64,000 nt of DNA from positions 32,001-96,000 of the IMG/VR virus record IMGVR_UViG_3300033121_001619; one strand, written 5' to 3'. This document shows positions 1 to 64,000 of the stretch, piece after piece. The DNA comes from a virus (lineage: Duplodnaviria > Caudoviricetes). The notes under the pieces are model-generated. The model was not told the DNA's origin. It did not search any database and saw only the letters and a list, made by a program, of their open reading frames with translations. Every line of letters starts with the position of its first letter. Position 1 is the stretch's first letter. Both the position numbers and the translations under genes were made by a program.

Positions 1-70
1 TCTTGAACGTCCGGATGGACACCGCATCTAAATAGAGGGTGAGGTCACGTCACCTCAGGAGGTATCTAGA

Positions 71-778
71 ATGAAGAGGCTGTTTGCACTCGTCACGTCG
101 ATCATTGTCCTCGTCGCATGCGAGAAAAATGAGAGACCGCATCGTCCCATGGGAGAATCGGAGACGTGCGTCTCCGATTGTGGTGGTCAGGGTGGAGGTG
201 GATCGGGAGGCGCCGATGGCTCTGGTGGGGGTTCCGGGGGAGATGCGGGCGGAGGGGGTGGTGTCAGTGCGGTCGGTTCTTCGGCCCCGGTGACGAAGTT
301 AGACATGACTGATGCCATCACCGTCTTTCGAGGTCGTCATTTCTTCCTGAGCAACTTCTATCCAGCGTCTCTCTGGATGGATGGTGTTCAATACAAGACG
401 GCTGAGCACGCTTATCAGGCGTCCAAAGCCGACAACGTCGAAGCGCGTGATGTCATCAGGAACGCATCGAGTCCTGCCGAGGCCAAGCGCCTCGGCAGGT
501 GCGTCAAACTTCCCGCAGATTGGGATCAACGTCGTCTGTCCGTCATGAGGAACGTCATCGAAGCGAAATTCGACAATCCGTTCTTGTCCGAACTTCTTCG
601 ACAGACGGGCGATGCTGACCTGATCCACGAGAACACGTGGAACGACAGATTCTTCGGCGTGTGCCGTGGATCGGGAGAGAATTGGCTAGGTCGCCTATTG
701 ATGGAGACGCGAGATCGTCAGACGAGAGTGACGAACGTGTTACCATCGACTCATGAAGAGAGTCCGGATCACGACTAG
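71..778 (+). CDS. NADAR (YbiA-like) domain protein with an N-terminal lipoprotein signal and Gly-rich linker
   Basis: NADAR motifs FLSNFY, TAEHAYQASK, AKRLGR, EAKF, LIHENTWNDRFFG and GENWLGRLLM. The N-terminus MKRLFALVTSIIVLVAC ends in a lipobox. An in-frame TTA at 740-742 may be the real end. Confidence 0.85.
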   Translation: MKRLFALVTSIIVLVACEKNERPHRPMGESETCVSDCGGQGGGGSGGADGSGGGSGGDAGGGGGVSAVGSSAPVTKLDMTDAITVFRGRHFFLSNFYPASLWMDGVQYKTAEHAYQASKADNVEARDVIRNASSPAEAKRLGRCVKLPADWDQRRLSVMRNVIEAKFDNPFLSELLRQTGDADLIHENTWNDRFFGVCRGSGENWLGRLLMETRDRQTRVTNVLPSTHEESPDHD

Positions 779-1241
779 AAAAGGTCATAAGAATCCATGG
801 AGTTTCGTCGTTTACGATTCCGTGGAGTCTGCTTTTTGCTTGAGAGAGACGCCCCCGAGCGAGAGCGAGGAGATGGGTTACTCGAAGACGATAGAAGCGT
901 CACGTGGCGACATCCTCGAAGTCGAGTGGATGGGAGCGGAATGGTTGAGTCCCAGGGACCTCGGAGGTCCGGACGAGACTAACGTGGCTCCCGCGAGATA
1001 CGACCTGGTGCGAGTCGCGCACGCTAAATCCGACGTGATCGATGAACGTCGACAGCCGAAGTACGTCGAGATATACTCTGGCTGGATATCGGGAGATGCC
1101 TTGATTTGGGTCAACGGTGCCACCCAGAATGGTGCCAAAATAACTCGTATCCTCACGGAGGACGAATCATCATTCGACTTTTCTGTGCTTTTCTCCGATG
1201 ACGCAGGAAGACCGGTCTCGGACGGTCAAGACACGAACTAG
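753..1241 (+). CDS. hypothetical protein
   Basis: 162-aa ORF that fills the gap between NADAR and the convergent structural gene. Confidence 0.6.
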   Translation: MKRVRITTRKGHKNPWSFVVYDSVESAFCLRETPPSESEEMGYSKTIEASRGDILEVEWMGAEWLSPRDLGGPDETNVAPARYDLVRVAHAKSDVIDERRQPKYVEIYSGWISGDALIWVNGATQNGAKITRILTEDESSFDFSVLFSDDAGRPVSDGQDTN

Positions 1242-3650
1242 TCGTAAGCGATTTCTTGCCTTGCCGTCGAAATATGGCATGGAAGAAGTGGCCTCGGTGC
1301 TGACGTTACAAGAGTCAGTGGACGTCGGACTCACTGACTCCACGTAGATGTGTCCTATCCCACGATCGTCCTTCGTGTAAGTCCTACGAACGAACTGGAC
1401 GTTCACGGGTGACGAACCGACGTCCTTCACCGACTTGATCACGGGATTGTCGACGGTCGTCGTCCGAGTACGAATGGCGTCTCGTGAAAACACCTCGTTG
1501 CCGACGATCGTCGATTCCACGTTGATGAACTTCGTGTACTGACGCTGTTCGAGCATGTCGCGGAAGTGTCCGAAGTGATCACGTCTGAATACTGCGCGCG
1601 TGTGATGAGGAAGTCCGCTCACGAGCCCGTGCTTCCATCCCCTGATGATGGGTGCCACTCCGTAGTGGTGCGATCGATACAATTCAGAAGATCCTGACGT
1701 CTGAGGCGTGTAGGACCCATACGTCGGGTTGAATCTCGTGTCCACGATGCGAGTCCTGAACGTCGGATAGTTGTTCCCTCCTATCCTAGAAGTCCTGTCG
1801 ATATCGAACGACGCAGACGTGTATTGGACTATCTCGACGTCGTCGATGGCAGCCAACGATCCCGTCGGAGAAGACGTCGATGATCCTAGCCTGAAATCGA
1901 ACGTCACGCGATACTCGCCAGGATCGTATGGATAAGGGTGGGGAACTGACGAGGCACCCACATAGGGATTCTTTCCAACGCCTGACACTCGCGTGTCGTA
2001 TTGAGACATGGTCACGTAAGTGTCGCCCAATACCACCTCGATCGATTGGATCGAGTCGACGCCACTCGAAGATGCCTCACCGCTTGGGCGTCCAGGAAGA
2101 CCGGAGAAAAACACGTACAGACCTGACGTCGGTGAACCCACGACGGCTCTTTTGTATCTCAAGATCCACGGATAAGACGACGTCACGTCCATCACGCAGA
2201 TGGACGACGACGTAGCGTCACCTCCGAAAGTCGCGATGGTGTCGGAGACCAGTACCCAGCTATTCGATGGAGACGAGGACGACACCCAGTAGACGCCGGG
2301 AGCCTTGACGCTCGACCCGGATATCGTGTTGTAGGTGACGGATGATCCGCTACCGAAGTAATTGGTGGAGTCGAGATACGTCGACGTCCTGCACGCTGCC
2401 CTCCATGGATTTTGACCCACGTTGGGGGACATCGACCAGCTGACTTCCAGCCAAGACGACGCCAACGTATCGCCGAAATATGAGGCACTTTGCACCATGT
2501 GATACGACGCCGACGAGGCAGTCTCATTCACGGTGAAGCTTTGCGTGTATGCCGTCACACCTGCGGAATCGTCGAACAAGTACCTGTCGTGACAGACCGT
2601 GTTGAGATCTCCGAATCCATACAGGAACTTGAACAAGTCGACATCCGTCATTGATCCCGTGATCTTTTCCGATCCGACGTCGGAGAAGCCCAGGTCGACG
2701 AGGTAACCGTGACTATTCAACCTGTCTAGCCTGACGTCGGCGGGCACGACGTTGCCGTGCGTGACATCGTCATCGAAACGTGACGATGTCAAGTTTCGAG
2801 GCTTGTGAAGAGTCAGCATCACGGCCTCTCCGCTCGATCCTGTCGCAGAGTACGTGGATCGATATCCATTGCTTCCGGTGCCGAGGAGGTCGTAGGGAAT
2901 CCTTCCAGGCAGGATGGGAATTAGGCCTTTGGTCGGACGGGGCTTCTTGGACAGGATTGGTGATTCCACGCCATCGACGCTAACGTTTGCTTGAATGACG
3001 GTCGTTGCATTGAACGTCATGTTGGCTAGACGATTGACGGAGGAGTAACGAGCCTCGAAGGGATACGACCACGTCCACGTGTCGTCGTTCAGCGGATCGA
3101 TGTCAAAACCTTCTCCTGACCGGTCCCTTTGGGATCCGTTGAAGGTGACGAAAGCGACATTCCCTGTGACGACGTTGCGAAACGGGCTGAGGAAGGTGTT
3201 GGAAGCGTTGGACGGCGTCCACAAGTGTCGTCCTTGTGATTTGAGACAGTCCTTGTAGTCGGGGACGCAAGAGTCGTAGTACCTCTCGGTCTCATCAAAA
3301 CACTGAACGTTCCTGTAGTTCGTGTGCGACACCCTCTCGTCCCACGGGACTAGACGATATGACAGGTGTGGAACCTGCGTAACGTCAGACGATCCATACG
3401 TGTCGTCGAGAATGGGCGCAGTCGAAGAGTAATACTTGCTGAAAGCTCTCCCACGACTCGGCACCGACGTCGAGAATATGGGTCTCTTACTGCCGACTTT
3501 GAACGACGGCAAGACGACGAGCATCGTCCCAGTGACGTGGTCGTCAATCATCTTCCCGTAGAACGAGGCGTCGTAGTCGACGTCGTACTGATCAAGGACT
3601 GGATCGTCTCCAATGACGTCCTTGACGACTTCGGTGAAAATTGGCGTCAA
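1170..3650 (-). CDS. Ser/Thr-rich putative virion structural protein
   Basis: 826-aa ORF in the structural operon with many SGS/TGS motifs. Its C-terminal block (FRRDHFGHFRDMLEQR...PYFDGKARNR) is followed immediately by TTA at 1247-1245. Confidence 0.75.
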   Translation of the reverse strand: MTPIFTEVVKDVIGDDPVLDQYDVDYDASFYGKMIDDHVTGTMLVVLPSFKVGSKRPIFSTSVPSRGRAFSKYYSSTAPILDDTYGSSDVTQVPHLSYRLVPWDERVSHTNYRNVQCFDETERYYDSCVPDYKDCLKSQGRHLWTPSNASNTFLSPFRNVVTGNVAFVTFNGSQRDRSGEGFDIDPLNDDTWTWSYPFEARYSSVNRLANMTFNATTVIQANVSVDGVESPILSKKPRPTKGLIPILPGRIPYDLLGTGSNGYRSTYSATGSSGEAVMLTLHKPRNLTSSRFDDDVTHGNVVPADVRLDRLNSHGYLVDLGFSDVGSEKITGSMTDVDLFKFLYGFGDLNTVCHDRYLFDDSAGVTAYTQSFTVNETASSASYHMVQSASYFGDTLASSWLEVSWSMSPNVGQNPWRAACRTSTYLDSTNYFGSGSSVTYNTISGSSVKAPGVYWVSSSSPSNSWVLVSDTIATFGGDATSSSICVMDVTSSYPWILRYKRAVVGSPTSGLYVFFSGLPGRPSGEASSSGVDSIQSIEVVLGDTYVTMSQYDTRVSGVGKNPYVGASSVPHPYPYDPGEYRVTFDFRLGSSTSSPTGSLAAIDDVEIVQYTSASFDIDRTSRIGGNNYPTFRTRIVDTRFNPTYGSYTPQTSGSSELYRSHHYGVAPIIRGWKHGLVSGLPHHTRAVFRRDHFGHFRDMLEQRQYTKFINVESTIVGNEVFSRDAIRTRTTTVDNPVIKSVKDVGSSPVNVQFVRRTYTKDDRGIGHIYVESVSPTSTDSCNVSTEATSSMPYFDGKARNRLRLVRVLTVRDRSSCVIGEKHRKVE

Positions 3651-5338
3651 GATCGAGCCCTCCTGCCGAATTGTACGTACGATCCATACAGCGTCATGTT
3701 GATTGTGCCCGAAGTCAGCGAGACGTCGTGACCGGTCGACCCGGTCGCATAGACTATCGAATGGGTGTAGTTTCGTCCAACGTCTACGTCTGATGACGTC
3801 GGGACGTTATGGCCGCTGGCCGATACCGCCGGTCGGGTCTTCGTTACAGCGAGGACGAATCTATCGCCTGGCTTCGCGAGATACGGCGACTGTTTCGTGG
3901 CCGTGTGGGCGAAGTCAGTCAAGAAGTAGTAGTTAACCAGCGTCCGATTTGGATAAGACGACGTGAACACGGAGAGCTCGGAAGCCAGAGACGAAGAGAT
4001 GGTCGCGTACGCCGTCGCTTTCTCGGAGACGTCAGGTGTATAGTACGGATTCTTGATGTAATTCTGTCCGCCGAAGGCAGCCGGAGTCTCGTATTCTCCT
4101 CCGAATATGCTAGCACCGCTCGGGGAGAAACCCGTCATGCCTCTCCCATAGGGATCTATTCCACTGTACAGCCACTGTAGGGCTTCGAACGTCTTGGGTT
4201 GAGGAATCTTGTCGTTCGACAGGAGGCCGTCGACGTAAGTCAGGAAGTCAGTCGGCGTGAAGATCGAGTCACGATTTCCTGACGTACCTGACGTGTACGA
4301 CCCAGTGATCGAAAGGATTCTGACGAAAGCTCCCAGAGCACCATTCGTCGACGCAACCTCCATGGGAACGACCACGGACCCGGTCATCGTCGTCGTCGAT
4401 CCAACGTGAGTCGACGGAGTCATTCCCTCCCACGAGACTTCCTTCGATTTGACGTTATCGGGCCAGAGGACGGCGGGAATGTCTCTGACGACTAGTCTGT
4501 GCGTCGTGTCGTCAGAATGCGTGACGGTACCCGATGACACCAGGTCTCTGATCGAGGACGTGCCATACGATTTTTGACAAAATAGCGCGAACGTCAGACC
4601 AGGACCGCCAGAGTCGACGTAGACACCGGGAGAGCTAGCTGTCGTGTAATTGAACGTTCCCGTCGTCGCAGAATATCTAATCAACGTACGATCGTTGAAC
4701 CATCCAGCACCGGCCGCGATGGGTACTTCGAGTACGACCTTCTCGATCAAGAAGGGAGCGTCGATGTTCAACGAGAATTTCTCGTCGGACGATGCTTCGT
4801 AGAGAGACGAGCGCTGGATGGAATTGGGATAGTCGTCGGAAGCAGCCTCGAGGGCGATCGCCAGAGTCTTGCTGGGAGCCGATATGGCTCTGATGGTCTG
4901 ATTCCATCGATCGACTGACGATGTGATCACCTGCCTGATTATCTCTGAGCTGCCCGACGCCAGGGCACGACCTCGCGGATCGAATCCCTTGTAGTCCTCA
5001 GGATAGACGGTGCCGGGGGTGCACTGTTGTCCGGTAGAACCGTACGTCTTTATCGACGTCGTGTCCATCGCGTACTTGTCGAAAGGACCAACGTGATCTC
5101 CTACGGACCTCGTCGGGATGTTCCACTCTCCTCGTCCGAAGTGGAAGTAGTATATGCTACTCGACGTCGGTAGCATTCGAACGGGTCTCTTCACGGAAAA
5201 CGAGACGCGTATCTGTTCTTTGTTGACCAGACTTGACGCGAAGGTACCGGGTTCGTACCCTAGACTGGGACTCGATCCTGTCAGATAGAAGCTGCCAGTT
5301 TGACCCTGCTCGAATCGTGCGCTCTCGACGAACGTCAT
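3647..5338 (-). CDS. Ser/Thr-rich putative virion protein
   Basis: 563-aa ORF coupled to both neighbours by 4-nt start/stop overlaps; TGS/SGS-rich. Confidence 0.75.
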   Translation of the reverse strand: MTFVESARFEQGQTGSFYLTGSSPSLGYEPGTFASSLVNKEQIRVSFSVKRPVRMLPTSSSIYYFHFGRGEWNIPTRSVGDHVGPFDKYAMDTTSIKTYGSTGQQCTPGTVYPEDYKGFDPRGRALASGSSEIIRQVITSSVDRWNQTIRAISAPSKTLAIALEAASDDYPNSIQRSSLYEASSDEKFSLNIDAPFLIEKVVLEVPIAAGAGWFNDRTLIRYSATTGTFNYTTASSPGVYVDSGGPGLTFALFCQKSYGTSSIRDLVSSGTVTHSDDTTHRLVVRDIPAVLWPDNVKSKEVSWEGMTPSTHVGSTTTMTGSVVVPMEVASTNGALGAFVRILSITGSYTSGTSGNRDSIFTPTDFLTYVDGLLSNDKIPQPKTFEALQWLYSGIDPYGRGMTGFSPSGASIFGGEYETPAAFGGQNYIKNPYYTPDVSEKATAYATISSSLASELSVFTSSYPNRTLVNYYFLTDFAHTATKQSPYLAKPGDRFVLAVTKTRPAVSASGHNVPTSSDVDVGRNYTHSIVYATGSTGHDVSLTSGTINMTLYGSYVQFGRRARS

Positions 5339-6558
5339 CTGTCATTCCTCGCGTCGACGACAATCTGATCGTACATGCCTGGTGTCACCGATCTCTCGAC
5401 GCGAATGCTGCCTGACGTGAATAGACCGGTACTGAATCCTTCATCTGACACTCCGTAACCTCTCTGCGTCAGGAGTGACACGGGCATCATCGAAGGATAT
5501 TCGACTTGACACTCGACGAAAGGTACAGTCCTCCTGTCGTCGAATAGACCGGGAGAAGATATCACTCTTGTATTTGCGTCTCTTCGTGAGACATCCGTGC
5601 GACTAGTCATTCGTCGTCGCGCAGGAGGTGCGAATACGAATGACGCACCGAACGTCGTCTGGCCAGGCCAGTGACGAGAGACGTCCAGCGACACGCCATA
5701 CGCGACCGGTGTCGAGTATGATCCCAGGTCGATGTCTGAATAGCCTGCGTCATGGATGCAACCTCCGTTGACGTCGATGTTCCGCGTGTCGTCATTTCTA
5801 CGGAGGTGTATCGAAAAGTCCCTGAATCGATTCAGACCGTGACTGAAGACGCCGACGGTGGCGCCAACGGTCGCCGGCTCCGGAGCCTTCACGATCTTCG
5901 GAGCGTAACCGAATCGTATGACTCCGTTCTCCCTCAGCGTGACGTCGAAATAGACGATGTTGTAAGGAGACGTGTAGTTAGCAAACGATTTCCAGCGAAT
6001 CAGCAGGAATTTTCCGAAGGCATCGACTCCCTGACAATACTTGACCCCTGCGCCCGAGGAGTCTATCCCGGGAGGAACTTCGTACTTACCGAATTCCGAT
6101 AGCACTAGGACTGATGCGGGATAACCGACCGTCGAGGCGTATGTGTCTGCTCCGGAATCTCGCAAAGTAGCGTACACATTTCGAAGATCGTCGAACCATG
6201 GTGCGATGACGACGTGGTCCTCTGAGAACGAAGACGAGATGTCGTCGTTGGCGTACGTGACGCCAGTGGTCAGAACGTGCGAATTGATGTTGACGTGGGA
6301 TCCTGTGTAGTCGGGTGATATCAACACGCACCAGCCGTTCGTGTTGACATACACCCTGTTGTGCGTCTTTCCGTCGAACGTGAAGGGAAAGCCGATCGAC
6401 ACTTCAGCGTCTGAGTCGTCAATGCCGGGATATCCGGCATTGCCAGGAATCGATAGCAGTGACGATTCTGGGACGGAATGCAGTCCTTCTCCTGGACCGG
6501 CTCGATACGACAGGACGTAGTCCTCTAGACTTCTTGATGGAGGTGATCGATCACTCAA
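5335..6558 (-). CDS. putative virion protein with a nidogen/NIDO-like domain
   Basis: IGFPFTFDGKTHNRVYVNTNG...VIAPWFDDL...FDVTLRENGVIRFGY resembles NIDO-like domains. Confidence 0.65.
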   Translation of the reverse strand: MSDRSPPSRSLEDYVLSYRAGPGEGLHSVPESSLLSIPGNAGYPGIDDSDAEVSIGFPFTFDGKTHNRVYVNTNGWCVLISPDYTGSHVNINSHVLTTGVTYANDDISSSFSEDHVVIAPWFDDLRNVYATLRDSGADTYASTVGYPASVLVLSEFGKYEVPPGIDSSGAGVKYCQGVDAFGKFLLIRWKSFANYTSPYNIVYFDVTLRENGVIRFGYAPKIVKAPEPATVGATVGVFSHGLNRFRDFSIHLRRNDDTRNIDVNGGCIHDAGYSDIDLGSYSTPVAYGVSLDVSRHWPGQTTFGASFVFAPPARRRMTSRTDVSRRDANTRVISSPGLFDDRRTVPFVECQVEYPSMMPVSLLTQRGYGVSDEGFSTGLFTSGSIRVERSVTPGMYDQIVVDARNDR

Positions 6559-7697
6559 GACTTGATCCTTCCGCCGTAAGCTATCGAGTCAGTTCCAGAC
6601 GCTCCCTCGTACATGAATCCACACGTCGACGACCTGCTACCCTCAGGTACGTGTTGTATTCCTCCCGGGAGCATCGCGTTCAGGGCCGTCATCATCTCAT
6701 CATCATAAAGCGTCGCAGACAGACGACGACCGGCTGGGCGGTGCTCATCGATCCACGGATCGATCGACTCGAGAGAATCGTTCACGTAGCCCACTATCAC
6801 ACCCACGAACGACCCGGATGCATCGCTAACGACACCGTACCGATCACAGTCGTCGACGTACCACGTCGACTTCAACGACACGTCTCTTTTGTCGACGTCC
6901 AGGACGAATTCCGTGTATCCTCGTCCGTTCGTGTTGCCCTCAGAGATCGTCGACCTGATGCCTCGTGGTTCGAACGGAAAGTAGGTCGAGAAGTTCGAGA
7001 TGACGGAACGTATCGGGAACGGTTCTATGATGCCGTCGAGCACCTCGTTCTCCAAGAGGTTCCGGTCGGACGTCACTATGGGATAGGTGAATGAGGCGGT
7101 GTCACCTCCCGATTCGACGTATTTCACGGGGTCGAAGCTGTCGACCTCGTAGAAAATGTCCGGATCGATGACGCTCAATGACGGTACGCCGAAGTGACGT
7201 CTTTCGACTAGGTGACCGGGAGTCCCAGCACTTATCTTGACCAGACCTGCCGTCCACTGGGAGTCTCTCGATATCTCCACGCCGTTCCGAAAACCATCGA
7301 CGGATCCGGAGGCATAGAAGTCGATGCTCGGCGACAGTATCTTTCGTTGAGCCCCAGAAGCATCGACGACTATCGACGACGTCGGGTGGACGTCGGAGTT
7401 CGATCCGGACATGTCCGTCCGATGAGTGAGGAGAGAGAACAGACCGGTCGCTGTCGACGAACCAGATACCGTCGATGCCTCGAAGGAGTCCTCGAACCAC
7501 GTGGCATCACGCAAGAGAATCTGTTGACGCGTGTCGAAGTATCTACCGCTGTGAGTCAACGAGATAAACGTGGGAGCCTGTCGTCCTAGGGCGACCTCCG
7601 ACACGGGGCGGAGGCTGGTGCTCTTTAGAGACGTAGGTGACAGGTTGAGCGTGGTCTGTCCGACGGTCTGGGACGCCTTCTCTTGGAAGTTTATCAT
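6555..7697 (-). CDS. putative virion structural protein
   Basis: 380-aa ORF in the operon with LDGIIEPF and terminal GTDSIAYGG motifs. Confidence 0.7.
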   Translation of the reverse strand: MINFQEKASQTVGQTTLNLSPTSLKSTSLRPVSEVALGRQAPTFISLTHSGRYFDTRQQILLRDATWFEDSFEASTVSGSSTATGLFSLLTHRTDMSGSNSDVHPTSSIVVDASGAQRKILSPSIDFYASGSVDGFRNGVEISRDSQWTAGLVKISAGTPGHLVERRHFGVPSLSVIDPDIFYEVDSFDPVKYVESGGDTASFTYPIVTSDRNLLENEVLDGIIEPFPIRSVISNFSTYFPFEPRGIRSTISEGNTNGRGYTEFVLDVDKRDVSLKSTWYVDDCDRYGVVSDASGSFVGVIVGYVNDSLESIDPWIDEHRPAGRRLSATLYDDEMMTALNAMLPGGIQHVPEGSRSSTCGFMYEGASGTDSIAYGGRIKS

Positions 7698-7698
7698 G

Positions 7699-10600
7699 TC
7701 AGTACTTCCTCAAACGTCCCACGACTTGCATCACCTTGATGCCATCGAAGACTTGTCGTCTCGAACCGGTGTAGTTCTCGTGATGGTTGTAGAGACGCTT
7801 GTGTCGCTCGAGCATGTGAGACTCTATCACGTAATTTGTCCCCTTGTAGTGGGTCCTACTCGACACCAGCTGCTCTATGAAAGACGTTATCGACACGTCG
7901 AACCACTTGTAGAAATCGAGGAATCTCTTGAAGTCCGGACGACCAGAGAGACGGTTGAAGTAGACGTCGCGAAGGCGATCGAGGTCCGGATAATCGACAC
8001 TGAAGGCTAGCTCCGGTCGACCTAGCGCATCTCCCATGGCACCGAGGTCTGAAAACATGTTGACCATGTCTCGATCCAACGAGTCGATCATGGAGAACTC
8101 TATGGAGAGACGAGGATCGTCGAGAGGTTCCTCCGAAGCCAGTGTCGGAGCACTCAAGTACGTCGGGGCTTGCACCGCCCATGGGTCATCAGCCGCCAGA
8201 GACGGATCTATGAAGCTTCGAATCCGAACTTTGTCGTCGGTCGAAGACTCGTCGAAGGAGGGTGAGATGTGCGTGTATTCCATGGGATGTCCGATGATGA
8301 CACGTGTGTCATACGACAGACCCGTTCCCGTCGTGTCCCTTCCGTTGAGGCTGAGGTCACGAAAGACGATCGATCCCGTGGCGTCCGTCGTCCTGCTCGA
8401 CTGCTTGTTGAGAGTGTCCAATCGCAATTTCCCGAACGATCCCGACACGTTCGACGTGAAGTTGTAATTCACCCCGGGATCGAAGACGCCCAAGGACCTG
8501 GGATTCCTCACCCTCTCTCTCCACTCTCGCTCCGTCGTTCCCTTCGACCAAAACCTCAGTCCTCCGACCCACCCCACGTAGTCGACCGTCCGGGCTTCGG
8601 AGTCTACGTTGACGCTGTCATTCAAGAAAGGACGACCGACGCCGTAATTCAGGGTCTGCTGTCGTCCAATGCAGACGAATGACCCGGAAGCATTATGCGA
8701 ACCCGTGACGATCTGAAGGACGTCGTCGGAAGAAGTCGACTCCCTGAAGTAGGACGACGTCACATACGTCTCCGTGAGATCTCCAGACTCTAGCTTGCCT
8801 ACTCTCAGGAAATACGACGATGACATCGTCGGTATCGCTTGATCGTCGCTACGATGTCTACCGAAGGAGACGTTCCACGCGTCTCCATCGAACAATCCGC
8901 TTCCAGACACGTCGACGGACATCACGAGGACGGGAGACGAACCTGTCACGGACGTCCGAAGATACGCTCGGACTTGAGACGATACTTTGGGGTATCTAGT
9001 CATCTGCGTCGCTATGACGTTACAGATCAATCCTGGATCGACACCGGTGCTCGATCCCGTCACCAGGACCCTCATGAGCGACTGGTTTCCGTCGGTGTCG
9101 TTGATGTCTTCTAGGGCTTGCGGAGGAATCTTGAACAGGCCCTCGAGAGTCCACGATCCGGACGTGAGAAGACCGTCATTCGGCGACGTCGTCCCACTTC
9201 GACCGTCCACGCCGTAGACGAAAGATCCGACAGGTTCCGGCCAGCCTGGTTCTACTCGCGACGACGACAAGAAGGGAGTCGTTATGAGAGACGACGTCGC
9301 TAGCGTGACCATTCCGATGACGTCCATGCGACGTTCACGTGATGAGTCCAATTGCTTGACCGTCGGCCCTCCGTACTCCCTTATCTTCAGGGAATTCTCG
9401 GGATCGATTCCTATCGATCGAAGGAAGGCTTTTATACTGTGCCTCGTCCCCTTCGATCGAATGATGTCGGGCATGTTCGTCAGGACTCGACGCATCATCG
9501 CCGCCTGGATGGTCTTCAGCGGTACCGATGAGTCTATCAGGCCGGCGACATTGACTCCATCGACGAACTGTTCCGTCGATGCGTGATTGAAGAACGTCGG
9601 AAGATGGAATCCGGATTGACGAACGTAATCGTTCAAGAAGTTGTCGGGGATGGTGTCGTACTCGTCGTAATCGACGGTGCGAATGTTTCCGAACGACTCG
9701 ACGAACAGTTTCACCTCGTCGAAGAACTTGGCCCAGATGTACAGGAACGTGAGGATGATCTGTACGGATCCCACCTTGGCCGACCCAGGAGCCCCATTTC
9801 CTTCGACGACGTCCCCTCCATTGCCTTCCACGGTCTCGAATCCGTCTTGGGAAGCACCTTCGCGAAGGTAGTGTTGAGGGACCAGCTTCAGTATGTTGTT
9901 GGGATTCGTCAGATCGTATGCACGTGCATCCGTCAGAAGCTCAGAGTTGAGATCCGTCACACCGGAATAGTATGGGAACAGCACGATCTTGTGACGATGT
10001 GATTCGTTGACCATGACGTTCTCGTCATCGGCGGACATGTCTCTTCGGAGTGACGAGGTGTGATTCGACACGACCGAGTGCAACGAATTTCCTGAGCTAT
10101 CGAGGACCATGGAGCTGTACGATGACACGTCGCTCGATCCAGTGGGCTCATTGAAACGATAGTATAGCTTGAGGGTGGGCGAGGAATCGAGCCCTCTAGA
10201 CGCGTATAGTTTTTGCGCCCTTATAGTCCGAGCCTCGTGGAATAGACGAAATTCGTCCATCGTTCCGCTCAGCGTGCACGTAGGTGTCACTGCGACGCCG
10301 TCGACGGTGAATCGGGATCCGGATCCGATCGTGAGCGGGATATCATCGACCGGAAGCTTACCGAACGACACGTAATTCCTGCTCACACCTGCTAGCTCTT
10401 CGTCCACGTACACACGAACCGTCCCGGAGAGCGCTTCCTTATCGACGACGGCACACAGGTGAGTGAATCTACCCTTCTCTATCGTAGCACCTGCCCAAGA
10501 TCGCGCCGAGCCTGACGTCACTGAGAACACTATCGACGCTGACGTCGTCGAGGCCGACGAGGAGACGTAGAGTGTGAAGCCGTCGTACGACGACGTTACC

Positions 10601-11187
10601 TTTTGAGCTATCACCTGATCCGTGTTGATCATTTCCGGTAGCTTCAAGAGGAATTCGATGCTGAGAGAGGCCGACGCGGGAGGATTCATGATCGACTCGC
10701 CCGTGTCTCGTCGAGTGATACCAGGATGAGAAGCGCCGATCTTGTCCGTGACGGATATCCACGTCCCGAGACCAGAGGAATATCCACCCGACGGATCCTC
10801 GCCGACGACGGTGCCAGAGAACAGCAAGACCCCAGCCCACTCCGGGAACTGATCGAACACCCACTTCTCGAATCCCGTCAGGTCGTCTATGAAAGCTTCG
10901 ACTTCTCTCTTCGATCCGTCAAAGGGGTACCCATTGATGATCCTCCCGAACGTCTCGTTAACCCTGACCTCCGCTGAGGAAAAGAAGACGTGATTCTCAA
11001 AGGACGACCAGTCGACATTCAGTTGTTGGGTACTCTTGAGAGGATGACCAAGTGGATCGTATTTGAACGATCCTGTCGACGAGTGATTGCTTGTCGACAC
11101 ATCGAAGTCGGCGTAACGAGCCTCCACCGGCCGAGAATCGTTGAAGACTGACTTGATGTATGACGGCGTGAAGGGGCGTGTCGACAT
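7699..11187 (-). CDS. large baseplate/tail protein with concanavalin-A/LamG-like domains
   Basis: 1162 aa. LamG-like motifs (VYVDEEL...LTIG...LSGTMDEFRLF, LKLYYRFNE) and IIRSKGTRHSIKAFLRSIGI, which resembles baseplate wedge proteins. Lies downstream of gp6/gp25. Confidence 0.7.
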   Translation of the reverse strand: MSTRPFTPSYIKSVFNDSRPVEARYADFDVSTSNHSSTGSFKYDPLGHPLKSTQQLNVDWSSFENHVFFSSAEVRVNETFGRIINGYPFDGSKREVEAFIDDLTGFEKWVFDQFPEWAGVLLFSGTVVGEDPSGGYSSGLGTWISVTDKIGASHPGITRRDTGESIMNPPASASLSIEFLLKLPEMINTDQVIAQKVTSSYDGFTLYVSSSASTTSASIVFSVTSGSARSWAGATIEKGRFTHLCAVVDKEALSGTVRVYVDEELAGVSRNYVSFGKLPVDDIPLTIGSGSRFTVDGVAVTPTCTLSGTMDEFRLFHEARTIRAQKLYASRGLDSSPTLKLYYRFNEPTGSSDVSSYSSMVLDSSGNSLHSVVSNHTSSLRRDMSADDENVMVNESHRHKIVLFPYYSGVTDLNSELLTDARAYDLTNPNNILKLVPQHYLREGASQDGFETVEGNGGDVVEGNGAPGSAKVGSVQIILTFLYIWAKFFDEVKLFVESFGNIRTVDYDEYDTIPDNFLNDYVRQSGFHLPTFFNHASTEQFVDGVNVAGLIDSSVPLKTIQAAMMRRVLTNMPDIIRSKGTRHSIKAFLRSIGIDPENSLKIREYGGPTVKQLDSSRERRMDVIGMVTLATSSLITTPFLSSSRVEPGWPEPVGSFVYGVDGRSGTTSPNDGLLTSGSWTLEGLFKIPPQALEDINDTDGNQSLMRVLVTGSSTGVDPGLICNVIATQMTRYPKVSSQVRAYLRTSVTGSSPVLVMSVDVSGSGLFDGDAWNVSFGRHRSDDQAIPTMSSSYFLRVGKLESGDLTETYVTSSYFRESTSSDDVLQIVTGSHNASGSFVCIGRQQTLNYGVGRPFLNDSVNVDSEARTVDYVGWVGGLRFWSKGTTEREWRERVRNPRSLGVFDPGVNYNFTSNVSGSFGKLRLDTLNKQSSRTTDATGSIVFRDLSLNGRDTTGTGLSYDTRVIIGHPMEYTHISPSFDESSTDDKVRIRSFIDPSLAADDPWAVQAPTYLSAPTLASEEPLDDPRLSIEFSMIDSLDRDMVNMFSDLGAMGDALGRPELAFSVDYPDLDRLRDVYFNRLSGRPDFKRFLDFYKWFDVSITSFIEQLVSSRTHYKGTNYVIESHMLERHKRLYNHHENYTGSRRQVFDGIKVMQVVGRLRKY

Positions 11188-11188
11188 G

Positions 11189-12688
11189 TCAGATCACCAC
11201 CCTGAAGACAGGAGAGACGTTTTCTCTCAAGCGACGCGTCAGTCCCTCAACGATCAAGACGTCGAAAGCGTACGTCCTTCCTGAGATGAGGCACGAAGTA
11301 TCCAGTTCGAAGTACATGCCGCTGGAGTCCGACGACATTCTCGTGGATCCCAAGTTAGTATCGAAGTCGATGACCCTCTCTCCCTTCGCGACGTCTCGAA
11401 CGGCGTAGTGCATCTCGTTCAGGACGATGCCGGACCTGACTGTCGGTACGCGGACGACCTGGACGTTGGGCGAAGCGTCGTCGAACACGTCGACTCGTAT
11501 CAGGGCCACCTCGTTCGACGTGTACTCCTCCCTGACGTTGCTGAAGTTGATCGTTCGACGTTCCCTACCGTACTCTCCCGATCGATCCGGTCTTCGAAAC
11601 GACACCACGCTACCCGTGTGAAAGACCGACTGGCCATCGAGCGAAGTCCATACGGGCGTGAAATCGATCGAAGAACTGTCGACCAACTTCGTTCGAATGA
11701 CGGCGTCGAACTCCGAGATGTTGACGGATGCACTGTAGACGCCCGATGCGAACAGGATGCCGCGACTTCCATACGAAGCCTGCGATCCCGTCACGACATA
11801 CGTGTACTGCCCACCCGATATGGGAGTTGTCAACCTCAGGGCGACGCAGTTGCTTCCCGTCAACGTGGTCGAACCGGTCGTCAGGTTCGTCAGGATTCCG
11901 TTGACATGATTGAACATGAATAGACGATTAGAAGTTCCCAGGACTGGGTTGGCCGTCATGTCGCGAAGTGAGTCATCGAATCCCACTTCGAGACGGGGTC
12001 GAAGGTAACTGTCGTACGCATCTTTCGATGCGAATCTCTTCACGAAGTAAGTCCCCGAATCCAACTCGATGGACGACGTGAATGTCAGCCTGAAGCCCGA
12101 GTCCGGTATGTCACCCTCTAGCGTTGCTGACATTAGACGAGTGACGTCTATCACCAGATCTTCCTCACCTGTGACGAAAGACTGAGTGACCTCCGTCGAA
12201 GTCAGGAGACTCGATGCTGTTATGTAGTCGCCCAGACCGGTCGAATGACATGGCCCAGCACATCCAGAAACATACCAGGGTATTCCGAGAGACGACGACA
12301 ACCAGTTACAGGTGTCTCTATCGGAGAGATAAACCACGTCCTTTCCGTGACCCTCTCTGAACGATGCCGACAACGGGAATATGCTCACGGTGAAGTTGGA
12401 CGGAGTGGGTTGACCTCCGTACACGTCACGCAAACGAATCTTGCACCAGAATGATGGGTCGCCGTGGTCGATCCTTCCCTCGTCGACGGCGTCACGAAGT
12501 CCCTGAGTATCGAACTTGATCAGGACGCACGTCTTTTCGACGACGGACGTCGAGGCCGAGATCTCATTGTAGAGCTTGTACAGATCGAGAGTCCCGGCTC
12601 GGCCGACGTTCGACGACGTGCGTCGAGTCCCCTTCACGATCTTGTTCGTGATGTACGTGTCTTGGGTCGCCCAATAAGTCTTACGCAT
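11189..12688 (-). CDS. putative baseplate-associated structural protein
   Basis: 499-aa ORF directly after the baseplate wedge gene; ATQDTYI...NVG...LDLYKL N-terminus. Confidence 0.7.
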   Translation of the reverse strand: MRKTYWATQDTYITNKIVKGTRRTSSNVGRAGTLDLYKLYNEISASTSVVEKTCVLIKFDTQGLRDAVDEGRIDHGDPSFWCKIRLRDVYGGQPTPSNFTVSIFPLSASFREGHGKDVVYLSDRDTCNWLSSSLGIPWYVSGCAGPCHSTGLGDYITASSLLTSTEVTQSFVTGEEDLVIDVTRLMSATLEGDIPDSGFRLTFTSSIELDSGTYFVKRFASKDAYDSYLRPRLEVGFDDSLRDMTANPVLGTSNRLFMFNHVNGILTNLTTGSTTLTGSNCVALRLTTPISGGQYTYVVTGSQASYGSRGILFASGVYSASVNISEFDAVIRTKLVDSSSIDFTPVWTSLDGQSVFHTGSVVSFRRPDRSGEYGRERRTINFSNVREEYTSNEVALIRVDVFDDASPNVQVVRVPTVRSGIVLNEMHYAVRDVAKGERVIDFDTNLGSTRMSSDSSGMYFELDTSCLISGRTYAFDVLIVEGLTRRLRENVSPVFRVVI

Positions 12689-14537
12689 TCGACACGACCC
12701 TTCCCGTGATGTTGACGTCTGGGTATTTGAGCTCGAATATCCCGCCCTCTGGCGGATAGATCAGTTGACTTCGAGTGTTTGCCGTCATGTCATAAGCCAC
12801 TGGGGAATAGGTCAAATTCTTGACTGGACCTGTGAGGTTGTTGATCCTCACGGAGTCGACCGCTATGACGCCTTGATGAGAGAAGATCGATGCCACGATC
12901 TCCGAAACGACGAGCGGTTGTCCTATGTGGAAGTTGTTGATCGCCAAGAGGGATCTCAAGTCCCTGATGATGGTCTGTAGCAAGATGGACTTGTTGAGGG
13001 TCGGATCAACTACCACCTGGAAGAGGACCTCGTAATTGATGACGGCGGCGTCCATGATGTCGATCGACTCTGAGTTCATGCGATATCGACTCAGATACCT
13101 CTTGAGATTCATCTTCAAGGCGTCTGGCGACGTCGTCAATCGATCGTCGTTATCACGAGAGATGATGTAGAGACGAGAGGACAGCGGACTGACGGGGTTC
13201 CTACCTACGGATGCCCTGAACACCCTCCCGAAGTTGCTGGGCATGGTGTACACTCTCGCGAGGAGGTCTTCCTTGGAGACTATCCTCTCCTGAGTGTTCT
13301 TGGCTGTAGGCACCAACGCCAGGAGGTCGTCAGCTGTAGGGGCGTCGTCCCCTCCTCGCGCCTCTAGAGGATTGGAAGTCTCGATCGAATTCCTCACTTG
13401 GGCCGCCCGACCAGGCTCTGGGTTTCCAGGGAAATTCAGGGAGAGACCCGTGATGGTTCGTATCGTGTTGGGGCGAGCGTTGTGGTTCTTGCCTCCTCCG
13501 TATCGATACGTGACCGTGAGGGTCGTGTTAGCTGCGGCGACTCCCAATGTTGTCGTCTGCAAAAGCCGGTGAGGATTGACCGGGGTGCTCGAGAACGTCT
13601 GTGAGAACGGCATCGGTATCGAGAACTCCGAAGGATCTGGTATGATGTCGTCCTCCAAGTCGTCCGCCGTCCCACCTCCGAATATCAGCGTCGTCTTCCT
13701 AGTGCTAAGAGAAGTCTCAGACACGAAACGATACGGCGCTGGGACGACCTTCAAGTTGTCCTTCACGCTTACGTCTCCGGTGTTGTTTGCCACGTTCTTA
13801 TAGACGACGTCGTGCGTGAGATTCTCGACTTCGTAGTAGTCGTTCCCCAGGCCGTCAGTGACACTGATGATCTGCGTCACGTTCGATTGGGCCAACTGTA
13901 TGCGTCGAAAAGCCGAGAAATCTCCGATGGTGAAAGTCTCGGACGTCTGAGTTCCGGAGCTACAGAGTCCTCTCTTCCTCAAGACCTTGGAGACGACGGA
14001 GCCAGACACTCTCCTTCCGTTTGTCACTTCGACGTCAGACGCCACCCTGATGACTCCGTCGGAATCGACGGTCCAGAACTCGACGTCTTCCATCAGCGTG
14101 AAATCGATTCCGGAGTTCGATCTCAGCGTGGTCTGCGACTTGATGGTCGGGATCAGGTCGGGATCGGGTCGAAGGCTGCCGTCTTGAAGCACCGGTACTT
14201 CCACGTAGAAATCTTGGTAGACGACCGCGGCCGAGGCTCCCGCTATGGGAATTCCGGCCTGTCTTATGATGCGTTCCTTGTTGCGTGTCTCGACCACCGT
14301 GTCACTATTCAGCTCTCCGTAGAGATGGTCCAGATAGAACGACAGGTTGTCACCCACGGTGGCCGCCATGTCGAGGAAGAGACCTCCAAGACTCGACTCC
14401 GAGAAGTCCTTGATCCGATCCGGGTAGTATTTTGCGGCGTAATCCAGAAGTACTGCGCGAAAAGAATCGAAGTCCCGAGCGAGGTAATTCCTCTGTCTGA
14501 CGGGCTTGAGTGAATTCCTTGCGTCGTTGGTGGCCAT
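12681..14537 (-). CDS. baseplate wedge subunit (T4 gp6 / baseplate J-like)
   Basis: NYLARDFDSFRAVLLDYA...DFSESSLGGLFLDM...SFYLD, TYRYGGG, ARGGDD and QERIVSKED motifs; adjacent to gp25. Confidence 0.9.
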   Translation of the reverse strand: MATNDARNSLKPVRQRNYLARDFDSFRAVLLDYAAKYYPDRIKDFSESSLGGLFLDMAATVGDNLSFYLDHLYGELNSDTVVETRNKERIIRQAGIPIAGASAAVVYQDFYVEVPVLQDGSLRPDPDLIPTIKSQTTLRSNSGIDFTLMEDVEFWTVDSDGVIRVASDVEVTNGRRVSGSVVSKVLRKRGLCSSGTQTSETFTIGDFSAFRRIQLAQSNVTQIISVTDGLGNDYYEVENLTHDVVYKNVANNTGDVSVKDNLKVVPAPYRFVSETSLSTRKTTLIFGGGTADDLEDDIIPDPSEFSIPMPFSQTFSSTPVNPHRLLQTTTLGVAAANTTLTVTYRYGGGKNHNARPNTIRTITGLSLNFPGNPEPGRAAQVRNSIETSNPLEARGGDDAPTADDLLALVPTAKNTQERIVSKEDLLARVYTMPSNFGRVFRASVGRNPVSPLSSRLYIISRDNDDRLTTSPDALKMNLKRYLSRYRMNSESIDIMDAAVINYEVLFQVVVDPTLNKSILLQTIIRDLRSLLAINNFHIGQPLVVSEIVASIFSHQGVIAVDSVRINNLTGPVKNLTYSPVAYDMTANTRSQLIYPPEGGIFELKYPDVNITGRVVSNA

Positions 14538-14566
14538 GTGTCTCCCTGTCCTAAGTAGTCATGCGA

Positions 14567-15034
14567 TCAAATGACGTAGATCGTTACTTGAACCGCCCGG
14601 AGGTCGTTGGACACTGACGGAACCCTGAACGACACGGTGATGTGATATTCTGCGACGTTGCTTCCTTGACGTCGACTCACGATCGACGAGAAGTCTTCTA
14701 GATCGACGTACGGCATCCATTTCTCGACGCCTGCCTTGATCCGTGACACGGCGGCGTCGTCGAAATCGTTTTGCGAATTGTATTCCGTAGCCAGAGGACG
14801 AAGATTCGCACCGAAGTCGTAGTGCATCAATCGCTCGCCCCAATTGGTCTGGAGGAAATTGCGCAAATTGTCCGATATCTGGTCGATGACCGACGTGTTC
14901 ATCACGAAGATGCCGTCGTTTCCTCCCAATTGAAGCGGCGTACGAATACCGTACGGCGTCTGGGTGACGGTAGTCTTCTCCTCTTCGCGTGCAGTCCTGG
15001 TGCGTCCTACGCTTTTGAAGCTGTATGTGGCCAC
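14567..15034 (-). CDS. baseplate protein, gp25/GPW family
   Basis: QISDNLRNFLQTNWGERLMHYDFGANL...KWMPYV is a typical gp25 signature. Confidence 0.9.
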   Translation of the reverse strand: MATYSFKSVGRTRTAREEEKTTVTQTPYGIRTPLQLGGNDGIFVMNTSVIDQISDNLRNFLQTNWGERLMHYDFGANLRPLATEYNSQNDFDDAAVSRIKAGVEKWMPYVDLEDFSSIVSRRQGSNVAEYHITVSFRVPSVSNDLRAVQVTIYVI

Positions 15035-15049
15035 GACGCGTACCTATTC

Positions 15050-17275
15050 TCAGACAGGAGGATCTCCCGGAAGCGGCATGTCCACGCCGTCTTCACGCTC
15101 ATTCTCGTTGTTTGAGTCGACGGCGGGCGTGGTGGTAGTCTGCGGGAGAAGGACGTGTGTGGGATTTAGAGCGTCCTTTCCCGGAGGGGTCGGTATCGAT
15201 CCGTCGGCTTCTTTCTTTTCGTAATCTCCCAGGACGATCTTCGCACCATCGACAAGAAGCTTGATGGGTTTGCTTCCTATCATCAGGATGCCTGCCGGAC
15301 CAGCGACTCCCTTGCTGACGGTCGCAGCATTCAATAGAGCGTATCCCGTTCCGATCTTGTCGTGCGACGCCGACGTGTTCGCGAAGGGAGGTTTCTCGCT
15401 TCCCGTCAGATTCTTGAGGGACTCTTTGGAGGTGGCGATGATCAGCTTCTGGATACCCGTGCAGCGAAATCCCTTCTTGGGAGCCGTCACGGGTTTCTGA
15501 GAATTGGACTTGGTCGTGTCAGAAGATGCCGTGCTACCGGCATCTGTGGGGCTCGACGCCGTCTTTTCTTGACTAGACTGGGTCGCTTCGGACGCTTTCT
15601 CATCGGGCACTGCCGTATCAGGTATCGGCTTGTTCGGAAGTATGTAAGCCGCCGTTCCAATGTTGAGGTCATCCAATTGACCTCCGTGCGCACACTCGAT
15701 TGTGGGATCTCCGGGCTTATAGTCCTTCGTGACGACTATCACGTGATCGTCATTCTTGCCGGGATTACCGATGAGGATTATGTCTCCCCTGTACAGGGCC
15801 GGCAGCTCTGTGATCTTCGTCCGCCAGTATACGCCATCGCTAGACAGAGACGATGGCGGTCTTACCGCGTCTCTCTCGACAGCGATCGTCATGAGTGCGG
15901 TCACAGCGCTTCCGGGATAGTACTTGTCGTTGAAGTAGTCGAACGTGACCGTCGTCTGCCCTGACGGCGTCGTGTATTTCGACGGCTTGTTCGTTCGATA
16001 CTTCATCTTCTGCTCGAACTCTTGCTTCGACTGAAACACGAAGTTGGCTCCGGCCGACCACAGACAAGCTCGAGCGAACATCCCGCATGACGAAGCTTGT
16101 GACGCCATGTAGAAGGCGGAACGCTTGACGTGAATGGAGTCCGACGCTGTCTCGGTGTACAGGATGAATTTCGTGTATTCACATTCGTCGACGTCGATTT
16201 TCGCCGCAATGAGATCAGGCATCTCCACTTCGGGTTTAGGTCCCCCGATCTTGATATCGGGGGATTTCATGGCGTCTAGTGACCACCTGAGTCCCACACC
16301 GCTCAGGGCCTTCTCGGAGATCGCGTCCCTGACCTCCTCGACCCTGTCCTTCTTCGGTTTCGGATCTGCTTTCTTGGGAGGATCATACTTTCGAATCTTG
16401 GCGAATTGACCCACCAAGCCAGAGGGAGACGTACCGATCGTCTTCGCCATGGCGAGGATGATCAACATCTCCGTCACCTTGCGTGCTAGGACTGCGGTCG
16501 CGGCTATCCTGACCACGTCCTGAGGAGTGCCGTCGGAGTCCTCTCTGACTGGGGCGAATAGGGCTTTTCGGACGGCGGCACATATGTCACCTAGGTCGAC
16601 GTTTAGACTGATCAGCTTCAAGACGAAATCGGGCATCTTGGCCGCGATGTCGATCATCAGGAGTGGAAGTCCTATCCACGGATTCAACCTGAACTTGTAC
16701 AGGTCGATGAACATGTCAGGAGGGATCGGAAGATCAAACGACGGTATGGGAAATTCCGGAGGAATGGGTATCTTCACCGACGGAAGCTTGAGAAGCAATT
16801 CCGGAAGAGTCAATTTGAGCTTGAGGGCTAGCAGTGGCAGATTGGGAATCGCAAACTGCATGAAGTCTGGTAGATCGGGTATGTCCAGGTCGACACCCAG
16901 AGCTAGCGCGAATGCGATCGGATCACATATCGGAAAGAGGCTGAACTCCGAGCCGGAATCGAGCTTCCTCGCTATGTCACGATAGTGTCCCAAGACGTTG
17001 ATGTGGAAGTCCGGGTACTTCGTCTCATCGTCCAGATCGGTAATCGCCATGCCGGGAGGAAGCGGATCCACGGACGGACCGCACGGGAAGCTTCCCACTG
17101 AAGGAATTCCCGACAACATCTCCATGACCTCGCGGATGAACCTCTCCTTGGCAGCCTCAGGATATCCACTCGTCAGCTCCGCCTTGCTGGTATCACCTCC
17201 ATGGGGTGTGAGTATGCCGGCATGGACCATACATCCATTGCCATCCAGGCCGGCCACCTGATGCGGATTGGGCAT
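15050..17275 (-). CDS. tail-associated protein with a Pro/Leu/Ile-rich region and a putative Cys-His (NlpC/P60/CHAP-like) hydrolase domain
   Basis: SSCGMFARACL...GDIILIG...DHVIVV...IECAHGG pattern; lies between the spike-like gene and gp25. Confidence 0.55.
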   Translation of the reverse strand: MPNPHQVAGLDGNGCMVHAGILTPHGGDTSKAELTSGYPEAAKERFIREVMEMLSGIPSVGSFPCGPSVDPLPPGMAITDLDDETKYPDFHINVLGHYRDIARKLDSGSEFSLFPICDPIAFALALGVDLDIPDLPDFMQFAIPNLPLLALKLKLTLPELLLKLPSVKIPIPPEFPIPSFDLPIPPDMFIDLYKFRLNPWIGLPLLMIDIAAKMPDFVLKLISLNVDLGDICAAVRKALFAPVREDSDGTPQDVVRIAATAVLARKVTEMLIILAMAKTIGTSPSGLVGQFAKIRKYDPPKKADPKPKKDRVEEVRDAISEKALSGVGLRWSLDAMKSPDIKIGGPKPEVEMPDLIAAKIDVDECEYTKFILYTETASDSIHVKRSAFYMASQASSCGMFARACLWSAGANFVFQSKQEFEQKMKYRTNKPSKYTTPSGQTTVTFDYFNDKYYPGSAVTALMTIAVERDAVRPPSSLSSDGVYWRTKITELPALYRGDIILIGNPGKNDDHVIVVTKDYKPGDPTIECAHGGQLDDLNIGTAAYILPNKPIPDTAVPDEKASEATQSSQEKTASSPTDAGSTASSDTTKSNSQKPVTAPKKGFRCTGIQKLIIATSKESLKNLTGSEKPPFANTSASHDKIGTGYALLNAATVSKGVAGPAGILMIGSKPIKLLVDGAKIVLGDYEKKEADGSIPTPPGKDALNPTHVLLPQTTTTPAVDSNNENEREDGVDMPLPGDPPV

Positions 17276-18740
17276 GTAACTTCACCAGGACCTTGCTGGC
17301 GTACTTCCCTTGATTCTTTCCGAGTTGGGCCGACGCGTTATTTGCCGTTCCTTTCTTGACCGACCCTGCGAACGAACCTCCCATCGTCGTGACGAGTTGT
17401 CCTCCGACGACGGTACCGTCCTCCGTCGTCACGGGCTGATCCGTGCACACGACGCCCTTGTCAGCATCGGGTCCCCCTAGACGAACGTATCCCTTTTCGC
17501 TCGGCGTGAAGACGATGTCTCCGTTCCTCTTTATCGTGATCGAAGCGAAGCGAGTTGGATCCGTCGACTCGTCTTTCCTGCCCGTGAAACCTTCCTCGGT
17601 GGACTCGTCGTAGTCGGTGACGATGAACGATATGTCGGATCGTGCTATGATTCGCACCTTGTCTGACTTCAGGACGATCCCAGCGTCTCCGTCGGCTGAG
17701 TCCGTCACATCGGGAAACGATATTTCGAACGACCCGTCGACCTTCATTCGCTGTGAGACTAGAAGACGACTCCTGTCATTCTTGAAATCTGGGTCGCCCT
17801 CCCTGGGCGCTAGAGCATCAGGCGACTTGTCCAATTCTCTCTTGAGAACGGTTCCCTTCTTGGATTTGGACGCGTCGACGAAGCTCGTCGTATCTGCTGC
17901 CCTTCCAGCCGTGTCAGCAGTGTAACCTCGGCCGGCCACGATATCGATCGACCCGGCGCGGCCTTGTTCCGTCAATGGATCGATATCGATCGATCCGGAT
18001 CTAGCGAAGCCAAGACTGATCAGTGTGTTGTTCGATCCTTCGAGGACCACGTCTGGAGACCTCTTGCGAAATCTCGGGACCGGTTCGTAGACGTGTCTCT
18101 TCTTCGCGGTCGTCTCTTGGACTATGGACTCGAATATGTCATCCTCATGACCGACGAGGATGCTTCCGTCTCTGACGGCAACGCGCTCTCCGTCGACTGT
18201 CGTGACAGGAGTGTTTCTCAACTCGAACCACGGGTCGGACCCATCTGACTTTGACTTGGAACCGGGATGGAACGAAGGTTCGGATGACCTACCGGGATGC
18301 GAGTGATTGACGTCGTCACTAGTGTGTGGTTCGACGATCCTGCACACCCAATACGCCACGTCGACGGTCCGTGCCGCTGGATTTTCCACGAACACCCAGA
18401 CCGCCTCTCCCGGTTTTGCCGGAAGAGAGAGACTAGATGGGAAAAATGGGAACACGAACATGGGCGGTGAATCGTCTCCGACTCTCTGACCCACGATCGT
18501 GTTTCGTGGAAGAACATTGACCAGATCCATGTTCGATACGCCCAACCTCTGCCACTCCTCGGCTAGCTCTGCGCGAGAGTCCGGACTCATGTTGGGATCG
18601 TCGACAACGTCGATGACGATCATTCTGACGAAGTGCGGTTTTTGAGGAGGGACGTACGTCCTTCCTGCGTTTTCCACGTTTAGTCGACCCTCGACGAAGT
18701 CGACGAGGTTGTCCTGAGTCGTTCGTCTATAGTCAGACAA
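17193..18740 (-). CDS. putative baseplate hub/spike (gp5/gpV-like) protein
   Basis: FPFFP...LPAKPGEAVWV (OB-fold-like), DVVLEGSNNTLISLG and IVLKSDKVRIIAR. Probable TTG start at 18740 after GAGG. In-frame TTA at 17279-17277 lies just before the next ATG. Confidence 0.65.
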   Translation of the reverse strand: MSDYRRTTQDNLVDFVEGRLNVENAGRTYVPPQKPHFVRMIVIDVVDDPNMSPDSRAELAEEWQRLGVSNMDLVNVLPRNTIVGQRVGDDSPPMFVFPFFPSSLSLPAKPGEAVWVFVENPAARTVDVAYWVCRIVEPHTSDDVNHSHPGRSSEPSFHPGSKSKSDGSDPWFELRNTPVTTVDGERVAVRDGSILVGHEDDIFESIVQETTAKKRHVYEPVPRFRKRSPDVVLEGSNNTLISLGFARSGSIDIDPLTEQGRAGSIDIVAGRGYTADTAGRAADTTSFVDASKSKKGTVLKRELDKSPDALAPREGDPDFKNDRSRLLVSQRMKVDGSFEISFPDVTDSADGDAGIVLKSDKVRIIARSDISFIVTDYDESTEEGFTGRKDESTDPTRFASITIKRNGDIVFTPSEKGYVRLGGPDADKGVVCTDQPVTTEDGTVVGGQLVTTMGGSFAGSVKKGTANNASAQLGKNQGKYASKVLVKLHAQSASGGRPGWQWMYGPCRHTHTPWR

Positions 18741-18748
18741 GCGTAACC

Positions 18749-19132
18749 TCACTTCTCAAACTGCTTGTACAGGCTAGCTGGGTCGAAGTCTTCCTCGACC
18801 ATGGCCTTCGTGATCATCTCCGACAACTTGATGATCTGATCGTTGCACTTGTTCATTCTCTCTATGTACGAGGCTAGAGTCTTTCCGTGGACAGCGTGCT
18901 CGGTCGTCCTGTCTCCTATGATATCGACGAGAGCCACGAACAGGGCATGAGCGTTTCGTCGATCGAAGACGGCATTCTTGTAAGACTCGATCCACAGATA
19001 CTTCTGACTGTCGGACACGTTCGGTATGTTGGAGACGAGCTGGGTGAACTGTTCGACAGTCTCCTTCGTCGTCTTCTCGGCATCCATGTTGGCGATGGAT
19101 GCGATCTGATCGCGTGATGACGTGGTACTCAT
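18749..19132 (-). CDS. hypothetical helical protein
   Basis: 127-aa ORF coupled to the sigma gene. Confidence 0.7.
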   Translation of the reverse strand: MSTTSSRDQIASIANMDAEKTTKETVEQFTQLVSNIPNVSDSQKYLWIESYKNAVFDRRNAHALFVALVDIIGDRTTEHAVHGKTLASYIERMNKCNDQIIKLSEMITKAMVEEDFDPASLYKQFEK

Positions 19133-19893
19133 TGCGAATCACCGGCAGAAGTGCCAAGGAAATCCAATCTTACGTACTTGTACTTCTTCTTGATGGTCTG
19201 CATGGCTGTCATCATTTGCTTCTGCGTGAGACCACTCAGCTCTCTCATGTACAGTAGCGTAGCTCTCTTGTTCAGGATGTCGAGGTCGTCGGCTCTCTGG
19301 AAGATCGTGATTATGGCATCGATACAAGCGATCTCATGATCAGTCTGCAACTCCGACCTGATCTTCTCAAGCATGTCAGGTATGGCCCAGGGAGACATCT
19401 CCTTGTCCGCCATCTCGTCTAGACTGGGACATTGGTGTAGTTCTTCGAGACGCTGCTTGTCATTCATCGTCAGACCCGACGGATCGTCAAAGCTGACTGT
19501 CCTTTTAGCGCGCGTGCTCTTTTGCCTCGATCTGACGATGAGCCAGTTCTTGGCGACGACGTTGAAGTAGGCAAAAGCCTTGGTGCCTCTCGACGCGTCG
19601 AACTTTCCTATCGTCTCAAACAAGAAGCAGACGCAGTCACTCTTGAGCTCATCATAGGTGTCATGCAGACCCGAGAATCGGTAAATGTTGATGAGGTTCT
19701 CGGCTAGTTTCTCGAAGGCCGGCATGATGGCGGTGATGTATATCCGCTCTCTTTCACGCTTGTCCTCCGTCTTCTGGTATTTGACGATGGCTTCGTGCGT
19801 CGCCATGCTGAAGTAAAGCTTAGTGTCGTCCGGCGGACTCTTGGATCGACGTATGACGCGCTTAGGTTTGTTGGGTGGTGTCTGACTCGTCAC
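19129..19893 (-). CDS. phage RNA polymerase sigma factor (sigma70 region 2-like, probably late)
   Basis: LYFS...IVKYQ...RERIY...AFEKLAENLINIY...KFDASRGTKAFAYFNVVAKNWL. Confidence 0.75.
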   Translation of the reverse strand: MTSQTPPNKPKRVIRRSKSPPDDTKLYFSMATHEAIVKYQKTEDKRERERIYITAIMPAFEKLAENLINIYRFSGLHDTYDELKSDCVCFLFETIGKFDASRGTKAFAYFNVVAKNWLIVRSRQKSTRAKRTVSFDDPSGLTMNDKQRLEELHQCPSLDEMADKEMSPWAIPDMLEKIRSELQTDHEIACIDAIITIFQRADDLDILNKRATLLYMRELSGLTQKQMMTAMQTIKKKYKYVRLDFLGTSAGDSQ

Positions 19894-20173
19894 TGTAGTT
19901 CCTCACTGTAGTCGCGGCCTCCTGTATTGCCAGCATCGCGTCTCTCATGCACTTCACTGCTGTTCGGATTACGTAATCGTCTTGGAAGACGTCGTAGCGA
20001 AGGAGTCCTTCGATCTCGTCTCTATTTGACGAGAGACGTTGCTGGGTCGATTCTAGGTCGGCCCGCATGTCATTGACGAAATCATCCAACGATAGAGCTT
20101 TCCTGACGACGATCACGTTGAGGGCCACGGAAAATCCCAGAAGGATCACTAGCAGTACGGCGACATATGTCAC
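19862..20173 (-). CDS. small membrane-anchored coiled-coil protein
   Basis: N-terminal hydrophobic helix followed by a heptad-rich region. Confidence 0.6.
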   Translation of the reverse strand: MTYVAVLLVILLGFSVALNVIVVRKALSLDDFVNDMRADLESTQQRLSSNRDEIEGLLRYDVFQDDYVIRTAVKCMRDAMLAIQEAATTVRNYSDESDTTQQT

Positions 20174-21378
20174 AGGACGTCACCCAGTGCGTTCGTCCAA
20201 TCTGTCTCAATCTTGCTCTGTGAGTACCTCTCTCTCAGCACAGCGCCAAAGGAGACGGCTTTCTCGCGAAACGAATCGTGACTGTTCCTGAAATTGACGA
20301 CGGCTCTCTTGAAGTCGTCCTCCTTGACTTCGGCCCACTTCGATCCTTTCGGAAAGATGTTGTCGACGCGTGAAGGATGGATGGGCTTGAGATCATACGA
20401 CAGAGGGACGTACGACTCGGCATCCAGGAAGTCGCAGTGTCCGGACCATCCCGTCGCTATGACCGGCAAGCCGGATGTAGCTGCCTCCAAGATCGGAAGT
20501 CCGTATCCTTCTCCTCTTGTAGCTGTCACGAGCGCCTTCACTTGAGGATGAACGTATAGCGATGCCACTTCGTCATCCGTCATGTCGCCGTGAAGAACGT
20601 GAAGCTTGGGAGACGAACTTCCTCGACGTACTTCGTTCATGAGACGAGTGAAACCGTCCACGATGGATGCCCGATCGATCGATGTGTTCCGGCCGGCGTT
20701 CGTCTTCAGGACGATGCCGACATCAGGATCTCCCGAGAAGATCTCGGTCAACCACTTCACCGTGTAGAAGGTGTTCTTTCGATCGTTCTCCGGGTTGTTT
20801 CCCGTTATCTGTCCGAACACGAGGAAATTGAACGGCGTGGAAAAGACGACGTCATCCATGGCGTTGTGAGATCTCTTGACGATGGAGTCGGAATACGACT
20901 CCGGGACGATCCTCGTCTTCTCTCTCAGAGAGACGACGTTCTTCCTGATAGATTCCGTCGTCCGGATGAGTGTGTCCTTGACATGTCTCGAAGGAACAAC
21001 CACTCGATTCATTCTCTCACACGCATCGATCCACGTCGGGTTACACACGTCCGTCTCCACTCCGGCCGTGACGCCCACATTGAAACGACCCAGACTGGGA
21101 TTCCACTCGTTGGGGAGTTGTACCTGTATCGTGACGTCGTAGTTGTTGAGAGGGGTCACGCTCCTCTCCATCATCTTGCCGATCAGACCTCCGCACGTCT
21201 TCGGATTGATGATCCAGGGTGTGTCTCCCCACCGCGTGAGCTCGAAGTTGACGTCGTATTTCGTTGGATCCAGGCTGAGGAGCCAACGGGCTATCTGGCG
21301 TGTGTGGACTCCGTAACCCGATTGCGTGATTCCTGGGCCACGTAGAAGAATCTTTCTCTTGGTGTTCATTGTCATCAT
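20170..21378 (-). CDS. glycosyltransferase family 4
   Basis: KILLRGPGITQSGYGVHTR N-terminus and RGEGYGLPILEAATSGLPVIATGWSGH. Start placed at the TGATG overlap at 21378. Confidence 0.9.
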   Translation of the reverse strand: MMTMNTKRKILLRGPGITQSGYGVHTRQIARWLLSLDPTKYDVNFELTRWGDTPWIINPKTCGGLIGKMMERSVTPLNNYDVTIQVQLPNEWNPSLGRFNVGVTAGVETDVCNPTWIDACERMNRVVVPSRHVKDTLIRTTESIRKNVVSLREKTRIVPESYSDSIVKRSHNAMDDVVFSTPFNFLVFGQITGNNPENDRKNTFYTVKWLTEIFSGDPDVGIVLKTNAGRNTSIDRASIVDGFTRLMNEVRRGSSSPKLHVLHGDMTDDEVASLYVHPQVKALVTATRGEGYGLPILEAATSGLPVIATGWSGHCDFLDAESYVPLSYDLKPIHPSRVDNIFPKGSKWAEVKEDDFKRAVVNFRNSHDSFREKAVSFGAVLRERYSQSKIETDWTNALGDVL

Positions 21379-22868
21379 CAGACTGTCCTCACGACAAAAC
21401 GTCCGTCGGTCCTGTAGTCGGCGATGGTCTTCTCTAGCGTCGTGTCCCAATCCCTCACGACGTTGTCGATGTTGTACTCTCTATGGGCACGCTCCATTCC
21501 CTTGCGTCCTAGCTCAGCCCTCTTGTCCGGACCCATCTCGTACATGTCCATGATGGCATGAGCTACGGTCTCGTTACTCACGTTATCCTCGTAGATGTAC
21601 GGCACGCTGTGATTTCCGATGAGCGACTTCACCTCGGGATTCAACCCTATACCGAACTGCTCTCCGGAGACAGGATCTTCGACTTGATGCGTCAAGCCCC
21701 CAGTCTTGAGGGCGATGACCGGACGTCCACACATCAGCGTTTCGAGGATGGGTAGTCCGAATCCCTCAGCGTTGCTCCTGTTGATGGTACAGTCGGCGAT
21801 GTTGTAGAGGACCCTCATGTTCTCGAATTGGATCCTGTCCTTGGAGAAAACGACACTCTCGCGAACACCTATGAGGTCGACTATCCTGTGAAGGTCCGTC
21901 CCCTCTGGGTCCATCGGATCGGTGTGCATCACGAGAGTCGCTTTCGTGTGTCCGTGCTTCTTCTGAAGCTGGTCAATGAACATCTTCCACGACACGATGA
22001 CGTCGGGCGTCATCTTGCGTCGAGCGTTGCGAGAGACGTAAAGACACGTGAAGTGATCGAGACGTTCACGACCCAACAGCTTTTCCTTGATGGACCGCGT
22101 CTCATCAGGGTTCATGGGATAATACAGCTCTTTTGGGACAGCGTGTGGGACGTAGTTCGTCTTCTCGGGGAACTTTTCCTTCAACATGTTGTAGGTCGGC
22201 ATGTTGATGCAGTTCAGTAGATCAGTCGCCTCATAGAAAGGTCGATTGAATTCGGGCCAGGGATAGTTGTCCCATAGATGCCAGTAGACGATCGGACACA
22301 CCTGGTGGATCTCGTCCTCCATCTGCCAGACCCACACGAAGAAGCGAGGGTCGGTGAACAACATCAATGCATCCGGCTGGACTTGGGCTATCGTTTTCCT
22401 GAGGAGGTCCCTGTCACCGAAACCATCGGTGGGTTTTATGATGAAGTCTTCGCTGACGACCTTCGTGTCGTAGTTGTCGTGCTTCATCGCGCCGCCGAAA
22501 CATCTGAATCGATACTTTCCGGTCGCGATCAAGCCGTTGATCAACCAACGTGCTTGCGTCGCGACACCAGAAGTGCTCACTGAGTTGGACTATATCATCA
22601 CCTACGAGAGGTGCTGGGCGCTGTCGGATCATCGCCATGTCGAAGACGAAGGCTGACCGTAGTCTCTGAACCTTCTCCAGGGTTTCCCCACAGGAGCTCG
22701 GCTGCTGATTATCAGCTGGCTAGGATTTTTCGGCCTTCACGTCTACCGTTTCCAGTTGCGTTGTGGCATCCTCGCCCCGACTTCCCAGCAATTCACCCAG
22801 TTTTACATCCGCTGAGCTGTGGTCGTTCACGGATGATCTGAAAGCATCAGTATCGTCTTTTTCCTCAT
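21378..22868 (-). CDS. glycosyltransferase family 4, split by a group I intron (exon 1 22868-22829, exon 2 22579-21378; 413 aa spliced)
   Basis: Splicing gives MRKKTILMLSDHP-L-STSGVATQARWL, an intact GT4 N-terminus. C-terminal NAEGFGLPILETLMCGRPVIA motif. Confidence 0.9.
22580..22828 (-). ncRNA. group I self-splicing intron (249 nt)
   Basis: The 5' exon ends in U (CAUCCGU) and pairs with IGS GCGGAUG, giving P1 with a U.G wobble. GCUCA pairs with 3' exon UGAGC (P10). P3 CUGGGUG/CGCCCAG; P4 UUGCUG/CAGCAG; R element GUUCAGAGACUA; S element AUGAUAUAGUCC; terminal G at 22580. Confidence 0.93.
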
Positions 22869-23130
22869 GTTTTCCCAACCATCCTCTCAAGCGGGAATTC
22901 CACGAACCGGTCCTGTAGTCCGTCTCCCAAATGATATGGACATTATATCCATGGCTGGTCTGCTCGTTAACTCTACTTTCGTCGTAAGCCCATATCTTGC
23001 TAGCGGACATTTTTTGATGTGATGAAAAATGTGTCGGACACTTCGGTGGATTGCAATGCCAATAGTCACCGGTGAAAAAAGAAGAAGCCCGGATTCCCGG
23101 GCTTCTTTCGTCGCGAATTGTCGCCGTCAC
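22720..23130 (-). pseudogene. truncated Vsr/DUF559-like (EDxHD-type) homing endonuclease remnant
   Basis: FFTGDYWHCNP...IWAYDESR...GYNVHIIWETD motifs, with the N-terminal half missing. Locally AT-richer. The frame runs across exon 1 and into the intron. Confidence 0.75.
23075..23107 (-). terminator. Rho-independent terminator
   Basis: AAGAAGCCCGG-GAAT-CCGGGCTTCTT hairpin followed by CTTTTTT, just after the nuclease gene. Confidence 0.8.
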
Positions 23131-23134
23131 TTCC

Positions 23135-23971
23135 TTACGTGCAGTGAGGTGTCTCCTTGAACTCACACCACGTACACGACAGACGATTCTTGAACGCACG
23201 CCTGGCATTGACGGACCCAATCATGTTGTTGACGACCTTGAGAGACCTTCCTATCGGGACCGGTCCCATGGAGACGTCGAATAGTTCCACGTGGGATCCT
23301 GGTTTTGCATTACGCTTCAGGATGACGAAGCCACATCGAACATCCGTTGGTTGCAATTGAGGGTTCTTCTTGAGCCAGAAATTCTTGTAGAGTGCTAGCT
23401 GGTATTTCAGCGTCTCATCTTGACGTTTTTCCTTGAACCAACCGGCTCGAGACGTCTTCCAGTCGAGTATCCACTGAATTCTCTTGCCTCGTTTGCCCGT
23501 CGCTTCTATGACGGCATCGATGAAACCTTTGAATGCATGAGGATGACCATCGATCGATTCGTACAGGGCATGCTCAGCGTCGATCGTTTTCCACTCAGGA
23601 AAGGTGGCGTCCAAGAACGTCGGCACTTCGTTGACTATCTCCACGGAGTCTTGAAGGGCAGACTTCAGGGAGTCGTCATTGAAGTCTGCGATGCCAGCCT
23701 CCGATCTTTCCTTCCATGTATTGCGAAATGACTCCTCTAGCTGAGCGACGTCGATGATCCGCGTCTTCAGGAAGTTCTCGAGACAGTCGTGCACTATCGT
23801 TCCGAATTCCAGCGTCGGATTGGGAGTGAACGACGACAGGCCTTTCACGTGGATGAGATTGTGTCTCCACGAACACTCACTCCACGTCTTGACTTCGGAG
23901 AACGAGACGTGCGGTTTTCCGGTCGGAAGGTTAACGAATTGACTGGTGTGCTCGGTCTTCTCTTGATCCAC
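23135..23971 (-). CDS. PD-(D/E)XK nuclease (RecB/Cas4-like)
   Basis: HVSFSEVKTWSEC, FKGFIDAV, ILDWKTS, QLALYK and terminal CTWCEFKETPHC. GTG start at 23971 after GAGGGA. Confidence 0.88.
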   Translation of the reverse strand: MDQEKTEHTSQFVNLPTGKPHVSFSEVKTWSECSWRHNLIHVKGLSSFTPNPTLEFGTIVHDCLENFLKTRIIDVAQLEESFRNTWKERSEAGIADFNDDSLKSALQDSVEIVNEVPTFLDATFPEWKTIDAEHALYESIDGHPHAFKGFIDAVIEATGKRGKRIQWILDWKTSRAGWFKEKRQDETLKYQLALYKNFWLKKNPQLQPTDVRCGFVILKRNAKPGSHVELFDVSMGPVPIGRSLKVVNNMIGSVNARRAFKNRLSCTWCEFKETPHCT

Positions 23972-24528
23972 TCGTCCCTCATGAGTCCTAGGATGTGACA
24001 ATCGATGTATCGACCTTCGTCGTAATGGTGAGCTCTTCGGAGCCCCTCGGGCACGAATCCGATCTTCTTGTAGACGTGAATGGCGTCGTTGTGATCGAAG
24101 ACCTCGCACCAGACGCGATTGAGATTCATGACATCGAAGGCATAATCCATGAGGAGGGTGAGTGCCTCCTTTCCATACCCACGTCCTCGATGGTGACGAG
24201 ATCCGATGTAGATGGATAGCTCGGCGTGTCGGGCGAGCCAGTTCACGTAGTAGAGACCACAGTGACCTATCAGGGATGACAATCCAGGAATGATGGGCGT
24301 GAGATCACGAGGATCCTCATTGGGGGTCGTCATGTCGTGAATCTCGAAATCGACTTGGTTGGGATTACCCAGGACTAGCTTCTCATACCACGCATTTTGC
24401 ATGTCACGAGATATCTCTCGATGCTCCCTGAAGTGCCTTCGAAGTGTTGGATCGTTACGCCAACTCCTGAGAGTGTCGAGCGACTCTCGCTCGACAGACT
24501 TCAGACCGACTCTTTTACCGCGTATCAT
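23845..24528 (-). CDS. pseH: GNAT N-acetyltransferase (PseH/RimL-like)
   Basis: LRSWRNDP...IGHCGLYYVNWLARHAELSIYIG...RGRGYG...AIHVYKKIGF, inside the sugar cluster. In-frame TTA at 23934-23932 precedes a low-complexity tail. Confidence 0.75.
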   Translation of the reverse strand: MIRGKRVGLKSVERESLDTLRSWRNDPTLRRHFREHREISRDMQNAWYEKLVLGNPNQVDFEIHDMTTPNEDPRDLTPIIPGLSSLIGHCGLYYVNWLARHAELSIYIGSRHHRGRGYGKEALTLLMDYAFDVMNLNRVWCEVFDHNDAIHVYKKIGFVPEGLRRAHHYDEGRYIDCHILGLMRDEWIKRRPSTPVNSLTFRPENRTSRSPKSRRGVSVRGDTISST

Positions 24529-25181
24529 CTCGCTATTCCTCTGACCATCTGAAACCTCTCGGCCCAAGACGTCATGATTTCTGACCCAGAAGACCTCATC
24601 TTGGCAGACAATGCCATCGTGGACCTAGGGTGAGGAAAGGACCTCAATTCATTATCGTACGCCTTCGTCAGGGCGTTCATCTTCGCCTGGACGTTCTCCG
24701 GGCTGAGGACGCTGTAGTGATTCGGGACGAATCGTCTCATGGGATCTAGGTCCCATTCAGTCGACGAAGGAACCTCGAAACAGTACACGCTCGAGGGTCC
24801 TCCTCTGAAGACTACGTTGCTGACCTCGAAGACGACCCGATGATCGACATTGAGACACGCCGGCGAATGAGTGTAAACGACGTCGGGAGTGTACTTCTTC
24901 TCGGTGAGAGTCTTCTCTACTTCATGTATGACATCGAGAAGCGGTATCCCATCCATCGCGTTGTCAGGAAACGGAAAGGCATCCAAGACTTGGAACCCGA
25001 GGATCTCTCCCGCCGTGTAGAGCTGGTGCCTCCTGTCTGAGCTCGAAGGACCACGAGACGCGGATCCATTGGTGAACGTCATGACGCAGACGTTGTCACC
25101 CCGCGAAGCGTGCTTGTGGATGGTCGCACCGCAACCAAGCGTCTCGTCATCGGGATGGGCGGCGAGGACGAGAACGTTCAT
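24525..25181 (-). CDS. PIG-L/LmbE family N-deacetylase
   Basis: VLAAHPDDETLGCG and DH motifs. Confidence 0.9.
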   Translation of the reverse strand: MNVLVLAAHPDDETLGCGATIHKHASRGDNVCVMTFTNGSASRGPSSSDRRHQLYTAGEILGFQVLDAFPFPDNAMDGIPLLDVIHEVEKTLTEKKYTPDVVYTHSPACLNVDHRVVFEVSNVVFRGGPSSVYCFEVPSSTEWDLDPMRRFVPNHYSVLSPENVQAKMNALTKAYDNELRSFPHPRSTMALSAKMRSSGSEIMTSWAERFQMVRGIAR

Positions 25182-25894
25182 GCTCGTCTCCTGAAAACAG
25201 CGTCCGCCTTCACTGCTCCTTCTTCTCCTGACATGGAAGAACGTGTGAATTCGATCCTGTAGTCTCCGACGTCTAGGTACGCGCTTTGGTATCCGACGCC
25301 GTCGAGCATCTGTATGAATCGGTGGACCTGTTCGACCGACGTACCCGTCGTCGGTATGACGTTATCAGTCCTCCTTTTCATGGGAGGAGGACCTTCTCCA
25401 GCGGGGCAAGTCGCTCTCCTACCTCGAATTATCTCTTGGGCTTGATCGACTGCTAGTCTAACGATGCATCGCCAGATGTCGTCGATGGACCCCGCGAGAG
25501 TGATAGGAGATCGCATGTACACTGATCCCGTGTCGCAACCGTCGTCCATCTCGAACGAGCACACCTCTGACGTGATCTTTCCGTCGATGATCTGGTGTTG
25601 CAAGGGAGATCCGCCCCTGTACTCCGGAAGAGGACTCGTGTGGAATCCTACGACGATGCAATCGTCTTCATGCAATAGGTCGAGCGTCTTCTTTGGGATC
25701 AGACGTCCATACCGGAACACGAAGACGATGTCTATGTGTTCCGTCTCTCGAAATGGCCTAGGATCGAGCTGAGTGTGATCATCGTACCAGATGACGCTGT
25801 GCGCGACGTCGATCGTCTTGCTCCTCAGGGAATCGACGAATAGCTTGCTATACCTGTCGTTCTTCGACAGGACTACGACGTTGACGTTGGTCAT
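25178..25894 (-). CDS. formyltransferase (Fmt-like, sugar N-formyltransferase)
   Basis: GFHTSPLPEYRGGSPLQHQI...MDDGCDTG. Confidence 0.85.
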   Translation of the reverse strand: MTNVNVVVLSKNDRYSKLFVDSLRSKTIDVAHSVIWYDDHTQLDPRPFRETEHIDIVFVFRYGRLIPKKTLDLLHEDDCIVVGFHTSPLPEYRGGSPLQHQIIDGKITSEVCSFEMDDGCDTGSVYMRSPITLAGSIDDIWRCIVRLAVDQAQEIIRGRRATCPAGEGPPPMKRRTDNVIPTTGTSVEQVHRFIQMLDGVGYQSAYLDVGDYRIEFTRSSMSGEEGAVKADAVFRRRA

Positions 25895-26907
25895 TGGATG
25901 TGCTTCTCCATGAGGATTGTCCCCATATCGAGATCTTGCACGAACTTCTTCTCCCCTGAGATGACTTCGTAGTATCTCTCGGCTGAGACGCTTCCGGGAG
26001 TCCTCGGGCGCATCGTGCTCACGTTATCGCGCGACACGACCTCGCCGGACGAGACTCTCCGCGTGGTCACGACGCTCCTCATCGCCATCGTCGTCTGTCC
26101 TGATTCCTCGGATCCCGTTGTACCACTCGACGACCTCGACCCGAAGGCCTTCTCGACGTCCTCGATGTTCCTGCACAGTCGGTGTAGTTCGTCAGGTTCG
26201 ATGGCGAATGGATGATCGGGACCCTTCGACTTCCTGTCGAGCGTATAGTGTTTCTCTATAACTGAGGCGCCGCACGCGACGGCGACGGGTGGAATGAGAA
26301 TTCCCTCTGTGTGATCGGATAGTCCCACTCCGACTCCCGGTGTTAGGAGTTTGATCATCGTGACCATGGTCCCCAAGTTGACGTCATCTACGGGCGTCGG
26401 ATAGGCGCTGTTGCAATGCAAGACAGTGACTTTGCGATCCGGATCGTCTCTCCGGAGTCGTGAGATGGTCGAGACGACCTGTTCGAAGCTGGATCCGACG
26501 CCGGCCGAGAAAATGACGGGAAGACCGGTCTGTCGGACGAGATCCATGAAGCGAGGATCTGTCGATTCGAAAGCTGACACCTTGATGATCTTCACACCGG
26601 CGGCGACGACGTCGTTCAGGGTGCGCTCATCGAAAGGCGTGCACATGAATTCGATACCCAGGTCGTCACACTCCCTCCTCAGGTCCTTCAGCCATGACTT
26701 GGGCAATTCGAGTGACTCGATCAGGTCAGGTATCGACCGATATACGCCGAAATCTGGCGTCTGGGGAGAGTACAAGGACTTCGACTCGTATAGCTGGAAT
26801 TTGACGGCAGACGCACCAGCTGAAGCCGCCGCCCAGATCAACCTACGTGCCTTCGCATAGTCCCTGTCGTGATTCGCTCCTGCTTCGGCGATGAAGAATG
26901 TCCTCAT
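25891..26907 (-). CDS. pseI: NeuB/PseI-family nonulosonic acid synthase with SAF domain
   Basis: FIAEAGANH, AVKFQ, CTPFD, LHCNSAYP, GLSDHT, IEKHYTLDR and GPDH motifs. Confidence 0.9.
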   Translation of the reverse strand: MRTFFIAEAGANHDRDYAKARRLIWAAASAGASAVKFQLYESKSLYSPQTPDFGVYRSIPDLIESLELPKSWLKDLRRECDDLGIEFMCTPFDERTLNDVVAAGVKIIKVSAFESTDPRFMDLVRQTGLPVIFSAGVGSSFEQVVSTISRLRRDDPDRKVTVLHCNSAYPTPVDDVNLGTMVTMIKLLTPGVGVGLSDHTEGILIPPVAVACGASVIEKHYTLDRKSKGPDHPFAIEPDELHRLCRNIEDVEKAFGSRSSSGTTGSEESGQTTMAMRSVVTTRRVSSGEVVSRDNVSTMRPRTPGSVSAERYYEVISGEKKFVQDLDMGTILMEKHIQ

Positions 26908-28178
26908 GTGTTCTTCCTGAAGATGGCGACGGAGCGCTTCCCCTGAAGGACGTCGTCGATGCGGTCGATGTTCTTCGATACCACACGGAACGACTCTTCT
27001 GCAGCCTGACATGTGACCCGTATGTCGTGGTCGGAATGCGCGAAGTTGACGTAGACGACGTTACCGAACAGGATGCCCCTCCTCACCATCTCTTGGTAGA
27101 AGAGGTCCTTCATCCCGCCCGGGTCCTTGTACTCCGACGTGAATGTGAGGTTGTGACGCGGAGCAGAACCTGAGAAGTTGATCGATAGGCCATGAGACTG
27201 TGCTGCCTTACGAATGCCCTCGGCCAATTTGTCTCCTCTCTGCCAGAGACTGTCGTAATCGACGTCATGACCTAGGACCCGGATCGTCTCAGTCGCAGCT
27301 GCCAATGACAGACACTCTCCGCCGAACGTCATGGAGAAGAATGCTGTGTCCAGCTCCTTCATGTACTCCTTCTTACCACAGATCGCAGAGAGAGGCATGC
27401 CATTCGCCATCGCCTTCCCGAGACACGTCAAGTCAGGAGTCACTCCAAACTTCTCCTGTGCTCCTCCCAGCGCCCACCTGAAACCCGTGACGATCTCGTC
27501 GAAGATGAGGACGGATCCATACTTGTCACACAGACTTCTGACTCCCTCAAGAAAACCCGGCTCGGGAGGAGTCAAGGCTTGAGGCTCCATGATGACCCCG
27601 GCGACGGGATTCGCCTTCAGGACGTCCTCGAGTGACTGAAGATCGTTATACTTGAACTCGTGTACTAGCCGTGAGAGACACGATGGAACGCCGTAAGGAC
27701 GAAGAGTGATGGCACTCCAATCGTTCCAACCGTGGTAACCGCACATAGCGATGTGCTCTCTCTTCGTGTATGATCGAGCAATCCTGACGGCAGCCAGAGT
27801 GGCATCGGTACCGTTCTTGGCGAACCTCACCATCTCGGCTGACGGGACGACGTCACACACTTGTCTAGCCACCACGGATTCCAGCGTAGTAGGCAAGGAA
27901 AAGACTATCCCACAGTCGAGCTGCCTCTTGATGGCCTGGTCGACCCTTGGGTCGCAGTATCCCAGGATGATGGGACCCAGGGCACAACTGAAATCGATGT
28001 ACTGATTCCCGTGTAGATCGACGATCGTGCATCCCTTTCCTCGGGCCGCGAATTTGGGATGAACTCCGTCAACATACTGATCGGGACACTTGCTCATTGT
28101 CTGAGTGCCACGGGGCATGAGAGCCATCGCCCTATTCCACAACATGTCATCGTATTCTCTGTCTATGAGCGACATCAT
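26904..28178 (-). CDS. class III PLP aminotransferase (GSA-aminomutase-like), probable sugar aminotransferase
   Basis: RFAKNGTDA, GYHGW, LIFDEIVTGFR and PDLTCLGKAMANG motifs. Confidence 0.88.
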   Translation of the reverse strand: MMSLIDREYDDMLWNRAMALMPRGTQTMSKCPDQYVDGVHPKFAARGKGCTIVDLHGNQYIDFSCALGPIILGYCDPRVDQAIKRQLDCGIVFSLPTTLESVVARQVCDVVPSAEMVRFAKNGTDATLAAVRIARSYTKREHIAMCGYHGWNDWSAITLRPYGVPSCLSRLVHEFKYNDLQSLEDVLKANPVAGVIMEPQALTPPEPGFLEGVRSLCDKYGSVLIFDEIVTGFRWALGGAQEKFGVTPDLTCLGKAMANGMPLSAICGKKEYMKELDTAFFSMTFGGECLSLAAATETIRVLGHDVDYDSLWQRGDKLAEGIRKAAQSHGLSINFSGSAPRHNLTFTSEYKDPGGMKDLFYQEMVRRGILFGNVVYVNFAHSDHDIRVTCQAAEESFRVVSKNIDRIDDVLQGKRSVAIFRKNT

Positions 28179-28996
28179 TCCTCCGGGCGAGCAAGGGCGA
28201 GAGAAGAGTACAGAGAAAGACAGTCTTCGTAAGTGTTCCGAGGTCCATTCTCCAGGACATCCTTCCACTGTCTCTCATACGATGAAACTACGTCGTCTTT
28301 CGTCACGTGTATCATCTCGTGGCCACCAGACTCAGTCAACACATCGATCCGCCTGATGTATTCCTTGCTACCGTAGGAGAGACAGAGAGTAGCGAGACAC
28401 GTCGGATGACGCCAAGAGGCCACGCAAGTATCAGTCGAGTCGACGGTCACGTTTTCGTGCATCCTGTCCTCGATCAGAGAGACAGACGATATGGGTCCCA
28501 AAGCGTGAGTCATGTAGTCTGGTTCGTGTATGAAATCCATGAGTACGCCGCCACCCAATTGTCGATGGAACGAGTAAGCCCTGCGAAGCGGATCGTTCCT
28601 CCACGAATTGAGGTCGGAAGCAGCGAAGACGTTGACCAATCTCGCTGAGTCCGAGACGTCTCTTAGACGTCGAACGGCATCCGTGTATCTCACGTTGCAA
28701 CCCACGTGTATTCGTCGTCCTGAGAATGTGGATCGTCTCGCTCGGATCGCCTCGACGTCCGTGTGAAGTGGTTTCTCGACGAAGACGATGTCGCAAGAAT
28801 CGACTAGCCTCTCGACGTCGTCTAGATGTGACGACGTCGGAGTGGCCACTATTCCAACGTCAAACCTCCCCCGGGGGACGACGTTGAAGCCCAGGAATGG
28901 GTCGTATATGCGAAACTGGGATCTCGGGACCAAGCGTGAAAGAATGTCGTGGTGTCTCCTGCCTATGCTACCGTGACCCAATATGACGACTCTCAC
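28175..28996 (-). CDS. Gfo/Idh/MocA oxidoreductase
   Basis: GHGSIG, IVATPTSSH, VFVEKP and GGGVLMDFIHEPD motifs. Confidence 0.88.
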   Translation of the reverse strand: MRVVILGHGSIGRRHHDILSRLVPRSQFRIYDPFLGFNVVPRGRFDVGIVATPTSSHLDDVERLVDSCDIVFVEKPLHTDVEAIRARRSTFSGRRIHVGCNVRYTDAVRRLRDVSDSARLVNVFAASDLNSWRNDPLRRAYSFHRQLGGGVLMDFIHEPDYMTHALGPISSVSLIEDRMHENVTVDSTDTCVASWRHPTCLATLCLSYGSKEYIRRIDVLTESGGHEMIHVTKDDVVSSYERQWKDVLENGPRNTYEDCLSLYSSLALARPEE

Positions 28997-29724
28997 GACG
29001 ACCCCGACTCGAGTCTACATCGGGAGAGCTCGTCCCATCTGGTAGACACTCGAATAAAATCTTCCATCATGTCGATGGAGTATTTGGAATCCGGCGAAAC
29101 GAAGTTTCCTGCCGCGTCGAATATCTTCTGACGAGCGATGCTGACTCCGTAGTCCCTCGATCTCATCTCCGCCGTGACGTGTTCTCTCCTGGGATCCTTC
29201 GGACCCATCCGGATGGCGGAGTCGATCAGATGCGTCGTCTGAAACACTTCGACGTCGAATCCATCGGGAACGTTCGTCATGGATAGACCGGTCACGGGAT
29301 GATACATCACGTTCGTGGTGATCACCTCTTCGTCGGCGGGAGGACGAGCTTCATGACAGTCCACGACGTCTCTGATCAAGTCAGGAAAAAGAAGCGGACA
29401 ATCAGCGGTGAGTCTCACTATGGTCTTTGGACGAATCTCTAGCGCGGCGGCGACGAATCTAGACGTCACGTCGTCATTGTCCACATGATCGTATGACAAG
29501 ACACTGACGTCTAGGTGTCGTCCACTGTTGTAGTAGACGTACCTGTTCACGTGTTCGAATTCGGAACGATCGCAATGTGGCACGAGAAGATACGTGGGTA
29601 GGCCTGCGGCTATAGCTGCCCTACAAGCGTGCACGAACAGCTGAGATCTTCCCAGGTGTATAAAAGACTTCCTGGGAAGTCTCCTAGACCCAAGTCTCGC
29701 TTGGACGAATGCGACCGTCGTCAC
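28993..29724 (-). CDS. spsF: cytidylyltransferase (SpsF/PseF-like CMP-nonulosonate synthetase)
   Basis: VQARLGSRRLPRK, IVRLTADCPL, PDGFDVEVF, REHVT and SID motifs. Confidence 0.85.
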   Translation of the reverse strand: MTTVAFVQARLGSRRLPRKSFIHLGRSQLFVHACRAAIAAGLPTYLLVPHCDRSEFEHVNRYVYYNSGRHLDVSVLSYDHVDNDDVTSRFVAAALEIRPKTIVRLTADCPLLFPDLIRDVVDCHEARPPADEEVITTNVMYHPVTGLSMTNVPDGFDVEVFQTTHLIDSAIRMGPKDPRREHVTAEMRSRDYGVSIARQKIFDAAGNFVSPDSKYSIDMMEDFIRVSTRWDELSRCRLESGSS

Positions 29725-30764
29725 TTACTCCTCCGAGTGAATTGTGCGATCATGTCTTCGATGGGTCTCATGTCTTTCGAAGACAGGAGGCACTGTGCGT
29801 CGTTCGATGAGTACGACGTCATGGGAAAAGACTTCGGATACATCGACGTGAGACGCTCGACGAGGTCCGACGACCACTGTGGATTCTCCGGGCGTACCAC
29901 GTAGATGTCTCCAGTCGATGTCGACGTCCGAGACGTCTCATAGTGAGTGAGGAGAGACTCGTGTGTCTTCTCACCTCCTCGTGATCCGACGACGACGTAT
30001 TTGAATGGTCTATCGTTCCACCGATATATCGACTCGACGACGTCGAGTGTCGTCGCCGAATTGATCTTTGGCACGAAGATCTCACCACCGATCATGTTCT
30101 CGACGGCGTATGAAACGAGACGTGAGGCAGTCCGGATGGTCATCCAGAAACGAGTCATCTCAGGATCAGTGATCGTGAAGGTGTCGTCATCGGAAAAGTT
30201 TCGAAGGTTTTCCTCGACGGTCTCCACGATGCTACCGCGACTTCCGATGATGTTACCGTACCTGACGCAGGAGAGACGCGTGGCCCTCGAGAAAGAGTTC
30301 GCTCCGATGAAATACTTCTCGGCGAGATTCTTCGTCGAACCATAGACGTTGATGGGATCGACGGCCTTGTCGGTCGACACGTGGACGACCTTCTTGACTC
30401 CCATCTCTACGGCAGCGTTGCACACGTTCATGGAGCCGAGGACGTTCGTCTTGATAGCCTCTTGTGGATTGTACTCACACACGGGAACGTGCTTCAACGC
30501 AGCTGCATTGATCACGACGTCGACCCCGATGAATGCAGTCTTAAGTCTATCCAGATCACGAATGTCTCCCACCAAGAAGTTGACCTTCGACGCCCTGTCT
30601 CCCAGGACGGTTCGAAGCTCCCTCTTCATGTTGAATTGCTTGAACTCATCGCGACTGAAGACGACGAGCTTGTCGAACTCGTCTATGTTACGCACGATGA
30701 ATTCCCTACCGAACGTCCCCGTTCCACCCGTTACGAGGACCGTCTTCTCACGATGTCCGCCCAT
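29721..30764 (-). CDS. pseB: UDP-N-acetylglucosamine 4,6-dehydratase (inverting)
   Basis: TGGTGTFG, FSRDEFKQ, AAALKHVPVCEYNP, STDKAVDPINVYGSTK, RYGNIIGSRGS and MTRFW motifs. Confidence 0.9.
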   Translation of the reverse strand: MGGHREKTVLVTGGTGTFGREFIVRNIDEFDKLVVFSRDEFKQFNMKRELRTVLGDRASKVNFLVGDIRDLDRLKTAFIGVDVVINAAALKHVPVCEYNPQEAIKTNVLGSMNVCNAAVEMGVKKVVHVSTDKAVDPINVYGSTKNLAEKYFIGANSFSRATRLSCVRYGNIIGSRGSIVETVEENLRNFSDDDTFTITDPEMTRFWMTIRTASRLVSYAVENMIGGEIFVPKINSATTLDVVESIYRWNDRPFKYVVVGSRGGEKTHESLLTHYETSRTSTSTGDIYVVRPENPQWSSDLVERLTSMYPKSFPMTSYSSNDAQCLLSSKDMRPIEDMIAQFTRRSK

Positions 30765-31693
30765 GTCTCCCTCACAAATGAATCGATCGTCGATTGATCG
30801 AACGGAGTCGATTCAATGGTAGTGAGACTCAGACCTCCCATACAAATGAAGTCGACGAATTGATCGACCTTCGACGTCTCCCATCGCGTATACCGATCAG
30901 ACCAGACAGGCTTGGTGTAGGACGATGAGTACGAGGGCGCCGTGATATCGTGAAAATCTCTGACGTGAATGAGATCGGTGTAAGCAGAAGTCCCAAAACC
31001 AACGCATGCAGTCGAGGCTGCTGGTAGGAATATGGACTCACTCGGATACCAGACGTCGTCATAGTACGAAGCCGACACGTCACTCGGAATGGATTGATTC
31101 TTTCGGCGCTGTTTCACGTACGTTGGCTGACCCGTCGACCTCACGGCCTCATAGACTCGACGAAACAGCGACTCATGCCCCTCTTCTGGATAGAAAAGCG
31201 TGATGCCGGGCTGAATCGTCAATCCTCGTCTTTCAGCGTACGTCACCGAGTCGGACCACTCCCATATCGAGGGAGGGATAGGAGAACACACTCCCTTGAC
31301 CCCGATCGTTTTTCCGGCGGCGAGGTGATCAGCATCAGTGAAGACGTACGTGGTCCTGTCGTCGGAGTTCCTTGCCAGCGTGAGATAGTCGTATCCATGC
31401 TGGATGCTGACTCGCATGTCGTAATCGGGTTGCGAGACACACTCGACGCAGAAGACCTTTGAGACTCTTCTGACGTGTCGCGTGTCGATCCGCGTGAGAT
31501 CGTTCTCAGCGCATATCTCTTCGAAACGTCGACGATGACGATCGATCGAGTTGTATTTGGTCGACCTAGCGTCGAAAGTGATGGGAACATCGACGTCGAA
31601 TACCCGACGTATCGTCTTGACGACAGGAACGGCGTATCGGAGACTAGTCATGTCTCCGACGTGAAAAGCTACGTCAAGACTTACGTTTGCCAT
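30731..31693 (-). CDS. hypothetical protein, possibly a GT-B fold nonulosonate transferase
   Basis: 320-aa ORF directly upstream of pseB, with a QHG motif. The function is inferred from context only. Confidence 0.55.
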   Translation of the reverse strand: MANVSLDVAFHVGDMTSLRYAVPVVKTIRRVFDVDVPITFDARSTKYNSIDRHRRRFEEICAENDLTRIDTRHVRRVSKVFCVECVSQPDYDMRVSIQHGYDYLTLARNSDDRTTYVFTDADHLAAGKTIGVKGVCSPIPPSIWEWSDSVTYAERRGLTIQPGITLFYPEEGHESLFRRVYEAVRSTGQPTYVKQRRKNQSIPSDVSASYYDDVWYPSESIFLPAASTACVGFGTSAYTDLIHVRDFHDITAPSYSSSYTKPVWSDRYTRWETSKVDQFVDFICMGGLSLTTIESTPFDQSTIDSFVRETWADIVRRRSS

Positions 31694-32297
31694 TTAGGAA
31701 GCAGTATTTGTACGACCGTTCGCCCCAGAGTTCGAGATCGAATCGTCTCGTCAGCATGTTGATCGCGTAATCGATGTTCATGTTGGGAACGTGCTCGTTA
31801 TGGACTTCCATCACGAAGGACTCCACTTTGTCGAAGAACCCGGTGTCGATGAGCTCGTACTCACCTCCCTCGATGTTCACCTTCGCGAAATCTATCATGA
31901 CGGGAAGCACGGATCGATGATCGTACGTCTTCACGGGTGTCGGGATCGAAGGCCCATACCGACCGGATCGATCGCTGAAGAGGTTTCCTGATTGGTCATC
32001 GTCGTCGTCGAGCAAGTGAAACATGCGCGTTCCCGACTTAGACGTGAGGGCTCCGTCGAGGATGTGGGTGATGATGTCTGATCTAGAGAATCTCTCCATG
32101 GCCTCGATCACGTGAGGAAAACATCGAGGTGAGGGTTCGATCATGTAGTAGACGGATCCGCTGGGGAGAGAACTAGCGAATGCTTCGAGTCCCTCTCCGT
32201 GCCGGGCTCCTAGGTCGACGACGAGACTCGGAGTCAAGAGGCGATCCTTCGTCATCTCCCTGCACGCGTGATAGATGTCCGAGTATTTACGCATCAC
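31674..32297 (-). CDS. FkbM family methyltransferase
   Basis: VVDLGARHG, IEP, IDFAKVNIEGGEY and MEVH motifs. Confidence 0.85.
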   Translation of the reverse strand: MMRKYSDIYHACREMTKDRLLTPSLVVDLGARHGEGLEAFASSLPSGSVYYMIEPSPRCFPHVIEAMERFSRSDIITHILDGALTSKSGTRMFHLLDDDDDQSGNLFSDRSGRYGPSIPTPVKTYDHRSVLPVMIDFAKVNIEGGEYELIDTGFFDKVESFVMEVHNEHVPNMNIDYAINMLTRRFDLELWGERSYKYCFLNGKRKS

Positions 32298-32949
32298 TCT
32301 TTTCTTTTGGTCCTACTATCGTCAGAGTGTAAAGCTGTGGACTGTCTTCCCATAGGGTCACGTGTTCGATGTCCAAGCAGTCGTAATTGACTATACAGGG
32401 CACTTCCCTCGACACGACGTCGGAGAGGGAATCGCGAGCATATGATGCTCGCGTCGACTTCACGCGATCCCAAAAGAGAGACACGACGGGATCTGACTCC
32501 CATTCGTCACGCCACATGCACGACCACAGGAAGTTTTCATCATCGTAGGCATTCTCGTGCTCCTCGGTCTCGATGTCGAACCAGCCGACCCTGTACGTCG
32601 GATATCGCCAGTGATCTCCCAGACCCCAGTCGACCAGGGCGACTCCGCCGGCACGAAGGCTCTTCCTGATCCTACCGATGAAATTCCCTGGGCTAGCTGA
32701 GAAGTACGCACAGCGTGTGCACACGATGACGTCGACGCTAGCCTTCTCCAGAGGCCAATCTTCACTGTTGATGTCCCAATTTCCTAGCGATCGATCGAAG
32801 AACGCGTAGTTGCGTCCAGGAATACTCCTCGACACAGCATTATGGTCAGGCTGTCCTAGACACACAACATTCTCTATCGACGTCCTGGGTAGGTTGCGCC
32901 TTAGGATGTCGATGTACTTGGGCATGATGAGGGGATCGGATCTGCCCAT
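32287..32949 (-). CDS. putative class I SAM-dependent methyltransferase
   Basis: DVIVCTRCAYF...RKSLRAGGVALVD. Confidence 0.6.
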   Translation of the reverse strand: MGRSDPLIMPKYIDILRRNLPRTSIENVVCLGQPDHNAVSRSIPGRNYAFFDRSLGNWDINSEDWPLEKASVDVIVCTRCAYFSASPGNFIGRIRKSLRAGGVALVDWGLGDHWRYPTYRVGWFDIETEEHENAYDDENFLWSCMWRDEWESDPVVSLFWDRVKSTRASYARDSLSDVVSREVPCIVNYDCLDIEHVTLWEDSPQLYTLTIVGPKEKSDA

Positions 32950-32950
32950 C

Positions 32951-33658
32951 TTACGTCATCTCCATCATGTGACCGAAACTCACGTTCGGGATCCTCTTCA
33001 GCCACTGGACCAACTCGCGAGCCTTGTCGAGATCGAAGTGATTCTTGTCCCACTCGCATGCATGATAGACCACGACGACGTCGCCTTCCGGGACGTCGTT
33101 CAAAGGATCGAAGGGCGGATTGTGAGTGTATTTGACGACGTCTGATCCGACGTCCTCTCCGTCGTACGTCTTGACCGCGTAGTCCTTTGGAGAGAGCGCG
33201 AGTACTCGAAATCCTAGACGCCTAGCAACCCGGATAGAATCACGGGACATCCTCCACGCAGGCGGTCTGAATATGGGCCTGAAGACCCCCGATAGTCCGG
33301 CCTCACTCACTTCGACACCCATCGTCAGGAATTTCTCTTGAGCCTGATCCGCCGTCAGGTCTCGAAACTCGTCGTTGTCGCTCATACCTGGGATACCGTG
33401 GTAGTGACCGTGATATCCCACCTCGAATCTCGTCGCAGAGAGTGCCCGAAGCTCATCACAAAACTGAGAGTGATGAGTCAAGTAAAGTGGGTGGGACGTC
33501 GTGGTGTCAGGTTTGATGGTCCGCCAGTATGCCGTGGGAACGAATAGAGTGAATTTCGCGTCGGGAAACGATCGAATCACCTCGGCGCACGACGCTAGGA
33601 TGGCCAGAGACGATCTAGGGTGAGGAGAGACGTCATCTATGCTGATGTTTACTCTCAT
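32951..33658 (-). CDS. polysaccharide deacetylase (DUF2334/NodB-like)
   Basis: ISIDD, TLFVP, GYHGHYH and FRPPAW motifs. Confidence 0.85.
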   Translation of the reverse strand: MRVNISIDDVSPHPRSSLAILASCAEVIRSFPDAKFTLFVPTAYWRTIKPDTTTSHPLYLTHHSQFCDELRALSATRFEVGYHGHYHGIPGMSDNDEFRDLTADQAQEKFLTMGVEVSEAGLSGVFRPIFRPPAWRMSRDSIRVARRLGFRVLALSPKDYAVKTYDGEDVGSDVVKYTHNPPFDPLNDVPEGDVVVVYHACEWDKNHFDLDKARELVQWLKRIPNVSFGHMMEMT

Positions 33659-34626
33659 GCCGTCACCATCCACTCGAAACGGTCCACGTAGTCTCGTGCG
33701 AGATCGATCGTGGATCTGGTCACCTGATTCCATTCGCCAGGAGACATCGATGATGCTAGCTGGAATAGTCGTTCTCGGCAGTGCATCAAGATATCGTGAG
33801 CGTCCTGTTCGTTGTCACACATCACACCGCGTCCTAGACAGTACTCCTCGATGCTTCCTCCGTTAGCGATGTGGATGACAGGAAGACCTATCGCCATGGC
33901 TTCAAGGACGTGATTAGCACCGGCCTCTGCTTCCGATGCAGTCAAGTAGACGTCGTGTTTTGGAAGCTCTCGACAGAGTCCTTCGACGTCGAGAGGCTGG
34001 ACGTGGTTTCTCAAGACGCATTCACTTGGTTTCCTTCCTATGAAAGTGAATTCCACGCCCAAGGATCGACTGATCGTGTCGATCATCTGGTAGGACCTGA
34101 ATCCCTTGCGATGATTGTCTGACCAGTGGTGAGTGACCACGCGGAGTTCGTCGGCATTCCTGAAATCTCGCGTCCTCCTGCACGCTGAGAGGAAACGCGG
34201 ATCAGCCTCGTTTCTAATCACCACTGAGTGAATGCTCTCGAAGAGTGAACCAGGAGAGATTGGATGAAAAGCCAAACTCATGTACTTCTTCGCCCAGGTG
34301 CTCGGATATATCACCAGATCGACTCGCTGAATGACGTCGTTCACCATCCATGTCAGATCAGGTTTACCGTGAGATCCCACGTCTCCGACGCGAAGAACGA
34401 TCCGAGCGGCGTCAAAGCGAGCTCTCTCGATGAAATAATCGGCGGCAAGTCCATCCTTCGGTCGCGGATCGACGATGTACATGAGATCGATCTTTCCACC
34501 CGAATCATCTCCCTCGAAAGTCACCGAATGACCACGACGCTGCGCCTCGTCGACGACGGCCCTAAGGACCTTCGATCCTCCTCCCCACGGACCGTCGACC
34601 GGTCGTCTATTGAAGTGAAATCTCAT
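33655..34626 (-). CDS. glycosyltransferase family 4
   Basis: GPWGGG N-terminus; KGF; YLTASEAEAGANHVLEAMAIGLPV. Confidence 0.88.
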   Translation of the reverse strand: MRFHFNRRPVDGPWGGGSKVLRAVVDEAQRRGHSVTFEGDDSGGKIDLMYIVDPRPKDGLAADYFIERARFDAARIVLRVGDVGSHGKPDLTWMVNDVIQRVDLVIYPSTWAKKYMSLAFHPISPGSLFESIHSVVIRNEADPRFLSACRRTRDFRNADELRVVTHHWSDNHRKGFRSYQMIDTISRSLGVEFTFIGRKPSECVLRNHVQPLDVEGLCRELPKHDVYLTASEAEAGANHVLEAMAIGLPVIHIANGGSIEEYCLGRGVMCDNEQDAHDILMHCRERLFQLASSMSPGEWNQVTRSTIDLARDYVDRFEWMVTA

Positions 34627-34856
34627 CACTGACCACCGAACCAAAAACCACGACCTAGGTCGTTCACCCAAGTCGATGACATGCGACCCATGATGAGATA
34701 ATGGGACGGAACTTCCCTAAATCTCCACGATTCGATCTCCTCGTAGTCCTTGACGTCTTCGCCCATCCCTTCGCACCACACCACTAGCGCGTCTTTCTCG
34801 TCGCATGCTATCACGTAGTCGTGGTCATCGTTGCGATACATCTTCATTTCTATCAC
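34626..34856 (-). CDS. small hypothetical protein
   Basis: 76-aa ORF coupled to both neighbours by overlaps. Confidence 0.55.
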   Translation of the reverse strand: MIEMKMYRNDDHDYVIACDEKDALVVWCEGMGEDVKDYEEIESWRFREVPSHYLIMGRMSSTWVNDLGRGFWFGGQ

Positions 34857-35551
34857 CGCATGATGAGGACCTGACCGTAGTCGATGTCGTCGTCTGACAG
34901 CCTACGATCATCTACGAACACACGACGATCCATGATGACCAATTCCTTCTCCATGTCGATTCGATCGATGACAGCGGCGCACTCGATATCTTTCTCTCTC
35001 TTCGTCGGGAGATGGTAGTCGTCGAACAGGATCACCTTGTTGAAGCGATCCTTGCATAGTTGCCAATCCGATTCGACGCCCAGCTCGGTGTGATCACCAT
35101 CAACGTAGATCATGTCGTACGATCCCAGCGTCGGGAGGACGTCGGATGACTTTCCCTCCACGAGATTGATGCGACTCGTGATCGCACCGGGAAAGATGTA
35201 TCGTATCCTCTTCCAGTGCTCGACGTCTTGTTTCACGTCGATGGACGTGACATGACTCCACGGATCTTGTTTTTCAGACATGGCCCAGGCTGCACACAGC
35301 GCCGAGTAGCCTCGTCCTGTTCCGATCTCGAGATACGACGATATGTTGAGGGAGCGTATCAACGCGTAGATTAGCAGCCCTCTCTCGTAATTCGGTCGAT
35401 AGTAGCGTCCGGCGGTGGCGTAAAGAGCGGACCCCAGATGACGTTCTTTCTTGGCAGTCATCTCTCCTATCGAGTCGAAATCTCCCAGCTTGAGAGACTC
35501 GACGGGATATCCTAGATCCTTCAGTTTTTGGACGATGTGAACTTTCTTCAT
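34853..35551 (-). CDS. class I SAM methyltransferase (Methyltransf_24)
   Basis: YLEIGTGRGYS, MIYVDGDH and ILFDDY motifs. Confidence 0.88.
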   Translation of the reverse strand: MKKVHIVQKLKDLGYPVESLKLGDFDSIGEMTAKKERHLGSALYATAGRYYRPNYERGLLIYALIRSLNISSYLEIGTGRGYSALCAAWAMSEKQDPWSHVTSIDVKQDVEHWKRIRYIFPGAITSRINLVEGKSSDVLPTLGSYDMIYVDGDHTELGVESDWQLCKDRFNKVILFDDYHLPTKREKDIECAAVIDRIDMEKELVIMDRRVFVDDRRLSDDDIDYGQVLIMR

Positions 35552-36435
35552 CGGATGAAAAATCTCCTGTAGGGAGAGAAACCTGGATCGATCTTCATGT
35601 GATTGACGTCTGGTATGCTGGGAGTGGCCAAGGTCAAGTCGTCATTGATCGACTTCGGTGGCAAGACATTGCGAGCTATGCCGACATCACGAGATACTAC
35701 CGGTGTCGATGTCAGGCCACACTCGATCAGTGACTGTGGACCGCCCTCGTGTCGTGACGATACGACGTAGAGATCGCACGCCTGATACAGATCATTGACG
35801 ACGTCCAACGAGGGCCTCTCGAAATACGTGTAAGGGATGGAAGCGGATATCAGTCTAGACAAGACGTACTGACGACGCCAACCTGCTAGGAGGACGTGCA
35901 CATCCTTTCCAGAAGACCTCAACCACTCGACGTGATCGGCGAAAAGATCCGGTCCCTTCTCTAGCTTCGGGGATCGACCGTCACTTCCCTCGGTGTCTCT
36001 CTGGAAGCTTCCGACCACGTACGAATTCGTCGGTAGACCGTATTTGACTTTTGCTTCGTTCACGGACATGGAACGCTTGAACAGATCTCCATTTGCCCAA
36101 TAAGGCAGTGCCGTCACGGGTTTGGACGTCCACTTCCTCATGAAGTTCGCGGTGTCGTCCCCGTACGTGAGATACTCCGATGCAATGGCATCGCGTCTCA
36201 TGAATTCTTGGGGATCGAATTTCTCGGGGACTATGTGGTGGACCGTCACGACGACACGTTTCCAAGACAACTTCTCGCGAGGTATGGAATTCCACTTCCA
36301 GCCAGCCAGGATCCAGACTGTATCTGCAGCGTCCAAGTCGCTCGTGGTGATGTCGGGATTCCAGACATTCCACTCAGAGACTAGTCGATCGACTATCCAA
36401 TCCTCGCCGGCAGGAAGAGTGTATACCTTCGTCAC
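35548..36435 (-). CDS. glycosyltransferase family 4
   Basis: GSFQRD...EKGPD and LYVVSSRHEGGPQSLIECG. GTGA-coupled start. Confidence 0.88.
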   Translation of the reverse strand: MTKVYTLPAGEDWIVDRLVSEWNVWNPDITTSDLDAADTVWILAGWKWNSIPREKLSWKRVVVTVHHIVPEKFDPQEFMRRDAIASEYLTYGDDTANFMRKWTSKPVTALPYWANGDLFKRSMSVNEAKVKYGLPTNSYVVGSFQRDTEGSDGRSPKLEKGPDLFADHVEWLRSSGKDVHVLLAGWRRQYVLSRLISASIPYTYFERPSLDVVNDLYQACDLYVVSSRHEGGPQSLIECGLTSTPVVSRDVGIARNVLPPKSINDDLTLATPSIPDVNHMKIDPGFSPYRRFFIR

Positions 36436-36791
36436 GATCGCTTCTTTACCGTCGCAGCGTACGCTCTTCCGAGAGGAGAATCCTTGAAGATGATGGCCAA
36501 TAGAGCTAGCTCCTTCGTCTCCACGCACTCCGGCCAGATCCGTTTCGTGAAAATGTCACCAGGAACTTCCTGACCAGGAACTTCGATGCAATCGTACATC
36601 ATCTGAGCTGCCATATTCAGTGCGTCATTCGTGAGAGTGACTCCCGATTGTGACATGACCTCAGCGAGAGAGGAATAGATCGTCGTGTACATACTCATGG
36701 CAGTATGACGATCCATCTTCTCACCGATGAACACACGAAGCCTCTCATTCAAAAGCTTCTTGATCGCCTCGCCGGAATCTGACATCTTCAT
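36432..36791 (-). CDS. hypothetical protein
   Basis: 119-aa ORF within the operon. Confidence 0.65.
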   Translation of the reverse strand: MKMSDSGEAIKKLLNERLRVFIGEKMDRHTAMSMYTTIYSSLAEVMSQSGVTLTNDALNMAAQMMYDCIEVPGQEVPGDIFTKRIWPECVETKELALLAIIFKDSPLGRAYAATVKKRS

Positions 36792-36801
36792 GTGAGCAAT
36801 C

Positions 36802-37722
36802 TTATGACGTCATCGCGTCGACGTATTTACTAGCTGCAACGATCACGTCGACTGACGAATCGATCACGTTGACGGATCGACGAGAGAAATCCATCTTCGG
36901 GGGTGAGTAGAGGTCGATCGGACGAAAATCCCACTCATCCTCTTCGATGAGGATCGCACCTCTTCCTGCCACTTCCTTCGTCCCTCCCGTGGAAGAGACG
37001 ACGATCTTGCAACCAGAAGCACGAGCATCGACCACGACGTTGGGACAGTGATCGAGATACGCCAGATGGACGAACGTATCGCAGGACTTGTAGATGGATA
37101 TGCATTCCTTCCACGAGAGATCACCAGAGAAGGCGACACGTTTACCGACAGGTGACGACTTGACGAAGGACACGACGTCGTCGGAGGTTTTTCCCAAAAC
37201 GATCATGTAGTGATCGTCAGGTGCGAATTCGTGGAAATAACTGATGTCATCCAGGAGTCTCTTGTGAGGACGCCAGTGGCTCGAACAGCACCAGATCTTC
37301 TTGCCGAGGTGTCTGAGTGCCTCGTGAGGCTGTATGGCACGAATCGTCTCGAGATCGGTCCCGTTGTTGATGACTCGAACGTCGCGATGAGAACCAAAGT
37401 ACGCCTCTGTTAGACGCTTGTTGAATTCCGTCTGACACACGACTGTGTCGCATTCGTTGTACGTCTTCTCGATCAACGAATTCTGTGATCTCCAGTCTGA
37501 CTTCGAGTTGAAATAGATGCCGTCTAGACGCAGGACGTGCTTTTTGGCAGTCGACAACATGTTGTTGGTCTGGATGAACGTCAGTTGGGCATCGACTCCG
37601 TGTGTCGGCGGAGATGTGTGCACCGTGTGACCTAGACGTCCTAGCTCGCGACACAAGTTTCTGGCGAAGCTGTTGGGTCCAGAAGAAGACGTCAGGTTGA
37701 CGTTGTCGACGTATACGTTCAT
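36802..37722 (-). CDS. glycosyltransferase family 4
   Basis: SSSGPNSF, RLDG, WRPHKRL and HLAYLDHCPNVVVDARASG motifs. Confidence 0.88.
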   Translation of the reverse strand: MNVYVDNVNLTSSSGPNSFARNLCRELGRLGHTVHTSPPTHGVDAQLTFIQTNNMLSTAKKHVLRLDGIYFNSKSDWRSQNSLIEKTYNECDTVVCQTEFNKRLTEAYFGSHRDVRVINNGTDLETIRAIQPHEALRHLGKKIWCCSSHWRPHKRLLDDISYFHEFAPDDHYMIVLGKTSDDVVSFVKSSPVGKRVAFSGDLSWKECISIYKSCDTFVHLAYLDHCPNVVVDARASGCKIVVSSTGGTKEVAGRGAILIEEDEWDFRPIDLYSPPKMDFSRRSVNVIDSSVDVIVAASKYVDAMTS

Positions 37723-38453
37723 TCCACGTAACCTCGCTCCCTGATCCACTCCGCTGAAGTCTTCTGTCGAATCGATCGATCGTTCGTGAATAGATCCGGT
37801 CGGGCGAGGTCGATGTCGTAGTGGTACGCTACCACGGGAACGAAAACTAGCGATCTTCCGAGCGAAGAGGCGCGATGCATCATGGGCAAGAAGACGGCTT
37901 GATCACATGCGATGGTGATGTATTCTCCGTTCTCATCCTTGAAATTCCCATCGGGAATGTCTCGTAGATTGCATGCACGAAACGTCTTCAAGTGACTCGA
38001 TACCCAAGGATGCTGATACACGGTCTGGTGTGGATTCAGACGCATGGGTCCGGATATGTTGTTTGACGTGTATCCCCACCGGTGGGCAGTCCATGCTACC
38101 GCGACGTTGCGATCGGAATAGACCCGTTTCAGGAGAACGAGGAGATCGTTCTCCACGAGCCAGTCGCCGCCATCGAGACGACAGACGACGTCGTCATCGT
38201 CGATCGATCTCAGACTGACCAGCGTGTTTCGAACTTCTCCGTGTTTCTCCGTGTTCCTCACGTGAGTGAATTTCGACCGATATCGATCGGGTAGTGTCGT
38301 GACGACCTGATCGACGATATCCGGCGTGGAATCGGTGGACATGTCATCGATGACGATGGCTCGCCAGTCGTCGCTAGACTGTGCCAACATCGAGAACAAC
38401 GTCTTCTCGATGTTTGAGCCGGTGTTGTAGTACGGTACCACGAAAGTGAACAT
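37719..38453 (-). CDS. glycosyltransferase family 2
   Basis: FVVPYYN, IDDMSTD and RLDGGDWL motifs. Confidence 0.88.
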   Translation of the reverse strand: MFTFVVPYYNTGSNIEKTLFSMLAQSSDDWRAIVIDDMSTDSTPDIVDQVVTTLPDRYRSKFTHVRNTEKHGEVRNTLVSLRSIDDDDVVCRLDGGDWLVENDLLVLLKRVYSDRNVAVAWTAHRWGYTSNNISGPMRLNPHQTVYQHPWVSSHLKTFRACNLRDIPDGNFKDENGEYITIACDQAVFLPMMHRASSLGRSLVFVPVVAYHYDIDLARPDLFTNDRSIRQKTSAEWIRERGYVE

Positions 38454-40402
38454 CAAGTTCTCCACGTCGACATGACTGCCGGCTGCTCTCTATCCACTCT
38501 CAGATGAGGAACACACGTACCGTTCCACTTCTTGTGCCAAACCCATCCACCGGTCTTGCTGACAATCTCATTCGCCCGCTGTTCGATCATGTCGTCGGTT
38601 ACTTCAGACCATGGGAGGTCGAACATCATGTTCGTGTCCGCGGTGTCTCTCATGTCGGTATCGTAAAGGGAATTCCAGTGGCGCGTCCAGTAATCCCTGT
38701 ACGTTTTCATCTTCCTCTTCATGTCATACCAAGAGTAGTGATGAACGCCCGGTATGTGGTTCACGACTTCGTTGAACCACCGCTGATAGACTTCCAGGGC
38801 CTGTCTATTTCCCGCTATGGCGTGAAGACGTGCGGACTCCATCTGGGGCGTGTGGAACGTGACGTGCATGCAGGGATTGCCAGAATCGGCATAGATCATG
38901 TCACATCCATCAGTGCCGGGATGGGCACAGAGACGTCCAGAGGAGTCTGTCTTCCTGAGACTCATCGGTATTCCGTGCGTGATGTTCTCTTTGTTCCGTG
39001 AGAGACGCCACTTCCAAGGCTGGATGTCTGCCCGGACCTTGTCAGGGCCACCCCAGTACTCGATGACAGGTAGACAGAGAACGTCGACGTCGTTCGGGAT
39101 CTTCTCGCAGAGGTTTCGAATCATGTCGTAGTCGTCCTCATGGACTACTTCGTCGGAATCCATCTGCCAACAGAACTCTGACGTACACATGGAACGTGCT
39201 TCTGCCTTCTGCATGCCGTCAAAGACAGCGAAGCGCGGATCATCCCAGTCACGTTTGACTTGTTTGACCCTGATCTTGAGGACAGGCTCACCTGTCTTAG
39301 GATCCTGGACAGCTGTCTCCGCAGCTAGCTTGAGCAGCGTCTCGTACGTACCATCCGTCGATCCTCCATCGACGACGCAGATCTCGTCACAGAATCCTAG
39401 CATCGACTCGATGCTTTGCACAAATGGATAATTCTGCTTGATGCAGTTGTACGTCGTGGTGTAACCACTGATGGTCCGACGTTTGGCGATGACCGTCGAC
39501 ATGACCTTCCAGAAGTATCCCGGCGCAGCCAAGAGATATTCGAAGATGTTCTCGATGTTAGGATCGGTGAACCAATCTTCGTCTTTGTGCTGGACGTTGT
39601 CGTTCAGCACTAGCTCGCAACCAAGAAGCTTCGCTTCTATGACTAGTCGCGGGCATGTATCACCGCCGGCAGGAAGATACACCAGACCACGACTCTTCGA
39701 CAAAAGTTGCAACGTCTGGTCGTACGACATCCCGGCGATCGATCGTGCTTTCAATCCGTGCTTCTCGATGTATTCCTTCGCGAGTGACGTCCCCTTCACC
39801 CAGGAATTGGATTCGAGATACACCCAGTCGGATCGACTGGGATCATTGGGTGGGAGTGACAACTGACGAATCTTCTCCAACGTCGACTTCGAGAAGACAC
39901 TGGAGAGAACGAGGGAGTCCTTCGACGCTAGGGATGGAAACTTCTGGAGGTAGTGATTCTTCTGCTTCTCTGACATCCACCAGATGAAGGACGCTCCGGC
40001 GAAGAATGACGACACGATGTGGCCCGTCGTTTGCGACGCACAGTTGCACTGTCCTTGAGAAAGAGCATGCTTCTCTGGGGATCTCATGGTGCAATACTTG
40101 TAGTCGTACTCAACGATCGAGTACCTCAGATTTGAGATGATCGTTGGGATCAGGTTTGCCTTGAGCATCGAGAAATTCCCAAATATCCAGAATTTCTCGA
40201 CCCCCTGCGAGAGGCATGCCAGATCGACTTCTGACGATCTGAGTCTCTGGACCTTGAGTGGAGATTCATCGATGATTGCATCCGTTGTGAGCTCAGCTCC
40301 TCCTATGACGTCTTCTGAAAAGAAGTCAGCGACGAAAATCACGTCAGCGCTCGGATCGATCTTGATCTTTGGGTCTATGAAGATCTTTTCGTTGAATTCC
40401 AT
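38453..40402 (-). CDS. bifunctional glycosyltransferase (GT4-like N-domain plus GT2 C-domain)
   Basis: GGAEL...DTCPRLVIEAKLLG, followed by VDGGSTDGT...QMDSDE. Confidence 0.85.
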   Translation of the reverse strand: MEFNEKIFIDPKIKIDPSADVIFVADFFSEDVIGGAELTTDAIIDESPLKVQRLRSSEVDLACLSQGVEKFWIFGNFSMLKANLIPTIISNLRYSIVEYDYKYCTMRSPEKHALSQGQCNCASQTTGHIVSSFFAGASFIWWMSEKQKNHYLQKFPSLASKDSLVLSSVFSKSTLEKIRQLSLPPNDPSRSDWVYLESNSWVKGTSLAKEYIEKHGLKARSIAGMSYDQTLQLLSKSRGLVYLPAGGDTCPRLVIEAKLLGCELVLNDNVQHKDEDWFTDPNIENIFEYLLAAPGYFWKVMSTVIAKRRTISGYTTTYNCIKQNYPFVQSIESMLGFCDEICVVDGGSTDGTYETLLKLAAETAVQDPKTGEPVLKIRVKQVKRDWDDPRFAVFDGMQKAEARSMCTSEFCWQMDSDEVVHEDDYDMIRNLCEKIPNDVDVLCLPVIEYWGGPDKVRADIQPWKWRLSRNKENITHGIPMSLRKTDSSGRLCAHPGTDGCDMIYADSGNPCMHVTFHTPQMESARLHAIAGNRQALEVYQRWFNEVVNHIPGVHHYSWYDMKRKMKTYRDYWTRHWNSLYDTDMRDTADTNMMFDLPWSEVTDDMIEQRANEIVSKTGGWVWHKKWNGTCVPHLRVDREQPAVMSTWRT

Positions 40403-40494
40403 TCGTATCTTCTTTCTTAGCTCTTCTTAGCTCAATTGTCTAGTCGTTTTTAGACTATTTACAGTGAAGCCACCTTCGTTCAAGGCATAGATCA
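40402..40494. promoter_or_regulatory. divergent promoter region
   Basis: AT-rich spacer at the strand switch; contains TATTTA at 40456-40461. Confidence 0.5.
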
Positions 40495-40997
40495 TGGTGA
40501 TGAAAAAAAGATTGCTTGACATACATCGTGAGTCAGACGACCAGCTGGACGTGATACACAGGAAGGTGTCCGATGCTAGCGTGTTGAACGGCGGATTCGA
40601 TAGACTCATGTTCAAGATCGATCGCATCGAAGCTGGACAGGAACAGCTGGTGTCGAAGGTGGACAAGATCCACGATGCGATCTACGATCCTGCCGAGGGA
40701 CTCTTCGCGAAGATGTCAGAACACAAGCTATCATCTACGATGAAGATAAACGAAGTCCAGCAACACGTAGCGTCTCTCACTGAGTGGAAGTCAGCGAAGG
40801 AAGACAGTGAAGCTCAGTCAGTCAAGACTCATGACGAATACGACGAACGTCTAGAGAAAGTCAAGCAAGATCTTGGCATACTCCAGGCAGACAGGGCGTT
40901 CGTCGTTTCCTTCCTGAAGTGGGTCGGAGTCGCGATCGGAGGCGGAATCGTGACGATCCTGATAGGACTGATTCAGTCGAAGCTAAACATCAAGTGA
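40494..40997 (+). CDS. coiled-coil protein with a C-terminal transmembrane helix (XhlA/holin-like)
   Basis: Heptad-rich body ending in FLKWVGVAIGGGIVTILIGLI. Confidence 0.6.
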   Translation: MVMKKRLLDIHRESDDQLDVIHRKVSDASVLNGGFDRLMFKIDRIEAGQEQLVSKVDKIHDAIYDPAEGLFAKMSEHKLSSTMKINEVQQHVASLTEWKSAKEDSEAQSVKTHDEYDERLEKVKQDLGILQADRAFVVSFLKWVGVAIGGGIVTILIGLIQSKLNIK

Positions 40998-41029
40998 ACG
41001 ATGTGATGTCATGACTGTAATGTCATGAC

Positions 41030-42172
41030 ATGTCTCTCAATGCCGTCTTGCCAATTCTTCGCAAGAATCTCCAGATTGATACGTCAGTGGCTCAAGGACC
41101 AGAGCGGATCATGACCCTCGACTGGTTGAGCCACATGAGTCTGATCAAACCTAGGGATAGTTCCACAAGAGACGTGTACGAGAGAATCATGACTCTTTCT
41201 TCACGTGCCGAGAAAGAATGCCCCCGCGCCGGCAGACATCTCATCGATCTCATCGTCAACGATGGGAGGTCTAGTCTTCCTAGACCACGTGTGATTCGAA
41301 ATCGAAGTGATTTCGTCGCCATCGTGAGGGATCACGTTAGATCCTCACGATCTATCGACGTCATCATGCAAATACTCGATGAGTGCGATGACACGACCCG
41401 AATAATCATGCGACGGACTAGTGGAAGCCTGGTTCGAATCGAAACGGAATTGGGCTGCAGGATACAGGGAAACTCGATCACGTCGGACGTCATCGATGAC
41501 GATGACACGTACGTTGCGTGCATCGATGGATTCATAGAGACGGTCGCCGAGATACATGACGTCCTGAGCTTCCTGTCTTCCGATGTTTCGGAAAGCGGTA
41601 GTCCAAAACCGTGTCTCATTCTTGCGAGAGGCGCGTCTCAAGACGTAGCTTCGACTCTTCATGCCAACTTTTTGAATGGGCGTCTTCGGACCGTGTGCTT
41701 CATCATTGAGTGGAAACCTGAGACTGTCAACGGGCTGTCGGACGCATGCATCATTTCTGGCGCCGACATGATATCACTTCTCAGGGGAGACGTGGTATCG
41801 TCATTGACACCGACACGTTTGGGAAGAGTGGCTCACTGTAGGACGACACGCTCCGACGTTGTTTTGACCCCAAGCGATGATCGTCTAGGAATCGTGACGA
41901 AGAAGTCGTCGATCTTGGCCGAAGAGGCGTCAACTTTCGCTCAGGATCGATCATATGCTCTGTCGACTAGGAACATCGTCGTGGACATCCCAGATTCTCA
42001 CACCCACGACGCCATGGCATGCGACGTGGATTTCGGCATCAGATGCTTGCTAGCCGCCATGAGAGGAGACGTCGATCCTCTAGAATCTGCTCGCCGGCAA
42101 TATGAGACGTATCGTTCGATCATAGCGGGGTCCATTTACGTCGGTCAGACAGGTGTTACGTTCGATACATGA
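41030..42172 (+). CDS. divergent GroEL/chaperonin-like protein (apical domain recognisable)
   Basis: IDGFIETVAEIHDVL...KPCLILARGASQDVASTLHAN...LSDACIISGA resembles the GroEL apical domain. The GDGTTT ATP motif is absent. Confidence 0.55.
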   Translation: MSLNAVLPILRKNLQIDTSVAQGPERIMTLDWLSHMSLIKPRDSSTRDVYERIMTLSSRAEKECPRAGRHLIDLIVNDGRSSLPRPRVIRNRSDFVAIVRDHVRSSRSIDVIMQILDECDDTTRIIMRRTSGSLVRIETELGCRIQGNSITSDVIDDDDTYVACIDGFIETVAEIHDVLSFLSSDVSESGSPKPCLILARGASQDVASTLHANFLNGRLRTVCFIIEWKPETVNGLSDACIISGADMISLLRGDVVSSLTPTRLGRVAHCRTTRSDVVLTPSDDRLGIVTKKSSILAEEASTFAQDRSYALSTRNIVVDIPDSHTHDAMACDVDFGIRCLLAAMRGDVDPLESARRQYETYRSIIAGSIYVGQTGVTFDT

Positions 42173-42423
42173 ACAAGATCGATACCACCACCAAGCAAGT
42201 CAAGGATGCATTCGAGTACGCCAAGTCAAAGACGATATCGATGATCGTCAGCGCCGCACCGCCTCAGACCCCGGACGAGGAGAGGCGTCTCAAGACAGTG
42301 ATCGATTGCGTCACTAGCGGAATCGACGAGGCGTTCCTAAAGACCGCACCATCACTCCAGAAGTCGTTTGCTGCGCTGCTCGCGGGGAAGTTAGCATGTC
42401 CACAGTCGGACACATCCACCTGA
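42169..42423 (+). CDS. hypothetical protein
   Basis: 84-aa ORF. In-frame TTA at 42391-42393 lies 2 nt before the next ATG. Confidence 0.65.
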   Translation: MNKIDTTTKQVKDAFEYAKSKTISMIVSAAPPQTPDEERRLKTVIDCVTSGIDEAFLKTAPSLQKSFAALLAGKLACPQSDTST

Positions 42424-42857
42424 TCGCGTGCAGGTGTGTCCTTCCTCACTTGAAGTCTTCGAAGGATCCTCCGCCTCACAGATTTCGAGTTTTCACGCGG
42501 CTGGTGGACGACGTCCCGGTCGTGAAATACGCTCAGTGCAACAATTGTGGGCTAGTTCATCGTGTGACTGACTTGGGTAGGTCGGAGATCACAGGAAAGG
42601 ATGAGGGAAGATCGGTGAAGACGATCTCCGACATCAAGCCGCTCTTGCCTGAAAAACTCGTGAGCATCCTGGAGTCTAACGATGCTGATCTCGCATCTTA
42701 CGAGCTATGCGAGCACGTACTCAACCATCAGGAGTGGGGAAGATTCGTAGTCCTCTCGTCCGAACCTGACGGATCGATCACTCACGTGAAGATCTTGGAG
42801 ATGATGGGTCCCAACTTTTTCCGTGTAGAGACAGAAGAGAGACAAGATACATTCTAG
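42396..42857 (+). CDS. hypothetical zinc-binding protein
   Basis: HLIACRC...AQCNNCGLVH. Confidence 0.7.
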   Translation: MSTVGHIHLIACRCVLPHLKSSKDPPPHRFRVFTRLVDDVPVVKYAQCNNCGLVHRVTDLGRSEITGKDEGRSVKTISDIKPLLPEKLVSILESNDADLASYELCEHVLNHQEWGRFVVLSSEPDGSITHVKILEMMGPNFFRVETEERQDTF

Positions 42858-42862
42858 ACGAG

Positions 42863-43102
42863 GTGTCCATGTCGAAGACAGTCACGAAGAAGCAACTCGA
42901 AGACTTGAACAACGACTCACTAGCTGCTAGAGAAGTGGTTCGTGAGATCATGAATTTCGGCGTAAATGAGCGTCAGAAAGTCATAATCATCCAAAGCCTC
43001 GCCATGACGCTAGAGGACAATGAACTCATGCGAGCTTTGCTTGATTGCATCTCTGACATTGCTGGAGACAAGGTCTTCATCTCGAAGATGTTTGGAGAAT
43101 GA
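42863..43102 (+). CDS. hypothetical protein
   Basis: 79-aa ORF in the operon (REIMNFGVNERQ). Confidence 0.65.
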   Translation: MSMSKTVTKKQLEDLNNDSLAAREVVREIMNFGVNERQKVIIIQSLAMTLEDNELMRALLDCISDIAGDKVFISKMFGE

Positions 43103-43103
43103 C

Positions 43104-43751
43104 ATGGGACGTCAATCAAATTCCAGGCTATCGAATTCGTCTCGCCAAGATTCACGACATCCCAGTGCCGATGCCGAATTCGGAGGAATGGCTCTCTCTG
43201 CCGGCGATGCTAGCAGGATCGTCGTCTTGCATGGCGAGGTCAACGAGACGTCTGTCTCGGTCGTTGTCGCCAATCTCTTGCATATGGCTTCGGTCGACTT
43301 GAGTCCCATCTACCTTGTCATCTCGACGTACGGTGGATCTGTCGATGAGATGTTCACGTTGTACGACACCATCAAATTCCTCCCATGCCCAGTCCACACG
43401 ATCGCTTTGGGAAAGGTCATGTCAGCTGGAGTGTTGCTGTTGGCTTCTGGGACGAAGGGTAAACGCATGATCGGAAAGTCTGCGAGGATCATGATACACC
43501 CGGTTTCGGGCGGAGCGACGGGAAATGTGTTTCAGGTCGTTGCAGAAGCCGACGAACACGTCAGACTCCAGGACCAAATGGCGGACGCGATCGCCAATGA
43601 GACGAAGATGACACGTCAGAAGGTCAGGAAGATCATGTCGACCGGTCACGACGTCTACATCACGCCCGATGACGCTGTGAAGTACGGCATCGTGGACAAA
43701 ATCATCGGAGCTTCCGTCAGGGACGTCATGAAAAGTTCGGAGTTAGTGTAG
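43104..43751 (+). CDS. clpP: ATP-dependent Clp protease proteolytic subunit
   Basis: ISTYGGSV, GKVMSAG (Ser), IMIHP (His), D, AVKYGIVDKII. In-frame TTA at 43743-43745. Confidence 0.9.
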   Translation: MGRQSNSRLSNSSRQDSRHPSADAEFGGMALSAGDASRIVVLHGEVNETSVSVVVANLLHMASVDLSPIYLVISTYGGSVDEMFTLYDTIKFLPCPVHTIALGKVMSAGVLLLASGTKGKRMIGKSARIMIHPVSGGATGNVFQVVAEADEHVRLQDQMADAIANETKMTRQKVRKIMSTGHDVYITPDDAVKYGIVDKIIGASVRDVMKSSELV

Positions 43752-43764
43752 TACAACATAGATC

Positions 43765-45402
43765 ATGCCACGTCATGACTATCGACCCTTCTTTCCGTTC
43801 GATGACGTGCGTTCGGAGCAGGATGAGGCGATAAGATTTGCAATCGATGCATTCGAGTCTGGGAAGAAGTACGTAGTTCTCGAGCTTCCGACCGGGATTG
43901 GAAAATCAGCCATAGGACTCACGGTAGCACGCTACATGAATCAGCACGGAGACGACGTGCTTGATGCGGAAGGTCTACCTGTTCAGCGCACGTCATACGT
44001 GCTGACAACACAAAAGATACTCCAGGATCAGTATGTCAAGGATTTCGGAGAGGCGTCCGGAAGAGACGTCCTGAGATCCATCAAGTCATCGTCGAATTAT
44101 TCGTGTGGATTCTACTCAGGATCGACGTGTGCTGACTCGCGAAGACTCATGCGACTCATGTCAAAGGAAGTCGCAGGAACAGAATTCGAGAGACACTGTA
44201 AGTCATCGAAATGCCCGTACGCGTCTGCCAAGGCAGAGTTCGAGGCGTCTCTGGTGTCGTTGACGAATTTTCCGTTCTTCCTCGCTAGCAAGAATCTGTC
44301 TACACGCTCAACGCTGGTGATCGATGAGTGTCACAATGCTGAGTCGGAATTGGCTAAATTCGTGGAAGTCTCCTTTTCGGAGAGATTCGCGAAGGACATA
44401 CTGAAGTGCAAGGTCCCGAAGATAGACTCGCAGCAAGCAGCCTTCGATTGGGTGTGTGCTTCTTATAAGCGTGCGCTTCTCAAGCATCAAAAGTCGATCA
44501 ATGAGCGTCTGAAGTCAGGAGATCGTGGAGAGAACTCCAGACAAGCCGAGATGCTGGAGAAGCACGTGGAGAAAGTCCTGAAGTTCATCCAGATATACGA
44601 TGAATCTAACTGGGTGATGAACGTCGTGTACCCGAAAGATGGAGCCAAGAGAGGATTTCGACGCTTCGAATTCAAGCCGGTCGACGTGTCCCACTTCGGT
44701 GGAGAACTTTTCGGGAACGCGGGAAGGATTCTAATGATGTCTGCCACAATAGTGGACAAGGACGTCTTTTGTCGATCGATTGGAATTCCCGTTGACGACG
44801 CGGCCTACCTGAGGCTAGCTTCCCCTTTCTCCGTCGAGAATCGTCCCGTCCTCTTCATGCCCGTGGGATCGATGTCGAAATCGAATATCGACAGAACGCT
44901 TCCGAAGATGGTCGAGACCATAAAAGAGATCTTGGCGATCCACCCCGACTCAAAGGGAATCATACACACGGCCAATTACAGGATAGCCAAGCACATCCAA
45001 GACTCGATACCGTCGGATCGATTCGTCTTCCACGAAGCTAGCAACAGAGAGGAAGCTCTCAAGTTTCACCTTGCGTCGAAGGATCCGACGGTCATAGTGT
45101 CTCCCTCGATGATGGAGGGAGTCGACTTGTCAGACGACGCGTCACGTTTTCAAGTGATCTGCAAGATACCGTTCCCGTATTTGGGAGACCTCATGGTGAA
45201 GCGGCGCATGGAGAGGGATTCAACGTGGTATCCTTACGTCACCGCGAAATCGATCATTCAGTCACTCGGAAGATCCATCAGGAACAAGGACGACCACGCG
45301 ATGTCGTACATCCTCGACAGCGACTGGACCAACTTCTACGCCAGGAATGAGAGAATGTTCACTGACGACTTTCGTTTGGCACTTCACAGTTTACTGCGGT
45401 GA
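43765..45402 (+). CDS. DinG/XPD-like SF2 helicase
   Basis: PTGIGKS, LQDQY, DECH, MSAT, SMMEGVDL, KIPFP, QSLGRSIR and ILD motifs. In-frame TTA at 45391-45393. Confidence 0.9.
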   Translation: MPRHDYRPFFPFDDVRSEQDEAIRFAIDAFESGKKYVVLELPTGIGKSAIGLTVARYMNQHGDDVLDAEGLPVQRTSYVLTTQKILQDQYVKDFGEASGRDVLRSIKSSSNYSCGFYSGSTCADSRRLMRLMSKEVAGTEFERHCKSSKCPYASAKAEFEASLVSLTNFPFFLASKNLSTRSTLVIDECHNAESELAKFVEVSFSERFAKDILKCKVPKIDSQQAAFDWVCASYKRALLKHQKSINERLKSGDRGENSRQAEMLEKHVEKVLKFIQIYDESNWVMNVVYPKDGAKRGFRRFEFKPVDVSHFGGELFGNAGRILMMSATIVDKDVFCRSIGIPVDDAAYLRLASPFSVENRPVLFMPVGSMSKSNIDRTLPKMVETIKEILAIHPDSKGIIHTANYRIAKHIQDSIPSDRFVFHEASNREEALKFHLASKDPTVIVSPSMMEGVDLSDDASRFQVICKIPFPYLGDLMVKRRMERDSTWYPYVTAKSIIQSLGRSIRNKDDHAMSYILDSDWTNFYARNERMFTDDFRLALHSLLR

Positions 45403-45440
45403 CGAACCACGTAGTATCTCGTCCACGAGGTGACACACAG

Positions 45441-45728
45441 ATGAGTATGAGCCAGACACTAGAAAAGTGGGATTCGATCAAGAACGCCATGACCGAGCTG
45501 GAGGATGACTTCACAAAGTTCGGGAAGGGTTCGCTAGCAGCCAGCGTTCGTCTCAGGCACGGTCTTCGTTCCTTGCAGAAGCTGGCTTCGGAGGCGGTGA
45601 AGGCCTCCAAGGAGTCGGACAAGTTGATCAAGGAGGAGCGCAAAAAGGAGCGTGCCGCCGCGCCCCCGGATCAGAAGAAGAGGGGAGGCTTCAAGAAGAA
45701 GACCCCGGAGAATCCCGCGGGGAACTGA
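45441..45728 (+). CDS. Hc1/histone H1-like DNA-binding protein
   Basis: KFGKGSLAASVRLRHGLRSLQKLA plus a Lys-rich tail. Confidence 0.7.
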   Translation: MSMSQTLEKWDSIKNAMTELEDDFTKFGKGSLAASVRLRHGLRSLQKLASEAVKASKESDKLIKEERKKERAAAPPDQKKRGGFKKKTPENPAGN

Positions 45729-45738
45729 TGCGATACGA

Positions 45739-45770
45739 TTCGAGGACGCCTAGGCGTCCTCGAACGTTTT
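45739..45770 (+). terminator. perfect 26-bp palindrome, probable terminator
   Basis: TTCGAGGACGCCTAGGCGTCCTCGAA followed by CGTTTT, after the Hc1-like gene. Confidence 0.65.
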
Positions 45771-45795
45771 CGTTCCTTTGCATAGGTAGGGTTAC

Positions 45796-46314
45796 ATGAA
45801 GACAGCCATTCACAGGAAGTTGTTCGAACAGGGACTCGATCCACGATGCACATACGTGTCTGACAAGAAAGGGAACCTGATTCAGAAGTCAGACTCTGTG
45901 ACGACTATCGTTCCTTTCCTTGAGGAGCCCAAAGTCGTAGTCTCGAATGAGACACATTGGGAGATCGATCAACCGGTTCAAGTTTCAGTCGACACCGTTG
46001 TCTCTTTGGAACACCCGATCTTTGAGATCAGCTCCTCGACGAAAGGAAACGACGACGTCGCCCTCGTTCGAGAGACTGTGATCGAGCCGCCGCCAGAGAG
46101 AGACGAAGTGAAAAATGAAGTCGTCGAATCGTCAGAGAACATAACCGACTCCTCGGAGCCCCCCGCCGAGCTCGACGATCTTCGTCCGAGTGAGACGTCG
46201 ATGCCTTCCGATCCGAAGTCATCGCTGGTCGATCACAAAGATTCCGGAGAATTCAAGAAAGAAGCACCGACGGTCAAGGACGTCAAGGGATCTCCCGGGC
46301 GTCGCAAGAAGTGA
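45796..46314 (+). CDS. hypothetical acidic, low-complexity protein
   Basis: 172-aa ORF. Confidence 0.55.
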   Translation: MKTAIHRKLFEQGLDPRCTYVSDKKGNLIQKSDSVTTIVPFLEEPKVVVSNETHWEIDQPVQVSVDTVVSLEHPIFEISSSTKGNDDVALVRETVIEPPPERDEVKNEVVESSENITDSSEPPAELDDLRPSETSMPSDPKSSLVDHKDSGEFKKEAPTVKDVKGSPGRRKK

Positions 46315-46570
46315 TCGGATCGAACGTCTCTCTTAGCTTCTCGAAGATGGATCTCTCGATCTGACAGATCCTCATTCGGGTCAGTCCGTAGATCTCACCG
46401 ACGTCGTTGAGAGTGAGCGCACCTCCTCTCGTGGTCGCCACTATGCAATTTTTGCCTCGTGGATGATTGATCCATTGGCGGCACGTCTTCTTGTGACATC
46501 CGTCGGTAAGATCATTGACGACGTCGTAGCATTTCACCACAGGTAGATGTTTTTCCCGCTTTGCGCTCAT
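46283..46570 (-). CDS. small sigma70 region-4 HTH protein with a Cys-rich N-terminus
   Basis: LTLNDVGEIYGLTRMRICQIE. Confidence 0.75.
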   Translation of the reverse strand: MSAKREKHLPVVKCYDVVNDLTDGCHKKTCRQWINHPRGKNCIVATTRGGALTLNDVGEIYGLTRMRICQIERSIFEKLRETFDPITSCDAREIP

Positions 46571-46619
46571 TTCGATGTACGATCCTTAGCAGGATCGACT
46601 AACACGTTCAAGGCTAAGC

Positions 46620-47984
46620 ATGAAGAAGACATATGTCCTCGACACCAACGTCCTCATTAGTGACCCGGGAAGTCTCGAGGCTTTCGACAACAACGACGTC
46701 ATTGTCCCACTTCTTGTCGTCGAAGAGCTCGACAGGCTCAAGACGAGGAACGACGACGTCGGTAGGAATTCGAGAGAAGTGAATCGACGCTTGTCAGCGC
46801 TATGCGACAAGGGCGACGTTCGATTGGGAGTCCCGACGACATCGGGAGGTACTATTCGAATATCGTCGATCTCATCGACGCCTCGGAGATATCTTCCACC
46901 CGAGATGAGCACGACGTCGGTCGACAACATGATCGTAGAGTTCATGTTGAATCAGACCGAGGGTACCGTGCTAGTCTCTCGGGACGTGAACATCCGCGTC
47001 AAGTGTGCGTCGCTAGGAATCAAGGCTGAAGATTATCGACGCGATCGCGTCATGTCGAAGGCAGACGAACTGTATACTGGCGTCGCAGTTGTCACGACGA
47101 ACAAGGATGAGGTCTTCGATCGTCTCAGGGAGACGGGGATCATTCATGCGAGAGAGATCCCCGAGATCGACAAGAAGATATACCCCAACCAGATCGTCGT
47201 CTTGAAGAACGGCAATCGAGAGAGTCAGTCGATGATCTCGCGCGTCCGGAGAGGTTCTGACGGAACCGTGCTCAAGCTCATCAATAAAATCGACGACGTG
47301 TATGGAGTGAAACCAAGGAACAAGGAACAGATATTCTCTCTCGACCTCCTGCTCGACCCAGAAGTCAAACTCGTGACACTGGGCGGTACCGCCGGATGTG
47401 GGAAGACCCTGTTGGCATTGGCGGCAGCCCTAGACCAACTGGAGGGTCTCGGATCCAGACCGCTATACCAGAAGATAGTGGTGTCTAGACCCGTGCAGCC
47501 GATTGGTAAGGACATCGGCTTCTTGCCTGGAACGCTCGAGGAGAAGCTAGATCCATGGATCGCACCCATTCGTGACAATCTCGAGCAACTCACCGAGAAG
47601 AAGAAGACAGGCAAGGGAAACAAGCCGGCCAAGGGAACGTTGAGCGATCCATACATCGACATCATGAGAGAGAACGGAAAGATCGAGATCGAGGCCATCA
47701 CTTTCATTCGAGGTCGGTCCATCCCGAATTCCTTCATCATCATCGACGAGTCTCAGAACTTGTCGATACACGAACTCAAGACCATCCTGACGAGGGTCGG
47801 TGATGGAACGAAGATCGTGTTGACGGGTGACGTGGAACAGATCGACAACGTTCACGTCGATGCTTTGACGAACGGATTGACACACGCCGTCGAGAAATTC
47901 AAGGACTACGACATAGCGGGTCACATCACGTTGATCAAGGGAGAGCGATCCGCTCTGGCGACGTTGGCTTCTCAGATCCTGTGA
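46620..47984 (+). CDS. phoH: PhoH-like ATPase with an N-terminal PIN domain
   Basis: YVLDTNVL (PIN), GTAGCGKT, GFLPG, RGRS, DESQN and GDVEQID motifs. Confidence 0.92.
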   Translation: MKKTYVLDTNVLISDPGSLEAFDNNDVIVPLLVVEELDRLKTRNDDVGRNSREVNRRLSALCDKGDVRLGVPTTSGGTIRISSISSTPRRYLPPEMSTTSVDNMIVEFMLNQTEGTVLVSRDVNIRVKCASLGIKAEDYRRDRVMSKADELYTGVAVVTTNKDEVFDRLRETGIIHAREIPEIDKKIYPNQIVVLKNGNRESQSMISRVRRGSDGTVLKLINKIDDVYGVKPRNKEQIFSLDLLLDPEVKLVTLGGTAGCGKTLLALAAALDQLEGLGSRPLYQKIVVSRPVQPIGKDIGFLPGTLEEKLDPWIAPIRDNLEQLTEKKKTGKGNKPAKGTLSDPYIDIMRENGKIEIEAITFIRGRSIPNSFIIIDESQNLSIHELKTILTRVGDGTKIVLTGDVEQIDNVHVDALTNGLTHAVEKFKDYDIAGHITLIKGERSALATLASQIL

Positions 47985-48022
47985 CGTGAGCGTATCGACG
48001 CTCCTGCATATTTGAGTCTGAC

Positions 48023-49429
48023 ATGGGGATTCTCGACAGCAAGTCTCGCGTGATGGACGCTATCACGACGGTCGAAGGAAGGAGACAGCTAGCAGCTGGA
48101 ACTTTCGAAGTGTCGTACGTCACATTCACGGACGCAGGGGTCTCCTATGAGTCTGACGCAGTCGATGGACACGTCGATCCGACGGGAAGGATCTATCTCG
48201 AAGCTGCGAGTCTTCCTCAAGATCAGATAGTCTTCGAGGCGAACGATGAGGGATACTTGAATCCCGTTCGCGAATACCAGGCCTCCGGGTCCTTCCTGTC
48301 GTCGTCGATGGGAAGGGCTTCGTTGGCCAATGGACGTCTTTTTGTGTACGAAGTCCATCACGGTCGAACGGTCAAGGTCGACGACATTCGACAGGTCACG
48401 AGTGACAGCGGCAAGGGATTCGTGTACTCCGACACGACAGGTCTTACGGGAAGCATACTGATCGATCCCACGTCACGTGGTGGGAACGTGTCTGGCGGAG
48501 GACCACCCTGGATAGCTCGAGTTGGAACACGTGGTGGACTCGATGGATCTCAGTTCGCTCGATCCATAGTCTCAGCCGTCAATAGCCTGAAGACTCTGGG
48601 GGGTCCGAACGTCGTAGTCTCGTGCGTCGGAAGGAGGGTCTATTTCGACACTGGAGAGGTATACGCTCAGACGTTCATTCGGACGACTGGTAGTCTCTCG
48701 ACGCCCATGCAGGTGACGCAGGGATCGATGGGAGGATCCATCGTCGGCGAGGAGGTCGAGGAGGCCAACTTTTCGTCGCAAATAACTGGCATACTCACGT
48801 CGTCGTTCGACAATTTCTCAGACCTTCAGACGATATCGACCGTCAACAGGACGTTCCGTGACGACGCTTTCGAGCTGTCGACCAATCGACTCGAGTTCGA
48901 CTTGACGTCCATACCGCGTGATTTGTCGACGTCCATCAATCGAGCTCCTTCGTTGAACTCAGTGGATTCGCTATTCAGCGATAAGAGGGCGAGTCGACTC
49001 GAGAACTTCATGTATCTCCCGCCGATCCTGAAGACGTCCGATTCGTTGGCTCCCAACAAGAGAGACGTCACGTCCCTGAGAGCAAGGAGATTGGGAAGCT
49101 ATCCGTCGTGGGGAGACAACGAAAAGCCGGCATCATACTCTCAGATAATGCGTCGCAATGCCAGGCTTCCCCACAAGGAAGTAGTTTTCACGAGATCGTC
49201 AAGAGCGAACAACGTCATGTTGCAGTTCTTCGAGGTGTCCGGGAATTCGGTATCGAAACTGGACGTGTTGCGCTTTGGGAGGGGACAGGACTCACTCGAT
49301 CCTGGTGACGTCTACTTCATTGGAAAGGTCTACCAAGACGGGAGAGGAACGACGTGTTTTCTCAGTATTTTCACGGTGGTCTTCACTCGCCCGCGAGCGG
49401 GGTCTCTTCACGACGGTGACGGAAGATGA
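48023..49429 (+). CDS. putative virion structural protein
   Basis: The N-terminus MGILDSKSRVMDAITTVEGRRQLA is paralogous to that of 57647. Confidence 0.7.
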   Translation: MGILDSKSRVMDAITTVEGRRQLAAGTFEVSYVTFTDAGVSYESDAVDGHVDPTGRIYLEAASLPQDQIVFEANDEGYLNPVREYQASGSFLSSSMGRASLANGRLFVYEVHHGRTVKVDDIRQVTSDSGKGFVYSDTTGLTGSILIDPTSRGGNVSGGGPPWIARVGTRGGLDGSQFARSIVSAVNSLKTLGGPNVVVSCVGRRVYFDTGEVYAQTFIRTTGSLSTPMQVTQGSMGGSIVGEEVEEANFSSQITGILTSSFDNFSDLQTISTVNRTFRDDAFELSTNRLEFDLTSIPRDLSTSINRAPSLNSVDSLFSDKRASRLENFMYLPPILKTSDSLAPNKRDVTSLRARRLGSYPSWGDNEKPASYSQIMRRNARLPHKEVVFTRSSRANNVMLQFFEVSGNSVSKLDVLRFGRGQDSLDPGDVYFIGKVYQDGRGTTCFLSIFTVVFTRPRAGSLHDGDGR

Positions 49430-51858
49430 CGATATCAATCAAGACATCGACCACTACCTCGAAGCCGGCTGGCGTCTCCAAGGTGGGAACGTCGATATTG
49501 AGCGTCAATCCTCTCACGTACGCGGAGCTGACCGACCTCCGCAACGGAGGAAAGACCTTGAGGTTCGATCTGACGTTCTCCCTATCTCTCCTGGATTACA
49601 AAGTCCTCCAGTACGAAAAGGTGGAAGTCACGGTCAAACGACCCACAGATTTCGACTCATCCGCAAAGGACGTCAAGAGAGGAGTCAAGTCGACGACCAA
49701 TTCCCCATCAAAGAAGACGGTTGCGGAGAAGCTGTACTCTGGCATCAACTCATCGTTCGATGCTTCACAGACGGAGAAATTCGCGTACAAGACTTCCACG
49801 GTCGTCTCCGACGACGTCAAGGACGCACTATCGTCTCATCATTACGTCGCCGAACTAAGGCAAGGACAGACGATCAAGTTCTTTCCGGAGAAGTCCAAGA
49901 TCGATCGCTTCAATCTGGTCCAATCCGTCAACGATTTGGGGATCGATCCATCCGAGGTCGCGACTCGAGATTGGACGAAGATCGGCCGCCGCGCCGCTTT
50001 CCTGAAGGACATAGAGTCATTCTTCCTGAGGACAGTCCCAGCACGAGTCACCTACGACAACGTCTTGAGATACGATAGGGTCCCGAAGCGACCGACTTAC
50101 GTCGACGTCACTGTGCCCGTCTACGTCGATTCGTCGGATCGCTCTTCGATCATGACGATCAGGTTCGATCTCATCAATTCCAAGACGAACAAGATCGACG
50201 AGACGGTGTCGGTACAGCTCGACGTGTCCGGACACGTCGAAGCATACGGACAGTTGCGAGACGACCCGATGATAACCGCGCAGCGGGTCGCGGCTCCCTC
50301 GTCCAGGACGTCTCATGAGCGCTACGTCGTGTCCATCTCCGAGAAGAACAAGACTTCTGGCGTCAAGAAGTATGCTGTGTACACCAAGGGGATTGATCGG
50401 TTTGGATCGACCACCGGGTATTCGCTGTATGGAACGTTCGAGAAGACGCACGACATCGTCGAAGTAGTGATCGATCCGAAGTACAGAGTGGAGGTAGTTC
50501 GTGTCGTTCCCATCGATGCGCAGAATCGTCTATCTCACAGATTCGGATCTGTCGTGCTGGGACACGGCCACGAAGACATCGGAAATGTCGTCTCGATAGT
50601 CTCTACGACGGGCAATTCCGTGCGCCTCGAGGTCAAGAACATACCCGAAACGTGTTCGATAGTCACGATCATGAAGCGTGACTGCACGATATCACCTGAG
50701 ATTCACTTCTCTCGCGTGCACTCCGAGCGATCGTCGGGTGCCGATTCTTACACGTACGTCGATCGAGACGTATTGGCCGGCAGGACGTACGAGTACTACG
50801 TCTCTTGTCAGTGCCACTCGAAGACCACGCCTGAGTTCGTGATAAACTCGAACTCGGTCATGTACAGGCATCGAACATCAGCCCTATCACGCGAGGGTAC
50901 CAAACCCATCGACGTGGCGCTGACGTCTCCGACAACGTCCCTGGACTCCCAGGGAGCTCCCAGAGTATCTTTCTCCCTGAGTACGACGACTACCCAGGGC
51001 GAGAATGAGAAAATTACGACAATCCTGAAGGAGACGCTGGGGGAGCTCTACAACCAATACTTGAATCCTGCTAACAATCCGTCGTCTCCTCTCGGGAGTC
51101 AAGTCTATCGTGACATCTTCTTCCACGAAGTCGTGCGCACTAATCTGTCGACGGGCGAACGGGAGACATTCGACCCGGTCGGTGATGGACAGTTCGTTGA
51201 TGACGAGACTAGTCGAAGAAAGTCGAACATCTCGCCACTGAATCCCCAACATCGTTATCTCTATCAGGTCCACACGTTTCGCAAGAATCCCATCGAGCTC
51301 TTCAAGGGATACGTCGCCAGAGGATTGACGCGATCCGGAGCCGAATGGTTCTTCAGTCCCTACAAGTGGAGGAATTCCCAAGCCATCCAGGGTCAGCTAT
51401 ACGGAGAGGACGAAGATGGGCCCGTCATAGAAGCTTGGGAGTCGTTCACGTCTGAATCGTACGGTGTCACGAATTCCTACACGTCGAATGGAAGCACTGA
51501 ATTCACTTCAGTGTCTTCGATCACAGTCGTGCGTCTAGACGTCAACACGATTCGTCTCTCTTGGACGATACCGAAAGGATCTGCTCCCCTGTACGATTCC
51601 TTCGTGGTCATGAAAGTCGTCAATGGCGTCAGGTCATTCGTTGGAAGGACTCACACGACGCGGTTCTATCATGAACTGACCGAAAAGGACGTCGGGAATG
51701 TCCACTACATCGTCTGTCCCATCATGTCCGAATTCGACATTGATGACCCAGCGTACTCTTCCACGATCACCGTAACACCGACCGGCATAATCAAACAGAC
51801 CAAGGCTCCTTCGGGCTCGGTGGCGACTCCCACGAAAGTCCCCCAGCAGAATCTCTGA
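49426..51858 (+). CDS. putative virion protein with FN3/Ig-like repeats
   Basis: 810 aa; YTYVDRDV...GRTYEYYV and LSWT...YYIV motifs. Confidence 0.7.
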   Translation: MTISIKTSTTTSKPAGVSKVGTSILSVNPLTYAELTDLRNGGKTLRFDLTFSLSLLDYKVLQYEKVEVTVKRPTDFDSSAKDVKRGVKSTTNSPSKKTVAEKLYSGINSSFDASQTEKFAYKTSTVVSDDVKDALSSHHYVAELRQGQTIKFFPEKSKIDRFNLVQSVNDLGIDPSEVATRDWTKIGRRAAFLKDIESFFLRTVPARVTYDNVLRYDRVPKRPTYVDVTVPVYVDSSDRSSIMTIRFDLINSKTNKIDETVSVQLDVSGHVEAYGQLRDDPMITAQRVAAPSSRTSHERYVVSISEKNKTSGVKKYAVYTKGIDRFGSTTGYSLYGTFEKTHDIVEVVIDPKYRVEVVRVVPIDAQNRLSHRFGSVVLGHGHEDIGNVVSIVSTTGNSVRLEVKNIPETCSIVTIMKRDCTISPEIHFSRVHSERSSGADSYTYVDRDVLAGRTYEYYVSCQCHSKTTPEFVINSNSVMYRHRTSALSREGTKPIDVALTSPTTSLDSQGAPRVSFSLSTTTTQGENEKITTILKETLGELYNQYLNPANNPSSPLGSQVYRDIFFHEVVRTNLSTGERETFDPVGDGQFVDDETSRRKSNISPLNPQHRYLYQVHTFRKNPIELFKGYVARGLTRSGAEWFFSPYKWRNSQAIQGQLYGEDEDGPVIEAWESFTSESYGVTNSYTSNGSTEFTSVSSITVVRLDVNTIRLSWTIPKGSAPLYDSFVVMKVVNGVRSFVGRTHTTRFYHELTEKDVGNVHYIVCPIMSEFDIDDPAYSSTITVTPTGIIKQTKAPSGSVATPTKVPQQNL

Positions 51859-51864
51859 GGAGAA

Positions 51865-54800
51865 ATGACGTTCATACCTGCCAAGAAGAAATCTCAAGCC
51901 GCCGCCGGCGGATCTATCGGACAAGCTCAAGTCTCCGGGATCGTGGTCGAGAATTACGAGAAGGGATCCGGATCGACGATAGTCAAGTCGGTGACGTCGC
52001 CCAAGCCCATCCTTCCAAAGAAGGTCTTCGATGAAATGGCATCAGATGCCACCGAAGAAGTCGTAGTTGGTGACTCGTATTCACACGACATACAAGCCAA
52101 GATAGATCCGGTCGCAAAGGCATACGAGTCTTTCGTCGGAACGCCCATGACGGCTCCCGTCATAGTCATGACGTCTGAGTTCGTTCCTCTCGTCGGTAGA
52201 GTTGAGGAGAAGATATCGATCGACGAAACATCGAGCGTCGTGTCTGCGGTCACGGCTCTCTCCGCCCTGGAGGAATTCGACGAGGTAGTCGACGAAATCA
52301 TCGCCACTAAGAAGTCGATCAAGGAGCGTCTCGTCGGTCTCGAAGAGTCCCTTTCAGGCATCGATGCTCGCCTCGCTGACGTCGATACAGCTCTCAACGT
52401 CCGGACTCTTTCACTGGGTCGATCGGTCGGAAGCTTGAGTGACGTCCTAGTGAAGTCGGGCTATCCGCAGTCCTCGGTGGCGAAATTTGCCAACACGAAA
52501 TTGTGGATGCAAGCGACGATAGAGCTCAAACGAGCACTCCTCGCCGGAAGTCCCGTCCTCTTTTCGTCCACGGCCAATCGACAACCAGATCAAGCTGACA
52601 CCGACGATAGTGAGAGGATATTGTCAGATGTCACGCGAACACCGAGCGATTACGCACGCGTCTGGATAAACCCGTACTCCAACTTCGACCTGCCGTCGAT
52701 AGCGTCGTTTTCTTCTACATCGACATTGAAGACAGCCCGAGACCAATTGATAGCTCGATCGTCGAAATTGTACGTCAGTTTGGCCATTGCCAACATGACC
52801 AAAAAGTCTCCGGACTCTCCTCAGACGCAGGTCTTCGACGCCGGCGGCATCTTGAGTGCCTATTCAGGCGACATGCTCAATCAGTACGTGTCGTCTGGAC
52901 GAGACATCTCCATCTTGTCGTCCATCTTGCGAAAAGAGGTCACGTACTCGACCTTCATGTCGTCTCAAGCGAACAGGACGTGGTTGGCTTCCGTCGTCGG
53001 CTATAGCGTTTCATCCAACGATAACTTCACCGTCCTCGATCATCTATTGGGACGATTTCCTCGCTCGATTGACGAGTTTTCGGACACTCCGATAGGTCTC
53101 GGTAACTCTCTCTCGAGTTTCTCGCAGGAGTCGCCGGTGGTCGATGGAATTCGTCGACGCGTGATGACGTTCGAAAAGAGAGTCCCTGACGGCACAACTT
53201 CCGGACGTTCTTACTACGTCGATGGGACTTTGACGACCGCAGATGGATTGAAATTCGATACGTCGAGGATCAATGCACTCATAACACGTGTTTCTCGCGT
53301 CAGTGACGTCATATCGAAGATAGCGCTCATGGCTGGACTGTCCTCGTCGACGGACAAGTCGGGTCGTCTGACGATTTTCCGCGACTCTGAGTTCGGAGAG
53401 TTCGACATAGACACCATAGCGACTCATCTCGAGCCCTTGCGCCAGATATACGACAAGGTCATCACGACAGGGAACGTGTACGATCAAACGACGGGTGAGT
53501 CGTATGATGGTCTCAAGGTAGACGTCGAGGAATTCAAGGGGTTGACCCAAGACGAACGCGACTCATTCAGATGGCCGGCCATGTTGTGCAAGGCATGCGT
53601 TCAGCCTGTGACATCGGGTTATGACGTCGACGATCTCAAGACGCATGTCTTCGCATGGATGATGAATTTGGTGCTGTCGAGGGCCGACGGAGCGCAGAAT
53701 CTCGACGTGACACGAAAGGCACGTCTAGACGTCGACAACTTCGTGGCGACACGCGTCCTGAACAAGAAGATTCCTCTTAGCGACCTCGCGTATCTCTTCT
53801 CCGAGGCTCACGGTCTGACATTCGTCACCAAGATCACGACGACTCTTGGAGGAGACTATGCCGAGGCGTCGGAGGCTATGAAGTTTGGAGATAAGGCGTC
53901 GGATGTCGAGACGAGATCGCTTCTCGGATCCGATGGTCAACCCGTGGGCCTGTGGAAGATCATAAGAGACCTGATGATTCAGGCGTACACGAACAAGAGC
54001 GCGTACTCGGGCGACGTGACAAGCTTTAGCGGGATCGGAAAAACGGCATACATGTATGCGTACTTCGATCTATTGATGAGATGCGTCGCAGCTCTCACGC
54101 CCGAGAGCCTAGAAGGAAAGTTCCAGCACACGTCGAAGACGTCTTCCACCACCACGACCACGCTGGAGGGATACGCCGTGTACATGCTCACCGACGATGC
54201 GGTGAATGACACGTACGTTCGATCACCCGATGGTCTCAACTCGAAGCGTCTCAAGTCTGCCATTGACGTGAGAGACGCCGACGATGAATTCGTCGCCGAC
54301 ACGTTGGCGATCTTCTGGACGATCGTCGACACGATAGGAAAGACGTCGAAATCTCTGGTGAGATACGTCGAGAAGGATTTCTCAACTTACCTCCAGACGA
54401 TCAGAGGAGTCATCTCGTCTCTTAACGCCCGGGCGGAGACGAGACTGGCAGTGGAGAATTTGGCTTTCACTGAGGGTCAGGTCTCCCTGACACGACACGC
54501 GATATCAGAGATGATAGATCGCATCGATCTCGAGGAGCAGTCCCACGACGTCGTCAGATCGAGTCCCATCATGTCGGACGTCAGTGACGTAGCGATGCTA
54601 TTCATGCCCGTGAGCATGTCGGACCTCCTCTCTTACGAGACGTTCTCATCGTATTTCCGATCACAGCAATTCTCTCCCAAGTCCGGATGGAACAAGAGGA
54701 TCATGTCCGTCGGAATACCTCCACGCGCCGTGAGGTCTCTCTCCGGAGCTGTTTCTAGAGAGAACAAGACAGGACAGTCGGTGATTCGAGTCAAGGTCTA

Positions 54801-55659
54801 CATGAAGGACCTCCTGCATCCTGACGTTGTGTACCTTCCTCGCTCCTATCTTTTTGATATGCGTCGTTATCCCACGCGGTGCCCAGCACATTGGGGAGAC
54901 GCGATGAGGGATGACGACGAGATCAACATCTTGTCAATTCCCAGCAAGCTGGTGTCGAACGGTGAGGTGACGGTCTGTCGTGACTACAACAGCGGCTATC
55001 CTGGTTCGATGTATCCGTCCGGTCTCTTCGACGAATCCGAACGTTTGGAGATGTACGCCAACTGCTCCATCAGTTTTCTCGTCGAGGAATACATGCGATG
55101 GTTCACACGATGTCGATTTGACGAATCGACATACACTCGATTCGGAGACACTGATAGCGTCCTAGAAAATGTCAAGATTCAGACTCCACGACTCTCCTCT
55201 CCACCCAAGAAGTCTAGACAGACTTCACCGGCGGACACATCGATCAAGTACACCGATCCAGCGAGCGGAGTCACCTATCACGTTCCTACGACGAAGAAGA
55301 AGAATTCGATCCAACAAGACGTCATCGATGCCAAACGTTATGACATCCCGATGACGCAGACGTTGCACGAATATCTGAAGAATCTCACCTTCATGGCTGG
55401 CTCCGACGTAGTTTTGGAAAGGGTCGTGCATCCTCGTAAGTTCGACAGGGTGTTCAATCTCATCGTCGATCCTGATGATTTCCTCGTCGACGTTGACGCC
55501 ACCGGGCAAGAGACGTGTCGACGTCTCACGCGATTCGGCGTGTTGACCGACCTAGGAGGATCTTATCGCTCGAAGGAGCGTACTTCAGGTGACGTCACGT
55601 TCGAAGAGTACTTTGTCACCATGGAACCGTATGACTACGTCGATGAGGCTCCGGTATGA
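51865..55659 (+). CDS. large hypothetical (putative virion) protein
   Basis: 1264-aa ORF in the structural operon. Confidence 0.75.
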   Translation: MTFIPAKKKSQAAAGGSIGQAQVSGIVVENYEKGSGSTIVKSVTSPKPILPKKVFDEMASDATEEVVVGDSYSHDIQAKIDPVAKAYESFVGTPMTAPVIVMTSEFVPLVGRVEEKISIDETSSVVSAVTALSALEEFDEVVDEIIATKKSIKERLVGLEESLSGIDARLADVDTALNVRTLSLGRSVGSLSDVLVKSGYPQSSVAKFANTKLWMQATIELKRALLAGSPVLFSSTANRQPDQADTDDSERILSDVTRTPSDYARVWINPYSNFDLPSIASFSSTSTLKTARDQLIARSSKLYVSLAIANMTKKSPDSPQTQVFDAGGILSAYSGDMLNQYVSSGRDISILSSILRKEVTYSTFMSSQANRTWLASVVGYSVSSNDNFTVLDHLLGRFPRSIDEFSDTPIGLGNSLSSFSQESPVVDGIRRRVMTFEKRVPDGTTSGRSYYVDGTLTTADGLKFDTSRINALITRVSRVSDVISKIALMAGLSSSTDKSGRLTIFRDSEFGEFDIDTIATHLEPLRQIYDKVITTGNVYDQTTGESYDGLKVDVEEFKGLTQDERDSFRWPAMLCKACVQPVTSGYDVDDLKTHVFAWMMNLVLSRADGAQNLDVTRKARLDVDNFVATRVLNKKIPLSDLAYLFSEAHGLTFVTKITTTLGGDYAEASEAMKFGDKASDVETRSLLGSDGQPVGLWKIIRDLMIQAYTNKSAYSGDVTSFSGIGKTAYMYAYFDLLMRCVAALTPESLEGKFQHTSKTSSTTTTTLEGYAVYMLTDDAVNDTYVRSPDGLNSKRLKSAIDVRDADDEFVADTLAIFWTIVDTIGKTSKSLVRYVEKDFSTYLQTIRGVISSLNARAETRLAVENLAFTEGQVSLTRHAISEMIDRIDLEEQSHDVVRSSPIMSDVSDVAMLFMPVSMSDLLSYETFSSYFRSQQFSPKSGWNKRIMSVGIPPRAVRSLSGAVSRENKTGQSVIRVKVYMKDLLHPDVVYLPRSYLFDMRRYPTRCPAHWGDAMRDDDEINILSIPSKLVSNGEVTVCRDYNSGYPGSMYPSGLFDESERLEMYANCSISFLVEEYMRWFTRCRFDESTYTRFGDTDSVLENVKIQTPRLSSPPKKSRQTSPADTSIKYTDPASGVTYHVPTTKKKNSIQQDVIDAKRYDIPMTQTLHEYLKNLTFMAGSDVVLERVVHPRKFDRVFNLIVDPDDFLVDVDATGQETCRRLTRFGVLTDLGGSYRSKERTSGDVTFEEYFVTMEPYDYVDEAPV

Positions 55660-57632
55660 CGCAAGGATTCAATACAAAACCCCTCGGTAGCACCTCATCG
55701 GGCGTCAAGTCTCAACCGTCCAAGACGAAATCTTCGTCATCGGTCGCTGGAGTCTCCAAGACGGGAGTGACCGAGTCGTCTCCCATAGACTACGTCGGGA
55801 CACTTTCGCCCACCAAGAGCGAGCAATCTGACCCATCCAGGTCCATCGATCTGATCAACATACCCGAGATCAAGTCGATACTGTGCACATTCACGTACAA
55901 CCACTTCACACGTGACGAGAGGATAACACCTCCTAGAACTGTGTTCAGTGGAGGTGAGGAGAAACCTCGAGACAAGATAGCGCGATACGTGACGGTGTCG
56001 TGGCAGCCTCCTGCTAGAAAGTCGATGGGATCCTCAACGACGAAGTCGAGGATTGGTACGATATACGAGAACAGGGACGTAATCGTATCAGAAGACGATT
56101 CGTTGAACCCGGATTACGTCGATCACACGTATTCAGACGATGAAGCAATAACGCGTGCCGCGACCGATCTCGAGCTATACGACAAGATGGTGGGTAGAGG
56201 CAACGAAAGTCTGACGTCCATGGCGGTCGATCGTTTGACCTCCCTTGGGTCTCATGCCGGTGAGAGAGACGTCGCAAAGCTGGATCGATTGTCGAAAACT
56301 CTCATGAGAGTCATCGATGATCCTCAGGAAAATCTCGGTCTGACGGTGACACCAAGCGACCCCGCCAGAGTCCTAGAATCCGGCGACGACGACGTCACGC
56401 TTCACGTCAAGGTCCACGGATCCGTCGTCTCGGACGTCTTCGCCAATTCCCACCTGAAGTCGTCCGACTCTTCGTTGGCTTCAATCAGGAGATCTTCGTC
56501 GAGAGTCAGATCTGGTACGTCACGTCCTGAGAGACAAGCCTTGAGCGTAGTGGAGATACTCACTTCTCAGGCAGAGAAGGAGAGGCTAACTCGCCCTGTC
56601 GAAATGATCGGTTACATCGTGTCTCGCTACGTTCAGACGCGCAACGGGTTCGTACCGGACGACGTCTTCTACGTCGAGGATCCATCAACGACGTCGATCA
56701 TCGATCCTGGCGTCATGTACGGGAAGACATACTTGTATGCCGTTCGAGTCGTGTTTGCCGTGGAGATGTTGGCACGCGATGGTGATCGGGTGGTACCAGC
56801 GTGCGTGTATGTCTCGTCTCGCTCCGTGACGAAAGTAATGAAGACCGAGGAGTCCACGCCGCCCCCGGAACCGACGTCGCCCAGATTCACTTACGACTTC
56901 ATCGATAGACGTCTGACGATCCACTGGGACATGCCCGTGAATCCCCAAGACGACGTCAAGCAATTCCAGGTCTTTCGACGAAAGACGATCGGAGAGCCTT
57001 TCGAACTCATCTGTCAGTATTGCTTCGACGACACAATCGTCTCGGGCGATGCATCGCGTGCACTCACGGGCGAGAGAGTCGATGGCAACTCGTCGACCAT
57101 GACCGACGAAGAGAGATCCCATGTGAAATACTCGCCAGTCCCAGTCTTCTCGCACACGGACGACGATTTCTATGTCGATCCTGAGACGCGGGAGTCGTCG
57201 AGGTACATCTACGCAATCGCTAGTGTGGATGCCCACGGTCTGATATCGAATTACTCCGCGCAGGTCGAGGTGTCGTACGATCAGTTCTCCAATCGCTTGA
57301 CGTCTAAAGTGGTGGCGGACTCCGGATCTCCAAGACAGTACCCTAACATGACGCTTGCTTTGGATGCCTTCAAGGACGCCGTCTTCATCGATGGTCCCGG
57401 ATCTCGAAGGATGGACGTCTACATGGCACCTGACTTCTTGAAAGTCAAGGATCCTGCGAGGGGAGACGACATACAGGTCGTCGCCGGATCATCGCCCGAT
57501 AGACCAGCTAGTTTCTACGTGTTTCAGATGATCAATCTCGACAACCAGAAGACGCAAATCTTGGAGGTCGAGATCAAGGATACCCACCGCCGCACGTCTC
57601 CTGTGAAATTGGGAGCCCCGCTGGATAGGTAG
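55656..57632 (+). CDS. putative virion protein with FN3-like domains
   Basis: IDPGVMYGKTYLYAV, PPPEP, IHWDMP and YIYAIASVDAHGLISNYS motifs. Confidence 0.75.
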   Translation: MTQGFNTKPLGSTSSGVKSQPSKTKSSSSVAGVSKTGVTESSPIDYVGTLSPTKSEQSDPSRSIDLINIPEIKSILCTFTYNHFTRDERITPPRTVFSGGEEKPRDKIARYVTVSWQPPARKSMGSSTTKSRIGTIYENRDVIVSEDDSLNPDYVDHTYSDDEAITRAATDLELYDKMVGRGNESLTSMAVDRLTSLGSHAGERDVAKLDRLSKTLMRVIDDPQENLGLTVTPSDPARVLESGDDDVTLHVKVHGSVVSDVFANSHLKSSDSSLASIRRSSSRVRSGTSRPERQALSVVEILTSQAEKERLTRPVEMIGYIVSRYVQTRNGFVPDDVFYVEDPSTTSIIDPGVMYGKTYLYAVRVVFAVEMLARDGDRVVPACVYVSSRSVTKVMKTEESTPPPEPTSPRFTYDFIDRRLTIHWDMPVNPQDDVKQFQVFRRKTIGEPFELICQYCFDDTIVSGDASRALTGERVDGNSSTMTDEERSHVKYSPVPVFSHTDDDFYVDPETRESSRYIYAIASVDAHGLISNYSAQVEVSYDQFSNRLTSKVVADSGSPRQYPNMTLALDAFKDAVFIDGPGSRRMDVYMAPDFLKVKDPARGDDIQVVAGSSPDRPASFYVFQMINLDNQKTQILEVEIKDTHRRTSPVKLGAPLDR

Positions 57633-57646
57633 ACTGGAGGAAAGAC

Positions 57647-58393
57647 ATGGGATTTCTAGACAACTCGACGAACAACCTCATCATTGACGCAGTCCTGACG
57701 GATTATGGTCGTCAGCTCTTGGCTCAGGCGAACGGATCTTTCAACGTCAAGTACTACGCATTCGGTGACGATGAGGTCGATTACCGTCTGATCAAGCGAT
57801 ATGGGAGGACGGTCGGCAAGGAGAAGATCGAGAAGAACACTCCGATCCTCGAGGGCATCACGAACCCAGCTGTCGCCTTGAAGTACAAGCTTGTCGGTCG
57901 TGAGACGTCGGGAGAGACGTCGGCGGCATTCATGCCAATCCTTCAGACGACATCGACGCCAGCTCTGGTCAAGAACACCCAGTCGTCCTACACGGTGACG
58001 GTCGATCTCTACTACAACAACTCGACGGGAGCCGCAGTACCAGTAGAACTCATCCAGCCCGTGTACAAGATAGCTGTGTCCGATAGGTTCTTCACCATAA
58101 CGGATTCCGGGATGGGTAGGATAACAGCTCCTGCAGCTGGATCGTCGATGATAAATGCGGGAGATCCGAACAGGACGGTCACGTACACGTACACCGTGAC
58201 GAACAATTCCACATCGATATCTTTCGTCGTCACCGCCAAGAACATCGACAACACGACGCTGTCGGTGTATGGGAAGAGGATCAACTCCACTTCGTCGACC
58301 AGAGAGATCACAAGCTACATCACGGTCACGGGGGAGAGACATGGATGCACCATCAACATACCCGTGACTTACAGGGCTTCTCTCACCTTATAG
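57647..58393 (+). CDS. putative tail/baseplate structural protein
   Basis: MGFLDNSTNNLIIDAVLTDYGRQLLA...YAFGDDEVDY. The gene ends TTA TAG. Confidence 0.8.
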   Translation: MGFLDNSTNNLIIDAVLTDYGRQLLAQANGSFNVKYYAFGDDEVDYRLIKRYGRTVGKEKIEKNTPILEGITNPAVALKYKLVGRETSGETSAAFMPILQTTSTPALVKNTQSSYTVTVDLYYNNSTGAAVPVELIQPVYKIAVSDRFFTITDSGMGRITAPAAGSSMINAGDPNRTVTYTYTVTNNSTSISFVVTAKNIDNTTLSVYGKRINSTSSTREITSYITVTGERHGCTINIPVTYRASLTL

Positions 58394-58405
58394 GATTGGA
58401 ATCAC

Positions 58406-59698
58406 ATGTCGACCCAAAAGCAGCTACTTCCATCCGACAAGAAGGTGACTCGAACGTTCTTGACGCAGCTCATAGACGTCATCCAGGAGGACGTATCGTC
58501 GTCAGCTTCGCGCAGGAAGTATCAGTCGTTCGTGACTGGAGGCATCGGACCCGGGGTGACGTCGAGTCTGTTTCAGACCGTATACGACCAAGATTTCACC
58601 CTACAGACTGCCAACCCGGTCTTCGACATAACGTTCGGTCTCGCGCCACCCGACGTCAACGTCGATGGTATAGCCGCAACGACATCGACGGCTGTGGACG
58701 ACGGTGGCAAGTATCTTTATCCGAGCAGCTCTCTCATGATGAGAGAGAAGACGGACATTTACGGTCAATTCTCACAGATTCTCCTCGGAGACAGGGGAGA
58801 GACTTTCAAACTGCCAGTCGATCCAACGTTCACGACGTCTCAGACGACGACCGACATCGATGCCGCACTGTTCATCGCCTTCAAGCGTCTCTTCTCGCGC
58901 GATCAGATCAAGCGTGAGACCTTCGCGATGAAGTTCTATCAGACCGCTTCCTACGTCAGCACCATCGCCGGACAGGACACGCCTCCGGCAGCCGATTCCA
59001 GCGGAGTGACGAACATCTACCGGACTTCGACGACAGGCTCGGCGATCTACACCGACATAGGATCTTCGGATTCTCGCTTCTTCAGCGTGGGTGGACAGTA
59101 CGGATACCTCGTCAACGCTGCCAACACGTCGAACGCCGTCGGCCTGATCTACTACGATCATGGCATCGTCGTCCTCGACATCGAGAAGGTCACGTCAGGA
59201 TCTCAGTTCATATCGGGAACCATCTCTGCCATGAACTCCCTGGGACAGACGGTCCTCGGAGGCGCTGGGACCGAGACAGCATACACGGCGAAGGTCGTCC
59301 CAGATCTCTTGACGTCCGGATCGATCGACGACGTGATCGATCACTTCAGCTACGCTCGATTCGGAAGCGGCACTCAGACGGCGTTCACGTTCCAGAACTC
59401 GACGTACATCAACTCGTCACTGATCTTCTGCAACGCCCTGCCAGACGATTTCAATTACTCTTCGAATCCCACGTACACCGAGGAGAGCGGAGACTTCAAG
59501 GGTAGACTGACGATATACGATCCCGCCCTTCCAGAGGAGTCTCAGGAGCCTTTTGCCTTCATCACCACGATCGGCCTGTATGACAACACGGGAGGGTTGG
59601 TGGCTGTGGCGAAACTCAGCCGGCCCGTGGAAAAGAATCCTGGGCGAAACCTTTCATTTAGGGTCCGGACTGACTATTTATGTCAGTCATACGTGTGA
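58406..59698 (+). CDS. putative tail/baseplate structural protein
   Basis: C-terminal FNYSSNPT...ITTIGLYD...VAVAKLSRPVEK...RVRTDY, then TTA at 59678-59680 overlapping the next ATG. Confidence 0.8.
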   Translation: MSTQKQLLPSDKKVTRTFLTQLIDVIQEDVSSSASRRKYQSFVTGGIGPGVTSSLFQTVYDQDFTLQTANPVFDITFGLAPPDVNVDGIAATTSTAVDDGGKYLYPSSSLMMREKTDIYGQFSQILLGDRGETFKLPVDPTFTTSQTTTDIDAALFIAFKRLFSRDQIKRETFAMKFYQTASYVSTIAGQDTPPAADSSGVTNIYRTSTTGSAIYTDIGSSDSRFFSVGGQYGYLVNAANTSNAVGLIYYDHGIVVLDIEKVTSGSQFISGTISAMNSLGQTVLGGAGTETAYTAKVVPDLLTSGSIDDVIDHFSYARFGSGTQTAFTFQNSTYINSSLIFCNALPDDFNYSSNPTYTEESGDFKGRLTIYDPALPEESQEPFAFITTIGLYDNTGGLVAVAKLSRPVEKNPGRNLSFRVRTDYLCQSYV

Positions 59699-62385
59699 CA
59701 TCAGACGACGTGCAGCACACCACGGTGATCACCACACCGAGGCGTTACTACGCGTCTTCGTCACACGGAACGACGGGATCTGTTCTGGTGAGACCTAGGG
59801 CATCATCGTACGAGAAGTCGACCGATGCTTTCGAGGACAGACACGAGGATTCATCGTACGATTCTCTCTTGAGATCGACGCTGTCGAGAGCGAAGTACTT
59901 CAGGGCGTCGTCACGCAACATCTTCACGACGATGCAGACGTATGTGTCGGGGGTCAATGTCCTGAGCGAAAAGGACGACGTCGTGATGGACGTCACCCGA
60001 TTCACCCCCGGCACCAGTTTCACGAAGTATTTCTTGCGCAAGGGTATCGTGAAGGACACGCTGATGCGTTATTATCGCACGGCATATCCTCAGGCCACGT
60101 GGGCCTACACGAATTCGAACGCCCTGAATTTCTTCACGGCGTTCTCCGGATCGACTCAGCTAGTTCCTACGGGATCGGTCCTGCTCTATCCCAACGTCGT
60201 GACGTCATCAGCTCCGGAGCACGTGGGTTACGTCTCTGGATCCTACTGTCTTTCCGGAGCCTTCACTTTCGATCTACACGTGAATCCTCGCTACGAGGAC
60301 GACGGGATAGACGCAGGACACTTCAAGGACGGGACAATCCTTCACCTGTCTTCGTCGTATGCTCTCTCCTTGGTGACTGGGTCTCACAAGGACGCTAGGG
60401 GATTCCCGCTAGGATTTCGCCTCAAGCTTCAGCTGAGTCACAGCGCCGGTCTGGCACCGTCGTCCACGAATCCCGGGTCGTATCCGCACGATCTCACGTT
60501 CCTGTCCGACGATAATTCTTTGACGAGGAATCGATGGCATCACGTCATCGTCAGATGGGGAACGTCACTCGTGGACGCTGGGACGGGGTCCTTCGTCATC
60601 GATGGTCGCCGCTCGGGAAATTTCGTGATACCGTCGGGAACGATATCACCAAGACCGTTCGTGAATTCTCTCAATCCCGACGTCCTGTGTCTGGGAAACT
60701 TCTACGAGGGAACGAATTACGGCACGTCTGCCCAAAGCATATTCTTCTCTCCAGACAACGCTACGCGAGACGGCGTCGACCAGCTGACGTCCGAGAACTC
60801 CGTCGAGGATCCTGTCAACTATCGATTCAATCATCCGCTCAAGGCCGAACTGCACGACGTCCTCATTCGACGTCATTATCTCACCGACAGTGAGATCGTC
60901 GCCTCTGGTTCCACGGGTCACGGACGATCCGTCAGGGACCAGATGGACTTCGCCTTCTACGTTCCACCGTTCTTCGTCCAAGAGGGACCGATCTTGCGGT
61001 GGGTCGGTGACCGAGGCGGTGTGCTGCAAACACCGTTCTTCGAGGTGGATGGTACCACGGACGACCCGTTCAACGTGGCCATGTCGTTCGGGGTCGGCGG
61101 TCACATGATCAACCTGGAGAATTTCGTGAAGGACTTCTCGACAGGTAGGTTTCCTCGTCTATTTCGACTCACGGGATCGACAATCGATCACACGACCGAT
61201 CTCCTCGATGCCAACGACGTGATCTATTCCGATCCCGGCGTCGTGAAGAGGAACTTGTCCATTTTGCCGTGCGACGACGGGACGTTTGATCCGTGTTACG
61301 AGCTTCTCGACGACGAGAACTACACCAACAAATACGTGGACGCCGAGGGAGTGACGGACCTGAGTCTCATCAGCCTGTCTGGACTCTTGTCGACGTCATC
61401 CTTTCAGGCAGGAGGAATCCACGCGGAGTCGCCTGATGACTACGTCGAATTCCTCTACGGACCGTCTCCGGAGAAACCGGGTCTCGAGCCCGGGAAGTCG
61501 TTCTTGAAGTACATGAGTCTCCTGACAGCGTCCATAGGATCGGACGGTCAGATCGATCGTGGAGTTCAGCAGGGTGCCCCTCTCACGATTTATCAGCGTA
61601 CGCAAGACTCCTCGTCGAATCAAGTCACGTTCTTCAACGTGTCAAACATCTTCTACGGACGAAGGATCCTGCCCGGATCCGTCGTGTTGCGTGACTCATC
61701 GATGACAGGTAGCTCAGGAGTCGTGTCAATCACATTGAGAGACGACGCGATGGGAAGCCTCTATCGGGCAGACTCCGACACTCCCCATCACATCAAGAAC
61801 ACCGTTGGGAACGTCTTCTACGACGAGGGAATAATCGTCGTCAAGAGTCCTCACTTGAATTTCTTTGGCAAGGATGGCTTCGAGCTCGAATTCAAGGGTG
61901 TACAGCACATCAATGTCACACGCTATGAGATCGTCGCACCTTCTGGCATGCTCAATTCCTCGTCCAATCCCACGCATCCAGGCTGGGATCTCCGACCATC
62001 GTCCAATCCGATCGACACGGAACCCTTCGTATACATCAGCGGCATCAATCTCCACGACTCCAACATGAATGTCGTCGCTCGTGTCAGACTGGCTCAGCCG
62101 GTCATGAAGAGAGAGGGAGATCGTCTTCTCTTCCGCGTGGCCATGGATTCGTTATGTCGACTCGCAGGAGACGACGAACAAAGCGAAGATACCATCGCGG
62201 CGATCACGTCTCGACCAAGACCGGTCTCACTTGCAGGTATCGAAGCGGCTGGGAGAAATCCTACATGGATCACTTGGACTCCGATCCCAGGGTCGTCGAC
62301 TGGCTCTACGAGGCCCTATCCATCGAGTACGTGTCCAACAAACGAACGGGCAAGATTCGTCGCTATTTCCCGGACTTCGTGGTGA
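59680..62385 (+). CDS. virion protein with a LamG-like domain and a C-terminus paralogous to 58406
   Basis: WHHVIVRW; GNVFYDEG; NSSSNP...YISGINLHD...VVARVRLAQPVMK...FRVAMDS, then TTA at 62152-62154. The remaining 77 codons overlap the next gene. Confidence 0.8.
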   Translation: MSVIRVTSDDVQHTTVITTPRRYYASSSHGTTGSVLVRPRASSYEKSTDAFEDRHEDSSYDSLLRSTLSRAKYFRASSRNIFTTMQTYVSGVNVLSEKDDVVMDVTRFTPGTSFTKYFLRKGIVKDTLMRYYRTAYPQATWAYTNSNALNFFTAFSGSTQLVPTGSVLLYPNVVTSSAPEHVGYVSGSYCLSGAFTFDLHVNPRYEDDGIDAGHFKDGTILHLSSSYALSLVTGSHKDARGFPLGFRLKLQLSHSAGLAPSSTNPGSYPHDLTFLSDDNSLTRNRWHHVIVRWGTSLVDAGTGSFVIDGRRSGNFVIPSGTISPRPFVNSLNPDVLCLGNFYEGTNYGTSAQSIFFSPDNATRDGVDQLTSENSVEDPVNYRFNHPLKAELHDVLIRRHYLTDSEIVASGSTGHGRSVRDQMDFAFYVPPFFVQEGPILRWVGDRGGVLQTPFFEVDGTTDDPFNVAMSFGVGGHMINLENFVKDFSTGRFPRLFRLTGSTIDHTTDLLDANDVIYSDPGVVKRNLSILPCDDGTFDPCYELLDDENYTNKYVDAEGVTDLSLISLSGLLSTSSFQAGGIHAESPDDYVEFLYGPSPEKPGLEPGKSFLKYMSLLTASIGSDGQIDRGVQQGAPLTIYQRTQDSSSNQVTFFNVSNIFYGRRILPGSVVLRDSSMTGSSGVVSITLRDDAMGSLYRADSDTPHHIKNTVGNVFYDEGIIVVKSPHLNFFGKDGFELEFKGVQHINVTRYEIVAPSGMLNSSSNPTHPGWDLRPSSNPIDTEPFVYISGINLHDSNMNVVARVRLAQPVMKREGDRLLFRVAMDSLCRLAGDDEQSEDTIAAITSRPRPVSLAGIEAAGRNPTWITWTPIPGSSTGSTRPYPSSTCPTNERARFVAISRTSW

Positions 62386-62552
62386 GATACGTCGATGGAC
62401 GGGTCGTGATCGTGGAAGTGAAGCCGTCACGAAAGGTCGGCAAGGCTGTCAACCTAAAGAAAGCCAATGCTGCTCGAACGTGGTGCGGTGACAACGGTTT
62501 TGACTACGTCATATTGACGGAGCACGAACTGGTGTCAATGGGCCTAATCTAG
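62154..62552 (+). CDS. TnsA-like / T4 gp4 head-completion nuclease
   Basis: YRSGWE, WLYE, IEY, RYFPDF, IVEVKP and ILTE motifs. Confidence 0.88.
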   Translation: MSTRRRRRTKRRYHRGDHVSTKTGLTCRYRSGWEKSYMDHLDSDPRVVDWLYEALSIEYVSNKRTGKIRRYFPDFVVRYVDGRVVIVEVKPSRKVGKAVNLKKANAARTWCGDNGFDYVILTEHELVSMGLI

Positions 62553-62584
62553 TTCGATTTGTCTCGGTCCTATGTAGTGTCACC

Positions 62585-63121
62585 ATGCCGGCAGCTACGA
62601 CGTCCGACGCCGAACGAAAATCCTTGGCCCTGTATGCTCCCAAGACGTTCTACATGGGCCAGAAGATGTACGTGTTGTACGACTGCAAGATGTTGATCGA
62701 CTACTTCGAAGTAGGCGAAGCCGACGTCCAGGACGTCATCTATGGAATGATAGCCGTCGATGAGAACGGTAGTTGTCCAATAGTCAGGTCGTCAGCAGCC
62801 AGAAAAGGTTACGGGCCACTTCTCTACGACATAGTGATGTGTGTGGAGGGTTGCCTGATACCCGATAGGAAATCCGTGTCTCCTAGCGCTAGAAGAGTTT
62901 GGGATTCGTACTCGAAACGTCCGGACGTGGAGAGACGATCGTTGAAGTCAGGAGACGCGTCGAACGATCCTCTCGATTATTCGTACTCGTTGAAGGGACA
63001 TCCCAATTTCGACGCGCTCCTGAGAAATCACTCTCGATGTCTCTCGTCGCTGGACATCGATGAGACCGAGATCGAGAGACTCGCCGAGGAGTACTTCACT
63101 ACACGACTGGACGTCGGCTGA
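62585..63121 (+). CDS. GNAT-like hypothetical protein
   Basis: SAARKGYGPLLYD...PDRKSVSPSARRVW. Confidence 0.6.
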   Translation: MPAATTSDAERKSLALYAPKTFYMGQKMYVLYDCKMLIDYFEVGEADVQDVIYGMIAVDENGSCPIVRSSAARKGYGPLLYDIVMCVEGCLIPDRKSVSPSARRVWDSYSKRPDVERRSLKSGDASNDPLDYSYSLKGHPNFDALLRNHSRCLSSLDIDETEIERLAEEYFTTRLDVG

Positions 63122-63139
63122 CGTCGTACAATCTCGATC

Positions 63140-63700
63140 ATGATATTGGGCCTGGATGTCTCGACGTCGACCGTGGGTTATTGCGTCCTTGATCAGAACA
63201 CGAAGAGATTCGATCGTGGTCGAGTGGTCTCCATTCACGCCATCGATCTGACGAAGGAAAAGGAATTTTGGTCGAAAGTCGACGAACTCGAGAGACGTCT
63301 CTCCTGTATCCGGGAAGACCACGGGACGATGGACGCTGTGATAGTCGAGGAACCTCTCATGCGATTCGCCGCAGGAATGTCGTCAGCTTCCACGATATCG
63401 ACCCTCATGAGATTCAATGGCATAACGTGTCACCTGGTGCGAAAGACGTTCGGAGTCGACCCAACTATGCTCTCAGCTGCCACGGCACGTAAGGCGTGCG
63501 GAGTTCGCCTACTGTCGAGATCGAAGGCGGGATCACAGAAGGATCAAGTGTTCAACCACATGTGCGCAGCTGATCTGAAGGACGTCGTGTGGCCTCGCAA
63601 GCGAGGAGGTAATGTCGTCGATTGGGCCAAGGATGCCACCGATGCGTACGTCATCGCCACCGGTCACATCGAATTGAACACGACGCCGCCTGACGTGTAG
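63140..63700 (+). CDS. RuvC-like Holliday junction resolvase
   Basis: ILGLDVSTSTVG, VIVEEP and DATDAYVIA motifs. Confidence 0.85.
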   Translation: MILGLDVSTSTVGYCVLDQNTKRFDRGRVVSIHAIDLTKEKEFWSKVDELERRLSCIREDHGTMDAVIVEEPLMRFAAGMSSASTISTLMRFNGITCHLVRKTFGVDPTMLSAATARKACGVRLLSRSKAGSQKDQVFNHMCAADLKDVVWPRKRGGNVVDWAKDATDAYVIATGHIELNTTPPDV

Positions 63701-63709
63701 GATCAATAG

Positions 63710-64000
63710 GTGTCACTGTACACGCTCACCGAGAAGTTGACGTTCATCGAGTCAGTCTTGGGACGTGGTTCCCTGTCGAAGAACAGCAAGAATTTCGACG
63801 TCAGGTGTCCATACTGTGATCCGTCATCCGCCGGAAAGAGGAAACTCTCGATAAAGACGACTGACGACAGGTGTCACTGTTGGGTGTGTGGATTCAAGGC
63901 CCGATCGCTCGCACCCATCATACGAAAGTATGGAACTCGGTCGCAACTGTCAGAATACGTCTCGCGTTTTCGAAGCGACTTGAAGGCACAGGTCACGGGA
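63710..64000 (+). CDS. DNA primase, N-terminal zinc-binding domain (partial; runs off the window)
   Basis: GTG start; MSLYTLTEKLTFIESVLG...CPYC...KLSI...HCWVCGFK. Not in the ORF track because no stop falls within the window. Confidence 0.8.
   Translation, partial: MSLYTLTEKLTFIESVLGRGSLSKNSKNFDVRCPYCDPSSAGKRKLSIKTTDDRCHCWVCGFKARSLAPIIRKYGTRSQLSEYVSRFRSDLKAQVTG

What the first reader, a model, noticed from the sequence alone, without database searches (positions are those of the whole stretch)
740..62154. TTA (UUA) behaves like a fourth stop codon: possible novel genetic code in a phage
Seen: scanning by eye every tta/taa in the ~60 real genes (roughly 20,000 codons), I found no in-frame TTA inside any gene body, although TTG, CTA and ATA are used freely. 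All ten in-frame TTAs lie at 3' ends: 740, 1247(-), 17279(-), 23934(-), 42391, 43743, 45391, 58388, 59678 and 62152. Six of them remove an overlap if read as stops. They leave gaps of 10, 3, 1 and 2 nt (740, 1247, 17279, 42391) or give TTATG stop/start couplings like TAATG (59678, 62152). Three have a canonical stop 1-3 codons later (TTA TAG, TTA GTG TAG, TTA CTG CGG TGA). The tenth (23934) only shortens an overlap. TAA, TAG and TGA are also used as stops. Known: UUA as stop is described for Thraustochytrium mitochondria (table 23). Known phage recodings that I am aware of go stop-to-sense, not sense-to-stop. Inference: UUA terminates translation, either through an altered release factor or through absence or destruction of tRNA-Leu(UAA) followed by ribosome rescue.
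Basis: partly seen in the sequence, partly recalled or inferred. Interest (0 to 1): 0.95.

Follow-up and report, generated by a model that had tools for sequence, protein, structure and literature searches.

The report
TTA used as a stop codon
In this large phage genome fragment the leucine codon TTA never occurs inside genes and instead sits exactly where related phages have ordinary stop codons, so it most likely ends translation; a sense-to-stop change like this is so far described only in a few mitochondria.

Summary
The window is part of a 126-kb IMG/VR phage contig (GC 55%, about 38% complete). In table-11 ORFs, 26 of 38,380 codons are TTA. Seventeen of these lie in the last 31 codons (P = 1e-11). 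The rest precede true starts or separate two in-frame genes.

For six genes, including terminase and two tail proteins, the canonical stops of 1-34 homologues align exactly, or within one codon, with the TTA. This matches how well they align at this phage's own TGA/TAG/TAA stops. The stretches after TTA have non-coding codon usage, and conserved downstream genes start 0-30 nt after it.

The phage's own tmRNA gives independent support. Its tag frame ends ...ALAA-TTA, where two related phage tmRNAs have ...LAA-TGA.

Relatives use TTA as a rare Leu codon or hardly at all, and none places it at stops. No sequencing artefact fits the pattern.

I read UUA as a functional terminator (about 0.75). The mechanism is unresolved: no release factor or tRNA-Leu(UAA) lies on the contig, and the host is unknown.

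Earlier scan notes on overlapping windows of this same genome reached the same reading. Nothing similar was noted on other DNA. No phage or bacterial precedent turned up in the literature searched.

The parts
299..301 (+). In-frame TTA ending a 76-aa ORF (71-298). The NADAR gene starts at ATG 305 in the same frame.
   Evidence: The Pfam NADAR domain covers residues 89-216 of the fused 235-aa ORF, which is after this TTA.
740..742 (+). TTA ending the NADAR gene (305-739). There is a 10-nt gap to ATG 753; the table-11 stop lies 11 codons later.
1245..1247 (-). TTA ending an 801-aa gene (1248-3650). It lies 3 nt from the convergent gene 753-1241; the table-11 tail is 24 codons.
   Evidence: The homologue evidence is ambiguous: two relatives run 11-15 residues past the conserved ...ARNR.
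17277..17279 (-). TTA ending a 487-aa baseplate-region protein. The next gene's ATG follows 1 nt later; the table-11 tail is 27 codons.
   Evidence: 32 of 34 homologues end ...KKVLIK-stop exactly here. Tail coding score is -0.34 per codon.
23932..23934 (-). TTA ending the GNAT acetyltransferase gene (23935-24567). It shortens the overlap with the downstream PD-(D/E)XK gene from about 127 nt to about 40 nt.
42391..42393 (+). TTA ending a 74-aa gene. The next ATG follows at 42396; the table-11 tail is 9 codons.
43743..43745 (+). TTA ending the ClpP-like protease gene (TTA GTG TAG).
45391..45393 (+). TTA ending the helicase gene (TTA CTG CGG TGA).
58388..58390 (+). TTA ending a 247-aa gene (TTA TAG).
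   Evidence: One homologue stops at this position.
59678..59680 (+). TTA ending a 424-aa tail protein, arranged as TTATG with the next gene's start.
   Evidence: 9 of 9 homologues end ...FRVRLDF-stop exactly here. The downstream gene's homology starts at residue 1.
62152..62154 (+). TTA ending an 824-aa tail protein, arranged as TTATG with the TnsA-like gene 62154-62552.
   Evidence: 14 of 14 homologues end ...FKVAFD(Y/F/W)-stop exactly here.
62155..62385 (+). 76-codon stretch left open by table 11 after the TTA at 62152. It is not coding in that frame and overlaps the conserved TnsA-like gene.
   Evidence: Coding score is -0.17 in frame against +0.18 in the downstream gene's frame. Homology of the downstream protein starts at residues 1-13. 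Pfam Tn7_TnsA-like_N.

Best explanation
In this phage UUA is not read as leucine. It serves as a fourth termination codon beside UGA, UAG and UAA, and ends about 22 of about 133 genes on the contig. These include terminase, portal, ClpP, a helicase, baseplate and tail proteins, and the tag frame of the phage's own tmRNA.

**Shown in silico:**
- TTA is absent from all internal, homology-supported codon positions.
- TTA occupies the exact positions of canonical stops in relatives.
- The sequence after TTA is non-coding in that frame.
- Conserved downstream genes begin right after it.

**Inferred:**
- The ribosome terminates at UUA.
- The likely route is codon capture. First, TTA disappeared under compositional pressure. 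Next, tRNA-Leu(UAA) was lost; this loss is seen in the GC-richer relatives' tRNA arrays. Finally, the free codon was captured by a class-I release factor with relaxed reading of the second base.
- That factor could be phage-encoded, since relatives carry a truncated RF1-like gene. It could also be the host's.

Neither the factor nor the tRNA status is visible on this 38%-complete contig.
For: 1. **Position.** 17 of 26 in-frame TTAs fall in the last 31 codons of table-11 ORFs (P = 1e-11). No other codon exceeds a 15% share there. The other nine precede likely starts or sit at two in-frame gene junctions followed by an SD and ATG.

2. **Homologues' stops align to the TTA.**
   - 17279(-): 32 of 34.
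   - 59678: 9 of 9.
   - 62152: 14 of 14.
   - 80047: 9 of 10.
   - 58388: 1 of 1.
   - Terminase (137-codon table-11 tail): 7 of 7 at 0 or +1.
   - Exact-hit rate is 58% for TTA against 51% for TGA, 72% for TAG and 100% for TAA.
   - The aligned stops in relatives are TGA 29, TAA 20 and TAG 19.

3. **Tails look non-coding.** They score -0.14 per codon. Equal-length stretches before the TTA score +0.27, and control 3' ends score +0.25.

4. **Downstream genes are real.** Their homology starts at residues 1-13 right after the TTA.

5. **tmRNA.** It scores 64 bits in Rfam. Its tag reads ...CTC GCG GCC TTA, aligned to ...CTC GCG GCC TGA in the tmRNAs of two relatives, whose tag is ANDNGFADDVRLAA-stop. 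Read as Leu, the tag would lose its LAA end. The phage also encodes a ClpP.

6. **No internal TTA.** No real-frame alignment to about 1 Mb of relatives spans an in-frame TTA.

7. **Relatives use TTA as Leu.** They place it inside genes, for example 38 times spread evenly over 21,591 codons in the most similar 67-kb contig. None places it at stops.

8. **tRNA-Leu(UAA) in relatives.** One relative's tRNA array has tRNA-Leu(taa). The syntenic arrays of the GC-richer relatives lack it.

9. **Gene map.** With TTA as a stop, coding rises from 115,170 nt to 118,476 nt with fewer genes, and gaps become -1 to 30 nt instead of overlaps of up to 400 nt.
Against: - No protein-level or ribosome-level data exist.
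- No release-factor domain is on the contig, and no altered RF was found. RF recognition of U at the second codon position has no bacterial precedent.
- Absence from gene bodies is partly compositional. TTA and TAA are depleted off-frame too. Relatives at GC of 0.56 or more have 0-0.4 TTA per 1000 codons without any change of code.
- Two genes are ambiguous. Homologues of 1248-3650(-) run 11-15 residues past the TTA. Homologues of the small gene ending TTA TAC TTA at window-equivalent 69100 run 7 residues past it.
- The contig carries an ochre-suppressor-type tRNA (anticodon UUA) whose role is unexplained. It shows that this phage tampers with termination in ways I do not understand.
- The host and 62% of the genome are unknown.
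Confidence: 0.75

Rival explanations
1. UUA is an unassigned 'hungry' codon. No tRNA-Leu(UAA) is available, either because the host lacks it or because the phage destroys it. Ribosomes stall at UUA and the finished protein is freed without codon recognition, by ArfB-type GGQ factors, peptidyl-tRNA drop-off or trans-translation. UUA then works as a de facto stop without any release factor that reads it.
For: There is no tRNA-Leu(UAA) on the contig. The GC-richer relatives have lost theirs. The phage carries a tmRNA. Relatives carry a truncated RF1-like GGQ protein. Several TTAs have a canonical stop 0-2 codons later, as leaky stops tend to.
Against: The tmRNA's own tag frame ends in TTA. Rescue by trans-translation would therefore stall again and tag the phage's own terminase, portal and tail proteins for degradation. 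Truly unassigned codons, as I recall for Micrococcus and Mycoplasma, are simply absent and are not placed at 22 gene ends. Two TTAs separate genes in the same frame, which needs efficient termination. The relatives' mini-RF keeps a PxT-type codon-reading motif, so it is not a codon-blind rescuer.
Confidence: 0.13
2. TTA is a conditional stop. It terminates or stalls while tRNA-Leu(UAA) is scarce, and is read through as Leu when a phage or host tRNA-Leu(UAA) appears. This would give timed C-terminal extensions or fusions, a bldA-like switch.
For: Two TTAs join ORFs in the same frame: the 76-aa ORF with NADAR, and the 124-aa ORF with portal. Relatives encode large tRNA sets, including tRNA-Leu(taa) in one of them. 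UUA-dependent regulation and bypassing are described for Streptomyces and phage Hau3 (PMC10732093).
Against: The tails have non-coding composition and mostly overlap conserved downstream genes in another frame. No tail is conserved in any relative. The tmRNA tag would lose its LAA end on readthrough.
Confidence: 0.06
3. Standard code: TTA is an extremely rare Leu codon. The terminal TTAs are tolerated stop-loss mutations or chance, so the proteins really carry the tails.
For: TTA is rare for compositional reasons in GC-rich relatives too. Off-frame depletion of TTA and TAA shows a DNA-level bias. Several tails are only 0-5 codons long.
Against: About 22 independent stop losses would all have to land on the genome's rarest codon, and never on another sense codon. 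They would include a 137-codon extension of terminase, a 76-codon overlap of a conserved gene, and a fusion of portal with its upstream gene. The tmRNA tag shows the same substitution.
Confidence: 0.04
4. Sequencing, assembly or base-modification artefact: true TAA or TGA stops are reported as TTA.
For: The contig is a single metagenomic assembly.
Against: An error process is blind to reading frame. Converting TAA or TGA to TTA off-frame would turn Lys, Asn, Glu or Asp codons into Tyr or stop codons and break ORFs, yet the ORFs are intact and align with homologues. 12-15 TAA and about 86 TGA stops remain unchanged. No shared sequence context surrounds the sites.
Confidence: 0.02

Closest known systems
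NCBI genetic code table 23 (Thraustochytrium mitochondria, TTA = stop) and UUR = stop in Pycnococcus provasolii mitochondria
   Same: The same codon changes from Leu to termination. In both cases this was inferred from its absence inside genes and its position at gene ends. For Pycnococcus, unusual mtRF1a mutations are noted as a possible cause (PMC6821328). Table 23 is cited from my own knowledge.
   Different: Those are tiny organellar genomes with a dedicated, nucleus-encoded release factor. This is a bacteriophage that must work with, or override, a bacterial host's tRNAs and release factors. All three canonical stops stay in use.
UCA/UCG sense-to-stop reassignment in sphaeroplealean green-algal mitochondria (table 22 and variants)
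   Same: A sense-to-stop change of a U-N-A codon. It is explained there by codon disappearance followed by capture, and it correlates with changes in the single release factor mtRF1a (PMC6821328). The relatives here show the matching early stages: TTA disuse and loss of tRNA-Leu(UAA).
   Different: A different codon (Ser) in an organellar setting. Here no release factor is available to inspect.
Stop-codon recoding in phages (TAG or TGA read as an amino acid, with suppressor tRNAs and phage release factors); from my own knowledge of Ivanova 2014, Al-Shayeb 2020, Borges 2022 and Peters 2022
   Same: A phage whose code differs from table 11. This phage and its relatives carry suppressor-type tRNAs (anticodon UUA here, CUA in a relative), large tRNA sets, and in relatives an RF1-like gene.
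   Different: The direction is opposite: sense to stop, not stop to sense. TAA, TAG and TGA all still coincide with homologues' stops here. I found no report of a sense-to-stop code in a phage or bacterium.
Rare UUA and bldA tRNA regulation in Streptomyces, and UUA-triggered bypassing in phage Hau3
   Same: UUA is nearly absent from the genomes, Streptomyces phages usually lack it entirely, and the few that remain have a special translational role (PMC10732093).
   Different: There UUA still codes for Leu, or triggers a bypass, inside coding sequences. Here it replaces stop codons at gene ends. GC is 55%, not about 70%, and other A/T-ending rare codons (ATA, AGA, CTA) are used freely.
Unassigned codons under the Osawa-Jukes codon-capture model (AGA/AUA in Micrococcus luteus, CGG in Mycoplasma capricolum); from my own knowledge
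   Same: A codon vanishes under compositional pressure together with its tRNA.
   Different: Unassigned codons are simply not used. Here the codon has reappeared at about 22 gene ends and in the tmRNA tag.

Membership tests
Sense-to-stop codon reassignment (as in table 23: TTA = stop) | The codon is absent from internal, homology-supported positions of coding sequences. | tested here: met
   No in-frame TTA lies inside any real-frame alignment to about 1 Mb of relatives. Every in-frame TTA in ORFs is at a 3' end, upstream of the likely start, or at a gene junction.
Sense-to-stop codon reassignment (as in table 23: TTA = stop) | The codon occupies the positions where homologues have canonical stops. 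| tested here: met
   This holds for six genes, exactly or within one codon, in 1-34 homologues each. The hit rate is the same as at canonical stops. The tmRNA tag stop also aligns to TGA in relatives.
Sense-to-stop codon reassignment (as in table 23: TTA = stop) | The cognate tRNA, tRNA-Leu(UAA), is absent. | tested here: inconclusive
   None is on the 126-kb contig. However, the contig is 38% complete and the host is unknown. GC-rich relatives lack it, while one relative has it.
Sense-to-stop codon reassignment (as in table 23: TTA = stop) | A release factor with changed codon specificity is present. | tested here: inconclusive
   No RF-1 domain is on the contig. Relatives carry a truncated RF1-like gene with a PPT motif, plus variants (PPN, PAN, PET and others). 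None of those contigs shows TTA at stops.
Sense-to-stop codon reassignment (as in table 23: TTA = stop) | Proteins end at the codon, shown by proteomics or ribosome profiling. | not testable with these tools
Phage stop-codon recoding (TAG, TGA or TAA read as sense) | In-frame canonical stops interrupt conserved genes. | tested here: not met
   Table-11 ORFs are long and intact. TAA, TAG and TGA ends coincide with homologues' ends: TAA 15 of 15, TAG 26 of 36, TGA 101 of 197 exact.
Phage stop-codon recoding (TAG, TGA or TAA read as sense) | A suppressor tRNA is encoded. | tested here: met
   A tRNA with anticodon UUA lies at contig positions 14662-14734 (Rfam 51.8 bits; ARAGORN). I did not test whether it has any recoded TAA target.
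Unassigned codon | The codon is not used anywhere in expressed reading frames, gene ends included. | tested here: not met
   About 22 genes and the tmRNA tag have TTA exactly at their ends.
bldA-type UUA regulation | UUA codes for Leu inside a subset of regulated genes. | tested here: not met
   No internal TTA was found at any Leu position.

The most novel reading that the evidence does not exclude
The four-stop code (UGA, UAG, UAA, UUA) is not a private trick of one phage. It could be the code of its still unidentified bacterial host lineage. Alternatively, it is imposed on a standard-code host by a phage-encoded release factor that reads UUA. In that case the factor would also shut off host translation by ending host proteins at their internal UUA codons, while the UUA-free phage genes escape. 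Either way this would be the first sense-to-stop reassignment outside organelles. Current gene callers, and Codetta, cannot see such a change (PMC9825746).
Probability: 0.3. Interest if true: 0.97.

Novelty: new variant of a known kind. Interest (0 to 1): 0.9.

Why it matters
All natural code changes described so far in bacteria and phages turn stops into sense codons or swap amino acids. Sense-to-stop changes are reported only from a few mitochondria (PMC6821328).

- A phage that ends a sixth of its genes, and its tmRNA tag, with a leucine codon would show that termination specificity can also evolve in bacterial systems.
- It would give a concrete object in which to look for a release factor that reads U at the second position.
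- It would expose a blind spot. Table-11 gene callers fuse or over-extend these genes (terminase +137 aa, a 124-aa protein fused to portal). [quoted passage not shown]
- The test that worked here can be run over all metagenomic contigs. It asks what share of a sense codon lies in the last 30 codons, and whether that codon coincides with homologues' stops.
- It also bears on phage-host conflict over translation and on the design of recoded organisms.

Tried and rejected
- **Host.**
  - A genome-contig scan with the PseB-like enzyme gave only 40-47% identity across many phyla, which is uninformative.
  - A DNA search of the phage collection found nothing. PhoH protein hits were 36% identity or less.
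- **Mechanism genes.**
  - No RF-1 domain is on the contig.
  - Pfam over 94 of its proteins showed no release factor, Pth, ArfB or anticodon-nuclease family, though the second list was cut at 25 of 38 families.
  - The RF1-like mini-factor of relatives was traced into 7 viral and 80 metagenome loci. None looks like the missing part of this phage, and loci with variant motifs (PPN, PAN, PET, PPS) show no TTA at stops.
- **Pth2-like gene.** Another first-stage note read a Pth2-like gene beside the suppressor tRNA. Pfam, NCBIfam and PDB sequence searches gave no support.
- **Homologue searches with little yield.**
  - The 824-aa tail protein found nothing through the search for related loci. Its relatives appeared instead in the flanks of the terminase loci.
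  - Homologue tests for 1247(-) and contig position 12794 were ambiguous or uninformative.
- **False leads from my own gene caller.** The minus-strand ORF at 69133-69363 and the plus-strand ORF at 20876-21043, both 'ending in TTA', are shadows of genes on the other strand.
- **Apparent counter-examples.** The blastx hits that seemed to span in-frame TTAs were all in antisense or off-frame shadow ORFs.
- **+1 slip idea.** A +1 slip from TTA-G/A onto TAG or TAA, as discussed for Streptomyces adpA, is rejected. TTA is followed by C or T at 16 of 22 sites and never by A.
- **Suppressor tRNA identity.** It could not be assigned by similarity to relatives' tRNAs.

Full report
**What the DNA is**

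The window is bases 32,001-96,000 of a single 126,319-bp IMG/VR virus record. The record is linear and CheckV rates it 38% complete. GC is 55%.

The contig encodes terminase, an intein-bearing portal, baseplate and tail proteins, PhoH, a ClpP, a helicase and sigma-70-type factors. It also carries a nonulosonic-acid and glycosylation gene cluster. Shine-Dalgarno-type sites precede the starts, so this is a fragment of a large bacteriophage.

The relatives found by protein search are metagenomic jumbo phages of 300-370 kb, and some of these are complete.

**Checking the observation**

In the window, my greedy set of table-11 ORFs holds 21,008 codons. That set contains 19 in-frame TTA, against 305 TTG and 184 CTA. 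Three of the 19 sit in a 61-aa ORF at 24359-24544 that I take to be spurious.

From position-specific base composition about 178 TTA are expected. CTA, TTG and ATA are at expectation.

Over the whole contig there are 26 in-frame TTA in 38,380 codons, and 17 of them lie within the last 31 codons. That is 65%, whereas no other codon exceeds 15%. The binomial P is 1.2e-11.

The other nine are explained as follows:
- Five lie within the first 6-33 codons of an ORF, upstream of a better start.
- One is the 62152 site, 77 codons before the table-11 stop.
- One lies in the 5' part of the 71-778 ORF (299).
- One lies in the 5' part of the 1,676-aa 'portal' ORF (window-equivalent 71513).
- In both of the last two cases an SD and ATG follow, and the recognisable protein (NADAR domain, portal) starts after the TTA.

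The site at 299 is an addition.

**Is the depletion itself special?**

Only partly. TTA is also rare in frame +1 (26 seen, about 158 expected). TAA is 2.4-3.6-fold depleted off-frame. TA has observed/expected 0.53, and TTAA occurs 13 times in 126 kb.

Relatives with GC of 0.56-0.61 have 0-0.4 TTA per 1000 codons under an ordinary code. Relatives nearest in composition (GC 0.51-0.54) use it at 1.8-3.4 per 1000, spread evenly through genes. That rate would predict about 70-130 internal TTAs here.

So codon disappearance alone could be compositional. What needs explaining is where the surviving TTAs sit.

**Homologues**

I fetched about 1 Mb of related phage DNA around the baseplate gene and the terminase. 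I then compared every protein's C-terminus by tblastn.

| Gene (ending at) | Own C-terminus before TTA | Homologues' ends |
|---|---|---|
| 17279(-) | ...VLVK | 32 of 34 end ...VLIK-stop at exactly that codon |
| 59678 | ...RVRTDY | 9 of 9 end ...RVRLDF-stop |
| 62152 | ...VAMDS | 14 of 14 end ...VAFD(Y/F/W)-stop, although table 11 leaves 76 more codons open |
| 80047 (window-equivalent) | ...GKSSV | 9 of 10 end ...GKSSV-stop |
| Terminase | ...RWLLT | 7 of 7 end at 0 or +1 (...SWLYK-stop), although table 11 adds 137 codons |
| 58388 | not shown | the one available homologue ends at the TTA |

As a control, I measured how often homologues' stops coincide exactly with this phage's ends. The rate is 58% at TTA ends, 51% at TGA, 72% at TAG and 100% at TAA. 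TTA therefore behaves like the canonical stops.

The relatives' stops at these positions are TGA 29, TAA 20 and TAG 19. Relatives even use TTA for a conserved Leu a few codons upstream of one of these ends.

**After the TTA**

The stretches between a TTA and the next table-11 stop score -0.14 per codon on a coding-versus-off-frame codon model. Equal-length stretches just before the TTA score +0.27, and the last 25 codons of genes without TTA score +0.25.

In the long tails the positive score lies in the frame of the downstream gene. Homology of the downstream proteins begins at residues 1-13 immediately after the TTA. This holds for the TnsA-like gene at 62154, the tail gene at 59680, portal, and the gene at 80064.

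Treating TTA as a stop gives more coding sequence with fewer genes. It also turns overlaps of up to about 400 nt into gaps of -1 to 30 nt.

A blastx of the whole contig against all ORFs of the relatives found no real-frame alignment that spans an in-frame TTA. The apparent hits were antisense or off-frame shadows, or extensions upstream of the start.

**An independent witness: the tmRNA**

Rfam finds a full-length tmRNA at contig positions 119,726-120,104 (64 bits).

Its tag frame reads ...AAT GAT TCG GCT CCT CTC GCC CTC GCG GCC TTA, that is ...NDSAPLALAA followed by TTA. SsrA tags end in a free ...LAA directly before the stop; this point is from my own knowledge.

Two related phages have homologous tmRNAs in which the same CTC GCG GCC is followed by TGA. 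ARAGORN reads their tag as ANDNGFADDVRLAA-stop. It does not call the tmRNA of this phage at all.

Read as Leu, the tag would run on for 11 residues and lose its end. The phage also encodes a ClpP, whose gene itself ends in TTA.

**Artefact?**

An error or base-modification effect that turned TAA or TGA into TTA would be blind to reading frame. It would then break genes by changing AAR to TAR off-frame. The ORFs are intact, 12-15 TAA and about 86 TGA stops remain, and the sites share no sequence context. I could not inspect reads.

**Mechanism**

Nothing on the contig explains it. There is no RF-1 domain. There is no tRNA-Leu(UAA); the only tRNAs are Thr(CGU) and one with anticodon UUA. No Pth, ArfB or anticodon-nuclease family appears among 94 proteins scanned.

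Relatives offer two leads:
- Their tRNA arrays hold 35-50 tRNAs. The GC 0.54-0.56 relative has tRNA-Leu(taa) between Gly(gcc) and Thr(tgt). The syntenic arrays of the GC 0.61 relatives lack it. This fits codon disappearance followed by tRNA loss.
- Beside these arrays sits a 196-aa truncated RF1-like protein. It has GGQ and a PPT codon-reading motif, and its best NCBIfam match is RF1 residues 157-325. The family is widespread in jumbo-phage contigs and shows motif variants. None of those contigs shows TTA at stops.

I therefore favour capture of the freed codon by a release factor with relaxed second-base reading, encoded by the phage or the host.

A rescue-only model (hungry codon plus tmRNA or ArfB) fits poorly, for three reasons:
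- The tmRNA's own frame ends in TTA.
- Essential structural proteins would be tagged for degradation.
- Two TTAs separate genes in the same frame.

The role of the UUA-anticodon (ochre-type) tRNA is unexplained. TAA still coincides with homologues' stops in the two genes that could be tested.

**Comparison with what is known**

Sense-to-stop changes are described for mitochondria:
- TTA in table 23 (from my own knowledge).
- UUR in Pycnococcus.
- UCA and UCG in Sphaeropleales, with correlated mtRF1a changes and a codon-disappearance scenario (PMC6821328).

Phage recodings known to me go from stop to sense. Three full-text searches found no phage or bacterial sense-to-stop case. Codetta states that it cannot detect such changes (PMC9825746). 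Streptomyces phages avoid UUA, and phage Hau3 uses it as a bypass trigger inside a gene, which is a different use (PMC10732093).

**Verdict**

Its best reading is that UUA terminates translation in this phage (about 0.75). The mechanism and host are open.

Earlier first-stage notes on overlapping windows of this same genome came to the same reading, including the tmRNA point. I reached the tmRNA point before seeing those notes. The scan has not reported the phenomenon on other DNA.

Noticed in passing
L005:3726-4104 (contig 119,726-120,104; outside the window); TTA at L005:3857-3859: The phage encodes a tmRNA (Rfam 64 bits) whose tag frame ends ...ALAA-TTA. ARAGORN calls the homologous tmRNAs of two relatives (tag ANDNGFADDVRLAA-stop) but not this one. 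A tRNA-Thr(cgt) follows 22 nt downstream.
   Followed up: yes
L002:14662-14734 (contig coordinates; outside the window): An ochre-suppressor-type tRNA with anticodon UUA (Rfam tRNA 51.8 bits), class I, discriminator A73. Its amino-acid identity was not resolved. A relative (G002) carries an amber-type tRNA (anticodon CUA) instead. TAA still behaves as a stop in the two genes that could be tested.
   Followed up: partly
window 22567-22899 (-): A group I intron (Rfam RF00028, 53 bits, full-length model match) lies next to, or within, a glycosyltransferase gene.
   Followed up: no
window 20170-40402 (-): A long minus-strand cluster for a nonulosonic-acid-type sugar and its transfer. It includes NeuB (25894-27012), an aminotransferase (26907-28178), a PseB-like dehydratase (29724-30764), a cytidylyltransferase, GNAT acetyltransferases, PIG-L, a formyltransferase and several glycosyltransferases.
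   Followed up: partly
L004:7540-12078 (window-equivalent 71540-76078): The portal gene is 1,513 codons long and carries intein and HNH endonuclease insertions (Pfam Intein_splicing, HNH_3). Homologues align in pieces around them.
   Followed up: partly
whole contig: Extreme oligonucleotide bias in 126 kb: TCGA 1,949, GATC 1,319 and ACGT 1,287 occurrences, against TTAA 13 and TATA 89. GA/TC observed/expected is 1.6, GC 0.61 and TA 0.53. ATA, AGA and AGG are common despite 55% GC.
   Followed up: no
L126:1450-2040 (-) in relative G002; 7 viral and 80 metagenome loci (L127-L213): A 196-aa truncated RF1-like protein sits beside the tRNA arrays of related jumbo phages. It has GGQ and a PPT codon-reading motif and lacks domain 1. 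Motif variants PPN, PAN, PET, PRT, PPS, SPT, SST and PIT occur in other contigs.
   Followed up: partly
L127:6670-6756 compared with L129:6765-7005 and L128:6547-6859: In syntenic phage tRNA arrays, tRNA-Leu(taa) is present in the GC 0.56 relative and absent from the two GC 0.61 relatives. In one of those it is replaced by a second Gly(gcc).
   Followed up: partly
L002:14312-14629 (+): A small gene upstream of the suppressor tRNA has an in-frame TAA at codon 4. Another first-stage note called it Pth2-like. Pfam, NCBIfam and PDB sequence searches gave no significant match.
   Followed up: partly
window 43020-43745 (+): The ClpP homologue matches cellular ClpP models (about 137 bits) better than phage head-maturation protease models (54 bits). 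Its presence is notable beside a phage tmRNA with an LAA-type tag.
   Followed up: partly
window-equivalent 69100-69108 (L004:5100-5108): A small zinc-ribbon-like gene ends ...AAT GCG TTA TAC TTA, two TTAs one codon apart. The table-11 stop TAA then overlaps the next gene's ATG (ATGAATAA). Homologues run 7 residues past the first TTA.
   Followed up: partly

Follow-up and report, generated by a model that had tools for sequence, protein, structure and literature searches.

Sequence evidence for TTA as a probable stop signal in a lineage of T4-like phages

The mitochondrial code of labyrinthuleans (Thraustochytrium) is listed as NCBI translation table 23. UUA acts as a stop codon in labyrinthulean (Thraustochytrium) mitochondria and in peDinoflagellate plastids, both UUA and UUG are stops in the mitochondria of Marsupiomonadales and Pseudoscourfieldia, and organellar termination at UUA has been linked to alterations of RF2 (at Ser204) or of an RF1 loop (PMC12574857). 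The phages described here resemble these organelles in that the same codon appears to have passed from leucine to termination within a bacterial-type translation system in which TGA, TAA, and TAG stay stops, and in the way the change is recognised, namely by a codon that is missing inside genes and present at the stops of homologues. They differ in being double-stranded DNA phages dependent on a bacterial host rather than organelles with a dozen genes, in that the pattern occurs in at least three branches of one phage family beside sisters that retain the standard meaning, and in that no altered RF2 or RF1 was found for the phage, either in the record or by pattern scans. Unlike in the UUA/UUG-stop mitochondria, TTG remains a sense codon in the phage.

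Among large phages, the crAss-like and Lak phages included, TAG has been recoded to glutamine and TGA to tryptophan. Features shared with such stop-recoded phages include genes that are misread under table 11, a suppressor tRNA, and a tmRNA, with a release factor and 49 tRNAs in the relative G001; the direction of change, however, is the opposite (sense to stop), the TTA stop is not restricted to late genes, and standard stops still close ORFs. In Micrococcus luteus, UUA is an unassigned codon. UUA is rare or regulated in Streptomyces (bldA) (PMC10732093). As in these two bacteria, in which the consequences of UUA hinge on a missing cognate tRNA, the phages avoid UUA within genes; the bacterial genomes, however, have a GC content above 70%, and UUA is merely rare in them and not placed at orthologous stops, whereas the phage pattern holds at 35%, 45%, and 55% GC. 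We found no published description of a sense codon turned stop in a phage or bacterium, the searchable literature being confined to mitochondria and plastids.

The window analysed here comprises 64,000 nucleotides of a 126-kb viral record (IMGVR_UViG_3300033121_001619) that is 38% complete. Although protein-level data are absent, the sequence makes it very probable that in this T4-like phage lineage TTA (UUA) is an ORF end signal and not a leucine codon. The features at the junctions considered first are as follows.

57647 to 58387, plus strand: upstream gene of 247 aa, ending ...YRASLT, followed by TTA (58388-58390) and then TAG
58406 to 59677, plus strand: P0001, first paralogue, 424 aa, C-terminus FRVRTDY; conserved phage protein
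59678 to 59680, plus strand: TTA as putative P0001 terminator within TTATG, its A being base 1 of the next ATG; relatives have TAA, TAG, or TGA
59680 to 62151, plus strand: P0002, second paralogue, 824 aa, C-terminus FRVAMDS; ConA/LamG-like jelly-roll domain
62152 to 62154, plus strand: TTA as putative P0002 terminator within TTATG, its A being base 1 of the next ATG; identical in contigs L004-L010
62154 to 62552, plus strand: 132-aa product, TnsA-like endonuclease; gene T4 gp4-like ("head closure")
62155 to 62385, plus strand: spurious standard-code tail, 76 codons plus TGA, noncoding in the P0002 frame

The first-pass annotation of this DNA had described P0001 and P0002 as paralogous tail proteins, both ending R-x-x-D-x immediately before TTATG. 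Their paralogy is supported by BLASTP (E 2e-8; residues 329-423 of the 424-aa protein against 738-823 of the 824-aa protein). Direct reading of the sequence places TTT AGG GTC CGG ACT GAC TAT before TTA at 59678 and ATG at 59680, and TTC CGC GTG GCC ATG GAT TCG before TTA at 62152 and ATG at 62154, such that FRVRTDY and FRVAMDS each directly precede TTATG as claimed; the common ending is nevertheless F-R-V-x-x-D-x, i.e. R-x-x-x-D-x. Nothing in PHROGs, Pfam, or PDB backs the tail-protein label, and the function of both proteins is unassigned. P0001 has no match in Pfam, PHROG, or PDB, P0002 has a weak LamG_3 match (17 bits), and a PDB profile search was empty for both. AlphaFold models of the paralogues were poor (pLDDT 28 and 50), and fold searches with such low-pLDDT models (Foldseek, Atlas) returned for P0002 only generic lectin- or pentraxin-type jelly rolls.

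Under table 11, the P0001 ORF gains 6 codons (LCQSYV) before TGA at 59696-59698, while P0002 gains, as had been stated, 77 codons to TGA at 62383-62385, giving 901 aa and a 232-nt overlap with the ORF at 62154-62552. The pair had been put forward as the cleanest internal control for TTA as a stop; this is strong for P0002, but at P0001 the standard-code difference amounts to 6 codons only. Where sister strains have a mobile insertion, their P0001 runs on for 10 residues to a TGA, indicating that its exact C-terminus is not strictly required.

If the standard code applied, TTA would be a very rare leucine codon and the C-terminal extensions would be real, including that of the 901-aa protein, which overlaps the TnsA-like gene in another frame. 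Public gene callers do predict products of 901 and 910 aa, and TTA would mean leucine to an E. coli-type ribosome. The tail, however, is noncoding by codon score (-0.23 in its own frame vs +0.25 in that of TnsA, with a mean of 0.38 and a minimum of -0.04 for real C-termini), its region has no family match in Pfam or PHROGs, and its TGA is gone in sister strains, the stop having shifted through substitutions that are silent in the TnsA frame. The gp4/TnsA gene proposed to lie beneath the tail is well supported by PF08722 (4.8e-17, 62.7 bits against a cut-off of 26.5, residues 44-123) and by phrog_218 (4.6e-28, match beginning at residue 26), and it has syntenic orthologues in contigs L011-L014; public calls on the sister contigs lack it. 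Homologues carrying the tail, which would have refuted TTA as the stop, were seen among near-identical strains only. With TTA as a stop, the 77-codon extension of P0002 is an artefact of the table 11 reading.

Homologues were predicted by the first-pass annotation to end at about xxD[FY]*, and approximately 118 of the 120 best P0002 homologues (1097 were found in the database search) do so, the conserved Asp being followed by a single residue and then a standard stop. The residue following this Asp is F, Y, W, or one of a few others (consensus ...FKVxxD[FYW]-stop), and since this standard stop aligns exactly with the TTA of the window, the alignment supports reading TTA as a stop. Among the IMG/VR homologues of P0002 with a readable ORF, 72 of 74 stop at the same point, one residue past the Asp; of the remaining two, L080 also has TTA there and the end of L094 is unreadable. 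Orthologues of P0001 (74-76% identical) end FRVRLDF* or RCRIDF*, and those of the upstream 247-aa gene in L011, L014, and L013 end ...ASLT or ASLI followed by TGA at the same residue. TTA also occupies the orthologue stop position in the terminase, in a ~100-aa gene preceding that of the portal, and approximately so in the portal. Alignment of the record (G000) with G001, a relative using the standard code, puts five TTA stops within 3 residues of both C-termini, and such orthologue pairs, with TTA at the stop position of G001, number 22 for G002 and 5 for G003. In close relatives, TTA is an internal codon at 3-9 per 1000.

Across the whole 126-kb record, no in-frame TTA occurs in 40,675 codons, where ~317 would be expected from positional base frequencies, a deficit that chance cannot account for, while CTA, ATA, GTA, and TTG are used in-frame 332, 496, 196, and 574 times, respectively, and TTA appears 65 and 186 times in the two other frames. 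In stop-to-stop ORFs, TTA is confined to N-terminal positions before the start or to C-terminal positions. It closes 21 of 133 genes, on both strands and in replication as well as virion modules (helicase, protease, terminase, portal). The codon is thus absent from gene interiors and sits exactly where orthologues stop. When TTA is counted among the stops, only 0.3% of coding bases are lost and doubly covered bases fall from 2503 to 1500, whereas genes shatter when CTA, GTA, TTT, or ATT is used as a test stop. The tails past TTA have a length distribution equal to that past real stops and a noncoding codon score. Further TTA-closed ORFs in the window are given below.

299 to 301, plus strand: TTA closing a 76-aa ORF, with another ORF following in frame
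740 to 742, plus strand: TTA closing a 145-aa ORF; next ATG at 753
1245 to 1247, minus strand: TTA closing an 801-aa ORF; removes a 72-nt convergent overlap
17277 to 17279, minus strand: TTA closing a 487-aa ORF; ATG 1 nt downstream (TTACATG); alignment with the G001 orthologue reaches the final residue of each protein
23932 to 23934, minus strand: TTA closing a 211-aa ORF
42391 to 42393, plus strand: TTA closing a 74-aa ORF; ATG 2 nt downstream
43743 to 43745, plus strand: TTA closing a head-maturation-protease-like gene
45391 to 45393, plus strand: TTA closing a DNA helicase gene; phrog_2488 match to profile position 575 of 579

The tag of the phage tmRNA likewise reads ...APLALAA followed by TTA, and in the homologous G001 tmRNA the 21 nt leading up to that codon are the same, with TGA in its place. 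Reading TTA as leucine would destroy this ...LAA end, would fuse a small protein to the portal, and leaves unexplained the combination of zero internal TTA with 21 terminal TTAs at orthologous stop positions; we regard the standard code as very improbable here. Standard stops in the record are still read normally (13 TAA, 84 TGA), table 11 coding density is 95%, and there are long intact ORFs that end in TGA, TAG, or TAA. The record does not meet the criterion for stop-to-sense recoding in phages (in-frame TAG or TGA in conserved genes with low table 11 density). With regard to TAA or TAG as sense codons, the coding-density comparison does not discriminate, and TAA-closed ORFs resemble ordinary ends.

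Programmed -1 frameshifting or hopping at TTATG could in principle fuse each protein to the next product, given that at each junction the following gene is in the -1 frame and that a rare A-site codon can promote shifts (PMC10732093). Neither junction, however, has a slippery X XXY YYZ heptamer (GAC TAT TTA; GAT TCG TTA), in relatives the corresponding genes end in standard stops and are set apart by intergenic spacers, and TTA is not followed by an overlapping ATG at most sites, which makes this explanation scarcely credible.

Assembly error was raised in the first-pass annotation as a formal possibility. Nothing was found in favour of a sequencing or assembly artefact, or of a base modification causing TAA or TGA to be read as TTA, and we in effect dismiss both. 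The same TTATG is found in seven independent assemblies (L004-L010) from different JGI and SRA samples, no sequence motif common to the surroundings of the 21 TTA sites was found, TAA and TGA are normal in the same record, and such an error would not clear TTA from gene interiors. Moreover, G002 and G003 repeat the pattern in unrelated samples. In the G002 branch (GC 45%), 36 of 100 genes end in TTA, and 22 of its TTA stops align with TGA, TAA, or TAG in the sister G001; in the G003 branch (GC 35%), 6 of 19 genes do so, including one that ends ...FKVTLDF followed by TTATG. The sister phages of these two branches read TTA as leucine. No close DNA relatives were found among GenBank phages; IMG/VR gave no match to a pattern search with a single protein or to the tmRNA-tag pattern, while an alignment-based IMG/VR search succeeded. 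Taken together, there is good reason to believe that a change of UUA from leucine to stop has arisen in, or been adopted by, phages at least three separate times within one large T4-like aquatic phage family, at GC contents of 35%-55% and each time beside sisters that read TTA as leucine.

If TTA is a stop, translation of P0001 and P0002 would end after Tyr424 and Ser824, and the overlapping ATG of TTATG would serve as the following start codon, just as in ordinary TGATG or TAATG overlaps. Release would be performed by a bacterial-type class-I release factor with a widened codon range, as proposed for organelles, supplied by the host or encoded in the unsequenced ~60% (~200 kb) of the phage genome. 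Given termination at TTA, we lean towards such a factor on inference alone, none having been found; most of the remaining likelihood goes to UUA being unassigned and resolved by rescue or drop-off. Factor-type release is favoured over stalling because of the TTATG stop-start overlaps and because 16-36% of genes use TTA.

An unassigned codon of this kind, lacking a usable tRNA-Leu(UAA), would stall the ribosome, with the chain freed by ArfB-type rescue or by drop-off and peptidyl-tRNA hydrolase; according to a review (PMC10732093), UUA lacking its cognate tRNA causes peptidyl-tRNA drop-off and cleavage by Pth. No tRNA cognate to UUA was found in the 126-kb record, and neither the host nor its tRNA-Leu(UAA) was identified; the 49 tRNAs of G001 include Leu anticodons CAG, UAG, and CAA and no UAA. 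The record does encode a suppressor tRNA with anticodon UUA, which reads UAA (C1:14662-14734; ARAGORN; Rfam 51.8 bits) and has no established role. An ORF adjoining this tRNA gene is weakly PTH2-like, and no release factor was found, both of which fit stalling, as does the lack of a UUA-reading tRNA in the record and in G001, but the PTH2 match is below cut-off (12.3 bits, E 0.016), NCBIfam is empty for the ORF, and it remains a weak lead. Slow stall-and-rescue also fits poorly with a codon that closes so large a share of genes, including terminase and portal, the TTATG overlaps suggest ordinary termination-reinitiation coupling, and the tmRNA tag frame, being itself closed by TTA, cannot depend on tmRNA rescue. 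We consider stalling at UUA unlikely on balance, though a rival to be kept in mind.

The search for a factor reading UUA gave no RF-1 domain in the 126-kb record (G000) at E<=1 and none in G002 or G003. The sole release factor found in the family, that of G001, is an RF1-like protein without domain 1, with a prfB-type CTT TGA shift site in its gene; it was rejected as the cause since G001 reads TTA as leucine within conserved genes, and the release-factor gene itself has an in-frame TTA at a conserved Leu. An RF2 with Ala or Gly replacing the Ser before PFD was not found in IMG/VR, where all 18 real viral RF2 genes found had SPFD, and the search for [AG]PFD RF2 in 185,579 species genomes returned one Pseudomonas isolate with normal TTA use, rejected as a candidate, plus one out-of-frame match. 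These scan patterns were narrow, and Ser204 was assumed to be the Ser of the SPF motif. Genes common to the TTA-stop phages and absent from G001 comprise only homing endonucleases, an endolysin, and unknowns.

Gene callers using table 11 misannotate such phages, giving 901 or 910 aa in place of 824 aa, fusing neighbours (e.g. the small protein and the portal), and dropping overlapped genes. The finding raises the question of what reads UUA as a stop in a bacterial cell, for which the sisters G001 and G002, without and with the trait, offer a natural comparison for locating the factor or host. Origin or adoption on at least three occasions would imply either that some bacterial hosts recognise four stop codons or that phages have a transferable factor extending the stop set to UUA during infection. 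Gene flow would be affected in both directions: a TTA-stop system would truncate any gene that has TTA in its interior, and standard hosts would read through genes that end in it.

The 126,319-bp IMG/VR record that contains the window (G000) is 38% complete according to CheckV, implying a genome of approximately 330 kb. The two paralogous ORFs analyzed here are delimited as follows.

P0001, 424 aa: start 58406, C-terminus ...FRVRTDY, then TTA at 59678, whose last base is the first base of the ATG at 59680
P0002, 824 aa: start ATG 59680, C-terminus ...FRVAMDS, then TTA at 62152, whose last base is the first base of the ATG at 62154

The first-pass annotation described two paralogues with a common C-terminal domain, each followed by a TTA whose A begins the next ATG, and this holds in the sequence (residues 329-423 of P0001 align with 738-823 of P0002, E 2e-8). 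The tail it described on the second protein was also recovered: translation table 11 adds 77 codons to P0002, giving a 232-nt overlap with the next ORF, which encodes a T4 gp4-type ('head closure') TnsA-like endonuclease (PF08722, 4.8e-17; phrog_218, 4.6e-28). While the two endings do share a motif, it reads R-x-x-x-D-x rather than the proposed R-x-x-D-x, and the pair is a valid internal control mainly via the second gene, since the first gains only 6 codons. The label 'tail protein' is without support, as no tail or baseplate family matched either protein. Both are conserved across a large T4-like phage family with Portal_T4 and Terminase_6N. Their genes lie between large genes without family match and the gp4-like gene, and P0002 contains a jelly-roll domain of the ConA/LamG type. 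The structural models are of too low quality to add to this, and a virion role, while plausible, is untested.

The TTA after P0002 coincides with the position at which homologues stop. As anticipated by the first-pass annotation (endings near xxD[FY]*), approximately 118 of the best 120 of 1097 database homologues end one residue (mostly F, Y or W) after ...LFKVAFD, and 72 of 74 IMG/VR homologues with a readable ORF have a standard stop exactly 20 residues past the AQP motif; the other two are L094, whose end is unreadable, and L080, which has TTA there. Three consecutive genes were compared with four syntenic relatives (L011-L014, ~60% identity). The gene 5' of P0001 ends ...ASLT before TTA (58388) in the window and before TGA in the relatives; P0001 corresponds to ...FRVRLDF followed by TAA, TAG or TGA, and P0002 to ...FKVAFD[FYW] followed by a stop. 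Elsewhere in G000, the terminase ends DYRWLLT before TTA (relatives: DFSWLYK or DFSWLFR, then stop), the portal C-terminus lies at a TTATG, and the TTA closing a ~100-aa gene precedes the portal start by 9 codons in the same frame, these being two separate genes in relatives. The TTA-as-stop interpretation of the two junctions is thereby supported.

The P0002 tail is non-coding: its codons score -0.23, below every real C-terminus of G000 (minimum -0.04), against +0.25 for the overlapping TnsA frame. For the terminase, the corresponding values are -0.39 for its 137-codon 'tail' and +0.65 for the frame of the next gene. In seven strains 99% identical to the window (L004-L010), the TGA closing the tail is removed by three substitutions, each at the third base of a codon in the TnsA frame, giving a table-11 product of 910 aa, versus 901 aa in the window. 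This mis-extended ORF covers the start of the TnsA-like gene, which is missing from public gene calls (L004:12475-12870 and equivalents in L005-L010).

Such strains also carry a 1.5-kb insertion exactly before the first TTATG (59676/59677; L004:8502-9997), comprising a zinc-finger/TnsA-like homing-endonuclease gene and a 116-aa gene ending at that same TTA; P0001 then ends ...TDYARKTRFSFTK-TGA, and L013 has a similar element and extension. A second insertion (1.7 kb; 62527/62584; L004:12849-14574) after the gp4-like gene holds a 306-aa gene and Methyltransf_21. The G000 portal (G000:C1:103540-108081; 1513 aa versus 669-689 aa in relatives) and terminase (G000:C1:101313-103097; 594 aa versus 538 aa) probably owe their extra length to inteins or other insertions.

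Across G000, every in-frame TTA of stop-to-stop ORFs lies before the likely start or in the last 0-158 codons. With TTA as a fourth stop, there are 133 genes (40,675 codons) ending in TGA (84), TTA (21), TAG (14) or TAA (13), with no in-frame TTA versus ~317 expected. This costs just 0.3% of coding bases and lowers the number covered twice from 2503 to 1500; control stops (CTA, GTA, TTT or ATT) yield 178-199 fragments and lose 13-22% of coding bases. Counts of TTA in the other two frames (65 and 186) resemble those of TAA, and distances from TTA to the next stop are distributed as after TGA, TAG or TAA. TTA-closed genes occur on both strands and span the replication, protease and virion modules, so the device is not confined to late genes. 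An artefactual origin of TTATG was rejected: it recurs in seven contigs from different samples, and no flanking motif is common to the 21 TTA sites. The cluster to which the window's own protein belongs likewise draws on several JGI and SRA samples.

Among 80 IMG/VR loci of the family, TTA use tracks GC content, with some outliers. G003 (the L080 record; 35% GC) has TTA at gene ends only, closing 6 of 19 genes, and its P0002 homologue ends ...FKVTLDF before TTATG. In G002 (the L067 record; 45% GC), TTA closes 36 of 100 genes, and counting it as a stop reduces coding bases by 1%; with control codons the reduction is 30-75% in G003 and G002. TTA is rare in G001 (the L055 record; 309 kb, 91% complete), and its presence inside conserved genes (e.g. 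helicase) indicates that G001 reads it as a sense codon. With G001 as reference, orthologue alignments reaching within 3 residues of both C-termini place TTA opposite TGA, TAA or TAG 22 times in G002 and 5 times each in G000 and G003. Between the sisters G001 and G002, TTA stands in for TGA at 18 orthologous stops, a fast stop-codon turnover as GC goes from 56% to 45%.

A tmRNA past the window end provides an independent witness.

G000:C1:119726-120104 (L003:227-605): tmRNA adjoining tRNA-Thr(CGU), Rfam 64 bits

Its tag frame reads ...DSAPLALAA, then TTA; reading TTA as Leu adds 11 codons and loses the ...LAA end. The homologous G001 tmRNA has TGA in its place, the preceding 21 nt being identical.

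While these data show that TTA marks ORF ends, they do not show what releases the chain. In the main rival reading, UUA has no assigned meaning and is resolved by rescue, or by drop-off and Pth (PMC10732093); the only local hint of this is a weakly PTH2-like ORF adjoining a phage tRNA.

G000:C1:14339-14629 (L002:1340-1630): PTH2-like ORF, 96 aa, weak match (12.3 bits), just 5' of tRNA(UUA)
G000:C1:14662-14734 (L002:1663-1735): tRNA(UUA), ochre suppressor reading UAA, 17 kb before the window

The ORF can initiate at a GTG, with the ribosome-binding site GAGAGG lying 6 nt before it, so no readthrough of a TAA has to be invoked. The tRNA has loop CUUUAAU, a C-A mismatch topping the anticodon stem and A73. 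TAA still closes 13 ORFs; G001 also has one tRNA(UUA), plus two tRNA(CUA). We consider a release factor of broadened codon specificity, which would free the chain at TTA, the more likely agent, because TTATG overlaps resemble ordinary termination-reinitiation junctions, TTA closes up to one third of genes, a TTA-closed tmRNA frame cannot depend on tmRNA rescue, and organelles with UUA as stop reportedly have altered RF2 (Ser204) or RF1 (PMC12574857). No such factor was found: the available parts of G000, G002 and G003 contain no RF domain, and narrow pattern scans for an RF2 in which Ala or Gly precedes PFD gave nothing useful.

G001 encodes one candidate, rejected as the cause since its phage has standard TTA.

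L096:1453-2122, minus strand (G001:C1:260529-261198): short RF1-like release factor without domain 1

This gene, within a block of 49 tRNA genes, has PPT at the RF1 PxT site, Gln at the His of GRxHTS, an in-frame TTA at the conserved Leu of TVAV-L-PE, and a frameshift-gating prfB-type site (AGGGGT CTT TGA G) after codon 37.

The closest known case, UUA as stop in labyrinthulean mitochondria and peDinoflagellate plastids, shares the codon change, and the stop-to-sense recodings of large phages, next closest, share the biological setting; G000 combines the two. No phage or bacterial example of UUA as stop was found in the literature searched. The result itself was derived afresh from sequence and homologues. 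A P0002-family tree (quick method, SH-aLRT support only) puts G000, G003 and G002 (with G001) in three separate, well-supported places, each beside TTA-using sisters, so that the trait either is recent and recurrent or follows the host.
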